Part shown: one piece after another, positions 1 to 26,625 of the stretch
How positions within the stretch are numbered: position 1 is the first letter of the stretch
Layout: the number at the start of each line of letters is the position of its first letter
From: a virus
Direction: 5' to 3' (one strand)
IMG/VR virus record: IMGVR_UViG_3300032038_000557
Location: 1-26,625 of that record
DNA length: 26,625 bases
The notes under the pieces: generated by a model
What the model was told of the DNA's origin: nothing
Seen by the model: only the letters and a program-made list of their open reading frames with translations
The model's database searches: none
Program-made: the position numbers and the translations under genes

Positions 1-247
1 CTCCGAATTTAGCAAGATGAAACATCTGCTTAGATTGAGTCTGTGCTTGTGCTCTAATCGTTTCATTTATTTTAGCATACTGTTTCTGTACAGCAGTTAA
101 TTCTTGCAATTTAGCTTGAAACTCAGCAGTACCAGTTACGGTACTGTTGAGTTCTGCTTTTAATCTCTTAATATCATTTTTTAAATCATTGATAGATTTA
201 CCAGAGTTCTTGGTATCTATCTTAATTATTCTAACTATTTCTTCCAC
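1..247 (-). CDS. N-terminal part of the tape-measure-like protein (partial, runs off the left edge)
   Basis: GTG start at 245-247, 2 nt after the TAG of the upstream gene. The frame is open to position 1 with no stop of any kind. Coiled-coil N-terminus: VEEIVRIIKIDTKNSGKSINDLKNDIKRLKAEL. It is phase-compatible with the ORF open at the right edge. Confidence 0.6.
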   Translation of the reverse strand, partial: MEEIVRIIKIDTKNSGKSINDLKNDIKRLKAELNSTVTGTAEFQAKLQELTAVQKQYAKINETIRAQAQTQSKQMFHLAKFG

Positions 248-249
248 AG

Positions 250-3102
250 CTAATAACTAATTTGTCCGTTTACGTAATTGTTAGTGTCTTGTACTTTGAT
301 AAATTCACATCTAGTAGTACCAAAATCATTCACATCATAACTATCCACTTTATTTAAAATCCAGATAGCATTATTGAATCAATAGAACTTCCTCAAGTAA
401 TCTTGATTCATCTTATCAAACTTCACATAACAAGTAACTTTCTTGGTATCTATGTTGAATTGATCATTATAGAACATCTTCCAGAATCTATCATAGATGG
501 TCTTTTCTGGAGAATAGTTTATGTTACCGCAGTAAACCTCTTTTGGCATTCCAAAATCTAAACTCTCAGAAACATTCTTATAATCATCTATTATTAAATT
601 TAAATATTGTGGAAGGGTGTTACGTCTATAAGCTATTCTATTTCCACTAACATCATATTCACTTACAGTATAGATGAAGCAAGGTTCTTTGTCATTCAAA
701 GTATTCATTATCCCTAAATCATCAGTAATGTTAAAGTAAACGTCCCTACCAGTATAATCTTTACAGTCTTTTAAGCCGTTTCACATAAGTAAGCAAGAAG
801 ATATCTCTTCTAAAGAGCGATCACCATTATCTAAAGTGAAGAAACAGCTCTTTGGGAATATATCAGCACCAGCTATTACACTCCAATCAATAGTTCTTCT
901 TCTATCGACTATATTAGCTCCATATAAATCAATAGAAATGGTCTTATCACCATTATAAAGATCACAACTAACATTATCACACACAAAGCAAGGAACTTCA
1001 GCATTATTGGTGTTGAAATACGTTCTATAATACTTATCACTATCCAAAGCAGGAATAATCCCTTGATAGAGATTGTCTTCGTAGAAGTTAGTATTATCAG
1101 AAGTAAAGTTATATCCAGTGTAGATTCTTTTCTGTCCATAAGTTTGCGAATACTCACTATTGTATCTTTCAGCGAATCTAGTAGCTGGAGTATCTAAAGC
1201 AAGTGTATAATACTTCTTATCGAATAAGATTGGAGTAACAGTCATATCCTTATCATAATCGATCAACTTATCAATATTCACCGTCTCTCCAGTAAAGAAA
1301 CTATTTCTGGTAAGGATAGTTATCTTCTTCTCAAATACATCTTTTATAAAGTAAAGTCCAAACAGCTTTGCATAATCAAGTAAATAATCAGCAGGACTAC
1401 TTTCTGTCTTTAGAAGATTCCTTTTAGTGATAGTTCTATTTGAACTTACTCCATCATCGATTGAAATGGAGAACTTACCATTAGTTGTAACTACATTCAC
1501 TCAGTATCTATAATCTTCAGAAGAATTTGGATTAATAATATGAGAAAGAATGTATCTTCTTGTACCAGACTGTTGAACAATCTTAATCTCTGTATGTAGA
1601 ACAAGCTTAACTCTATGTGCTATAGGACATTCCGTTAATCTGATAGAGAAGGTATTGTCTTCATTATCAGCTTTGAAGTAATATCTACTGCCATCCTTAT
1701 AGAATCTTCCAAATACGATAGAAGTAGCAGGAACATTGCTATTAGCGATATAAGGAGCATTATTGTATATGAATCTATGATCTTGTAACTGATAACCATT
1801 TGAATAACCTAATACAGTATTAGTATCAGCATCTTCTGCAGTTAAGTAAACAGTAATGAACTGATTTGAATTGGTTAAGTTGCTTCCAGTGGCATTATAC
1901 ATCTGCAACATATCATAGACATTGCTATCCAGTGTTTGAGCAAACACTTGAAAATCAAATGATAAATCCATCGTAGAAGTAATAGAACTCTCTGGAAATG
2001 TAATAATGCCAGCAGAACTAACCGATTCACTAATTCCACTAACAAGTACATTAGAACTAGCAGATGGTTTCTGAATGACTCCTTTATCACCAGCTCAGTT
2101 AGTAGATTCATTTAATATGCTAACAGAAGTAGCTTCCTCAACCTCCGTATCATAATCATTTGAAGTAAGTAGAGGTAAAGCAACAAAAGTCTTCTCCCAA
2201 TAAGGATTGTTCTTATTAAAGAAAGTTGGATCTAAATCTACTTGATAACCACTATTCTCTTCTTTACAGATTGTTTCAATAAGTTTCTTCAATCTGATTG
2301 CTGGTCTCTGATAATAGCTTCTTAGATCTTTCATTTCCCACTCTGTATAATCCTTCTCAAGATTAGCCAATGAGAATCCATCAATCGTTGAATACGTAAC
2401 TTCAACGTTATCTTCTATCTCCGTTTGCTCTTTCGGAAAGATTATATCATTATTCGTATTGATAATACAGTGAGAAGTATCAAAATCTTCATAAGTACCA
2501 TTGTAAGCTGGTATAAATGCCAGATAATCAAGCAGTTGATCTCCATCAACAGTTCAATCTTTACTAAATGATTGATTTACAAGATCTTTGTTGATTCTAA
2601 AGTTAAATTCAGTATTCTCTGGAAGATAGTTACCATATTCATCTTTAATGAAATACCTTAAATCAGCTAGTGTCCTCTCAGTACCATCCTCATTATACTT
2701 CAATCCATAGAAGAAATCTCCTAAACCGCCATAAAGAGTAATGTTATAAGTTATATCACCATTCTGAATAGATATGTCATTTAGTTGCATATAGCCAGTT
2801 TCAACCAAATCTCCATTATTATAAATTGAGAAGTCAACCCTCTTAGAAGGATCGAAGTTCATTCCATTAAGTTCTGATCAACCAGTCCACTCTTCATAGT
2901 GTTGCATTCTATCTAACTTATAGATTTCTCCAAAGAGTTTATTGTTGTTCTTCGTTCCCTTTATACTGATTGTCTTTGAGAAACTGTTCTTAACTATTGT
3001 AGGATTGGAGAAATCCTCGGTTTGATAAGTAATCGGTAAACCGAGGGTTTCTTCACAATCTACTAACTTATTAGCTATAAATAATTTAACGTTATCTTTC
3101 AT
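250..3102 (-). CDS. Large tail or baseplate-associated virion protein, 950 aa, function not assignable
   Basis: Track fragments 379-708, 781-1500, 1501-1971, 2095-2370, 2554-2862 and 2878-3102 share one frame. I translated every gap and found only TGA, at 379, 781, 1501, 2095, 2554 and 2878. ATG 3100-3102 overlaps the TAA of the upstream gene by 1 nt. The true stop is TAG at 250-252. Confidence 0.8.
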
Positions 3103-6100
3103 TATTTCCTAAACTTTAGATGTGATTCCTCTACATTTATTTCATAAGAAACTGGATTCTTTCCGTTATTACTATAATTCAAGTAACTGACAGAAGTATC
3201 TGTTACTATTACTGGAATTATCTCATCAGTAGCCAGTATATGCAAATAAACTAAAGGAGACTCTATCAAATGATACATCTTTTCTCCATTTACGAAGTAA
3301 TCTGTATGAAGATTCCAAGTAGGAGTAATCCTATTCATATACTTTGTCTTACTGAAATCAGTTCTAGGAGCTTTCTTTCTATAATTAAATGATTCTATAT
3401 CATCTCTCTTAGTAGTATTTCCTTTAACAAGTAAGGCATCCCATCCACCATAAGCATTACAGTAATAGAGAACGTATTCTCCGCATTCATTGGCTATGTA
3501 ATAAGTAAGTGGATAATCTCCATTACCATATCCTCTTCTTGCACTACAATCAACATTCAAAGTGGAACCTACTGAGAATGAAGACGCTTTCAACATTAAA
3601 GTAGAACCACTGTTTGCTGCCACTGGAGAATATCTTTCATTACCAACAGCAAGATTGTCAGTACCTAATGATAATCAGCTAATTGGAATTCACTGTCTCC
3701 AATCTACTGTAGTACTTATTGGATCACTAAGAATCTGATGAGAAGGAATCTCTTTATATGCTCAAGAATTATAGAAACTAAAGTTAGTTTCCGTTCCAGT
3801 ATTCGTAACAAACTTAAATTGTTTATAGTAATCTGGCATTTCTTGAACTCCAGCAGTAAACGTTATCCCATTACCAAGATAGTTTTCACAAACATCATTT
3901 AAGATGACAGATGTAGCTCTAGTAGTAGGTTCTGGATAAGCCTTAGCAGCATATAGAATCGTATTTCCACTATTTATATGATATTCAACAAATGCAGAAT
4001 TAGAAGGAGCTTCTACAGCCACTCCAACTTCTTTTCAGATTGGTCCACCAGCAATTGAGAGTGATTGTCCTTGAATCAACGTAATAGTTCCAGTATAAGG
4101 TACTGTTGTTTGTACAAATCAAGTAAGAGTATAATACAACAGACTCTCACTACTATTTGCTTTTACTCTAACTGTAGCAACATTCCCATTATAAGTAATA
4201 CTGTTTACTTGTGAAGATGGTGAAACAGTAACATTCCAAGCAGTTATTGTCTGATGTGAACTAACTGTAGCAGTAAACGTATCTCCAGAAGCATTAAGAG
4301 TTGATTTACTTAATGTGATAGCAGGAGTGTTTTCCTCTTCAGTAGAAGAAGTTTGAGTAACTATAGCAGTATAGTTTCTACCACTTTGTGTTCCAGTAAC
4401 AGTCCAAGTTCTTGCTGAAGAACCAGTATTTGCATCAGCATAGTAAATGATAATCATTTTACCATCTCCAGCTCTAGTCACACTTGTTATATGAATTCAA
4501 GATGGAGCGTTATTTGAATACGTTCAAGCAGCTGTAGAAGTAGATTCCCAAGTAATACTCTTTGTAGTTGTATCCGTAGATGATAAAACTGTTTGAGTTG
4601 GAGAAACAGTTACTGTAACTTCAGATGAAGCAGCTTGAGTAATCGTAACTGTAACTGGTTGAGCATCAGTAGCACTAACAACAAATGATGTATTCCTTGC
4701 ACTAGAAGTAGCATTAGTTGCTGCAGAATAATTGATTGTTAAAGAACCAGCTACAGTAGAAGATCTACTAACTTGAGTAAATCAAGCTGCTGTTCCAGTA
4801 TAATCAACACTCCAAGAACCAGTTCCAGCAGGATTTAGAACTGTAATCGTATAAACACTACCAGATGAATTTGCTGGTATCGTAGTATCTCCAGAATACG
4901 TCAATACATTAGCACTTAACGAAACAGTAAAACTGGTATTATCAGTTAATACATTACTACCTGAATTGGAAAGGTATCCACTTTGAGAAACACTATAATA
5001 GTAAGTACTACCTTCATCAGCTGAAACTGTTAAAGAACCATTACCATTAGCAGTATATTCAGAACCTCTTCTTGTGTATCTAATTGATATAGAAGCAGTT
5101 GATGGAACTGAATTGATAGTCAAATTATATAAAGTGTAACTTCTTTCAAGTTCTATAGTTCTACTAATGTTAGTATTGACTATACCAGATCCAGATTGAG
5201 TCACATAACCAGCAGCAGAAGCAGTTCAACTATATTGAGATCCTTCATCAGCAGCAACTAAGATAGTATCTCCATAAGTGACTGTATTCTCAACTCCTTC
5301 ATAAGTGTAAGTTAAAGTAATAGAACCAGTATTCGGAATCACTTGGAATGATAGAGAATACGTAACAATATCTAAAGACAACTCAATAGAAGCAGTTATA
5401 TCACCACTAACAGTACCACTACCATTCTTTGTTACATAACCACTCTTTGAAACAGACCAAGAATAAGGAGTTCCTTCATCTGCTGTTACTTGAACAGAAC
5501 CAGTTCCAGTAGCAGTTTGAGAAGTGCCATTATTCACATAAGTCAAAGTAATTGAAGCATCATTTGGAGTAGATGTTAAACTGATTGTATGAGTAGGAGT
5601 AGGTTCAACTTCCTCTTCAAGTTCAACAGATTCAGTAACATTCGTTCTAACAATCGTATTTGAACCAGATTGTGTAATATAACCAGTAGCATATGCTTGC
5701 CAATTAACAGTAGTATTCGGATCTACATAAACTACTATAGGAACTGTTCCAGTAAACGATCTAAGAGTTCCTTTTTGAGTATAATTGACAGTTGCTTCAG
5801 CAGTAGCTGGAAGAACATTTAAAGTAAAGCTAGGTAATATAGTTAATGAAATATGTCTAGTGGTATCTTGTGTAATCTGTTCAGAAACTCCAGTATTCGT
5901 TTCATAGTTATCAGAAGAAACATTCCAAGTAACTGTAGTACCACTATCCACATAAACAGATAAAGTATTAGCATTAACTGATTCAGAACTTGCTTCTCCA
6001 TAAACAGTGTAATTAAGTGATATAGAGACGTTAGAAGGAGAATCAACAACTAAAGTGAATGTTGGTTTAGAAGTTAAAGTCAAAGATACCGTTTGATCTT

Positions 6101-7088
6101 CTCTAATCACTAAAGTAGAAGTGGCAGTAGCATATCCATTTAAAGAAGCAGTAGCTGTTAATTCACTACCATAATCTACAGTAACTGTAACTGATCCAGT
6201 ACCAGTTTCTGTTTGTTCTACACTACCGTAAATGTAAGATACGTTAATTGTCGCATTAGATGGCGTTGAATTAATTGTAACAGTATTAGATAAAGGAGAA
6301 GGTATAAACGTTTCTGAACGATCTGAATCTGTCATTAAATAAACGTTGGAATCACTTTGATAACCAGTTCTTGAATAAGAAGCAGTAACATAAGTATTCT
6401 GATCAACATCTAAACTAGCAACATCAGTTCTAGTAACCTCTATAGAAGTTCCATTCCTAGTACCAGTTAGAGTAATTTCAAATCCAGTATCAGTAGAATC
6501 TTTAGCATAACGGAATGTCACATAAGGTACTAATTCAAAAGCAATTAAATCATCTCCATTAGCAACCCAAGTTCCACTTCTCGAAGTATATCCAACAGCA
6601 GATGCTCTCCAATTAACTGTTTCTCCAGCTACACTAGTTGTATAAATTCATTCAGAAGATTCAACACCATTAAAGTAAACTTTAATATCAGAAGCACCAG
6701 ATGGAGCTATTTGAAGTGTATAAGTAGTGGGAGTGTACTGACCTCAAGTAACTTCATCCTCGTCAATATTATCAACATCACACATAGCTCCAGTAGGAGT
6801 AATGCTATTAGTGTATCTGTTTTGGAAAGCATCATATATATAACAATCTTGAAGATTGATTGTCATAGGTTCTGTAGAGTAAGTGAATGTTAACTCTGCA
6901 TCCCTAGTATAGTCATAAGGACTACTGCTGACAATGTACATATTCTCTCCATCTGGAATAGCTTCGTAAATAAACAAATTCTTTAGAGTTACGATATCTC
7001 CAACTGTAGGAGGAGTAGTTCCCATTCCATTACTTGAGAACGATATTGTTAGGTTATTAGCACCACTTGATGAAAAATTAATAATCAT
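3102..7088 (-). CDS. Giant tail fiber or receptor-binding protein, 1328 aa, with tandem PEGA-like beta-sandwich repeats and two BACON-like domains
   Basis: Track fragments 3102-3623, 3762-4022, 4119-4481, 4782-5204, 5226-6521 and 6744-7088 are in one frame. All gaps translated: 11 in-frame TGA (3675, 3690, 3762, 4035, 4119, 4497, 4524, 4782, 5226, 6648, 6744) and no TAA or TAG. There are about 7 repeats of roughly 70 aa of the type SxPxxAxIxV...G.G...V....G......S..GY. BACON-like segments read W-IHITS...ANTGSSARTWTVTG...AIVTQ and W-FTQVS...ATNATSSARNTSFVVSA...TVTITQ. Stop is TAA at 3102-3104. Confidence 0.8.
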
Positions 7089-7089
7089 T

Positions 7090-7569
7090 TTATAATTCAG
7101 TTAAAATTAAATCTAATCTATTCTCAACATCTTTTGTAACACCTTGATTAAGTATCGATAGATCAAGGTTTTGTAAGGTATCTCCAAGTATGTTCTTTGG
7201 AGGAATACCTTCATTAGCTATCTTTCTTGATATTAAAAACGTAAGTTGTTCAGTAGTAGGAAGTTTGCCATTATACGTATAAGGAATCACTGGTTTAATC
7301 TGAATCCATCTTCTAATGGCATCTATATTCGGAAAAGATCCTGGTTCTCTACCATACTCAACATACTTTCAATAATCTTCTAAGGAAAGATAAAGTTCAT
7401 AGATTCCATCCTCTGTCTTAACGAAACAAGAAAGGGAATTACCCAATCTACCACTAGCATTGATATTTTGTTCAGCAAGTTTTCTTCTATAAGTATCAAT
7501 TACCTCATTCCCATAAGCATTAAGAATGTTAGTAAGGATAGAATTAAGTGTTAATGCGTCTTCTTTCAT
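7090..7569 (-). CDS. HK97 gp10-like neck or tail-completion protein, 159 aa
   Basis: Fragments 7090-7290 and 7369-7569 are in frame and separated only by TGA at 7369. The motif SGRLGNS...YELYLSLEDY-W-KYVEYGREPG resembles the YA.YVE.G end of the gp10 family as I remember it. Stop is TAA. Confidence 0.6.
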
Positions 7570-7876
7570 TCGTTTATTTGATTCTTTTCTTCTTGTGCTT
7601 TGTCTTTACAATAACATACTACATTTAAGTAAACTAAAGCAGGAAGCCGATAAACGTCCCATCAAGTAGTTCTAGTAGTTTCAGCAACAGTGTTTACCCA
7701 ATCAATTCATCCTCATCTTTGATTAAACGAATTGCTTTCCTCGTCTCCACCATCCTCTTTAGAAGAGCTACCCTCTTTGGCATCTCCTTCGTTTTTCTTA
7801 GCATCTTTCTCATCTCTCTTTCTGAAGAGTATAGGGTATTGAGAGTTAATCTGTTTAACAAGTGAAGAAAAAAAAA
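7551..7876 (-). CDS. Candidate -1 frameshift extension of gene 7694-8299 (GT-like product)
   Basis: The -1 frame is open from 7958 to the TAA at 7551 under the TGA=Trp code. It has no ATG, GTG or TTG downstream of 7914. It fills the otherwise unexplained 124-nt gap 7570-7693. A T9 run at 7868-7876 sits in the zero frame as TTT TTT TTT. Confidence 0.4.
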
Positions 7877-8299
7877 CATTACATCAGAATAAACATTCAT
7901 AGTTAAGTTTTCTCATAAGAAGTCAGCATTCTTTGATTCTCCATATTGCTCTCCATCTTTAATAAAGATACAATCAAGAATATTCTTTCAATCTTGTCTT
8001 TTCAGAAGTTCTTGAAAATCAATATATTGTGCAGTAGTAACCTTTTGTAAATCAAGAACTGGTCTAAACTTTTGATCTTTAACTAAATAGACAGATTTAG
8101 CTGGCTTCTCAGTATATTTCTTCTCAAGGAAGGATAGTTCATTTATATAGTAAGCTACTTTACTTACTGGAATGTCTCCCATCTCCACTCCTCAAATTGT
8201 CTTTATGAGTTGTTCTTGTGCTTCTAATGGATCTTCCGTATTAGCAAGTATATCAACAATCTCATAGTATTGTTTAATCGTTATATCATCTCACTTCAT
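7694..8299 (-). CDS. Hypothetical protein, 201 aa, candidate tail assembly chaperone-like
   Basis: ATG 8297-8299 overlaps the TerL TAA by 1 nt. Fragments 7694-7900 and 7988-8188 are in frame. In-frame TGA at 7913, 7988, 8192 and 8291. Stop is TAA at 7694-7696. Confidence 0.7.
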
Positions 8300-9507
8300 T
8301 ATATAATAGATATTTTATAGTTCCCTCTGTTGGTAAAGATAGAATCTCAACAAATAGCAGTAGCCATAACAGTATCATCTTTATAACCAGAAGGAGCATT
8401 ATAAGTTATTTTACCAGAACGAGTTGTTTCAGCAGAATACATTCTCAGTTCCTTTAATAGTTCATTATCTCTAACTAATTGAATATCACCATTTTCTAAA
8501 GCAACTCCCAATTTATCAATTATCTTGTTCTTAGTAGTATTAGATGTATTGAACTTTATGATACGTTGTTTAGTCTTCTTCTGCAACATATCAAAGTAAA
8601 CATTACCGATAGAATTGGATTCCACTGTAATCTTTATTGGATTGTACTGATTGATTAGATTGGCAATAACGTTTACTTGCTCTGTGGGAGTCTTATCATT
8701 AAAGTATTTGATAAAGACCATATGTCCAGTATGCGTAATACAACAAACGGCTGTATTATCTTGTCCATTACCAGATCCTCAGTCAATTCCAAAATATAGA
8801 TTTTCTGTAAGATCAGCTGGTTCACTTTCAATACAACCTTCAATATTCGTAAACAGAGAACCATCATCATTTAAGAATTGACCTAATATCTCAGTAGTGA
8901 ACTTCTTTCTTGAATAGGTTCTCTTATAAAATTCAATTTGTTCTTCACTAATCAATTCAGAACGATCATATAAAGATCAGTCAAAGCTTCTCTTCTTATC
9001 AGAATCTGGTTCCGAATAAGTAGTATAAAAGTATCCATCCGAAGTAAGTGGAGTGGAACAGATTAGGATGCTTGCTTTATGTACTGTAGTTGTTGGTAAA
9101 AGGATGTCTATTACATCTTGTGGAATAAAAGCACATTCATCTAATACAAGTATTCCAGAAACTGTATATCCTCTAAGTGCATCTTTTTGTTCTGCAGACT
9201 TAAAGAGTATTTCAGATTTGTTCTTAAACCTTATATGAAGTAAAGACTCATTTGCTTTCTCTATTATTCCAGAAGCATCTAATAACTTGACAAACTCATT
9301 AAACATCTTTCTAGATTGAGCTAGTGTTGGTTCAACTACTATAGAAGTAGTTTTAGGTAAAGAGCAAGCTTTCAGTAGTTCAGCTAGACAGAGAAAGGAT
9401 TTACCACTCTGTCTAGGACTGAGAACTACTGCAATCTTTCCTTTGATGTCAAATCAATCATAAACTTCCTTTTGCCATTCATAGAGTTTAGGAAATACTA
9501 TCTTCAT
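8299..9507 (-). CDS. terL: Terminase large subunit, 402 aa
   Basis: Walker A SPRQSGKS, Walker B ILVLDECAF, and nuclease motif FGID-W-GSGNG. Fragments 8347-8721 and 8977-9306 plus their gaps are in one frame, with TGA at 8347, 8779, 8977 and 9454 and no TAA or TAG. Start is ATG 9505-9507 and stop is TAA 8299-8301. Confidence 0.9.
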
Positions 9508-9923
9508 TACTGTTTAAATGTTATCTCAAACGTATCATCTGTTTTATCAGCTTTAACAGTAACTTCTTTATCTTTCTCTTTAGTTAATCCAAGAGCATCT
9601 AACATTTGTTTAAGTACAGAGATAGCTGACTTAATATCTTCTCCTTCAAGAGCTTTCTCCCAAAGAAGTTCATAACGATTCATAATGACTGCTCTTATGT
9701 GATTATTGAAATTATCTTGGTAATTAGTTAACTGTTCAAAAGCATCTTTGAAATCTTTACTTATTGTACCATCACAGACACCTCATTTCCTTCTGAGATC
9801 TTCTTCAATCTGCAATCTACTTTTTCCTTTTGACAGTTCTTTTAGGATGTACTGTTTTCTTATCATCTTGTCCATCGAGCTTCCTTTCGGTCTCACTTTG
9901 ACTGGACGTCCTCTCTTCGCCAT
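9507..9923 (-). CDS. Putative terminase small subunit, 138 aa
   Basis: ATG 9921-9923. Basic N-terminus MAKRGRPVKVRPKG, then a helix-turn-helix-like region. Its TAA overlaps the TerL ATG (TAATG). One in-frame TGA at 9783. The assignment rests mainly on position and size. Confidence 0.55.
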
Positions 9924-10173
9924 TAGTGTTTTCCTCCTTTAACGATTCTTTGTATTTGTAATAGAAAACTGATAGTCTTTTAAGTAAGTTAAGTACACAT
10001 TTACTGCAACTTCAGTTTGCTTTATAATCTTTTCCTATACAACGAGAATAAATAGTTCTCATTCTTTCTATATCTGTAGTACTAAGTGCTGCACAGTAAT
10101 TAGCTTGTGTAGCGGTGTAGAAATAATAATCAAATGCTTGTAAGTAAGCAAAGTCTTCTTCAGTAAGGTTCAT
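9817..10173 (-). CDS. Hypothetical protein, 118 aa
   Basis: ATG 10171-10173, TGA at 10012, stop TAG 9817-9819. The 3' 107 nt overlap the next gene, so the true C-terminus is uncertain. Confidence 0.5.
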
Positions 10174-10185
10174 TTTAAAATATAA

Positions 10186-10521
10186 TTAGTTAATAAGTAG
10201 TTTTTGTATCTTATTTAAAAGCCATATAAAGCCATCTTTAGCAATAATTAGTATCGTAGCTATCACTGGAGTCATAAACGCAAGGAAAGCCACATAACAT
10301 AGCATTAATCAAGAAAAAGTTCCAGTAATAAGAAGATAAAGGATTCCTCCTCATCAAGTGGAACATAAAGAACAACCGATTAAAGGAATCCTTCATCCGT
10401 TATATGGAATCTTTGGGAATAGTCTTTTTCAGACAAATTCAGATAAAGAGTAGATTCCACCAGATAAATCAATGCAAAAGACAATTATAATAGTAATGTA
10501 AAGTAAGGTTAAGAAGTGCAT
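10186..10521 (-). CDS. Small multi-pass membrane protein, 111 aa, DUF1360-like CxxCxxWW motif
   Basis: Hydrophobic segments LTLLYITIIIVFCI, ILYLLITGTFSWLMLCYVAFLAFMTPVIATILII. Five in-frame TGA (10309, 10351, 10354, 10393, 10429), including a tandem TGA-TGA. Only one TGG. Stop is TAA. Confidence 0.7.
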
Positions 10522-10886
10522 AATTTCTTTCTTATTTGATTTATGTATTTACCAGCTGTAGTGTGAGAACAACCAAGTAAATTACCAACATCTCTATATG
10601 ATCTAAATTCAGCATATAAACACATAACTATCTGTTCTGCTTTATTTAGTTTACTTCATCTTTCAAAGGTTTCTAATGTTTCATCATCAACATCAAGTAA
10701 ATCAAGATCAAATTCATAATCTTTGAGAAGTTCTTCAACGTTAATCTTCGATCGATTCAATCTTTTCGTAGTACCTACCGTATTGTGCGTAGTAAGTTGA
10801 GGTTTTACTGAACCATTGGTTTTTAATCAACCGTACAATTCAGAACTCCATTTGATTGTTGGTGTCAAGTTCATTGAGTTTTTCAT
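10509..10886 (-). CDS. Sigma-70 region-4 / LuxR-type HTH protein, 125 aa as a stand-alone ORF; likely the C-terminal half of an ECF-like sigma factor
   Basis: LNKAEQIVMCLYAEFRSYRDVGNLLGCSHTTAGKYINQIRKKL matches the region 4.2 HTH pattern. TGA at 10656 and 10827. Stop is TAA at 10509-10511. It overlaps ORF 10774-11007 by 113 nt in the +1 frame. Confidence 0.6.
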
Positions 10887-11007
10887 TATCGTATTCCAAG
10901 AAAGCTAGGTAACATATCTGCATACAATCATCAGTTACTTTCCATTTCTTCTGCATAAGTTCAAAGAAATCTAAGTATTTGAGTAGCAGTTGATTATTCG
11001 TTAACAT
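10774..11007 (-). CDS. Hypothetical 77-aa protein with a sigma region-2-like pattern (possible N-terminal half of the sigma-like factor)
   Basis: ATG 11005-11007. DDCMQICYLAFLEY...MEF-W-IVRLIKNQWFSKT resembles sigma70 region 2. TGA at 10840. Stop is TAG at 10774-10776. Confidence 0.55.
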
Positions 11008-11167
11008 CTTCTAAAGCATTTAAAGTTGTAGAGCAACCAGCAAATAAACCAGTCAAGTAATAGAGTTTAATCACTTCTGGTTTATCAGCTTTTATAAGTT
11101 CATTGATCTCTGTTTCTAGTTTACTAAGTTCTTCTCTTTTTGATTCAATAAATTCTTTAATGTTCAT
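10994..11167 (-). CDS. Hypothetical small protein, 57 aa
   Basis: ATG 11165-11167 follows the upstream TAA directly (TAAATG). Stop is TAA at 10994-10996. No Trp codons. Confidence 0.5.
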   Translation of the reverse strand: MNIKEFIESKREELSKLETEINELIKADKPEVIKLYYLTGLFAGCSTTLNALEDVNE

Positions 11168-11314
11168 TTAGCTAAGTAGTTTAAGTTCATAATCTTTAAT
11201 TTCAAAAGGGAGTAAAGAGAGAAGATAATCATCTTCCACTGTAGTATTATCAGAAGTTACTATTACTCTATCTCCCAATTCTGTTTCTTCAATTCAGATA
11301 TCGAAGTTAATCAT
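11168..11314 (-). CDS. Hypothetical small acidic protein, 48 aa
   Basis: ATG 11312-11314 overlaps the end of the upstream gene. TGA at 11294. Stop is TAA at 11168-11170. Confidence 0.45.
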
Positions 11315-11705
11315 AGTCAAATCATTTAAAGGAGTTAAGATTAAGTTCCACTTTATCGGATCATTGTCATTCACCACCAAAATCAGTAGTCTGTCTAGCA
11401 TACATTGGAGTAACCTTCAAATAAGTAGAAGCAGGATCAGTAGTAACACATCATCTATCATTAAATAATATTATAAGTATTCCTTTATTTGAAATTAACT
11501 CTTTGAATTTATCTAAATTGACTATAGTAGTTGGATATTGATTGGAATCAAATCTCCTTCGTTTAAGTTCTATTTCGTATCTTTTGTCTTTCCAGATGAA
11601 TCAACCATCCATTCTGGAGAATTGATCTTCATATCAGTAGAGTTGAATTCCTCACTTATCTAAGAAGATCTGTTCAATTTGTTGTTTAGAAATTGTATCA
11701 GTCAT
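11307..11705 (-). CDS. First gene of the early operon, hypothetical protein, 132 aa
   Basis: ATG 11703-11705 lies about 20 nt downstream of a -7 promoter box. Seven in-frame TGA (11322, 11361, 11367, 11451, 11601, 11634, 11652) against one TGG. Stop is TAA at 11307-11309. No ORF is reported here in the standard-code track. Confidence 0.7.
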
Positions 11706-11725
11706 AGGCTATTAGTTTTACAAGA

Positions 11726-11756
11726 CAAATATAACAAATACTTATGACTTTTCAAA
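11726..11756 (-). promoter_or_regulatory. Bacteroidota-type promoter P1 (-33 TTTG, 19-nt spacer, -7 TATATTTG)
   Basis: Minus strand reads TTTG (11756-11753), a 19-nt spacer, then TATATTTG (11733-11726). This matches the Bacteroides -33 TTTG / -7 TAnnTTTG consensus. It has the same architecture as P2 at 14219-14249. Confidence 0.6.
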
Positions 11757-11802
11757 ATATTTTAATAAGTTTTTTAAAATATTTATTAATCAAAGGTTCA
11801 CA

Positions 11803-11880
11803 TTACTATTAGATCTTTTATTATATATTTTTTATTGATACGGGATATTCGGTACTACCTAAGCAGGATATTTGGTACTT
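11803..11880. repeat. Regulatory repeat R1 (about 80 percent identical to R2), carrying two 13-nt sites GGATATTCGGTAC and GGATATTTGGTAC
   Basis: Aligned by eye with 14064-14143. Sub-sites are at 11843-11855 and 11866-11878, 23 nt apart in direct orientation. Confidence 0.65.
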
Positions 11881-11946
11881 CAAGAAAAAATACTATATTT
11901 GCGACTAACATCATCAGTCTTCATCTTAAGTATCTAAAAGTCAGTG

Positions 11947-11983
11947 CAGGATAGTCGAGGGTTCGAGTCCCTTCCGCACCGCA
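11947..11983 (+). other. tRNA 3'-end fragment, candidate attP core
   Basis: T-arm GAGGG-TTCGAGT-CCCTT (11957-11973) is followed by the acceptor 3' strand CCGCACC and discriminator G. The matching 5' strand GGTGCGG and an anticodon arm are absent upstream. It lies 115 nt upstream of the integrase gene. Confidence 0.6.
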
Positions 11984-11992
11984 GAATAACTG

Positions 11993-12027
11993 AAAAGGTA
12001 CTTTGGAGTAGATCTAAGGTACCTTTT
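11993..12027 (+). terminator. Hairpin just downstream of the tRNA-like fragment
   Basis: AAAAGGTAC (11993-12001) pairs with GTACCTTTT (12019-12027) around a 17-nt loop. It could terminate the reconstituted tRNA gene after integration. Confidence 0.35.
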
Positions 12028-12097
12028 CTTATTAGAAATGGTTCTTAGTTGCGACTGATTTGAAATGGAATGAAAACTAGTCTCAATTATTATTGTT

Positions 12098-13225
12098 ATG
12101 AGAACCACATTCAACATTGGTTTCGTTTGCAGACCATCAAAAGCAAACAAGTTAGGATTAGCTCCAGTAGAGCTAACAATCATCATTAATGGCTCTAGAG
12201 CTTACTTAACGTTACAAAGAAAAGAGAATCCAAGTAAGTTCAAGAAGTTGATTGCACAATCTAAACAGAATGATCTTAAGACTTATCTGAATCTGGTAGT
12301 TGATAAGATCAATGAAGCACAATTAGAACTACTGAGAAAGGGAATTCCAGTAACAGTAGAGGGATTGAGAGAATTCATTAAGAATGGTTGTACATCTTCT
12401 TATAAGGTAAGTAATCTCTTCTCTGATTACTTGATTCTATTAAGGAATAGAATAGGTGTAGATCTCACATATCCAGTTTACAGAAAGTATGAGATAGTTA
12501 GAGATTTGTTCTTATCCTTTACTGGAAATGTTGAATTATCATCTATCACTCCCTCTATCATTACTTCATTCTACATTCATCTAAACAAGCAATATCTTCC
12601 CACTACATCAGCAGGAATGATGACTAAGTTGAAGACAGTTATGCTTTACGCATTCAACAATGCTTTAATTAGACACAATCCTTTTTCGACTACTAAGATC
12701 GTTAAGAGAGTCAAAGAAGTTGAATTCTTAACAGAGAAAGAAATTCAAGTAATCAAGAAAAAGAACTTAATCTCTAGATTAGATAAAGTGAGGGATCTAT
12801 TTCTGTTTCAATGCTTTACTGGATTAAGTTATGTAGATATGTCTTTATTAACTAAAGATGATTTCAAAGTAAACGAATACAATCAAATCTTCATTCATAA
12901 AGAAAGAGTAAAGACTGGAGTTTCATTCACTACTGTATTACTGGAAGATGCTGTTAGAATAATCAAGAAATACGATTATCAACTTCCAGTAATAAGTAAT
13001 CAAAAGTACAATGGCTATCTAAAAGAGATTCAAGATATCTGTTGTATCAAGAAATCCCTTCATTCGCACATAGGAAGACACACAGCAGCCACTTATCTAC
13101 TGAATAAGGGAATACCCTTAGAGACAGTTTCAAAGATCTTAGGACACAGTAATATCAAGCAAACACAACATTATGCTAAATTGGTTGATAAGTCTGTCTT
13201 TGCTGCAATAAATAAAATTTCATAA
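12098..13225 (+). CDS. int: Tyrosine recombinase / phage integrase, 375 aa, Bacteroidota-style arm-binding N-terminus
   Basis: Intact ORF under any code. C-terminal catalytic motifs HSHIGRHTAATYLL and LGHSNIKQTQHYAKL (R, H-x-x-R, H/Y pattern). Stop is TAA. The protein contains no Trp at all, so neither TGG nor TGA occurs. Confidence 0.9.
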   Translation: MRTTFNIGFVCRPSKANKLGLAPVELTIIINGSRAYLTLQRKENPSKFKKLIAQSKQNDLKTYLNLVVDKINEAQLELLRKGIPVTVEGLREFIKNGCTSSYKVSNLFSDYLILLRNRIGVDLTYPVYRKYEIVRDLFLSFTGNVELSSITPSIITSFYIHLNKQYLPTTSAGMMTKLKTVMLYAFNNALIRHNPFSTTKIVKRVKEVEFLTEKEIQVIKKKNLISRLDKVRDLFLFQCFTGLSYVDMSLLTKDDFKVNEYNQIFIHKERVKTGVSFTTVLLEDAVRIIKKYDYQLPVISNQKYNGYLKEIQDICCIKKSLHSHIGRHTAATYLLNKGIPLETVSKILGHSNIKQTQHYAKLVDKSVFAAINKIS

Positions 13226-13279
13226 CTTTGCATATTCCCATTGAGGTTTATTTCCTTTTTGGGTCTATACAAATTCTAC

Positions 13280-13320
13280 AGTACAGCTCCGTTGTGATAA
13301 TGCAGCTGTACTTTTCTTTA
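13280..13320 (+). terminator. Rho-independent terminator of the integrase gene
   Basis: AGTACAGCT (13280-13288) pairs with AGCTGTACT (13304-13312), followed by TTTCTTTAT. Confidence 0.6.
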
Positions 13321-13336
13321 TAGGAATCGAACCTAT
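13320..13336 (-). other. Isolated tRNA T-arm-like element (ATAGG-TTCGATT-CCTAT)
   Basis: Perfect 5-bp stem plus the canonical GGTTCGATTCC T-loop on the minus strand. The flanks did not fold into a cloverleaf: the acceptor would be AAAGAAA with no partner, and there is no anticodon arm. Confidence 0.4.
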
Positions 13337-13362
13337 TATGTAAGTAATTGATTTAGAATAAG

Positions 13363-14058
13363 TTAAATAATAGAGGTAAGAGACTTGTCGCTGATAAGTC
13401 TCTTTTTTCTTGGACATCCACCAAGACACCATCTTTCAAAAGCTTTTGGATTATCAGCTTTATCGATGTAAGAGAAATAAAAACTCTTAATCGTAACTGA
13501 TTGATAATCAATCAGCTCCATCTTCATTTCAGATATTGATTTTGAACAGTCATTCATAATTAATTGATTATCAATAACATAACCACTATTGTTTTTCCTA
13601 ATAAAACCCTCTCTCAAACCCTCTCCAAGTAGCTTAAAAAAGGTACTCCTACCTATTTTTAATTGCTTAATAAGCTCATTATTACTCAAACCAATTCAAT
13701 TTCCTTCTCCAAATCTGAATTCCGCTAATCTTAAAATGAAAGCAATCATCTTCGGATCCAACTTGAATATATCATTACTAATCCACATAAAATCCCTATT
13801 CTGGTTAACTACTTGATAGCTAACCAGATTTCTTCCCTTAGTATGATGTGAAGTTTTCTTTACTAGACCTTTCTTTACTAAAAGACTAGTGATCTTACTG
13901 ATAGTATCTAAATCTTTAATTCCAGTCTTCTGAGATATCTTCTCTCTTGTTATATGACTTTCTCCTTTTCAGTTTGAATAGCAGCTTAAAGTGGCATACA
14001 CTAAATACTCTCTATTACTTAAACCATTATGCTTCTTAACCTTAAATGAATTTTTCAT
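13363..14058 (-). CDS. DNA-binding protein with two winged-helix/HTH-like segments, 231 aa; candidate lysogeny or early regulator, or replication initiator
   Basis: ATG 14056-14058. Fragment 13363-13689 extends upstream in frame. I translated the whole region: TGA at 13696 and 13969, no TAA or TAG. HTH-like segments are SHITREKISQKTGIKDLDTISKITSLLVKKGLV and LSNNELIKQLKIGRSTFFKLLGEGLREGFI. Confidence 0.7.
13378..13410 (+). terminator. Second plus-strand hairpin terminator inside the 3' end of the convergent gene
   Basis: AAGAGACTT (13378-13386) pairs with AAGTCTCTT (13396-13404), followed by TTTTCT. It may act bidirectionally between int and the convergent gene 13363-14058. Confidence 0.4.
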
Positions 14059-14063
14059 TGAAC

Positions 14064-14143
14064 TTACTATTAGATTTTTTATATTATATCTTTTATTGAT
14101 ACTGGATTTTCAGTACCACTGATACCTGATTTTCGGTACTCAC
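14064..14143. repeat. Regulatory repeat R2, carrying GGATTTTCAGTAC and TGATTTTCGGTAC
   Basis: Sub-sites at 14104-14116 and 14127-14139, 23 nt apart as in R1. R2 abuts the ATG of gene 13363-14058. Confidence 0.65.
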
Positions 14144-14158
14144 TAATTTAAAAAGATA

Positions 14159-14176
14159 GGTGGAGTCTCCTCCACC
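14159..14176 (-). promoter_or_regulatory. GC-rich leader hairpin between promoter P2 and R2 (possible attenuator)
   Basis: GGTGGAG (14159-14165) pairs with CTCCACC (14170-14176) around a 4-nt loop. On the minus strand it is followed by TATCTTTTT. Confidence 0.35.
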
Positions 14177-14218
14177 AATCTTAAATTGAATATATGGCAA
14201 ATATTCTTTTCGATGAAA

Positions 14219-14249
14219 CAAATATAACAATTATTTTGAATAATTCAAA
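14219..14249 (-). promoter_or_regulatory. Bacteroidota-type promoter P2 (-33 TTTG, 19-nt spacer, -7 TATATTTG)
   Basis: Minus strand reads TTTG (14249-14246), a 19-nt spacer, then TATATTTG (14226-14219). The local sequence ACAAATATAACAA is shared with P1. Confidence 0.55.
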
Positions 14250-14257
14250 ATTATTCA

Positions 14258-14290
14258 ATAAAAAAAGAGTCTATTATATAGACTCTTTTC
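14258..14290 (-). terminator. Rho-independent terminator ending the late/lysis operon
   Basis: Perfect 9-bp stem AGAGTCTAT / ATAGACTCT (14266-14274 and 14278-14286) with a 3-nt loop. An A-run and a T-run flank it, so it could be bidirectional. It overlaps the TAA of the last late gene. Confidence 0.75.
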
Positions 14291-14489
14291 CAATATGTAT
14301 CTTTCCACATTCTTTACATACATAAGCTACATATCCACACTTCTTGAAATGTACGTTTATGTAATCTAATGCTTCTTCTTCATCTTTAAATGCTCTTTTA
14401 ACCTTTCACTTACCATTCTTCTTGGTTCAGTGACATCTGTAGTGAGTATGTTTGTTGCAATCAGATCTACTTCTCGAAATCATAGTCAT
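14274..14489 (-). CDS. Small Cys/His-rich (zinc-ribbon-like) protein, 71 aa, last gene of the lysis cassette
   Basis: ATG 14487-14489 overlaps the end of the endolysin gene. Cys/His pattern DCNKHTHYRCH...KKCGYVAYVCKECGKIH. TGA at 14406 and 14427. Stop is TAA at 14274-14276. Confidence 0.55.
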
Positions 14490-14976
14490 TCAATCTATTC
14501 ATTCAACCTCTTAAGAATACTCTTTGAGAAGGATTTCTCCTAACTATCTCATAAAAGAAATCTCTTCTTGCGTCTCATATCTTCTTAAATAAATCTTCTT
14601 GATTAGCCTCATTTAAGGCTCTTAAAGTGATTGGACCTATAATTCCATCAACTCTTACTTCAAGGAGCTTCTGTAGCCGTTTAATTGCTGTTATTGGACC
14701 ACTTCCTCAAGCTCAATCAACTAATATATTAGCTATCGATTGATTGACTATTCTATCTCCTTTCATCTTGTCCCAATAACCAATTTTAAAGATTAAATCT
14801 CATTGTCCATCAGTAATCCTTCTTAAATCCTCTACTGTCTTATCTAAACCAAAATACTTTCTAAAGACAGCAATAGTGATTCCCTTATTAGTAGCTCCCC
14901 CTTTATCTAATGGATGATTTGAGAATCCTCCTTCTCATTTAAGAATCTTCGGTTTTAGTTTCCTGTAATCCGCCAT
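14467..14976 (-). CDS. Endolysin: GH108-type N-acetylmuramidase with a PG_binding_3-like C-terminal domain, 169 aa
   Basis: No ORF is reported here in the standard-code track. Codon-by-codon translation gives [34 protein letters not shown]...GYWDKM...ILVD-W-A-W-GSGP...[10 protein letters not shown]...FLRG-W-MNRL. Six TGA (14503, 14575, 14707, 14713, 14800, 14935) against one TGG. Stop is TAG at 14467-14469. Confidence 0.85.
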
Positions 14977-15397
14977 ATCCCATTTCAGTTAATATAGAAT
15001 CAAATGGTCTATTATCAAACAGATCTCCATCTTCCTTATGAGATTCTATGTAACGTTGTCCCATTCCCTTACAAGGTTTTCTCAATGGACAAGTTCCATT
15101 AGCACAGAATCCCACACTACACAAGATTAAATCATTATTTAAGTCATTTATCTCTTTATGTAATTGCTCTATTGTTTCTACATCAGAAGAATGAAATCCT
15201 CTCATAGTTTCCACTTCAGAAGATACCACTTCAAGAGCTCTCTGTAATGTTTCTACTGCTATTGATTCAGAAGTATTCTCCGCTTGACTTGCTTGAGCTT
15301 CTGCCAATCTTTTATTGGCTCTCCAGTTAACGAATATTGCTATTCCACCACCAGAGATAAATCCAATAATAGTAGTAATTATTGTTGTCCAATCCAT
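14939..15397 (-). CDS. Single-pass membrane protein, 152 aa; holin or spanin candidate
   Basis: N-terminal TM segment TTIITTIIGFISGGGIAIFV, then a coiled coil and a Cys-rich C-terminus. It lies immediately upstream of the endolysin and overlaps it by 38 nt. No TGA. Stop is TAA. Confidence 0.5.
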   Translation of the reverse strand: MDWTTIITTIIGFISGGGIAIFVNWRANKRLAEAQASQAENTSESIAVETLQRALEVVSSEVETMRGFHSSDVETIEQLHKEINDLNNDLILCSVGFCANGTCPLRKPCKGMGQRYIESHKEDGDLFDNRPFDSILTEMGYGGLQETKTEDS

Positions 15398-15822
15398 TAT
15401 TCATACTCCTCCACACATAATCCGTTTAGTGGAAGTTCAAATGTGATTGTCAAATAAACTCCTGCACAAACATCTTTGAATCTCTGATAGAATACTCTAA
15501 ACAATCCCGGTCTCAGTAAAGCTGCTTCTGGATACTCTTTATCGAAAGTATTGATTATGTTATTTAATACCGTAATACCTTCTGAATGAATCATATTCTG
15601 ATTCTCTTGTGTTTCATCCCATCTGCTTATAAAGAACAAATTCAAAGAATACTCTATTGTATCTTCATTTAATCTAAACTCATTTGGTGTTATGTAGAAC
15701 ACATTATAATCTATATCTGGCAAGCTATTCAGTTCGTAGAGATCTTTACTACCAGCAAAGTTCACATTAGCTTGCCTTAAAGCAATTTTCTTTAAGTTAG
15801 AAAGTAATTCATAGTAAGTCAT
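15397..15822 (-). CDS. Hypothetical virion protein, 141 aa, possible head-tail joining
   Basis: Intact ORF with ATG 15820-15822. Its TAA overlaps the next ATG by 1 nt. The function is inferred only from its position after the portal and connector genes. Confidence 0.6.
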   Translation of the reverse strand: MTYYELLSNLKKIALRQANVNFAGSKDLYELNSLPDIDYNVFYITPNEFRLNEDTIEYSLNLFFISRWDETQENQNMIHSEGITVLNNIINTFDKEYPEAALLRPGLFRVFYQRFKDVCAGVYLTITFELPLNGLCVEEYE

Positions 15823-15825
15823 AAT

Positions 15826-16428
15826 CTAATGTTTTTTACTTGGTCAATTCAATCCTCTCCAACACTCAAAGCAAGGAAAGATTACCTTTCCTCTATATCC
15901 TCCTAACCAAATAGGACTATTCGTAGAACTGTATAGTTGAGGATAAACATCTACTGGTCAATCAAATGAACGTAATTCTTCAAATTCTAATCTATTACCA
16001 ATCAAGTAATCCTGTAATCTCTCTTTAAAGAAGTTAGCTTTGTGATCGTAATAACTCTTTAAACTGTTTATATTCTTACTCTCAGAATGACTTAACTTTT
16101 CATCATCTGTCTGTCCTACACCGAAGTTTCCTATCTTATAACTTACTGGAACTATTATTTCTTTAAGGACAAAGAAACTTAAGAATGGTTGTATATAATC
16201 ATCTAATAGCTCTTTATACTTCTCATTCTCTGCATTATCTATTGTCTTATCAAACACCTTTCTCTGCAAAGATCTAAGTAATTCAGTACCAATGGTTTGC
16301 TGTAAATCAATAGATTGTGCTAACTTTATTGCTGTCTGTATATAGTTTCCACTAACGTTAAGATCCAGAACAGTTTCCGATTTCAAATAGTTCTCGGATA
16401 TTAATAATACATTCTTGTAATTATCCAT
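15826..16428 (-). CDS. Hypothetical protein, 200 aa, possible head-tail connector
   Basis: Fragment 15958-16428 continues in frame through TGA at 15958 and 15844 to TAG at 15826-15828, which lies 3 nt before the next ATG. Confidence 0.7.
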
Positions 16429-16439
16429 TTTAGTTGATT

Positions 16440-17510
16440 TTAATTGTTAATTGAGTCATCTTCCCATTTGATAATGAATGGACTGATAATCAATGAATTA
16501 GCACCAATAATAGTATTAAATGCACTCTCTATTTCTTTCTGAATTGGAGAAATAACAGTCTTATTATATAACTTGAAAGCAGCTTCAAACTCTACTGCTG
16601 AGAATCCATTGTTCTCTGGATTTAATCCGAATAAGCAAGGATTTGCTCTAAAAGCAATAAAGATTTGCTCTCTAGACCTCTTAGAAAGAGTTTCATATTT
16701 CTTATCGAAATCATCACCATCTAATCTCTCTACAGTTACTCTATTGTCTTCTGAATCATTATAAGCGATTAAGATTCTTCCTGCATTCTGGAAACCACCA
16801 AACTTCTCATTTATTTGTCTTTCTATCTCTTCTTGCTGTTCTTCGTTTGGTTGCCCATTATTGAAAGAAATCACCACATTAGACATAAAGCCATTATTGA
16901 TGTTGTTTAGATGAAATTCATTGATACATTTCTCTATTTCACAAGGAATGACAGCAGCACCATATAAAGGAATAGGATACACACTTCTTGTAACATTCCC
17001 TTTACTGTAATATATGCTTCTAGGAGCAGGATGCTCTGGATCAAACTTTGGTATTTCAATATACTTTGCTCCCCAACTATTCCAATCATTTGAATAGTAG
17101 AACTCAGTATTCTTATCATTTGATCTCAATTTCATAAAATCAATATGATTCAATCACTTTACTCTACCATCTAAACTTCTAATGATTTCAATTGCAAATC
17201 CACCGAATATCAGTTTATCTATTAAGAGTTTCCTCAACAGAGTATTGATTGTATCTCCACTCTCATTCACTACACCAGAAGGAAAGTAAGTACACTGTGC
17301 ATCATCTCCACAAGCAAAATCAACAGTACCGTTGATGATAGATTGTAGAGTGGCTACACTATTATATAAATCCCAAAGATAGTTGGGATAAGTATTTGTC
17401 TTTCCTCAATAGATCGGTTTCTTTGTCCTTACTTTAATTTCATCTGGTGAAGGAATATTGTTCACTACTATAGGATCTATCGCACTTAATTGAACTGTCT
17501 TATTCTCCAT
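16440..17510 (-). CDS. Portal protein, 356 aa
   Basis: ATG 17508-17510. Fragment 16440-17153 extends upstream in frame through TGA at 17154 and 17406 (context PIY-W-GK) with no TAA or TAG. The portal-like core reads FGGFQNAGRILIAYNDSEDNRVTVERL...REQIFIAFRANPCLFG. Confidence 0.8.
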
Positions 17511-17814
17511 ATGCTATATAACTATTTGATTTATTGTATGTTAGCTTACTTTCTTTCATTCCTATTCTAAGTAATCCAGTAGCTACTATCTTCGTTGGAT
17601 ATCCAATTAACAAACTGTTAAAGATGTTGTTTACGTCTATCTCTATATCTACTTGCTCTGGATTCTCTATTAGAAGATATTGATATTCAGCTTCTTTTGG
17701 ATCCTCCAGTTCTATTTGAAACTTATAGTATAATCCATCTGGATTCAAATCTTCCAGAATGTATTTATCAGTTTCTTTCGTTGTTGTGTTTTGTAATAAG
17801 AATGTATAATTCAT
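17500..17814 (-). CDS. Hypothetical protein, 104 aa
   Basis: Intact ORF ending in TAA. It overlaps the portal start by 11 nt. Confidence 0.6.
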   Translation of the reverse strand: MNYTFLLQNTTTKETDKYILEDLNPDGLYYKFQIELEDPKEAEYQYLLIENPEQVDIEIDVNNIFNSLLIGYPTKIVATGLLRIGMKESKLTYNKSNSYIAYGE

Positions 17815-17880
17815 AAAAATTCTATGTAAAATTGAGTTAAACTTCTTTAGATTAAAATATAATTGCCATCTAATTAGTAA

Positions 17881-17910
17881 GAAAAAGGGACTCCTAATAG
17901 GGAGTCCCTT
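17881..17910 (-). terminator. Rho-independent terminator inside the late region
   Basis: 10-bp stem AAGGGACTCC / GGAGTCCCTT (17885-17894 and 17901-17910) with a 6-nt loop. A T-run follows on the minus strand. Confidence 0.65.
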
Positions 17911-17916
17911 AATCAG

Positions 17917-18060
17917 TTAAATCTTAGCTAAAATGGCATTCAACTTTGCATCTACTTCAGCTTTAGTGTAGTGATCTCTTTCACTGTTAGTAGTAATTAC
18001 TCCAGCTTCTCTATAAACGTAAAACGTTTGTGGCTCTGTAGTATTTTTAAGAATTATCAT
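17917..18060 (-). CDS. Small hypothetical protein, 47 aa
   Basis: ATG 18058-18060 overlaps the upstream gene end. Sequence: MIILKNTTEPQTFYVYREAGVITTNSERDHYTKAEVDAKLNAILAKI. Stop is TAA at 17917-17919, just before the terminator. Confidence 0.4.
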   Translation of the reverse strand: MIILKNTTEPQTFYVYREAGVITTNSERDHYTKAEVDAKLNAILAKI

Positions 18061-18274
18061 TTTCTTTCTCGCTTTCTAGTTCCTTTAGCCAATTGTAAGT
18101 GGCATCTTCTTCTGCAGTAATCTCTCTGTAAACAGAAGTATCAGTAGTTAAAGGACAATTTGCTATTTTGGAGCTACTGTAGTTTTTGATATCTTCTGTG
18201 TCTTTATATGTTGTTATATAGTGATCATCATCAGCGATAATCTCTATAAAGTATTTTTTAGTATTGATTTTCAT
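18047..18274 (-). CDS. Hypothetical acidic protein, 75 aa
   Basis: Intact ORF ending in TAA. Confidence 0.55.
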   Translation of the reverse strand: MKINTKKYFIEIIADDDHYITTYKDTEDIKNYSSSKIANCPLTTDTSVYREITAEEDATYNWLKELESEKENDNS

Positions 18275-18286
18275 AGTCTAAATGTT

Positions 18287-21085
18287 TTAAGCCGTCATAA
18301 TAGTCCATCTCTTTGCAGTAGCAATAGCAATTTCCTCTTCACTTAAGAGAGCATAAGATGTTGCATTAAGATATAACTGAGCATCAGTTACAGTAGTATC
18401 ATCTGGAGCTGCTAAACCGTTGATCACATTCATAATGGATTCTTTAGTTAATGCAGTGAGTTTAGTTAGGATGAGTCGATGATCAACACCTCCGCTTCCA
18501 ACAAACGCTTTACCAAGATTAGTGAAACCACCAAGAGTTGTTAAGCTATTATATTTTTGATTGCGAGAAGCACCAAACGGATTCGCTTTAGCTACAGAAG
18601 TACAATCCATCGCTCCAATAGAAGTATAGCTAAAGGAAGCATTTGAGTTATTTGAGCCAAACATACTGGTAATATCAAAAGCATTTGGGCTATTGAATGC
18701 AGGAAGGCTAGTTATTCCAGTACAATCATAGAACATATAATCCATACCCTCAACGTTACTATAATCAAATTGAGGAATTGCAGTAAGGTTGACACAACTC
18801 TGAAACATACTTGTCATCGTAGTTGCTTTACTTGTATTATACGCAGGAACTGTTGACAATAGAGCACAACCCTTAAACATATCTCTGAAGTCAGTTACAT
18901 TTGCTGTATTGAAAGTTGGTGCAGTCTGTAAAGTTGAACAGTTTTGGAACATTTGCATACAATTCTGAAGTGAATCAGTATTAGTCAACGTTACATTTTT
19001 AAGATTCTTACAACCATAGAACATTTGATAAGCTGATCCAACGTCACCACCGCCAGAAGCATTCGCTAAATCAACCGATGCTCTTCTCAAACTAATGCAT
19101 CCACCAAATAAAGAATAGGAGGTAGCCTCTGAGGAAGGATTTATAGTTCTAAACTGTAGATCTGGTGCATACACTAAATTAACACAACCTTGGAAGAATC
19201 CAACACTACTATTTATAGTTTCTGTTATATCAACCTTCGGAGCATATACCATAGCTGGTTTATAACTCCAATACGTTGAATCATCTTCTGGAGTATAATT
19301 CTCTAAAAGATTAGCAGTAATAGCAACATCACTATTTATACCAACACTCGCTACATCTTCGCAGGTCCAACCCATTGATTCCCAATCAACGCATCCACCA
19401 CCAGAAGAAGGAACGTTAACAGTTATTGAAACACCATCAAAGTAATCAAACTGTTCTCCTTGATAATCAGAAGGAGTATAAGTATATGTTCCATTCTCTG
19501 TGATGGTTTCCTCTACATAACCAGTATGAGGATCATCTCCACCTCCACATTCAGCTTGTCCTTGAGCATAACCAGCATCATATCCTGCTGTATAACCTTC
19601 ATCAGTACCTTCAACACCAAGAATAGTTACACCAGATAAGATATTCTCTGGCTGTATGTTAGCATCAATTGAAGCAGTTACACCAGCAATAGTAACTTGC
19701 GAAAGAGCATCATAACCTTGATCTGGAGTTATAATCTGTTGAGCAGTAGAAGGATCAGCTGTCTTTGCTTGTAAAGTGGTTACAGAAGTAGGAACATTAA
19801 CGGTTATGCTTGCCGATCCATAGAAGTCAGCATCACTTTGCGTAGGATCAAATTCATAAGTTCCATTAGCAGTAATAGTTTCCTTTAAGTCAATAGATGA
19901 TGGTTCTGGAACAGCAACTGTTATGGAAGCACTATCAAATCCATCATACTGACTACCTTGATAATCAGAAGGATCGAAATTATATGTTCCGTTTTCAGTA
20001 ATAGTTTCTTGTAAAGCGGCTGTTTCAAATGTAGGGCATTCTGATTGTCCTTGAGCATAACCTTCATCCCAACCTGCTTGATAACCAGCATTTGTACCAG
20101 AAACACCAAGAATACTAACTCCTTCAATGATATTCTCCGGCTGTATATTATCATCAATTCCAGCAGTAACTGAATTGACTGTTACTTTATTTAATCCATC
20201 ATAATCATCATCAGCGGTAACTTCTATTGGAATTGTATTAGGAATGACTGTCTTACTTTGAAGTCTAGGTTCAATATCAACTTCCACTTGATTCCAACCA
20301 TCTTCTCTTGTAAAGACACCGTTCTCAGTAAAGGTAGTGGAAGTGAGTTTAGCTTTCTGTTCTGCAACACCAGCACTATGACCTTCATCATAGTAAGCAG
20401 AAGTATCTATGTTAGTAGTAATTTCAACACTTGATAAACCATCGTAGTTAGCATCTGGAGTAACAGCAGTAACTCCATTCTCTGTTATAGTAACAGTTTT
20501 CTCTTGAGTTGAGAAAGTAGGAATAGGGACATTAACAGATACATCTGAATAACCATCTTCTCTTGAATAATCACCATTAGCAGTTATATCAAGATGAGTA
20601 AGTTTAGCTTTCTGTTGTTCAGTACCAGCTCTATATCCTTCATTATAATATTTATCTGTATTAATATTGGTAGTAACGGATACACTAGATAAACCGTCAT
20701 AATTAGCATCTGGAGTTACTGCAGTCACTCCGTTTTCTGTAACAGTAATTGATTTCTCTTGAGTGGAGAAAGTGGGAATAGGAACATTCACATTAACTGA
20801 ATTGTAACCATCTTCTCTATCATACTGTCCATTAGCAGTAACTTCTAAAGAAGTAAGTTTTGCTTTTTGTTCCTCAATACCATCTTCTTTCCCTTCATTA
20901 TATAAAGCTTCATCACTAACTTCTACAGTGACTTTGCTATAACCGTCATAACCTTCCTCTGGAGTATAGACACCATTCTCAGTAGCAGTCAATTCAGTGA
21001 GAGTTGCTGAATTACCTTCGGTGTTCTGTCCAGCTCTTGTAGTAGTGTTAAGAGCGGTTTTTGGAGTTGTAAATTTAATTGCCAT
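18287..21085 (-). CDS. BspA-like / DUF285-type leucine-rich-repeat surface protein fused to tandem repeat modules, 932 aa; probable adhesin or receptor-binding protein
   Basis: The C-terminal third has repeats of the type NTxNVTxMxxMFxxCxxLxxxP (FQGCVNL, FGGCISL, FYGCKNL, FQNCSTL, FKGCALL, FQSCVNL, FYDCTGI). The N-terminal part has about 85-aa tandem repeats (QKAKLT...TENGV...DANYDGLSSV). There are 932 codons with 6 TGG and no TGA. Confidence 0.8.
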   Translation of the reverse strand: MAIKFTTPKTALNTTTRAGQNTEGNSATLTELTATENGVYTPEEGYDGYSKVTVEVSDEALYNEGKEDGIEEQKAKLTSLEVTANGQYDREDGYNSVNVNVPIPTFSTQEKSITVTENGVTAVTPDANYDGLSSVSVTTNINTDKYYNEGYRAGTEQQKAKLTHLDITANGDYSREDGYSDVSVNVPIPTFSTQEKTVTITENGVTAVTPDANYDGLSSVEITTNIDTSAYYDEGHSAGVAEQKAKLTSTTFTENGVFTREDGWNQVEVDIEPRLQSKTVIPNTIPIEVTADDDYDGLNKVTVNSVTAGIDDNIQPENIIEGVSILGVSGTNAGYQAGWDEGYAQGQSECPTFETAALQETITENGTYNFDPSDYQGSQYDGFDSASITVAVPEPSSIDLKETITANGTYEFDPTQSDADFYGSASITVNVPTSVTTLQAKTADPSTAQQIITPDQGYDALSQVTIAGVTASIDANIQPENILSGVTILGVEGTDEGYTAGYDAGYAQGQAECGGGDDPHTGYVEETITENGTYTYTPSDYQGEQFDYFDGVSITVNVPSSGGGCVDWESMGWTCEDVASVGINSDVAITANLLENYTPEDDSTYWSYKPAMVYAPKVDITETINSSVGFFQGCVNLVYAPDLQFRTINPSSEATSYSLFGGCISLRRASVDLANASGGGDVGSAYQMFYGCKNLKNVTLTNTDSLQNCMQMFQNCSTLQTAPTFNTANVTDFRDMFKGCALLSTVPAYNTSKATTMTSMFQSCVNLTAIPQFDYSNVEGMDYMFYDCTGITSLPAFNSPNAFDITSMFGSNNSNASFSYTSIGAMDCTSVAKANPFGASRNQKYNSLTTLGGFTNLGKAFVGSGGVDHRLILTKLTALTKESIMNVINGLAAPDDTTVTDAQLYLNATSYALLSEEEIAIATAKRWTIMTA

Positions 21086-21099
21086 ATTAACTTTATATT

Positions 21100-21137
21100 A
21101 AAAAAGCCGAGCAGAGCAAATCTGCCCATACTCGGCT
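21100..21137 (-). terminator. Rho-independent terminator after the major tail gene
   Basis: AGCCGAG (21105-21111) pairs with CTCGGCT (21131-21137), with an inner GCAGA/TCTGC helix. A T6 run follows on the minus strand. Confidence 0.65.
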
Positions 21138-21159
21138 CATTATTAAACATTAGTACAAA

Positions 21160-21729
21160 TTAGCAAGCATTTGCTACGTTACCTTTCATAGCAGTAACTG
21201 CTTCTGCAGTAAGTTCATAAGGATAAGTCTTGGAATCGGTAGAAAGAGTGATTAAGTAAGCATTCTGATCACCTTTTGCAGTACCAGTGTTACCAGAACC
21301 AGCAGATGCACTTACATAATCATCTAAACCAAGATACCAGTATTTACCATTGGAATCCTCAACAACTGCCACCACTTGACCAATAGACATAGCTGCGATT
21401 TCGAGTCTCTTAGCAGTTTCCATCTTGGTAAAGACAAGAGAAAGCTCATTTGCAACATAGTTGGTTCCAGTAGTTTCATCTACATTAAGAGTGGAAGTTA
21501 AACTTCCAGTCTCTTTTCTAAACTGATATTCGTACCATTTTGCATCAGCTTTAAGAGTGATTGCGGAAATGGCAAGATCCCTATCATCATTATCGGAAAC
21601 TGGATCAACGGTAACTGCAGTTACATCAGAGTAACGAGTTAACCAAACTCTTTTGATACCACCGAGAGATGACTGGCAATCCATACAAATACCAGCAAGG
21701 GTTATACTTGAACAATTAAGATTAGGCAT
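21160..21729 (-). CDS. Putative major tail protein, 189 aa
   Basis: Intact ORF followed by a strong terminator. The pattern KWYEYQFRKETGSLT...ELSLVF...VVAVVEDSNGKYWYLGLDD...GTGTAKGDQNAY resembles siphovirus major tail proteins as I recall them. No TGA. Confidence 0.55.
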   Translation of the reverse strand: MPNLNCSSITLAGICMDCQSSLGGIKRVWLTRYSDVTAVTVDPVSDNDDRDLAISAITLKADAKWYEYQFRKETGSLTSTLNVDETTGTNYVANELSLVFTKMETAKRLEIAAMSIGQVVAVVEDSNGKYWYLGLDDYVSASAGSGNTGTAKGDQNAYLITLSTDSKTYPYELTAEAVTAMKGNVANAC

Positions 21730-21757
21730 AGTAAAAAATTAATTAAATGTTTATAAA

Positions 21758-22669
21758 TTAAACAGTTGCGAGAACAACCTCGTTAGGGAATGCAACCTGA
21801 ACACCGAAGTTGAATTCGATATCAAGACGGAATTCTCTATTATCTTGTGAGTACCAGAACTCAAACTTCTCTTGATCATCCTGCATATCACAGCCATAGA
21901 AGAAATTCTTCTCTAACTGACCAGCAACGATGGAATTGGTTCCATTAAGTCCGTTAACAGCAATAACCTTAACAGAAGTACCAGGAATGATAACCTCATC
22001 AACTGGAGTACCAGGATTGTAGTGATATAAGTTCTTCTCAACGAGAGCCTGCACAAAGAGACGGAATTTGTCTGCACCCATAACGATAGAGGAACCTTCA
22101 AGAACCTCAACGGGAATTGCATTGTAAACAGCAAGAACTGCATTGTAAACATCAGTAGCAGTGGTAAGAGTAACAGTAACCTTGTTAACACCAGTGGCTG
22201 CATTAAGGATCTTTAAGAGACCATCAACTTTATTGAGGTTTTCATCTGCACTGTCAGTATCACCCTGCCAAATAGCCTTCTCAACAGCAGCATTGACACT
22301 CTTGATGACTTCGTTGATGAAATTCTCCTCGAAAGGAAGAGTCTTCTGACCAGCAGCAACTCTAACAGCATACTGAGTTCAGTATTTGAGCATTTCCTTA
22401 TCACAGTAAGCCATATTGATCTTTATGTGACCAGTGTGAAGGATTCTCTGAGAAAGAGTCTGTGCACCACCTTCTTCCCAACCGCAAGTAAGTCCGTCAC
22501 CGAACTCAACTTCAGTAGAAAGAAGATTGAGAGCTGCGTCTAATTTAACGCCAGTCTGTAAATTGAAAAGACTAGCAGATTTTGATTTAATAACCGCTTG
22601 AGCGATAAGAGGGAGTCTATGCTGCTCAATGTACGCAGTCATAGAACTAAAAATAGGGTTTGTAGCCAT
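21758..22669 (-). CDS. Major capsid protein, 303 aa
   Basis: Fragments 21758-22081 and 22379-22669 are in frame. I translated 22082-22378 and it is open. The single TGA is at 22379 (context MLKY-W-TQYAV). It lies directly after the protease and scaffold genes. Stop is TAA. Confidence 0.8.
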
Positions 22670-22697
22670 AGTTTAAATAAGTTGTTTTATTAATTAA

Positions 22698-23246
22698 TTA
22701 TTTCCTAGAAGCTTCTTTAATACCCTCTAACATCGCATTGAAATTGCGGTCTTTTGTAGTAAGGTTAGCTTCCTTTTTATCTATCTCTACTTCTGCAGAT
22801 TCAATTGCTGACATTTCACACACTTTCTGAAGTTGTGCATTAGTTTCAACACCAGCAGACTCTACTGCAGCTACTTTCTTAACGAGCTGATCTACAATAT
22901 TATAGAGCTCGTTTATTTCTTTACGGATCTCTTCAATTGCATCTGGAGTGGATTCCACTTCTGGAGTCTCTTCGAGAGCTTCTTCTACTTCTTCAACTTC
23001 TTCAACTTCTTCTTTGGTTTTGATGTCAGTGATGATTCCATCAGCAACTACATATGTTCTGCCATCATCAGCAACATATTCTCCATCAGCAGCAGGAATA
23101 AACTCACCATCAGATTCAACGTAAACAGCGATACCGACAGTAACATCATCTTCTGCATAATTAAGAACAGCATCAGCAGTTCTGATTTCTCCAAGTTGAG
23201 CAAGAAGCTTTTTTAACTCTACTTTAAGTTTAGAAAATTTACTCAT
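22698..23246 (-). CDS. Scaffolding protein, 182 aa
   Basis: Acidic helical protein with EEVEEVEEVEE, located between the protease and capsid genes. No Trp codons. Confidence 0.6.
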   Translation of the reverse strand: MSKFSKLKVELKKLLAQLGEIRTADAVLNYAEDDVTVGIAVYVESDGEFIPAADGEYVADDGRTYVVADGIITDIKTKEEVEEVEEVEEALEETPEVESTPDAIEEIRKEINELYNIVDQLVKKVAAVESAGVETNAQLQKVCEMSAIESAEVEIDKKEANLTTKDRNFNAMLEGIKEASRK

Positions 23247-23251
23247 TTGGT

Positions 23252-23836
23252 TTACTTTAAATGTTTAATTTGATTGTATATCATTTCAGCTTCTTTCCGT
23301 TCATCTTCAGATAATGCAGTGGCATTAGTTGGAGAAAGAACAGCTTCAATACTGAAACCTTTATAGTCATTTGTAATCTCATTAAAGAGATCTTCACTGG
23401 TTACTTTATATTCTATCATTAAGGAACCATCTGGAATATCTTCAAATCCTTCTATCTTCTCTATTTTAGAATTAGTAACTCATATAGAAATTGGATATAT
23501 CGTACCATCAGATATATCCTTTTGGTTGTGATTCGTATCTACATTAACCGCACTACCATCTCTAATCATCTTAGAAGCAAGATTCTCTATAGCATTCTTT
23601 GAGAAAGCTATATAGTATTCTTCTTTTCCATTTCTTCTGTATATTGGCTGATCTGGTATTAATAAAGCACCGTAAACAGTATGATTTGAATCATTCTTTA
23701 CCAGTTTGTATTCTTTAGAAAGAGTTATGAAATTCTTTTCTATTGCTGGTCTTTCAACTAATGAGATTCTGTTGATTCCTTCTTCATCATCATTAACGTC
23801 TAAATAGATCAGCGGTAAATCATTATATAGTTGCAT
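23252..23836 (-). CDS. XkdF-like prohead protease, 194 aa
   Basis: The N-terminus INRISLVERPAIEKNF resembles the XkdF-type protease family. Fragment 23480-23836 continues through TGA at 23480 to TAA at 23252-23254. Confidence 0.55.
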
Positions 23837-23876
23837 AGTAAAAGTTTTAGTAAAATATTGTCTTTAAGTAAAATGT

Positions 23877-23900
23877 AAAGGGTTAGTTTCCTAACCCTTT
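23877..23900 (-). terminator. Hairpin between the tape-measure-like and protease genes
   Basis: 10-bp stem AAAGGGTTAG / CTAACCCTTT with a 4-nt loop. The downstream T-tract is weak. Confidence 0.4.
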
Positions 23901-23905
23901 GACTA

Positions 23906-26625
23906 TTAGAAACTTGCATTTTCTTCAGTGACTCTTACTTTGTTTTGCTTTTTAGTTATGTCACTTTCAAGCACATAACACTTGATAGGATCATTTAACT
24001 TGTCAAGTTCTTTATCTCCTAAGAGTTCTCTGGAGTAAGTAATAGGAGCTTGAATCATACCAGCAGGAGCTTGTACAGAAGATCCACTAATAGAAGCACT
24101 CATAGAAGCACTTAAACCAAGTTCGGAACCAGCTTTAAGAATCTGTTTTACATTAGCAATACCAGAAGCAATTGCAGCAGCTGCAGCAGCAATACCCAAA
24201 GCAGGACCAACATAAGGAATACCAGACATAGCTGCATAAGCAGAGTTAGCTGCCTTATAAGTATCAATAGTTGCTTGTGCAACGGCAAATCCTTTACCAA
24301 CAGCAGTTTCTTCACCAACAAGAACAGACATAGCTCCCATAACTTCAGAAGCTACATCAAAAGTAGCATTCATAGCTTCTTGTCTCTTTTGCTGAACAGA
24401 TTGGAAAGCAGCTAAGTTATCTTCTGCATTCTTTTGTTCAGCATCTTGTAGAGCAATCGTATTTTCAGCAAGAGTTCTCTGAATCTCCATTCTTGCATCA
24501 GCATCAGTAGTTTCTAAATCTAGCTGTTGCTTTAAAAGATCATTCTCTTGCAGTATTCTTGTTCGAGTAAGTTCAAGAATCTTATTATTATACTCTATCT
24601 GCTTCTCATACTCAGTATTAACATCGTCTCTGGATTGATAGACATTTAAGAATGTTCCTCTAGTTCCTTGATCTCTATATTTACCAACTTCATTTGGATT
24701 GTTATTTAATCCAAGTAAATTGCTAAATCCTTGAGTATAAGTAGTTTGGAATGTTTGCTGTCTAGGATCTCTTAGATTAGAAGTAGCATATAAAGCTCTA
24801 ATGTTCTTTATATGGTCTTTGATTCTATCTATTTCATCCTTTCTTTCTTTATCTTCCTTATCATTACCTAACTTTTCGTATTTGTCATCTAAATCAGCAA
24901 TAGCTTTCTGTTTAGCTTCTTCCAGCTCTACAGTATCATAGCCATATTTCTTAGCTAATTCAATTAAACGATCATAGTAAGCAGCAGTATCTCTATATTC
25001 CTTTACTTCTTCATCAAGTCTTGAATCTCTTATTTGCTCAAGACCAGCTTTCAGTTCTTTGAGTTCTGCTTCTGTTTGATCTTTAACTGGATTATTATTG
25101 TCATTATTACCGCCATCTGGACTACGATGACCAAATACATCTCAGTATCTCTGCCAGAATGTATCAGATTCTGTATATAGTTTCTTTAATCGTTCATTGA
25201 TATCTGTAGTTAACTGATCAAGATCTTTCTTTATCTTATTTGCTTGTGCTTCTCTTGCTTGATCAGCAACTGCTTGCTGTGCTTCAAGATCTCGTTGATC
25301 AACTCAACCACCACCATATAACACATAAGCAGAAGATGTTTGGTCTCTTTGTGTTAATTCTACATTAGCAAGCTTATCTTCGAGTTCTAATCGTTTTGTC
25401 AAGTAATCCTCATAGAGTTTAGCAGCAGCATTCTCAGTAGCCAATGCTCTACCTCTATCCATAAGTGCCTTGATGTAAGTATCTGTATTCTTTACAAGAA
25501 GATCTTCTGCAGCATCTACATTATCAATACCTTCCTTAATGGAATCTAACTTATCTCGATAATCAAGTAAGAACTGTTCTTTGGCAGCTTCGTTTCCTAA
25601 AGTTCTGAAAGTCTTAGCTAACTGTTGTAAAGTGGATATGGTTCCAGCAACACTCTTTGCTGTTTGTTCCCTTATCTCTTTATTGAACTTAGCCATTTCC
25701 CTTCTTGCTTCAGAAGTTCTCTTAATAAGATCGACAAGTTTATAAGCTGCTGTTACTAAAGCAGTTATGAGTAAAGTCCAACCAACTGTTTTAATAACTT
25801 GTCAGAATGCACCTCAAGCTTTTGATAATCCATTAACTGATTTAGTAGTTGTTTGAGTGGCAGCAGAGACTGAATCAAGATCAGTCTTAATATCAGCTAG
25901 TATTTTACTATCATCACCAAGATTTTCTTCTAGATTATGCAGTCCAGTAGCTAATTGATCAAATGAAACATTCAGTTCTTTAGCTGTAGCTCTAAGAGCA
26001 TCTTCATCAAAGGTGAAATCCCTTAACAGTTTATGAAGTTTCTCTGGTTTACCAGCTAATAATAAACTAATTGCATCATTCAATTCACCAACATTCATCT
26101 TGGCTTGTGTAGTATGCTGATTGTATATGCTGATGATATCCGAAAGTTTGTTCATATCACCAGTATATCCAATCATAGCTTTTTGAGCAGCAATAAGTTC
26201 ATCATTATATGCTTGCCATTTTTCATTTAATGGAACTATTGTTCTCCCTTGTGCTTCAAGAGCATCTGTTTGTTGCTGAATTATCTGAGTATTATTTGTA
26301 ATGACAGTTCCTCCAGCAGCAGCAGATGCTTTACCAGCCACTCCACCACCAGCAGCATTAGGTAAGTTTACTTTGTTGACATCCATCAACCTATCAACAG
26401 ATTGATCTATCTGTTTAGCAATAGGATTGAAAATGTTCTTTAAACCAGAGAACATATCAATTAATTTCTTAGCTTCTGGAATCAAATCCTTGAATCCAGA
26501 TAATCCTTGAATTAATTGAATTGTCCTTGCTGTAGTAGCTAAAGCTTTATTTAAATCTTCATCATCTCTAGCAAGTAGATTGATTGCAGCATTAACAGCA
26601 CTATACGATTTAGCTAACGATTCTC
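23906..26625 (-). CDS. Tape-measure-like protein, C-terminal 906 codons (partial at the right edge; 988 aa if joined to 1-247)
   Basis: Fragments 23906-24490, 25304-25696 and 25814-26485 are in one frame. All gaps translated: TGA at 25142, 25304, 25802 and 25814, no TAA or TAG. It has long coiled coils, a TM-like segment W-GAF-W-QVIKTVGWTLLITALVTAAY and a Gly/Ala-rich block GPALGIAAAAAAIASGIANV. The frame is open to 26625. Confidence 0.7.

Follow-up and report, generated by a model that had tools for sequence, protein, structure and literature searches.

A small circular temperate phage genome in which TGA is very probably read as tryptophan and no tRNA gene is recognised

Stop codons given a second life as sense codons are no longer a novelty among phages. 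The closest described systems to the phage presented here are Garnet and Topaz (Borges et al. 2021/2022, bioRxiv 10.1101/2021.08.26.457843), small temperate phages that share much with it: circular genomes (24-34 kb), an integrase that is present and free of the recoded stop, integration by a tRNA gene (a Garnet prophage adjoins tRNA-Met in a Prevotella genome), nearly all non-integrase genes broken under the standard code, and a clade in which standard-code and recoded relatives are interleaved. Recoding that is non-uniform across modules was described for such phages in the same work, where the idea of "code as a lysogeny lock" was put forward for Garnet and Topaz. Agate, Jade, Sapphire and some crAss-like phages (Borges et al.; Yutin et al. 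2021, PMC7886860) likewise read TGA as Trp, have predicted standard-code hosts and come from gut and rumen samples.

In this paper, we describe one more recoded phage. IMGVR_UViG_3300032038_000557 is a small temperate tailed phage, and the window (the whole stretch of DNA analysed, 26,625 nt) holds its entire circular genome of 26,622 bp, with CTC at either end. The contig L024 is 100% identical to the window and runs unbroken over its ends, its length of 26,763 bp being the circle plus a 141-nt k-mer overlap, and a 987-aa gene stays open in frame over the junction. The GC content is 33.7%, the - strand holds 27 of the 28 solid genes, and intergenic DNA sums to about 1.4 kb, counting as coding a conserved gene (9817-10173) that fills a gap in our first gene call.

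Table 1. Features of the phage genome, in window coordinates.
Feature	Position	Strand	Remarks
Tape-measure-like gene, 5' part	1..247	-	GTG start; continues as 26625..23906
Tail protein	250..3102	-	950 aa; 6 TGA, 6 TGG
Tail or fibre protein	3102..7088	-	1328 aa; 11 TGA, 12 TGG; Head_fiber_dimeric, weak BACON-like repeats
Terminase large subunit (TerL)	8299..9507	-	402 aa; 4 TGA; Pfam Terminase_6N + Terminase_6C cross TGAs
Conserved CxxC protein	9817..10173	-	118 aa; one TGA, codon 54 (10012-10014)
Small membrane protein	10186..10521	-	5 TGA, including tandem TGA-TGA at 10351-10356
First gene of leftward early operon	11307..11705	-	132 aa; TGA is 7 of 8 Trp codons
TATATTTG box	11726-11733		by first gene of leftward early operon
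TTGCGACT repeats	11899-11906 and 12049-12056		flank attP core
attP core	11954..11981	+	equals 3' 28 nt of tRNA-Asp(GTC) gene
Tyrosine integrase	12098..13225	+	375 aa; 0 TGA, 0 TGG; Arm-DNA-bind_5, Phage_int_SAM_5, Phage_integrase
HTH / replication-initiator-like protein	13363..14058	-	231 aa; 2 TGA
Endolysin	14467..14976	-	169 aa; 6 TGA; GH108 + PG_binding_3
Portal protein	16440..17510	-	356 aa; 2 TGA
DUF285/LRR protein	18287..21085	-	932 aa; 85-aa tandem repeat; 0 TGA, 6 TGG
Probable major capsid protein	21758..22669	-	303 aa; one TGA, W column invariant in examined relatives
XkdF-type prohead protease	23252..23836	-	194 aa; 1 TGA
Tape-measure-like gene, 3' part	23906..26625	-	987 aa whole; 4 TGA

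The initial annotation had claimed that TGA is a sense codon for Trp and that the standard-code reading frames are an artefact, and coding density, W columns and strain comparison all bear this out. Genes were called greedily on the circularised sequence under four codes. Code 11 gives 54 genes with a median of 77 aa and 74% coding, and code 4 gives 29 genes (28-30 across models) with a median of 169 aa, a longest product of 1328 aa and 94% coding; the controls, in which TAG or TAA was made sense, reach 77% and 83%, with short genes in both. The count claimed at the outset, 64 TGAs in 20 of 30 genes with 25 TAA and 5 TAG stops, held in its total for the first code 4 call (64 TGAs) and needed adjusting in its genes (19 of 29) and stops (25 TAA, 4 TAG); our curated model has 28 solid genes, 19 of them with TGA, 63 TGA and 52 TGG codons, and 24 TAA and 4 TAG stops. 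None of its genes ends in TGA, and interruptions are, as had been said, always TGA and never TAA or TAG. We recovered the same sizes for TerL, portal, capsid-like and tail proteins (402, 356, 303, 1328 and 950 aa), the 1-nt gene junctions (positions 3102, 8299 and 9507), the tandem TGA pair in CSLCST-WW-GG, and the contexts GID-W-G, K-W-EGG, RG-W-MNR and PIY-W-GK. A BACON context fared less evenly: the match in g03 scores 19.6 bits, under the Pfam cut-off of 25, although the L002 orthologue is recorded without a mark of weakness.

What, then, does TGA encode? Almost certainly tryptophan (genetic code 4), in most genes, to judge from alignment columns and codon exchanges. Homology does not stop at the TGAs, since Pfam envelopes cross them in four proteins (including TerL 29-221 and 240-383, GH108 10-93, PG_binding_3 97-162 and portal 87-333), and the similarity of the 118-aa protein, including that to the standard-code relatives L152 and L011, runs beyond its TGA into a conserved CxxC motif. 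Nor are the residues in TGA columns random: W stands in 116, 118, 113, 116 and 119 of 120 homologues at five of the six endolysin positions (the sixth is variable), in 93 of 120 at two terminase columns, and in all six extracted relatives at the single capsid TGA. The standard code suffices to translate P0074, the one endolysin homologue checked. Across verified standard-code relatives, the residues opposite TGA are W in 22 of 65 cases, Y in 7, F in 4 and G in 2, summed BLOSUM62 scores rank W first (174, against 55 for Y and 12 for F), and TGG is the commonest codon. At the codon level, TGA pairs with TGA or TGG far more than with Y or F codons, and with these far more than with all others; exchange between TGA and TGG is frequent among relatives, and in a strain at 97% all 44 shared TGAs are retained and four TGG codons have become TGA. 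With TGA counted, Trp makes up 1.37% of codons; with TGG alone, 0.62%.

It had also been claimed that early, structural and lysis genes are recoded alike, and this proved true only in part. Replication, packaging, tail and lysis are indeed recoded, through the replication-initiator-like protein, the early-operon genes, the terminase, the tail proteins and the endolysin, but TGA use is uneven by module: the integrase has none and the head genes have few, with 5 TGA and 20 TGG codons in the head block g19-g28 against 57 and 32 in the rest of the genome (Fisher p = 1.8e-4). Within this block g19 adjoins DUF6712 and the portal gene. Two TGAs earlier assigned to the integrase both precede its true start codon, ATG 12098, and we call the gene TGA-free because the L003 integrase is homologous from the Met of that ATG onward; the integrases of L003 and L151 are TGA-free as well, and that of the TAG-recoded L153 has 0 TAG against 15 CAA/CAG. 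We tested for a +4 context bias at the TGAs and saw none, which is what one would expect if UGA termination does not compete at all, and which a natively code-4 cell would fit equally.

If UGA is to be read, something must read it, and we searched for that something without success. ARAGORN finds no tRNA gene in the whole genome, Rfam finds none at E <= 5 over the window or E <= 10 over 9900-14300, and relaxed ARAGORN settings return only noise, all of it within coding sequence. Only two stem-loops with a UCA loop lie in or beside intergenic DNA, both antisense to a coding gene; the sole tRNA-like piece is the 28-nt tRNA-Asp 3' end in attP. No phage protein matches release factor, synthetase, deaminase or tRNA-modifying families, and near-complete recoded relatives likewise have no tRNA.

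The host is likely to be a Bacteroidales bacterium, presumably of the gut, and probably one that uses the standard code; the former view comes from the att core, the integrase type, the scarcity of Shine-Dalgarno sequences and the promoter boxes. At least 119 metagenome contigs from gut and rumen carry a tRNA-Asp whose 3' end matches the attP core exactly, with Bacteroidota marker genes on those checked and a SusC/SusD pair on one, and among the matches listed, beyond which low-GC or recoded carriers may lie, the 72 stretches of at least 6 kb have a GC content of 45-60% and the majority terminate genes with TGA. An identical attP core is present in the standard-code relative L142, and the best cultured matches of the endolysin are Bacteroides and Phocaeicola phages. 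The integrase architecture is one that we take to be typical of Bacteroidota elements, a Shine-Dalgarno core precedes only 2 of 29 genes, and the TATATTTG boxes are confined to three regulatory intergenic regions. We know of no code-4 lineage in the Bacteroidales. A lysogen was looked for and none found; the host is read from an att core common to many Bacteroidales and not from a prophage junction. Counting against this host, the phage's GC of 34% is far under that of the tRNA-Asp contigs.

We think it likely that this is a code-4 temperate phage of standard-code Bacteroidales that integrates at tRNA-Asp and lacks a decoder of its own. On entering a standard-code cell, the phage could have only its integrase and a few TGA-free genes translated; such limits on early translation would favour integration into tRNA-Asp, and the lytic programme would run only while UGA is read as Trp. 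A phage without its own tRNA could not bring this about by that route, and the decoding capacity would therefore have to come from beyond the recognisable phage gene set. We infer that the arrangement would be a lysogeny lock in a TGA-recoded, tRNA-less phage. Against the lock reading stand the recoded first lytic genes, with which a standard-code cell would seem unable to start the lytic programme, and the observation that no feature of the genome accounts for the switch.

Could the TGAs be something else? As real stops—of a decaying prophage, an assembly artefact, programmed readthrough or selenocysteine sites—they would have nothing beyond their presence in frame to recommend them, and assemblies made independently from different runs contain identical TGAs, they stand in conserved W columns, TGA alone interrupts, merged proteins have the lengths of their standard-code homologues, and leaky readthrough is incompatible with 11 TGAs in one 1328-aa gene; we regard this reading as ruled out. 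Glycine (code 25) would imply a host among the Absconditabacteria or Gracilibacteria, low-GC lineages known from animal-associated samples, and coding density cannot separate code 25 from code 4. We rule it out with similar assurance, since Gly is rare in TGA columns (it lies outside the eight best-scoring residues, and is absent from the six commonest in every endolysin column across 120 homologues) and TGA swaps with TGG and not with GGN.

Harder to set aside is a host that is itself code 4 and that the phage mirrors, as Mycoplasma and Spiroplasma phages do theirs. No switch would be needed, the missing tRNA would be trivial, and the complete genome without a suppressor, the recoded early genes, the TGAs that never stop and have no context bias, the low GC across the recoded clade (28-34%) and the size and diversity of that clade would all fit. 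Yet we hold it to be quite improbable: the peptidoglycan-directed endolysins (GH108 + PG_binding_3 here, Peptidase_M15_3 in relatives) speak against a wall-less Mollicutes host, the att core and its companions indicate Bacteroidales, the longer tRNA-Asp stretches listed have a GC of 45-60% and mostly stop at TGA, an integrase that avoids TGA would be puzzling in a cell that can always read it, and the same phage family has TAG-recoded members, for which we know of no natively recoded bacterial host. UGA-to-Trp hosts occur in several phyla, but Bacteroidota is absent from the lists (PMC13462651; gTranslate preprint, a survey of several hundred thousand genomes). A cryptic decoder carried by the phage is also unlikely; it would be either a highly non-canonical suppressor tRNA or a small protein, free of TGA, that inactivates release factor 2 and leaves UGA to host tRNA-Trp(CCA). 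In its favour, suppressor tRNAs are found in just 35% of code-4 phages, and undetected ones are suspected (Borges et al., bioRxiv 10.1101/2021.08.26.457843); tRNA-Trp(CCA) variants can decode UGA (PMC13092985); several TGA-free genes have no assigned function (g11, g19, g22-g24, g26 and g28); and the head genes, whose expression is presumably high, use TGA less, as inefficient decoding predicts. Against a decoder stand the small intergenic space, which yields no tRNA-like match at permissive thresholds beyond the attP fragment, the missing protein families, and the candidates themselves: g11 has no homologue in the relatives compared, and g19 sits among head genes.

Recoding of TGA is itself a known phenomenon, to which this genome adds a member, and its relatives include TGA-recoded, TAG-recoded and standard-code phages (in one of the last, L147, TGA stops 4 of 23 genes). 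Phages of natively recoded bacteria (Mycoplasma/Spiroplasma, code 4; Absconditabacteria/Gracilibacteria, code 25; Liu et al. 2023, PMC10746230) also use TGA as sense in most genes and would likewise require no suppressor tRNA, but code 25 phages read it as Gly, and the present phage differs from the whole group in its peptidoglycan-directed endolysin domains and in an att site, integrase type and promoter/RBS style that indicate Bacteroidales. Agate, Jade, Sapphire and the crAss-like phages are much larger (clade means of about 150-210 kb), often carry tRNA(UCA), sometimes with TrpRS and RF1, in a standard-code "code-change" operon that has no counterpart here, and recode mostly late genes, whereas this phage recodes early ones. 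It joins, by description, the small temperate recoded phages of Borges et al., and it departs from Garnet and Topaz, whose two in-depth prophages are TAG-recoded (Gln), in reading TGA as Trp, in having a complete genome without a suppressor tRNA, in recoding its replication and early genes, and in keeping its head genes poor in TGA, the opposite of the structural and lysis enrichment reported.

Read under the standard code (code 11), the window gives 54 genes of median length 77 aa that cover 74% of it; read under code 4, in which TGA means Trp, it gives 29 genes of median length 169 aa (the longest of 1328 aa), and coding density rises to 94%, as the initial annotation had expected. Control readings with TAG or TAA as sense reached 77% and 83%, and their genes were short. 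A first count found 64 in-frame TGA codons in 19 of the 29 genes, with 25 stops of TAA and 4 of TAG. A curated model of 28 solid genes holds 63 TGA and 52 TGG, the TGAs being present in 19 genes; 24 of its genes end in TAA and 4 in TAG, none has an internal TAA or TAG, and none of the 28 ends in TGA, whereas 4 of 23 do in L147, a relative that uses the standard code. The initial annotation had held that TGA is Trp throughout, and we find the observation real and the reading supported, the phenomenon itself being already known. Its counts of TGAs and stops agree almost exactly with our first count; we also find the protein sizes and peptide contexts that it quoted, along with the tandem TGA-TGA (10351-10356) and the 1-nt TAATG junctions at positions 3102, 8299, and 9507. 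It went wrong on the integrase: the two TGAs assigned to that gene lie outside it, since homology to L003, a TGA-recoded relative, starts at Met-21 of the long ORF.

Which amino acid, then, does TGA encode? Homology might have ended at the TGAs, or their columns might have aligned to Gly, and neither is what we found. The Pfam domains of TerL, portal, and endolysin extend through the TGAs, and among 120 aligned endolysin homologues, W predominates at five of the six TGA columns (116, 118, 113, 116, and 119 sequences), the sixth being variable, with W in the closest relative. One sampled homologue, P0074, comes from contigs of 130-300 kb, where it occupies prophage-like regions, and it translates in the standard code; its W is TGG, at least there. 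When only relatives verified as standard-code are tallied (L008/9, L011, L142, L146, and L147/8), the residues facing window TGAs (n = 65) include W 22 times, Y 7, V 5, L 5, K 4, F 4, and G 2, with summed BLOSUM62 scores of 174 for W, 55 for Y, and 12 for F; control columns at TGG give the same picture. The capsid's only TGA faces W in six of six extracted relatives, and within the recoded clade, a window TGA faces mainly TGA or TGG. Between two strains at 97% identity, all 44 shared TGAs are kept, and the only changes among Trp codons are four from TGG to TGA. Trp makes up 1.37% of codons if TGA is counted and 0.62% if it is not. On this evidence, glycine (as in a code 25 host) is ruled out, with two cells of 65 and the top score going to W, and so is any reading of the TGAs as selenocysteine, as sites of leaky readthrough, or as signs of a decaying pseudogene.

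The window (26,625 bp, 33.7% GC) is a complete circular phage genome, a circle of 26,622 bp, the trinucleotide CTC occurring at both ends of the window. We say so because an ENA contig, L024, matches it at 100% identity, unbroken across both window ends; because the length of that contig, 26,763 bp, is 26,622 plus a 141-nt assembler overlap; and because a 987-aa tape-measure-like gene stays in frame through the junction. A second strain, L023, is a 26,634-bp contig at 97-98% identity. Only one solid gene, the tyrosine integrase, is on the plus strand; the rest are on the minus strand. In the early gene g12, TGA accounts for seven of eight Trp codons; a search for its homologues gave two matches only (X positions break the word index). 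The conserved CxxC gene resembles the standard-code relatives L152 and L011 past its TGA. It shares 107 nt with the start of g08 as annotated; unless that overlap is genuine, g08 begins at a later Met. The DUF285/LRR gene is the most divergent between the two strains (92% nucleotide identity vs 96-99.6% for others), is free of TGA in the window, and shows one TGG-to-TGA change in L023; its product may act in host range or in binding to surfaces.

Features of the phage genome, with window positions
Feature	Position	Strand	Remarks
Early/replication genes			g12, g10, g09 (membrane protein), g14 (HTH / replication-initiator-like)
Packaging genes			TerL and probable small subunit
Tail genes			1328-aa and 950-aa proteins, tape-measure-like protein
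Head genes			XkdF protease, scaffold-like protein, capsid-like g27, g26, 932-aa DUF285/LRR protein, portal
Lysis gene			endolysin, GH108 + PG_binding_3
Short ORF, 47 aa	7526-7669	+	omitted from curated gene model; probably not a gene
Conserved CxxC gene, 118 aa	9817-10173	-	skipped by greedy caller
TATATTTG box	11894		at attP
TTGCGACT repeats	11899 and 12049		either side of attP core
attP core	11954-11981		upstream of integrase; exact copy of last 28 nt of tRNA-Asp(GTC) gene
Sequences predicted to join at attL/attR			core GTCGAGGGTTCGAGTCCCTTCCGCACCG; tRNA-Asp(GTC) 5' part ending ...GCCGGCCTGTCACGCCGGAG; phage arm CAGAATAACTGAAAAGG
Short ORF, 45 aa, TTG start	14093-14230	-	omitted from curated gene model; probably not a gene
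DUF285/LRR protein, 932 aa	18287-21085	-	255-nt tandem repeat at 20427-20902

Recoding is uneven along the genome. The head block (g19-g28, 15397-23246) has 5 TGA and 20 TGG, against 57 and 32 elsewhere (p = 1.8e-4), and g25-g28 have a GC of 0.37-0.41, against about 0.32 elsewhere. One possible cause of the shortage is that a codon decoded inefficiently is selected against where expression is high; another is recent exchange with standard-code relatives. The base after TGA shows no bias among window TGAs, and the idea that a TGA near the C-terminus of g20 is an ancestral stop found no support in the alignment.

The integrase (375 aa, Arm-DNA-bind_5 + Phage_int_SAM_5) contains neither TGA nor TGG. 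The recoded stop is absent from the integrases of other recoded relatives too; that of L153, which is TAG-recoded, has no TAG vs 15 CAA/CAG. The attP region spans 11894-12060, with a hairpin and T-run after the core, and TTGCGACT occurs twice in the whole genome where 0.29 copies are expected. Five relatives (L003, L142, L147, L151, and L154) have the same attP layout, some with other tRNA-like 3' ends. No integrated state was observed: a GTDB TerL scan, an integrase look-up, and an IMG/VR search with core and arm gave no lysogen junction. The TerL alignment brought up no close prophage in GTDB genomes, only a 29.8-kb rumen MAG contig at 40% identity and distant matches; the exact-protein look-up of the integrase, meant for lysogens called under code 11, returned no record; and attP core plus phage arm had no match in IMG/VR.

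This phage belongs to a large family. Searches with TerL, capsid, and integrase found relatives in gut and rumen data, with hundreds of contigs for TerL and capsid, although a scan of IMG/VR with the single TerL protein had matched nothing and the many relatives there came from alignment-based scans. TerL identity to cultured phages stays at or below 28%, and a megablast search with the window matched none of the phages in GenBank. (Our first fast code classifier called code 4 too often at high-GC loci, and its low-GC results alone were used.) The TGA-recoded relatives (L002-L007, L149-L151, and some forty capsid-centred loci) are syntenic contigs of 24-32 kb with a GC of 28-34%. Three IMG/VR members of the TerL family (L153, L159, and L166) are TAG-recoded, their coding density going from 0.63-0.80 to 0.87-0.94 under code 15, and many others keep the standard code (L008-L011, L142, L146-L148, L152, and L154-L158). 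A single phage family therefore covers codes 11, 15, and 4, a mixture likewise reported for four clades by Borges et al. (bioRxiv 10.1101/2021.08.26.457843). In a neighbor-joining tree of TerL, drawn without support values, the three codes interleave, which would imply at least two origins each for TGA and TAG recoding. Of the IMG/VR contigs that exceed the phage in length, two (30.5 and 32.4 kb) are all phage in their fetched parts, and one of 65 kb is phage-like over the 21 kb fetched. In a further one, of 148,631 bp (L238, IMGVR_UViG_3300045988_175865; part read, 132,566-148,631), a TGA-recoded relative occupies the end; this contig is either a lysogen, in which case it would reveal the host, or a concatemer.

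What remains of interest is where the decoding of UGA comes from. The phage might carry an undetected decoder or release-factor antagonist of its own. A suppressor tRNA(UCA) is common among code-4 phages without being universal (35% of the code-4 genomes in Borges et al., bioRxiv 10.1101/2021.08.26.457843). ARAGORN found no tRNA in this genome and, when relaxed, only noise within genes; Rfam gave none at E <= 5 over the whole window or E <= 10 over the regulatory third. Two UCA-loop hairpins at 9924-10185, in or beside intergenic DNA, proved antisense to the conserved CxxC gene, so that by all of these checks tRNA(UCA) is absent. Nor is a tRNA hidden in the stretch of 82 nt that runs from the TATATTTG box to the tRNA-like 3' end: it forms no cloverleaf, and its last 28 nt alone align with the host tRNA-Asp. 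A match to the Bacteroidetes sRNA FopS at 14147-14204 on the minus strand is weak (24 bits against a cut-off of 56, E = 1.8) and is probably a mere terminator hairpin. No protein in the window resembles a release factor, synthetase, or tRNA-modifying enzyme. The fetched stretches of relatives, which include two nearly complete recoded genomes (28.7 and 31.3 kb), have no suppressor tRNA either: the only tRNA in the TGA-recoded L007 is a complete tRNA-Ser(GCT) at 6154-6241, behind a TATATTTG box, and L006, whose TerL is identical, has no tRNA by ARAGORN. We consider a phage-borne decoder or antagonist unlikely.

A natively code-4 host would read the TGAs itself, and we think this a shade more improbable still. 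Bacteria that read UGA as Trp do exist (Mycoplasmatales, several endosymbionts, two Eggerthellaceae genera, and some Patescibacteriota), and no Bacteroidota stand in the lists of them (PMC13462651). What we can read of the host in the sequence points, indirectly, to Bacteroidales. At least 119 metagenome contigs have the 28-nt core as part of a tRNA-Asp; in the 72 tRNA-Asp stretches of 6 kb or more that were fetched, GC is 45-60% and TGA is a stop in most, and one such contig has a SusC/SusD pair. The standard-code relative L142 (GC 46%) has the identical core. The integrase architecture (Arm-DNA-bind_5 + Phage_int_SAM_5) is in line with this host. Only 2 of 29 genes have a Shine-Dalgarno core, and the Bacteroidota -7 box, as TATATTTG, has three exact copies, all in regulatory intergenic regions. 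Over the whole window, TAnnTTTG is under-represented (18 matches vs 31.8 +/- 5.1 expected). The endolysin's best cultured matches, phages of Bacteroides and Phocaeicola, point the same way. They also speak against a wall-less code-4 Mollicute, as do the GH108 and PG_binding_3 domains, since a phage of such a host would need no lysis enzyme directed at peptidoglycan.

The mechanism that we think most likely is as follows. Of the phage's genes, a Bacteroidales cell with the standard code could translate no more than the integrase and a few small or head-module genes; such limited translation would bias the phage toward integration into tRNA-Asp, and lytic growth would require a UGA-to-Trp decoding that is not visibly phage-encoded. 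Beyond this we put forward, tentatively and as something more likely to prove wrong than right, that the phage and its TGA-recoded relatives (as far as their stretches were fetched) cannot decode their own genes and that their lytic programme relies on UGA-to-Trp decoding supplied in trans. The source could be a co-infecting or resident recoded phage with tRNA(UCA), which would make this phage a fully equipped "genetic-code hitchhiker," or it could be independent of tRNA, for example if release factor 2 were blocked and the host tRNA-Trp then read UGA. A less likely variant makes the host the first code-4 lineage within Bacteroidota. Should the decoding turn out to come from another phage or from interference with a release factor, phages would be shown to have a novel kind of dependency or regulation.

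Standard-code annotation, meanwhile, wrecks this genome and with it a large and abundant family of gut and rumen phages. The phage offers a clean, complete, and small test case for a question left over from surveys of recoded phages, the reading of a recoded stop with no detectable suppressor tRNA, and the case is sharp in that recoding reaches the early genes but spares the integrase, and that sister lineages are TAG-recoded or standard-code. What is noteworthy here is that a demonstrably complete genome has no tRNA and that TGA is depleted in the head genes. Recoding of stop codons in uncultivated phages was reportedly described by Ivanova in 2014, as the initial annotation had it.

How does this phage compare with known systems? 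Both TGA-to-Trp recoding in uncultivated phages (Yutin 2021, PMC7886860; Borges, bioRxiv 10.1101/2021.08.26.457843) and small temperate recoded phages with clean integrases (the latter paper) are established. A circle of 26,622 bp and an integrase with no TGA fall within the Garnet-like description (about 24-34 kb and an integrase without the recoded stop). Another Garnet-like trait, integration beside a tRNA gene of a Bacteroidetes host, may apply here as well, for attP bears the 3' end of tRNA-Asp, though no integrated state was observed; possibly, the phage belongs to the Garnet clade or to a sister clade. It differs from the two prophages described by Borges et al. in that its recoded stop is TGA and theirs is TAG. 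It fits the lysogeny lock that those authors suggested for Garnet and Topaz, but the difficulty here would be greater, for the early genes are recoded as well.

Follow-up and report, generated by a model that had tools for sequence, protein, structure and literature searches.

How a phage that reads UGA as tryptophan has this codon decoded, when it carries no visible decoder, is the question raised by the interval 11706-12097 of IMGVR_UViG_3300032038_000557, a 26,625-nt stretch of viral DNA analyzed here at its full length (the window). An initial annotation, made from the sequence alone, had noticed in this interval a 3' tRNA fragment, repeats, and promoters, and had offered three sources of decoding: a host that natively reads UGA as tryptophan, a suppressor located elsewhere, or a non-canonical mechanism. 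It had framed the puzzle for the case that the window is the whole genome. Indeed, the 26,625 nt make up the entire circular genome of a small temperate tailed phage. The tape-measure ORF, on the minus strand, runs in frame from ~243 via the 1/26625 junction to 23906, and the joined protein aligns with that of the relative L001 across this point (residues 65-124 against 63-121, with a single 1-residue gap within this segment). Because the gene stays in frame over 26625/1 and aligns with L001 there, the contig is closed, which rules out an incomplete contig; a repeat search revealed no terminal repeat in the 26,625 nt. Under code 4 the genome, with a GC content of 33%, holds ~28 genes, all on the minus strand with the exception of the integrase. 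The main landmarks, with protein functions assigned by Pfam/PHROGs unless otherwise stated, are as follows.

8299-9507, minus strand: large terminase (TerL)
10994-11167: TGA-free early ORF of 57 aa
12098-13225, plus strand: tyrosine integrase with Arm-DNA-bind_5, Phage_int_SAM_5, and Phage_integrase domains (domain search)
13363-14058, minus strand: replication initiator/DnaD-like protein (HTH_36), with 2 TGA
14467-14976, minus strand: GH108 + PG_binding_3 lysin
16440-17510, minus strand: portal
17500-23246, minus strand: TGA-poor, GC-richer block with 1 TGA and 13 TGG
21758-22669, minus strand: HK97-like capsid protein (major capsid protein)
23252-23836, minus strand: XkdF-type protease
23906-26625 and on into 1 to ~243, minus strand: tape-measure gene (in-frame ORF, circle closure)

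Pfam/PHROGs also identified two very large tail or fibre proteins, and the GH108 lysin is closest to a Porphyromonas gingivalis protein (PDB 2nr7). The TGA-poor block, whose ratio of 1 TGA to 13 TGG compares with 61 to 39 in the remaining genome (Fisher p = 2e-4), includes a 932-aa DUF285/BspA-LRR protein and the major capsid protein, together with an acidic, unannotated protein that we guess from its position to be scaffold-like.

TGA is a tryptophan sense codon in nearly every gene of this phage. ORFs of 100 codons or more covered 0.69 of the genome under code 11 and 0.93 once TGA was read as sense, and little coverage was gained when TAG was read as sense. The genome contains 64 in-frame TGA, and none of the 28 genes ends in this triplet (24 TAA and 4 TAG stops). 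Four of the six TGA positions in the lysin align with W in the P. gingivalis structure 2nr7, the others with F and L; positions 177 and 243 of TerL are W in standard-code relatives; and in distant homologues the residue that most often faces TGA is W (18%, G accounting for 5%). The lysin and homologue alignments thus rule out code 25 (TGA = Gly). The +4 base of the 64 in-frame TGA codons is distributed as in the background (p = 0.5), with 16 TGA-T among them, the context that is reportedly the strongest terminator for RF2 (Poole et al. 1995). Since these +4 bases are unbiased, TGA-T included, efficient and context-independent decoding is needed, and UGA decoding accordingly looks efficient, not leaky; the same distribution led us to reject readthrough at leaky contexts. 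The integrase gene contains neither TGA nor TGG, and it is therefore translatable in a standard-code cell because of its lack of TGA. Being devoid of any Trp codon, this gene is by itself uninformative on TGA avoidance.

Neither tRNA genes nor genes for a release factor, an aminoacyl-tRNA synthetase, or a recognizable tRNA-modifying enzyme occur in the phage. ARAGORN found no tRNA or tmRNA gene in the whole genome, either at default settings or in circular mode at 90% thresholds. Relaxed runs of the kind proposed with the initial annotation (introns, mitochondrial mode, 80-90% thresholds) yielded no credible tRNA: at 80-85% thresholds, with or without introns, they returned only scattered low-score calls within coding genes and one 'SeC' call that was assembled from the tRNA-Asp fragment with a 56-nt 'intron'. 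Rfam gave no match in the whole genome at E<=1 and no tRNA match at E<=10 in 11700-12100 and 10900-14350, where a 16-bit minihelix-like hit covered the T-arm and acceptor piece only. Similarly, a custom scan of either strand for a YU-UCA-RN anticodon arm with a T-arm downstream of it produced no candidates, a search of the genome for the 5' half of tRNA-Asp came out empty, and Pfam and PHROGs detected no release factor, aminoacyl-tRNA synthetase, deaminase, or tRNA-modification domain in any product. From a cloverleaf with acceptor, D, anticodon, and T arms, the genome retains just the variable loop, the T-arm, and the 3' acceptor strand at 11954-11982. ARAGORN, Rfam, the custom scans, and Pfam/PHROGs thus bear out the initial view that no intact tRNA or decoding factor is present, and since the phage encodes no decoder, UGA decoding would have to be supplied in trans.

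We read the interval 11706-12097 as an attP and divergent control region, not a decoding locus. Its elements are these.

11726-11756, minus strand: Bacteroidota-type promoter TTTG-N19-TAtaTTTG of the early operon (pattern scan; repeat family D19)
11842-11879, no strand assigned: two iteron- or operator-like direct repeats GGATATTYGGTACT (repeat family D7)
11871-11901, plus strand: Bacteroidota-type promoter directed towards the tRNA fragment and the integrase gene (pattern scan, sequence)
11899-11906 and 12049-12056, plus strand: pair of TTGCGACT motifs flanking the att core (sequence)
11954-11982, plus strand: attP core, 29 nt corresponding to the 3' end of Bacteroidales tRNA-Asp(GUC) (identity)
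11993-12027, plus strand: terminator hairpin AAAAGGTAC...GTACCTTTT followed by a T-run (fold)

The 3' tRNA fragment of the initial annotation is real, 11954-11982 being identical to the 3' end of tRNA-Asp(GTC). This 29-nt identity spans the variable loop, T-arm, and acceptor strand and lies 116 nt upstream of the integrase gene; upstream of 11954 the sequence has diverged from tRNA-Asp and forms no cloverleaf. The arrangement of att core and terminator recurs in the relatives L001, L003, and L213, and in L001 and L003 the same layout beside the integrase carries the 3' end of a different tRNA. Given the different tRNA 3' ends that relatives have in this position, the tRNA piece is read as attP. 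After integration, the hairpin at 11993-12027 would terminate the rebuilt tRNA-Asp gene. A motif identical or nearly identical to TTGCGACT (TTTGCGAC, with variants TTTGTGAC and TCTGCGAC) adjoins the integrase gene in L001, L003, and L213, and it is from this recurrence in relatives alone that we infer candidate arm-type integrase sites in the TTGCGACT pair. The repeats at 11842-11879 belong to a block with a 79% identical copy at 14064-14140, and similar repeats adjoin the HTH_36 gene in L009. The plus-strand promoter and the terminator would bracket an RNA of ~75 nt (~11905-11983), which folds no better than its shuffles (z = -0.15) and has no anticodon arm; we rejected it as a tRNA-like RNA on account of this fold and of the other tRNA 3' ends that relatives carry there.

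The initial annotation had listed 11706-12097 and 14059-14273 as the long stretches outside genes, and both are as it described; our gene calls leave a third gap, at 17815-18046. Its remark that the T-arm-like element at 13320-13336 does not fold into a cloverleaf also proved correct. The features concerned are the following.

13320-13336, minus strand: T-arm-like 5-bp hairpin in the convergent gap between the integrase gene and the rep-like gene, not part of a tRNA (fold)
14059-14273, minus strand: second regulatory region (repeats, fold z = -4.1, promoter scan)
14101-14140, minus strand: iteron-like repeats (repeat search)
14150-14216, minus strand: ~60-nt segment ending in the hairpin GGTGGAGGAGACTCCACC and a T-run (fold)
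14219-14249, minus strand: Bacteroidota-type promoter, second copy of repeat family D19 (pattern scan)
17815-18046: gap between genes with a 47-aa ORF and a terminator hairpin, free of tRNA-like elements

A weak FopS-like Rfam match within 14059-14273 scored 24 bits, below threshold. Non-coding DNA amounts to ~1 kb in total, and every stretch longer than ~130 nt could be given a plausible role.

The first gene of the early operon (11307-11705, minus strand) contains seven in-frame TGA and one TGG, in agreement with the seven TGA initially reported. An AlphaFold model of its product (pLDDT 82) matched DpnI, Hjc, and RecU in Foldseek searches (TM ~0.56), and residues D33, E46, and K48 are invariant in the protein alignment. 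The model thus predicts a PD-(D/E)xK nuclease fold resembling the Hjc/RecU Holliday-junction resolvases, and with this resolvase-like fold the product was dismissed as a decoding factor. In homologues of this gene, too, TGA positions are occupied by W more often than by any other residue. An orthologue is found in 6/7 TGA-recoded relatives as opposed to 0/10 other relatives.

Relatives of the phage were collected by TerL from rumen and gut assemblies, at 44-88% identity and on contigs of 20-38 kb. Deposited phages gave no DNA match and TerL matches of at most 28% identity, and a single protein query against IMG/VR retrieved no relative. Twelve of the relatives are TGA-recoded (L001-L005, L009-L012, and L133-L135), one member of the same TerL family is TAG-recoded (L136), and others use the standard code (L006-L008 and L137-L142). 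None of the 96 family loci, including the 12 TGA-recoded and the TAG-recoded ones, harbors a suppressor tRNA; the only tRNA in close relatives is a phage tRNA-Ser(GCU) in L010 and L012. The absence of a decoder thus characterizes the lineage and is no peculiarity of a single assembly, and because the genome is closed and the twelve recoded relatives are alike, the gap is not due to missing sequence or to a missed canonical tRNA. A 350-nt non-coding element of L009-L012 was considered as a shared decoding RNA and rejected, since it is absent from this genome and from all other loci. In the recoded relatives, the integrases and the large neighboring genes on the opposite strand contain 0 TGA against 15 TGG, compared with a genome-wide TGA share of ~54% among Trp codons. 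This would be expected if the genes on the integrase side were expressed in cells in which TGA is still a stop; TGA does occur in some small ORFs of that strand in L133, L134, and L009. BACON domains were seen in the tail-fibre genes of relatives.

Indirect evidence supports a standard-code member of the Bacteroidales, known to order level, as the probable host. The Bacteroidota-like host of the initial annotation is borne out by the attP core, the promoters, the lack of Shine-Dalgarno (SD) motifs, the Arm-DNA-bind_5 integrase, and the GH108 lysin. Promoters of the form TTTG-N19-TAnnTTTG have four matches for 0.55 expected, with three in the appropriate positions, and an SD-like motif precedes 2/27 genes, compared with a background of 11%. 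More than 120 GTDB genomes contain an exact 21-mer of the tRNA fragment; the matches listed are almost exclusively Bacteroidales, with Cryptobacteroides, Muribaculaceae, rumen RUG MAGs, and MAGs from horse faeces. In almost every match listed this 21-mer is the 3' end of a complete tRNA-Asp, the exceptions being att-type fragments or truncations at contig ends. All 120 of the listed tRNA-Asp loci look standard-coded, with code-11 ORF coverage of 0.77-1.0 (mostly >0.9), little gain under code 4, and a GC content of 39-62%. The handful of listed matches labelled as other phyla are probably mis-binned. One of the GTDB contigs with the 21-mer, assigned to Eggerthellaceae, is standard-coded with 49% GC and looks mis-binned as well, its genes reading as Bacteroidales-type Hsp20, serine dehydratase, and amidase; as a standard-coded and Bacteroidales-like contig, it was dropped as a lead to a code-4 host.

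Integrase look-up, homologue searches, and a metagenome scan retrieved no host contig with an integrated copy of the phage or of a TGA-recoded relative. The exact integrase sequence had no other record, and the elements at the metagenome loci were different ones, which use the standard code and have integrases of the same family. In rumen metagenomes, relatives of the integrase adjoin tRNA genes on standard-code Bacteroidales contigs; L213, for instance, is a Bacteroidales-like contig on which an integrated element with a 60%-identical integrase sits beside tRNA-Arg, with a terminator and TTTGCGAC motifs following. Recent surveys of code 4 in bacteria report only Mycoplasmatales, a few reduced symbionts among Pseudomonadota and Verrucomicrobiota, gut Eggerthellaceae, and one Patescibacteriota family. 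The literature to 2026, with surveys spanning hundreds of thousands of genomes, contains no code-4 Bacteroidota, in line with the initial annotation, to which no such lineage was known. As the tRNA-carrying loci are standard-coded and the integrase-side genes of relatives avoid TGA, a native code-4 host is disfavored. Among the three sources first offered, a host natively reading UGA as Trp has accordingly lost ground, and supply from outside is the one favored.

How this phage compares with known recoded phages bears on what has to be explained. The missing-decoder puzzle is genuine but already described for most recoded phages: TGA suppressor tRNAs were found in only 35% of TGA-recoded phage genomes, with the mechanism left open (Borges et al. 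2022; 10.1101/2021.08.26.457843). Given that published share, the absence of a phage suppressor does not exclude membership among the TGA-recoded phages. Coding density, TGA read as W, and a stop-free integrase are all as in a code-4 phage of a standard-code host, and suppressor, release factor, and TrpRS are absent. Like the Garnet and Topaz recoded prophages described by Borges et al., this phage is circular, of ~25 kb, and has a tyrosine integrase beside a tRNA att site, with an integrase gene free of in-frame recoded stops and nearly all other genes recoded. It also resembles them in its predicted standard-code Bacteroidales host (Prevotella for Garnet), in having standard and alternative-code relatives within one clade, and in that most members have no detectable suppressor tRNA. 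However, Garnet and Topaz are recoded at TAG (Gln), whereas TGA is Trp in this lineage, whose TerL family includes the TAG-recoded L136; the likeness to Garnet lies in size, lifestyle, host, and this TAG-recoded relative. Unlike in the descriptions of Garnet and Topaz, the absence of a suppressor is documented here in a closed genome and in every relative examined.

With crAss-like, Jade, Sapphire, and Agate phages (Yutin et al. 2021; Borges et al. 2022) the phage has in common TGA as Trp, Bacteroidota hosts, and animal gut or rumen habitats. Those phages, however, have genomes of ~100-200 kb in which early or replication genes usually keep the standard code, and many of them encode a tRNA-Sup(UCA) and sometimes RF1 or TrpRS, whereas in the present genome of 26.6 kb recoding starts with the first early gene and none of these is encoded. 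Phages of native code-4 hosts such as Mycoplasma and Spiroplasma likewise read TGA as Trp in all genes, with no suppressor needed or present, but here the evidence points to a walled, standard-code Bacteroidales host and the recombinase genes of relatives avoid TGA. The att region conforms to tRNA attP sites of the T-loop sublocation class (Williams 2002), in which a tRNA 3' end beside the integrase gene precedes a terminator of its own; as in that class, identity starts just 5' of the T-arm and extends through the acceptor end. Compared with the attP sites of that class, this one is a candidate known from the phage sequence, with no attL/attR junction seen.

Borges et al. (10.1101/2021.08.26.457843) have proposed a model in which recoding separates lysogeny genes, translatable at once, from lytic genes that stay locked until the code is switched, and have noted that a recoded phage could respond to the suppressors of co-infecting phages. 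The near-absence of TGA from the integrase side of the recoded relatives agrees with this model and with the pattern published alongside it. Applied to this phage, the integrase and a handful of TGA-free genes would be fully translated in a standard-code cell, the other fully translatable genes being the 57-aa early ORF and part of the structural block at 17500-23246. Integration would be the default outcome in such a cell, and the code itself would silence early, replication, packaging, tail, and lysis genes. Lytic growth would then need a UGA-reading tRNA-Trp in the same cell, most likely the UCA-anticodon suppressor of another resident or co-infecting TGA-recoded element, and less likely one from the particular host strain itself. 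Possible donors would be phages from the same kinds of habitat that carry suppressors, such as those of the crAss-like, Jade, Sapphire, and Agate groups. Supply of the suppressor in trans by such an element comes, in our estimate, close to an even chance without reaching it, and we favor it over the other sources in this order: a phage protein, a host-strain tRNA, a code-4 host, a hidden RNA, and a defective element. Counting against it, neither a suppressor donor nor a host contig with an integrated copy came to light, and recoding reaches the first early gene and the replication initiator. It would also mean outside help for every step but integration, an unusual lifestyle with no experimental precedent.

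Unlikely, in our view, yet next in order is a phage protein that disables or sequesters host RF2, or modifies tRNA-Trp(CCA), so that the near-cognate tRNA-Trp reads UGA; perhaps it would be made from a TGA-free ORF such as that at 10994-11167 (57 aa). Most early genes have no detectable function, the lineage-wide absence of a suppressor fits a self-contained mechanism, and Borges et al. likewise consider phage modification of host tRNAs or of the translation machinery. Moreover, UGA is read by forms of tRNA-Trp(CCA) that have a 4-bp anticodon stem, A9C, or G24A, and the 4-bp-stem form is known from bacteria with the standard code, a Bacteroides species among them. However, none of the products has a domain reminiscent of a release factor, a deaminase, or a tRNA-modifying enzyme, the gene at 11307-11705, first in the early operon, appears to specify a resolvase-like nuclease, and the early genes are so TGA-rich that only a few candidates could be translated ahead of the switch; the unbiased +4 base also speaks against near-cognate readthrough unless RF2 were fully removed. 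A chromosome of the host strain that supplies an additional tRNA(UCA), or a tRNA-Trp(CCA) variant that reads UGA but is normally outcompeted by RF2, appears somewhat less probable again. Such a decoder would limit host range to the strains that have it, and it gains room from a host known to order level alone; since the work on 4-bp-stem and G24A tRNA-Trp implies that a UCA anticodon is not strictly required, both this source and the protein-based one stay alive. Yet in the literature these tRNAs gave partial readthrough with RF2 present, which fits badly with 6-11 TGA per protein and 16 TGA-T contexts, and the avoidance of TGA on the integrase side in relatives implies that those genes are expressed in a cell where this codon is a stop.

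That same avoidance weighs against a native code-4 host, be it an undescribed Bacteroidales lineage, gut Eggerthellaceae (Equivita, Gorillivita), or Mycoplasmatales, to which we give a low probability. Such a host would suit a genome with TGA in all modules from the first early gene, never as a stop and with no context bias, and the 33% GC of the phage falls within the 31-40% of gut code-4 Eggerthellaceae. The attP core, however, is that of a Bacteroidales tRNA-Asp whose 120 listed carrier loci look standard-coded, promoters, SD lack, integrase type, and GH108 lysin are Bacteroidota-like, surveys contain no code-4 Bacteroidota, and in close relatives the code is either standard or has TAG as a sense codon. 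Far less probable is a hidden non-canonical suppressor RNA, that is, a split, permuted, or armless tRNA or a promoter-driven RNA ending in the tRNA-Asp piece. Borges et al. do suspect that non-canonical tRNAs go undetected, and the promoter at 11871-11901 and the terminator at 11993-12027 bracket a ~75-nt RNA with a T-arm/acceptor-like end. But this RNA folds as its shuffles do (z = -0.15) and has no anticodon arm, relatives have a different tRNA 3' end at the same place, as att sites predict, the ~1 kb of non-coding DNA offers no stretch above ~130 nt that lacks a plausible role, and neither strand holds a UCA anticodon arm joined to a T-arm. At the bottom of the order, a defective or decaying element in which TGA are inactivating mutations is scarcely credible: nothing specific speaks for it, TGA sits at Trp or aromatic positions, 28/28 genes keep long ORFs under code 4, the pattern is kept in at least 12 related contigs from different samples, and the genome assembles as a closed circle.

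Supply of the suppressor in trans by another element, the source we favor, bears on how such phages live. The published ~65% of genomes without a detectable suppressor mixes incomplete genomes and possible detection failures, and a closed, 28-gene, tRNA-free genome is a compact test case for deciding between trans supply, by co-infecting phages or host strains, and a protein-based mechanism that would be new. Such a genome is also relevant to the idea of a prophage repressed by its genetic code. Tentatively, and with considerable doubt, members of this lineage may be obligate 'genetic-code hitchhikers' that enter the lytic cycle only after another element, for instance a recoded phage with a suppressor, switches the code, or may otherwise rely on a protein-based RF2 shut-off. 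The hitchhiker reading, if true, would place helper dependence at the level of the genetic code, with prophages that are silent because they are untranslatable.

Within the structural block at 17500-23246 of the window, Trp is specified by a single TGA and 13 TGG codons, as compared with 61 TGA and 39 TGG codons in the remaining genome (Fisher p = 2e-4), and GC content reaches 0.35-0.40 versus about 0.31-0.33 elsewhere. Together, this module looks like a recent acquisition from a standard-code relative. It encodes:

Inside 17500-23246: a 932-aa DUF285/BspA-LRR protein with 255-nt internal repeats
Inside 17500-23246: the capsid protein and a scaffold-like protein

We also followed the resolvase-like, TGA-rich nuclease that opens the early operon (11307-11705). 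Six of the seven TGA-recoded relatives have an orthologue, and all 10 examined relatives that are TAG-recoded or use the standard code lack one; since these 10 are also more distant overall, this presence/absence pattern may reflect no more than divergence.

The 375-residue integrase (12098-13225, plus strand) contains no Trp codon of either kind (0 TGA, 0 TGG). Whether the element is free or integrated, integrase genes of this family are adjoined by one to three copies of the motif TTGCGAC(T/C), which are probably arm-type integrase binding sites:

Window 11899-11906 and 12049-12056: TTGCGAC(T/C)
Beside the integrase gene in two TerL-family relatives (L001, L003) and in a Bacteroidales-like contig with an integrated element (L213): TTGCGAC(T/C)

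On the host side, several Bacteroidales genomes carry, ~156 nt 3' of tRNA-Asp, an extra T-arm and acceptor end (GCGCGGGTTCGAGTCCCTTCCGCACCGC) devoid of a cloverleaf, and a further such locus (L095) has unrelated DNA fused to the 3' part of its tRNA-Asp. These copies and the fusion resemble att-site traces (scars or junctions) of other elements that target the same tRNA-Asp site. The second ends map as follows:

L013 140-160 and L067 99-119, also L099 and L125: second T-arm and acceptor end

Two further kinds of element were found in the regulatory regions of the window:

11842-11879 and 14101-14140: direct repeats resembling iterons (GGATATTYGGTACT plus variants of it), one set per regulatory region
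14150-14216, minus strand: a TAtaTTTG promoter followed by ~60 nt with a strong terminal hairpin (GGTGGAGGAGACTCCACC) plus T-run, 5' of the rep-like gene

The repeats sit within a 77-nt duplicated block whose copies are 79% identical, and analogous repeats adjoin the HTH_36 gene of the TerL relative L009; they may serve as a replication origin or as operator sites for the rep-like protein. The hairpin element, with a fold z-score of -4.1 and a weak, sub-threshold match (24 bits) to the Bacteroidetes FopS sRNA family in Rfam, may represent a small RNA or act as a transcriptional attenuator.

Four TerL relatives from different samples share another non-coding stretch, two of them also encoding a tRNA:

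L009 7190-7600, L010 5664-6074, L011 2783-3193 and L012 1315-1725: non-coding stretch of ~350-400 nt
L010 6154-6241 and L012 1806-1893: AT-rich, phage-encoded tRNA-Ser(GCU) (Rfam, 51.5 bits)

Flanked by two Bacteroidota-type promoters and 99-100% conserved among the four contigs, this stretch is confined to one TGA-recoded sub-lineage, has no Rfam match and no copy in the window, and represents a candidate structured RNA. The tRNA-Ser(GCU) has its own promoter and lies directly 5' of early genes; it is absent from L009, whose TerL is the same as in L010 and L012.

Finally, the TerL relative L136 (IMGVR_UViG_3300012979_002208; 41% identity) proved to be TAG-recoded, as reading TAG as sense raised its ORF coverage from 0.70 (code 11) to 0.98, compared with 0.71 when TGA was taken as a sense codon. 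A single terminase family therefore includes code-11, code-4 and code-15 members.

Follow-up and report, generated by a model that had tools for sequence, protein, structure and literature searches.

The tyrosine integrase encoded at 12098..13225 (+) contains no tryptophan, and this is very probably a trait inherited from its family rather than an adaptation to recoding in the phage that carries it. The window analyzed here is a whole record, one linear virus contig of 26,625 bp with an estimated completeness of 87% and a GC content of ~0.33. In our reading the protein would be an ordinary tRNA-targeting, Bacteroidota-type tyrosine integrase of a ~30 kb temperate Bacteroidales phage that reads TGA as Trp. 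Its subfamily lacks any structurally required Trp, with a mean of ~1.5 Trp per protein, and the clade that includes the window would have lost the residue altogether. Readability of the gene under both codes would then be an incidental, presumably unselected, by-product.

Under genetic code 11, open reading frames (ORFs) of 150 aa or more account for 0.53 of the window; code 4 raises this to 0.83 and joins fragments into a full TerL (402 aa), portal protein (356 aa), endolysin, tape-measure-like protein, and others. At 115 positions where a window TGA could be aligned with relatives, it stands opposite TGA in 32 cases and Trp in 25, with the next commonest residues at 7 or fewer, indicating that TGA is read as Trp. 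The 31 ORFs (8,729 codons) contain 73 TGA and 58 TGG codons, or ~1.5% Trp. At least one in-frame TGA is present in 23 of the 31, in agreement with the first-pass annotation, which held that most genes other than the integrase would be truncated without UGA suppression. Besides the integrase, seven ORFs are free of TGA (15397-15822, 17500-17814, 18047-18274, 18287-21085, 21160-21729, 22698-23246, and a partial ORF at 2-247); the one at 18287-21085 uses six TGG codons for a DUF285/BspA-like protein of 932 aa.

The structural-gene block at 17500-23246 differs from the rest of the window, with ~13 TGG to 1-2 TGA codons (outside the block TGA outnumbers TGG) and a GC content of 0.37-0.41, compared with ~0.32 elsewhere. 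Its proteins are ~52% identical to their counterparts in L183, a standard-code prophage described below. This block may be mosaic DNA from a standard-code relative.

The integrase is 375 aa in length and combines an N-terminal Arm-DNA-bind_5 domain with SAM-like core-binding and catalytic domains; its gene ends in TAA. Translation and codon counting verified the earlier description of a 375-aa recombinase with neither TGA nor TGG: the ORF contains zero of each and translates without W to a single terminal TAA. It is also the only convincing gene on the plus strand, as had been proposed. A gene without Trp codons has no TGA and can be read under either code, and the ORF is indeed the same under codes 11 and 4, bearing out the view that it is readable with or without UGA suppression. 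Code 4 does add a 20-codon upstream extension from 12038 that contains two TGA codons; we place this outside the gene because the start at 12098 (MRTTFNI) is kept in all aligned homologs.

All three domains score above their Pfam gathering cut-offs: PF00589 (Phage_integrase) at 53.5 bits (cut-off 27.1), PF17293 (Arm-DNA-bind_5) at 25.8 bits (cut-off 22.6), and PF13102 (Phage_int_SAM_5) at 34.4 bits (cut-off 22.3). The nearest solved structures, XerA (5hxy) and XerD (1a0p), are weak matches (E ~1e-8 to 1e-9). Catalytic residues K272, H324-x-x-R327, H350, and Y359 are invariant in the homolog alignment (A1). Ser244 (12827-12829) takes the place of the canonical Arg I, the arginine of the XerD and XerA TGLR motif; among 137 family members, this column of the TGL(S/A)Y motif is Ser or Ala in 134. 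Arg270, within a K-x-R-x-K-T-G hairpin, is invariant and might replace the missing Arg I, as has reportedly been proposed for an alternative Arg in work on IntDOT. Both the architecture and the conserved K, H-x-x-R, H, and Y match the Bacteroidota Arm-DNA-bind_5 integrases (PF17293 + PF13102 + PF00589), whose carriers adjoin tRNA genes in Bacteroidales contigs. Integrases of this architecture are presumably the IntDOT/NBU-type lineage; the members aligned here are uncharacterized ones.

Comparison with related integrases demonstrated that Trp is scarce throughout the family. Among the closest sequences (52-99% identity, query included), 119 of 121 are without Trp, and the conserved core is Trp-free in all 121. 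The two exceptions carry their W outside the core, one in a 44-residue N-terminal extension and the other in a C-terminal extension; both extensions probably reflect mis-called ends. Cluster representatives, searched exhaustively with HMMER, yielded 150 more distant relatives (34-53% identity), of which 39 have zero Trp and 50 have one. In the 136 full-length representatives from this distant set, 36 of them Trp-free, Trp makes up 0.39% of residues. The most Trp-rich column reaches only 17 of 136, and counting Trp at the conserved columns therefore showed a subfamily without a conserved Trp column. The LTKDDF segment (residues 251-256) had been described as a position that is commonly Trp in this family, but each of its columns holds W in 0 of 137 members; an L-x-W-x-D-I motif does occur in other tyrosine recombinases.

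A Trp-free protein of this size had been called unusual, which is true against the genome but not against the family. The integrase has zero Trp, compared with ~1.5% over the 31 ORFs, and at that genome-wide rate the probability of zero Trp in 375 aa is ~0.0035; at the family rate of 0.39% it is ~0.23. Single-sequence searches with the integrase gave no match among viral contigs and distant matches only among genome contigs, and relatives at the DNA level were found with the alignment-based query (A1). Protein databases built under code 11 would miss TGA-containing integrases; the DNA-level check covered seven recoded relatives.

The code of the phages carrying these integrases was typed by homology-anchored stop counts together with ORF lists, which covers a minority of the 120 database homologs. 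Counts of TGA in long or greedy code-4 ORFs were dropped as a recoding score, being too noisy at loci of higher GC. Recoded relatives include G001-G003 (the same as L008-L010; integrase 60% identical), whose TerL has 2 in-frame TGA, L091 and L090 (integrase 59% and 54%), with TGA within TerL or portal, and L088 (integrase 54%), in which a Rep-like gene spans 2 stops. L091 was at one stage taken for a standard-code relative on account of its full-length called genes, but in-frame TGA in its TerL, portal, and other genes under code 4 ruled this out, and the gene caller had in fact used code 4. L025 and L066, despite some gain in code-4 coverage, proved to be standard code.

Standard-code relatives with equally Trp-free integrases were found at several distances from the window. 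The closest is prophage L183, whose integrase is 57.6% identical and in which 1,962 aligned residues are free of stops; its structural ORFs are intact under code 11, and it shares 50% identity with the window in the portal, 52% in a capsid-like protein, and 52% in another structural protein. Two others are G004/L012 (integrase 43%; TerL without stops, 0 stops in 1,890 aligned residues) and G005/L015 (integrase 37%; complete, with direct terminal repeats; TerL stop-free, 0 stops in 1,489 aligned residues). The integrases of all the code-typed relatives listed here, recoded (G001-G003, L091, L090, and L088) and standard (G004, G005, and L183) alike, are Trp-free. In a maximum likelihood tree the window falls inside a Trp-free clade (UFboot/SH-aLRT 93/88), where recoded members stand together with standard-code L183 and with L001, which is probably standard code. 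Because this clade holds phages of both kinds, recoding was not what gave rise to the trait. The first-pass annotation had read the absence of Trp as code neutrality; the neutrality is real, while the adaptive part gives way to a family-wide trait shared by standard-code relatives. It had itself named equally Trp-free close homologs from standard-code phages as the finding that would count against adaptation, and L183 provides one.

L001/L182 (integrase 60% identical) is probably standard code, though not clean. In L001, the three called genes that follow one another at 12271-14085 (94, 197, and 241 aa) share a reading frame and have TGA between them; read with code 4 they become a single 604-aa ORF containing 5 TGA. 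The surrounding integrative element, on a Bacteroidales contig, otherwise uses the standard code. A search for a family match to this 604-aa ORF found none.

The competing explanation, that selection purged Trp codons from the integrase and that the code then gates lysogeny versus lysis, we regard as very unlikely, although it has a precedent. In the TAG-recoded Garnet and Topaz prophages, integrases are among the few genes without recoded stops (Borges et al., bioRxiv 10.1101/2021.08.26.457843; later Nat Microbiol 2022) and significantly avoid such stops in frame, and recoding was proposed as a lysis-lysogeny switch (Borges et al., bioRxiv 10.1101/2021.08.26.457843). The TGA-free integrase of the window is an analogue of these already reported genes: it is free of TGA while 23 of the 31 ORFs are not, and at the DNA level the integrases are TGA-free in all seven recoded relatives examined. 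Like Garnet and Topaz, the phage of the window is small and temperate, would integrate at a tRNA gene, and has a gut bacterium with the standard code as its likely host. However, Garnet and Topaz read TAG as Gln, and their integrases are rich in Gln codons with measurable TAG avoidance, whereas here TGA is Trp and Trp codons are entirely missing from the integrase. Avoidance of TGA beyond that predicted by TGG use, as the Borges model expects, is not seen, and with zero Trp codons the integrase provides no TGG baseline from which avoidance could be measured. Removal of Trp would in any case gain nothing, since TGG encodes Trp under either code; a gene without TGA is already neutral, and total loss of Trp goes beyond that requirement. 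The adaptive explanation is further at odds with the little Trp found throughout the integrase family and with the standard-code relatives that are just as Trp-free.

The surrounding genes also argue against gating by the code. The Rep/HTH_36-like gene adjoining the integrase contains 2 TGA, and the gene divergent from it across attP contains 7 TGA in 132 aa. That early genes are recoded too had been pointed out before, and it holds for the Rep-like gene and for the small genes beside the integrase, which carry many TGA. A TGA-free repressor candidate was not found in the window. Neither a whole tRNA (ARAGORN) nor any Rfam match was found there, a further difference from Garnet and Topaz, and a search with RF00005 found no tRNA in G000-G003, of which G001 and G003 are recoded and estimated to be 100% complete. 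While tRNA was searched for specifically, no release factor or aminoacyl-tRNA synthetase appeared in the PHROG and Pfam annotation. With no visible code-switch module, UGA decoding must come from the host, which weakens any gating role for the neutrality of the integrase; the likely hosts are standard-code Bacteroidales. The proposal that recoding separates lysogenic from lytic expression is thus a poor fit to this phage, which shows neither a TGA-free repressor nor a suppressor tRNA.

Were the loss of Trp adaptive, it would offer fresh evidence, at the level of sequence, of phages adjusting the amino-acid make-up of lysogeny genes so that these do not depend on the code. The Trp-poor composition came first, independently of recoding, and the integrase therefore lends no independent support to the lysis-lysogeny switch model. 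In phages that read TGA as Trp, avoidance of the recoded stop should be judged against the Trp content of the protein family and against standard-code sister phages.

A different possibility is that the Trp-free integrase, though unselected, eased the drift of its lineage between the standard code and TGA as Trp, there being no TGG that could drift to TGA in this gene, the one whose product is needed in a cell without suppression. The single Trp-free clade with both recoded and standard-code members is in keeping with this, as is the finding that, among typed loci, recoded ones occur only in that clade. Every TGA-recoded relative in the sample falls inside it; the sample was, however, seeded from the window and is biased accordingly, which leaves room for a permissive link between integrase and recoding. 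We consider such pre-adaptation unlikely, as purifying selection would simply retain TGG, in the way that CAA and CAG are retained in the Garnet and Topaz integrases, and as other genes needed early are recoded anyway. A broader form, to which we likewise give little credence, is that the Trp-free integrase clade is a permissive background in which small temperate Bacteroidales phages switch code repeatedly, with integrase expression safe and UGA decoding supplied by the host. An inherited family trait is the reading we prefer to both.

The attachment site is consistent with an ordinary tRNA-targeting integrase. Just upstream of the integrase and adjoining it, the attP core (11954..11984, +) is identical over ~30 nt to the 3′ end (T-arm and acceptor) of tRNA-Asp(GTC) genes of gut and rumen Bacteroidales. 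The matching tRNA genes sit on large gut and rumen contigs, and host-side proteins beside one of them are named as Bacteroidales or Ca. Cryptobacteroides, with code 11 reading them normally. Such a core is typical of attP, and the integrase would most likely recombine it with the host tRNA-Asp gene. An inspection of 80 metagenome tRNA-Asp loci found no integrated copy of the phage. Prophage L183 lies directly downstream of an intact tRNA-Asp(GTC), the same target tRNA, and other members of the clade adjoin tRNA-Arg, tRNA-Ser, or tRNA-Val.

Further elements surround the core. The motif TTGCGAC occurs on its left (P-arm) side (11899..11905, +) as a candidate arm-type integrase site, and again between the core and the integrase start (12049..12055, +) as a candidate arm-type site or operator. 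These are the only two copies in the 26.6-kb window and they flank the att core, though the count alone is not significant (at least two copies in 16 of 100 shuffles). L001 and L183 carry similar T(T)GCGAC pairs ahead of their integrase genes, and the pair may represent arm-type sites. Just past the tRNA fragment, an inverted repeat read from the sequence (AAAAGGTAC...GTACCTTTT, followed by a T-rich stretch; 11994..12035, +) resembles a terminator that would serve the tRNA-Asp gene once integration has restored it.

Two relatives deserve mention for their genomic setting. L088/L089, on a contig of GCA_016295045.1, is integrated after tRNA-Pro and tRNA-Ser(CGA), beside normally coded bacterial genes; it looks like a TGA-recoded prophage relative and supports the existence of recoded prophages in standard-code hosts. 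A 59%-identical integrase (P0028; NCBI MBO7712581.1) is encoded on a ~34-kb contig that NCBI labels Methanobrevibacter sp. but that is probably phage DNA wrongly binned with an archaeal MAG.

Follow-up and report, generated by a model that had tools for sequence, protein, structure and literature searches.

Can a stretch of viral DNA without any reported open reading frame carry an intact lysis gene, and if so, how is it read and in what kind of cell? The question is raised by one interval of the window, the 26,625-nucleotide stretch analysed here (IMG/VR record IMGVR_UViG_3300032038_000557), for which an earlier note, made from the sequence alone, had proposed a hidden minus-strand endolysin gene with six TGA codons and a single TGG (14773). 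The sequence confirms both the frame and the codons. The ORF (14467..14976, minus strand) comprises 169 sense codons between an ATG at 14976 and a TAG stop at 14467..14469, with in-frame TGA at codons 14, 59, 88, 90, 134 and 158 (n=6). The start is supported by the homologues, which share the N-terminus MADxxKL.P.ILKWEGG. Under the standard code, zero ORFs of ≥40 aa lie within the gene and all same-strand pieces have ≤22 aa. Because the phage writes tryptophan with the stop codon TGA, standard gene finders miss the lysin, which is invisible to standard-code annotation. In our main reading, which we give a probability of about 80%, the interval holds the endolysin gene of a tailed, temperate phage with a complete circular genome that uses TGA for Trp, and the host would be a standard-code member of the Bacteroidales.

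The encoded protein is predicted to consist of a GH108 muramidase (N-acetylmuramidase) domain and a C-terminal PG_binding_3 domain, which closes with a G-W(TGA)-MNRL motif. Both profiles named in the earlier note score above their Pfam gathering cut-offs (21.2 bits for Glyco_hydro_108, 24.6 bits for PG_binding_3) even when the TGA sites are left as X. PF05838 reaches 74.8 bits with X and 82.9 with Trp, spanning profile positions 3-85 of 85, and PF09374 reaches 53.4 and 61.1 bits, respectively. The assignment is further borne out by matches to PHROG 315 (endolysin, E 8e-41) and to the solved structures, compared by sequence, 2NR7 (E 2e-39), 7DNP (1e-21), 2IKB (9e-15) and 6V3Z (1e-11). Residues W14-E15-G16-G17-F18 are the counterpart of the GH108 EGGY motif, where homologues have EGGF or EGGY; the Glu of this motif is essential in GH108 (PMC12561047). 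Kin with the same two domains are the coliphage N4 gp61 family, ElyA1/ElyA2 of Acinetobacter phages (PMC7188820), P. gingivalis 2NR7, Neisseria 2IKB and Salmonella TtsA-like 6V3Z/6V40. They resemble the lysin in the two-domain layout, in a catalytic motif of the form E-G-G-aromatic and in the C-terminal G-W-x-N-R, but use the standard code with TGG, whereas the lysin has EGGF and six TGA codons.

How TGA is read in this gene can be judged from an alignment of 120 homologues. Trp makes up 94-99% of the residues in five of the six TGA columns, and Gly occurs in none of the six. The column of residue 134, on the other hand, is variable (His 60%, Lys 19%, Trp 10%), contrary to the proposal of family-conserved Trp at all six positions. 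Similarly, of the two motifs that the earlier note gave with Trp in the family, G-W-xNR holds: position 158 (G-W-MNRL) has the codon TGG in 80/80 viral loci and is, together with W68, the only position with Trp in all of them. In K-W-EGG, however, Trp is limited to the close subfamily, and a distant GH108 branch has His at this position. The nearest viral relatives have TGG at all six TGA positions.

Scored against an HMM of 119 homologues, the version with Trp was the best of all 20 residues (283.6 bits), 16.5 bits above the next, Tyr (267.1 bits), and 35 above Gly (248.8 bits, rank 19/20). The probability of at least five of six random positions falling in the 7 Trp-dominated columns of 169 is 1.2e-7. 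The assignment is not circular, since these columns are TGG in homologues from standard-code contigs, one of which stops with TGA. We read TGA in the endolysin as Trp and not Gly, in agreement with the earlier note, and the gene is an exceptionally clean internal calibrator for this assignment.

The window spans the whole genome of this small gut phage, a complete circle of 26,622 bp with a GC content of 33.7%. The corresponding public contig, at 26,763 bp, is longer by exactly k=141, and its match over the junction has 0 mismatches in 14,636 bases; the tape-measure gene runs over this junction from window positions 1..247 and is unbroken, with 987 aa, in the public contig. Judged from its codons, the genome is recoded throughout, with TGA as an ordinary Trp sense codon, and calls for annotation with table 4. 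In-frame totals are 64 TGA and 54 TGG, and genes end in TAA (25) or TAG (4), never in TGA (0). ORF coverage is 0.94-0.95 under code 4 vs 0.71-0.76 under code 11. The longest frames, of up to 1,328 codons, stay open across 11 TGAs and are interrupted by TGA only, never by TAA or TAG. There is no special +4 base after TGA compared with other codons (p=0.51). Nearly all genes contain TGA, among them the replication initiator and the terminase, but the codon is depleted in the head block (15397..23836), with 6 TGA to 20 TGG vs 58:34 elsewhere (Fisher p=3.5e-4). The share of TGA in the lysin (6/7) is not significantly above that in the remaining genome (p=0.079), and we rejected the idea that this gene is specially enriched.

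In conserved Trp columns of the phage's relatives, TGA and TGG exchange in both directions, and in genome-wide alignments TGA stands mostly opposite TGG, TGA or aromatic codons. The recoding is graded among relatives, the distant ones being on the standard code. The major-capsid-like protein has 68-69% identity in IMG/VR relatives. Megablast with 25 kb against 50,697 GenBank phages gave no match, an exact 41-mer of the lysin is absent from IMG/VR, and a TerL search of IMG/VR yielded no confirmed relative.

Other accounts of the TGA codons were weighed against Trp. Glycine is their meaning in code 25, and phages with this code exist in Absconditabacteria/Gracilibacteria (Borges et al., 10.1101/2021.08.26.457843; bioRxiv, later Nat Microbiol 2022); one poorly conserved tape-measure column, where TGA pairs with GGT in relatives, would also fit. 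Against it stand the Gly-free lysin columns and the HMM scores, the Pfam GH108 score (70.3 bits with Gly vs 82.9 with Trp), the partners of TGA genome-wide and the Bacteroidales attP described below, and we consider glycine effectively refuted. The same can be said of a pseudogene in a decaying prophage, its TGAs being nonsense mutations. This would account for the short fragments seen under the standard code, but not for frames that are broken by TGA only over such lengths, for TGAs at conserved Trp columns or for relatives with the same pattern of TGA/TGG swapping, and the genome was assembled as a free circle; the codon pattern leaves this account practically no probability. Among stop codons, UGA is the one most prone to leak, and tRNA-Trp can misread it, which, like the lack of a suppressor tRNA in the genome, speaks for low-level, context-dependent natural readthrough by the host tRNA-Trp, or else for selenocysteine insertion. 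Both are very improbable: over 64 sites, with up to 11 per gene, cumulative low-level readthrough would be negligible, and the +4 context is unbiased. For selenocysteine, there is no SECIS-like or other Rfam element, and the alignments show Trp at these sites rather than Cys or Sec.

Table 1. Features of the lysin gene and of the phage genome, in window coordinates
Feature	Position	Strand	Remarks
Endolysin TGA (Trp) codons	14935-37, 14800-02, 14713-15, 14707-09, 14575-77, 14503-05	(-)	
Sole TGG of the endolysin gene, codon 68	14773..14775	(-)	
Glu15 codon, presumed catalytic acid	14932..14934	(-)	directly 3' of first TGA
GH108 catalytic domain, aa 10-93	14698..14949	(-)	Pfam PF05838, 74.8-82.9 bits
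PG_binding_3 peptidoglycan-binding domain, aa 97-162	14491..14688	(-)	Pfam PF09374, 53.4-61.1 bits
152-aa protein, N-terminal transmembrane helix (MDWTTIITTIIGFISGGGIAIFVNW), coiled-coil region, Cys-rich tail	14939..15397	(-)	
111-aa multi-pass membrane protein, 5 TGA + 1 TGG	10186..10521	(-)	
attP core	11954..11986	(+)	identical to tRNA-Asp(GTC) 3' end
Terminator hairpin after attP core	11992..12028		
Tyrosine integrase, Arm-DNA-bind_5 + Phage_int_SAM_5 + Phage_integrase	12098..13225	(+)	
Replication-initiator or winged-helix-like protein, 2 TGA + 2 TGG	13363..14058	(-)	PHROG 270/678
Terminase large subunit, 4 TGA + 1 TGG	8299..9507	(-)	PHROG 2, E 1e-45
Portal protein, 2 TGA + 4 TGG	16440..17510	(-)	PHROG 11226/33693
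Major-capsid-like protein, 1 TGA + 3 TGG, inside TGA-avoiding head block	21758..22669	(-)	PHROG 11320/1623
Tape-measure protein, C-terminal 906 codons	23906..26622	(-)	PHROG tape-measure matches

The lysin has neither a signal peptide nor a membrane anchor and would thus be expected to gather in the cytoplasm, from where it would reach the murein via a holin. PHROG and family searches of the genome's proteins identified no holin by homology. From its position and topology, the 152-aa protein encoded directly upstream (Table 1) is a candidate holin or spanin; it is TGA-free from the given start, its 3' end and the start of the lysin gene overlap by 38 nt, and it has weak family matches only. 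The 111-aa membrane protein, which has 59% identity in 34-kb relatives and no family match, is an alternative holin candidate. The replication-initiator-like protein shows weak matches to HTH_36 and DnaD_N.

The complete genome has no tRNA of its own that could read TGA: ARAGORN returned 0 tRNAs and Rfam 0 matches of any family at E≤1, relaxed ARAGORN thresholds and the intron and mitochondrial modes gave low-score noise within coding regions only, and the folded non-coding gaps contain plain terminator hairpins only. A T-arm-like 13-mer (13322..13334, minus strand) was dismissed as a hidden tRNA, as it lacks a matching acceptor or anticodon arm. No tRNA was found in the 21 kb examined of the 34-kb relatives. 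A 70.9-kb contig, considered as a possible recoded helper that would bring a suppressor, shows no clear recoding, and its only tRNAs are tRNA-Thr and tRNA-Gln.

Evidence on the host comes from the attachment site. The attP core covers the T-arm to the acceptor end of Bacteroidales tRNA-Asp(GTC) and occurs without mismatch in at least 120 Bacteroidales genomes from gut or rumen, but hardly ever outside this order. A tRNA-Asp(gtc) was called in 115/115 extracted genes, and identity extends by 3 nt to the left of the core and by 1-5 nt to the right. These candidate host loci have a median code-11 ORF coverage of 0.96, with TGA serving as a stop, and the 111 flanking loci tested, each of ≥4 kb, all read as standard code, including those lowest in GC. 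Their median GC content is 54% and the lowest values are 39-40%, the phage being far lower. A code-4 host among the attB carriers was also looked for, but the two loci lowest in GC and coverage proved to be ordinary standard-code Bacteroidales. Among 120 host loci of 8 kb, we found no integrated relative at tRNA-Asp, the loci being free of phage-gene homologues save for one DUF285 repeat match; nor did we find an integrated copy of the phage or a close relative with host flanks.

The integrase points in the same direction. Its Arm-DNA-bind_5 architecture is of the Bacteroidota type, and a 59%-identical integrase sits at a tRNA within a standard-code Bacteroidales-like contig. A scan of JGI metagenomes found only relatives with 24-26% identity, and an exact lookup of the protein gave no record. 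The gene contains 0 TGA and 0 TGG and is read identically under both codes. Trp is likewise absent in 118/120 homologues and also in a non-recoded element, and we therefore rejected an adaptation of the integrase to avoid TGA. The nearest solved homologue of the lysin (2NR7) is from Porphyromonas gingivalis. From the attP and the integrase family we infer that the host is probably a gut or rumen Bacteroidales bacterium with the standard code. The earlier note had argued from the peptidoglycan hydrolase for a walled host and against Mollicutes; with an attP identical to the 3' terminus of a tRNA-Asp of Bacteroidales and a Bacteroidota-type integrase, this case is now stronger than originally made. 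As a refinement, the most probable host is a bacterium with the standard code and not a code-4 organism of any kind.

The main rival to this host is a walled bacterium that itself uses code 4, so that the phage would follow the code of its host and need no suppressor tRNA. This would explain why the complete genome, like the sequence examined in the 34-kb relatives, is devoid of tRNAs, and why TGA occurs in almost all genes, never as a stop and in no special context. Conversely, a standard-code host has against it the missing suppressor tRNA and the spread of TGA to the replication and terminase genes, with which such a cell would have no evident way of expressing the lytic genes. The GC content of the phage, far below that of the candidate host loci, also counts against it, as does the search for integrated copies with host flanks, which found none. 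Nevertheless, we regard a code-4 host as unlikely. The attP matches the tRNA-Asp of Bacteroidales genomes whose flanks are in standard code, and we know of no code-4 Bacteroidales. A TGA:TGG ratio of about 1:1 at 34% GC, together with TGA-avoiding head genes, is unlike a long-settled native code, and the recoding of relatives is graded, reaching the standard code in distant ones. Finally, such phages have been found integrated in standard-code hosts (Borges et al., 10.1101/2021.08.26.457843).

The Bacteroidota-type tyrosine integrase would insert the phage into the 3' terminus of tRNA-Asp(GTC). If the host is a standard-code Bacteroidales, translation of the lysin message would stop at codon 14. 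This first TGA immediately precedes the codon of the catalytic Glu, so that an unswitched cell would make no active lysin, which could be produced only while TGA is decoded as Trp. Almost all other lytic genes would be truncated as well, the Trp-free integrase remaining unaffected. The recoding may in this way act as a lock on lysis and on the lytic programme, a proposal that the position of the first TGA fits, although neither the TGA share of the lysin nor the TGA-free integrase, a family trait, lends it special support.

As the genome is devoid of a suppressor tRNA although almost all lytic genes, the endolysin among them, need TGA as Trp, the phage may switch or borrow its code by a route not yet described, an idea we hold tentatively and at less than even odds. 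The host tRNA-Trp or RF2 might be the target of a phage protein or of a non-canonical RNA, or the phage might depend strictly on a suppressor that the host or a co-resident recoded phage provides in trans. With such a dependence, the lysis and lytic module would form a cassette locked at the level of translation, to be fired only after an outside code change.

Recoded temperate phages of standard-code Bacteroidetes, mostly without a detectable suppressor tRNA, are already known. The Garnet and Topaz prophages are recoded within standard-code hosts and have integrases free of recoded stops, lysis genes of recoded phages are rich in recoded stops, and TGA suppressors are detectable in just 35% of code-4 phages (Borges et al., 10.1101/2021.08.26.457843). 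Nothing here is new in kind, and the phage itself is a further member. The same authors posed the question of how TGA is decoded in the ~65% of code-4 phages in which no suppressor can be detected. For this, a finished 26.6-kb circle that lacks a tRNA and whose attP leads to standard-code Bacteroidales is a compact and tractable test case.

Phages of the code-4 Mollicutes Mycoplasma and Spiroplasma share TGA as Trp with our phage and need no suppressor tRNA, but their hosts have no peptidoglycan, in contrast to the peptidoglycan hydrolase with its PG-binding domain, the Bacteroidota-type integrase and the Bacteroidales tRNA-Asp attP found here. The Agate and Jade phages (Borges et al.) also read TGA as Trp, have TGA-rich lysis-cassette genes and infect standard-code hosts. 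Yet they are virulent and of 127-200 kb, compared to 26.6 kb, and a code-change operon (TGA suppressor tRNA, TrpRS and RF1), present in two of the Jade genomes, has no counterpart in this phage. The closest resemblance is to Garnet and Topaz: small low-GC genomes (22-34 kb, 26.6 kb here), a temperate lifestyle with a tyrosine integrase, insertion beside a host tRNA, an integrase without and structural and lysis genes with recoded stops, predicted standard-code Bacteroidetes hosts, and many genomes without a detectable suppressor tRNA. With the Garnet clade, the agreement is in size, lifestyle and host phylum. The two curated Garnet/Topaz prophages, however, read TAG as Gln and sit at tRNA-Met or tRNA-Thr, as opposed to TGA as Trp and tRNA-Asp, and in our phage the depletion of the recoded codon extends beyond the integrase to the head block.

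Read on the minus strand, the frame of the lysin gene is broken by TGA alone, with the six TGA at codons 14, 59, 88, 90, 134 and 158 and the single TGG at codon 68, exactly where the earlier note had placed them. Its observation that the standard code leaves no ORF here also holds, as the ORF list contains none of at least 40 aa within the gene and the standard-code pieces on its strand are all ≤22 aa. Because Trp substitution favours the hypothesis that TGA encodes Trp, the Pfam scan, run with Trp first, was repeated with X, Gly and Cys at the six sites. Even with X, the protein matched both proposed families, Glyco_hydro_108 (74.8 bits, cut-off 21.2) and PG_binding_3 (53.4 bits, cut-off 24.6); the top scores were those of the Trp version (82.9 and 61.1 bits). 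Its PHROGs class is endolysin (phrog_315, E 8e-41) and the nearest solved structure is 2NR7 from Porphyromonas gingivalis (E 2e-39). The predicted product is a conventional enzyme, with a GH108 muramidase domain and a PG_binding_3 domain. Glu15 sits in a W-E-G-G-F motif of the GH108 domain, and the Glu of the family's EGGY motif has been described as essential (PMC12561047).

Features of the lysis, integration and tail modules
Feature	Coordinates	Strand	Remarks
Lysin	14467..14976	minus	ATG at 14976, 169 sense codons, TAG stop at 14467..14469
Candidate holin	14939..15397		152-aa transmembrane protein, stop overlaps lysin start
Candidate holin	10186..10521		TGA-rich membrane protein
attP	11954..11986	plus	spacer upstream of integrase, GTCGAGGGTTCGAGTCCCTTCCGCACCGCAGAA
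Integrase	12098..13225	plus	
Tape-measure gene	1..247 joined to 26622..23906	minus	987 aa, unbroken over the junction

A database search with the X-masked lysin yielded 481 homologues, mostly full length and with about 57% identity. In the alignment of the best 120, the residues facing TGA codons 14, 59, 88, 90 and 158 are Trp in 94–99%, as had been anticipated, whereas column 134 varies (His 60%, Lys 19%, Trp 10%); Gly does not occur in any of the six columns. The nearest homologue, P0001, evidently stems from the same phage, with its recoded gene translated under code 4. This makes circularity a real risk, and homologue DNA was therefore read directly. Four large standard-code contigs (L002, L003, L007 and L009) have TGG at every one of these columns, and the lysin gene of L007/L009 ends in TGA. 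TGA is absent from these positions among 80 IMG/VR lysin loci, where nine close relatives (48–63% identity) have TGG at 14, 68, 88, 90 and 158, and L148, L150, L151 and L152 have it at all six TGA sites. A distant GH108 branch (∼35% identity) has His at 14, Val at 59 and 90, and Phe at 88, and only W68 (TGG in the window) and W158 are Trp in 80 of 80 loci. Of the two positions given as Trp in the family by the earlier note, W158 therefore stands, but position 14 is His in the distant branch. In an HMM built from 119 homologues, the Trp version scored best (283.6 bits), followed by Tyr (267.1 bits), and Gly ranked 19th of 20 (248.8 bits). By chance, six randomly placed positions would have at least five in the seven Trp-dominated columns with P = 1.2e-7. 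These results bear out the reading of TGA as Trp rather than Gly and the proposed use of the gene as an internal calibrator, for which it is excellent with respect to table 4.

Recoding extends through the genome. ORF coverage of the window rises from 0.71–0.76 under code 11 to 0.94–0.95 under code 4, and reading TAG as sense brings no gain. The code-4 proteins include a terminase large subunit, a portal protein, a capsid-like protein, a tape-measure protein, two very large tail proteins, a replication-initiator-like protein and, on the opposite strand, a tyrosine integrase. A TGA-free 932-aa protein is recorded on one public contig only, ena:ERZ27256903:k141_3478487 (26,763 bp). Circularised at 26,622 bp, the window matches this contig over 14,636 bases spanning the junction with 0 mismatches; the CTC at its two ends is one and the same triplet, included twice, and 26,763 minus the assembler k of 141 gives 26,622. 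It follows that the window is a circular assembly opened at a different point, and a complete circular phage genome of 26,622 bp.

The 29 curated genes contain 64 in-frame TGA and 54 TGG, and their stops are 25 TAA, 4 TAG and 0 TGA. TGA in the window mostly stands opposite TGG, TGA or aromatic codons in aligned relatives, and TGG stands opposite TGA at several conserved columns, a two-way exchange that reads as the signature of synonymous codons. The base after in-frame TGA is unremarkable (p=0.51), so that TGA resembles an ordinary sense codon more than a site of context-dependent readthrough. TGA is clearly avoided in the head block at 15397..23836 (portal, capsid-like, scaffold-like, the DUF285 932-aa protein and others), with 6 TGA to 20 TGG versus 58:34 elsewhere (Fisher p=3.5e-4). 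Head genes are nearly TGA-free also in the IMG/VR relatives L130 and L139, and expression level, module history or timing could be the reason.

ARAGORN detected no tRNA or tmRNA in the genome, relaxed settings gave only low-score noise inside genes, and Rfam had no match at E≤1. The non-coding gaps fold as simple terminator hairpins, and no release factor or aminoacyl-tRNA synthetase is recognisable among the proteins. Between the replication and integrase genes lies a perfect T-arm-like 13-mer, AGGTTCGATTCCT (13322..13334, minus strand), directly followed by a terminator hairpin (13280..13312); the surrounding sequence gives it neither an acceptor nor an anticodon arm, and it is called by neither ARAGORN nor Rfam. 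The 13-mer may be left over from a tRNA or from a second att-like site. The contig of the closest viral lysin relative, L148 (63% identity, all seven Trp codons TGG), carries an array of 21 tRNA genes at 5308..8307, among them an ordinary tRNA-Trp(CCA) and none of them a suppressor.

The attP has the form of a classical tRNA-targeting site next to its own integrase. Its 25-nt core matches at least 120 species-level genomes exactly, nearly all of them gut or rumen Bacteroidales among the matches listed (Cryptobacteroides, Muribaculaceae, Prevotellaceae, Alistipes and Rikenellaceae, and many unnamed MAGs); the few MAGs whose names do not fit most likely reflect binning errors. All 115 extracted cases show the core to be the 3' end of tRNA-Asp(GTC). 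In one attB-bearing locus, L092 (CAVEMP010000257.1, ∼6499, minus strand), only the 3' part of the tRNA-Asp, from the anticodon arm on, is present and joined to unrelated sequence; this looks like the att junction of another element at the same site.

The flanking DNA of candidate host loci, 111 of which span 4 kb or more and were assessed, reads in the standard code (median code-11 coverage 0.96), and the two with the lowest GC have genes with TGA stops and Trp encoded solely by TGG. The integrase has the architecture Arm-DNA-bind_5, Phage_int_SAM_5 and Phage_integrase, and a 59%-identical homologue is inserted next to tRNA-Arg in another contig, whose host side has a code-11 coverage of 1.00 and typical Bacteroidales glycan-utilisation genes. 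From these sequence comparisons, a Bacteroidales bacterium with the standard code is the most likely host, not a code-4 organism. Two results limit this reading: a copy of the phage integrated between host flanks was not found, and the candidate host loci have a much higher GC than the phage (33.7%). The attP, the code of the flanks, the integrase and the match to 2NR7 together support the argument, first made from the presence of a peptidoglycan hydrolase, against wall-less Mollicutes as hosts.

The capsid protein led to fourteen IMG/VR contigs of 16–34 kb (most 26–34 kb) with 68–69% identity and about 31% GC, which are partly TGA-recoded (coverage 0.82–0.90, rising to 0.95–0.98 under code 4) and have no tRNA in the examined stretches; more distant relatives (28–35% identity) use the standard code. 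Integrase homologues of about 60% identity occur on many 30–36 kb contigs. One of them, L234/L235 (∼34 kb), shows synteny to the window over the terminase-to-portal stretch (40–59% identity), is strongly TGA-recoded (coverage 0.56 vs 0.89), lacks tRNA in the 21 kb seen, and has a similar tRNA-3'-like attP. At the position of the GH108 gene, L235 carries a Peptidase_M15_3 lysin (14762..15199; 2 TGA, 2 TGG), so the lysin is an exchangeable module in this recoded family. The nearest relatives of the GH108 lysin are in standard-code, DGR-carrying Bacteroidales prophages (L002–L009).

Recoded phages of this sort are already described. Borges et al. (bioRxiv 10.1101/2021.08.26.457843) reported stop-recoded phages of standard-code gut Bacteroidetes and Firmicutes, among them small temperate clades (Garnet, 34±5 kb; Topaz, 22±3 kb), with prophage boundaries at the integrase and a host tRNA, the recoded stop avoided in integrases and favoured in lysis genes, and TGA suppressor tRNAs detectable in just 35% of the code-4 genomes. 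In their proposal, recoding serves to lock lysis and the lytic-lysogenic switch. The phage described here closely fits this picture, except that TGA is read as Trp, whereas in their two curated prophages TAG is read as Gln. Two of their signatures carry little weight here. The TGA share of the lysin (6/7) is not significantly higher than in the rest of the genome (p=0.079), and the TGA-free integrase is inherited, since Trp is absent from it and from 118 of 120 homologues (P0121–P0240), one of which belongs to a non-recoded element in a standard-code genome; the two Trp-bearing homologues are longer proteins whose starts are probably mis-called.

As the lysin has no secretion signal, it should depend on a holin, for which the genome offers two candidates without family assignment. 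Since the first TGA is codon 14, translation under the standard code would end after 13 residues and yield a peptide without the catalytic Glu. Judged from its sequence, and provided the host uses the standard code, the lysin would thus be silent until TGA is decoded, which by analogy with the literature might act as a regulatory lock. The decoder could be a suppressor from the host or a co-resident phage, or an undescribed phage factor; that the host natively uses code 4 after all appears improbable. Being finished, free of tRNA genes and equipped with a defined attP, the 26.6-kb genome offers a compact system in which to study how such phages change code.

Other parts of the genome yielded minor observations. 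A direct repeat of 77 nt (79% identity; 11803..11879 and 14064..14140) and a repeat of 44 nt (75%; 11725..11768 and 14218..14261) lie in the spacers directly upstream of two leftward operons (gene start 11705; replication gene start 14058), and contain reiterated GATACNGGATNTTCNGTAC motifs. They bracket the integrase and replication module and probably act as common promoter, operator or iteron sequences. In the operon adjoining attP, the first gene (11307..11705) encodes 8 Trp in 132 aa, seven by TGA; its product has no family match, is kept in L235 (53% identity) and shows a D...E-x-K pattern (MDGW...YEIELK) that recalls PD-(D/E)XK nucleases. Just downstream of the terminase gene, code-4 ORFs at 7694..8299 (201 aa) and 7551..7916 (121 aa) share 223 nt in different frames, and each has protein-level matches in L235; a programmed frameshift or a wrongly assigned start could account for this.
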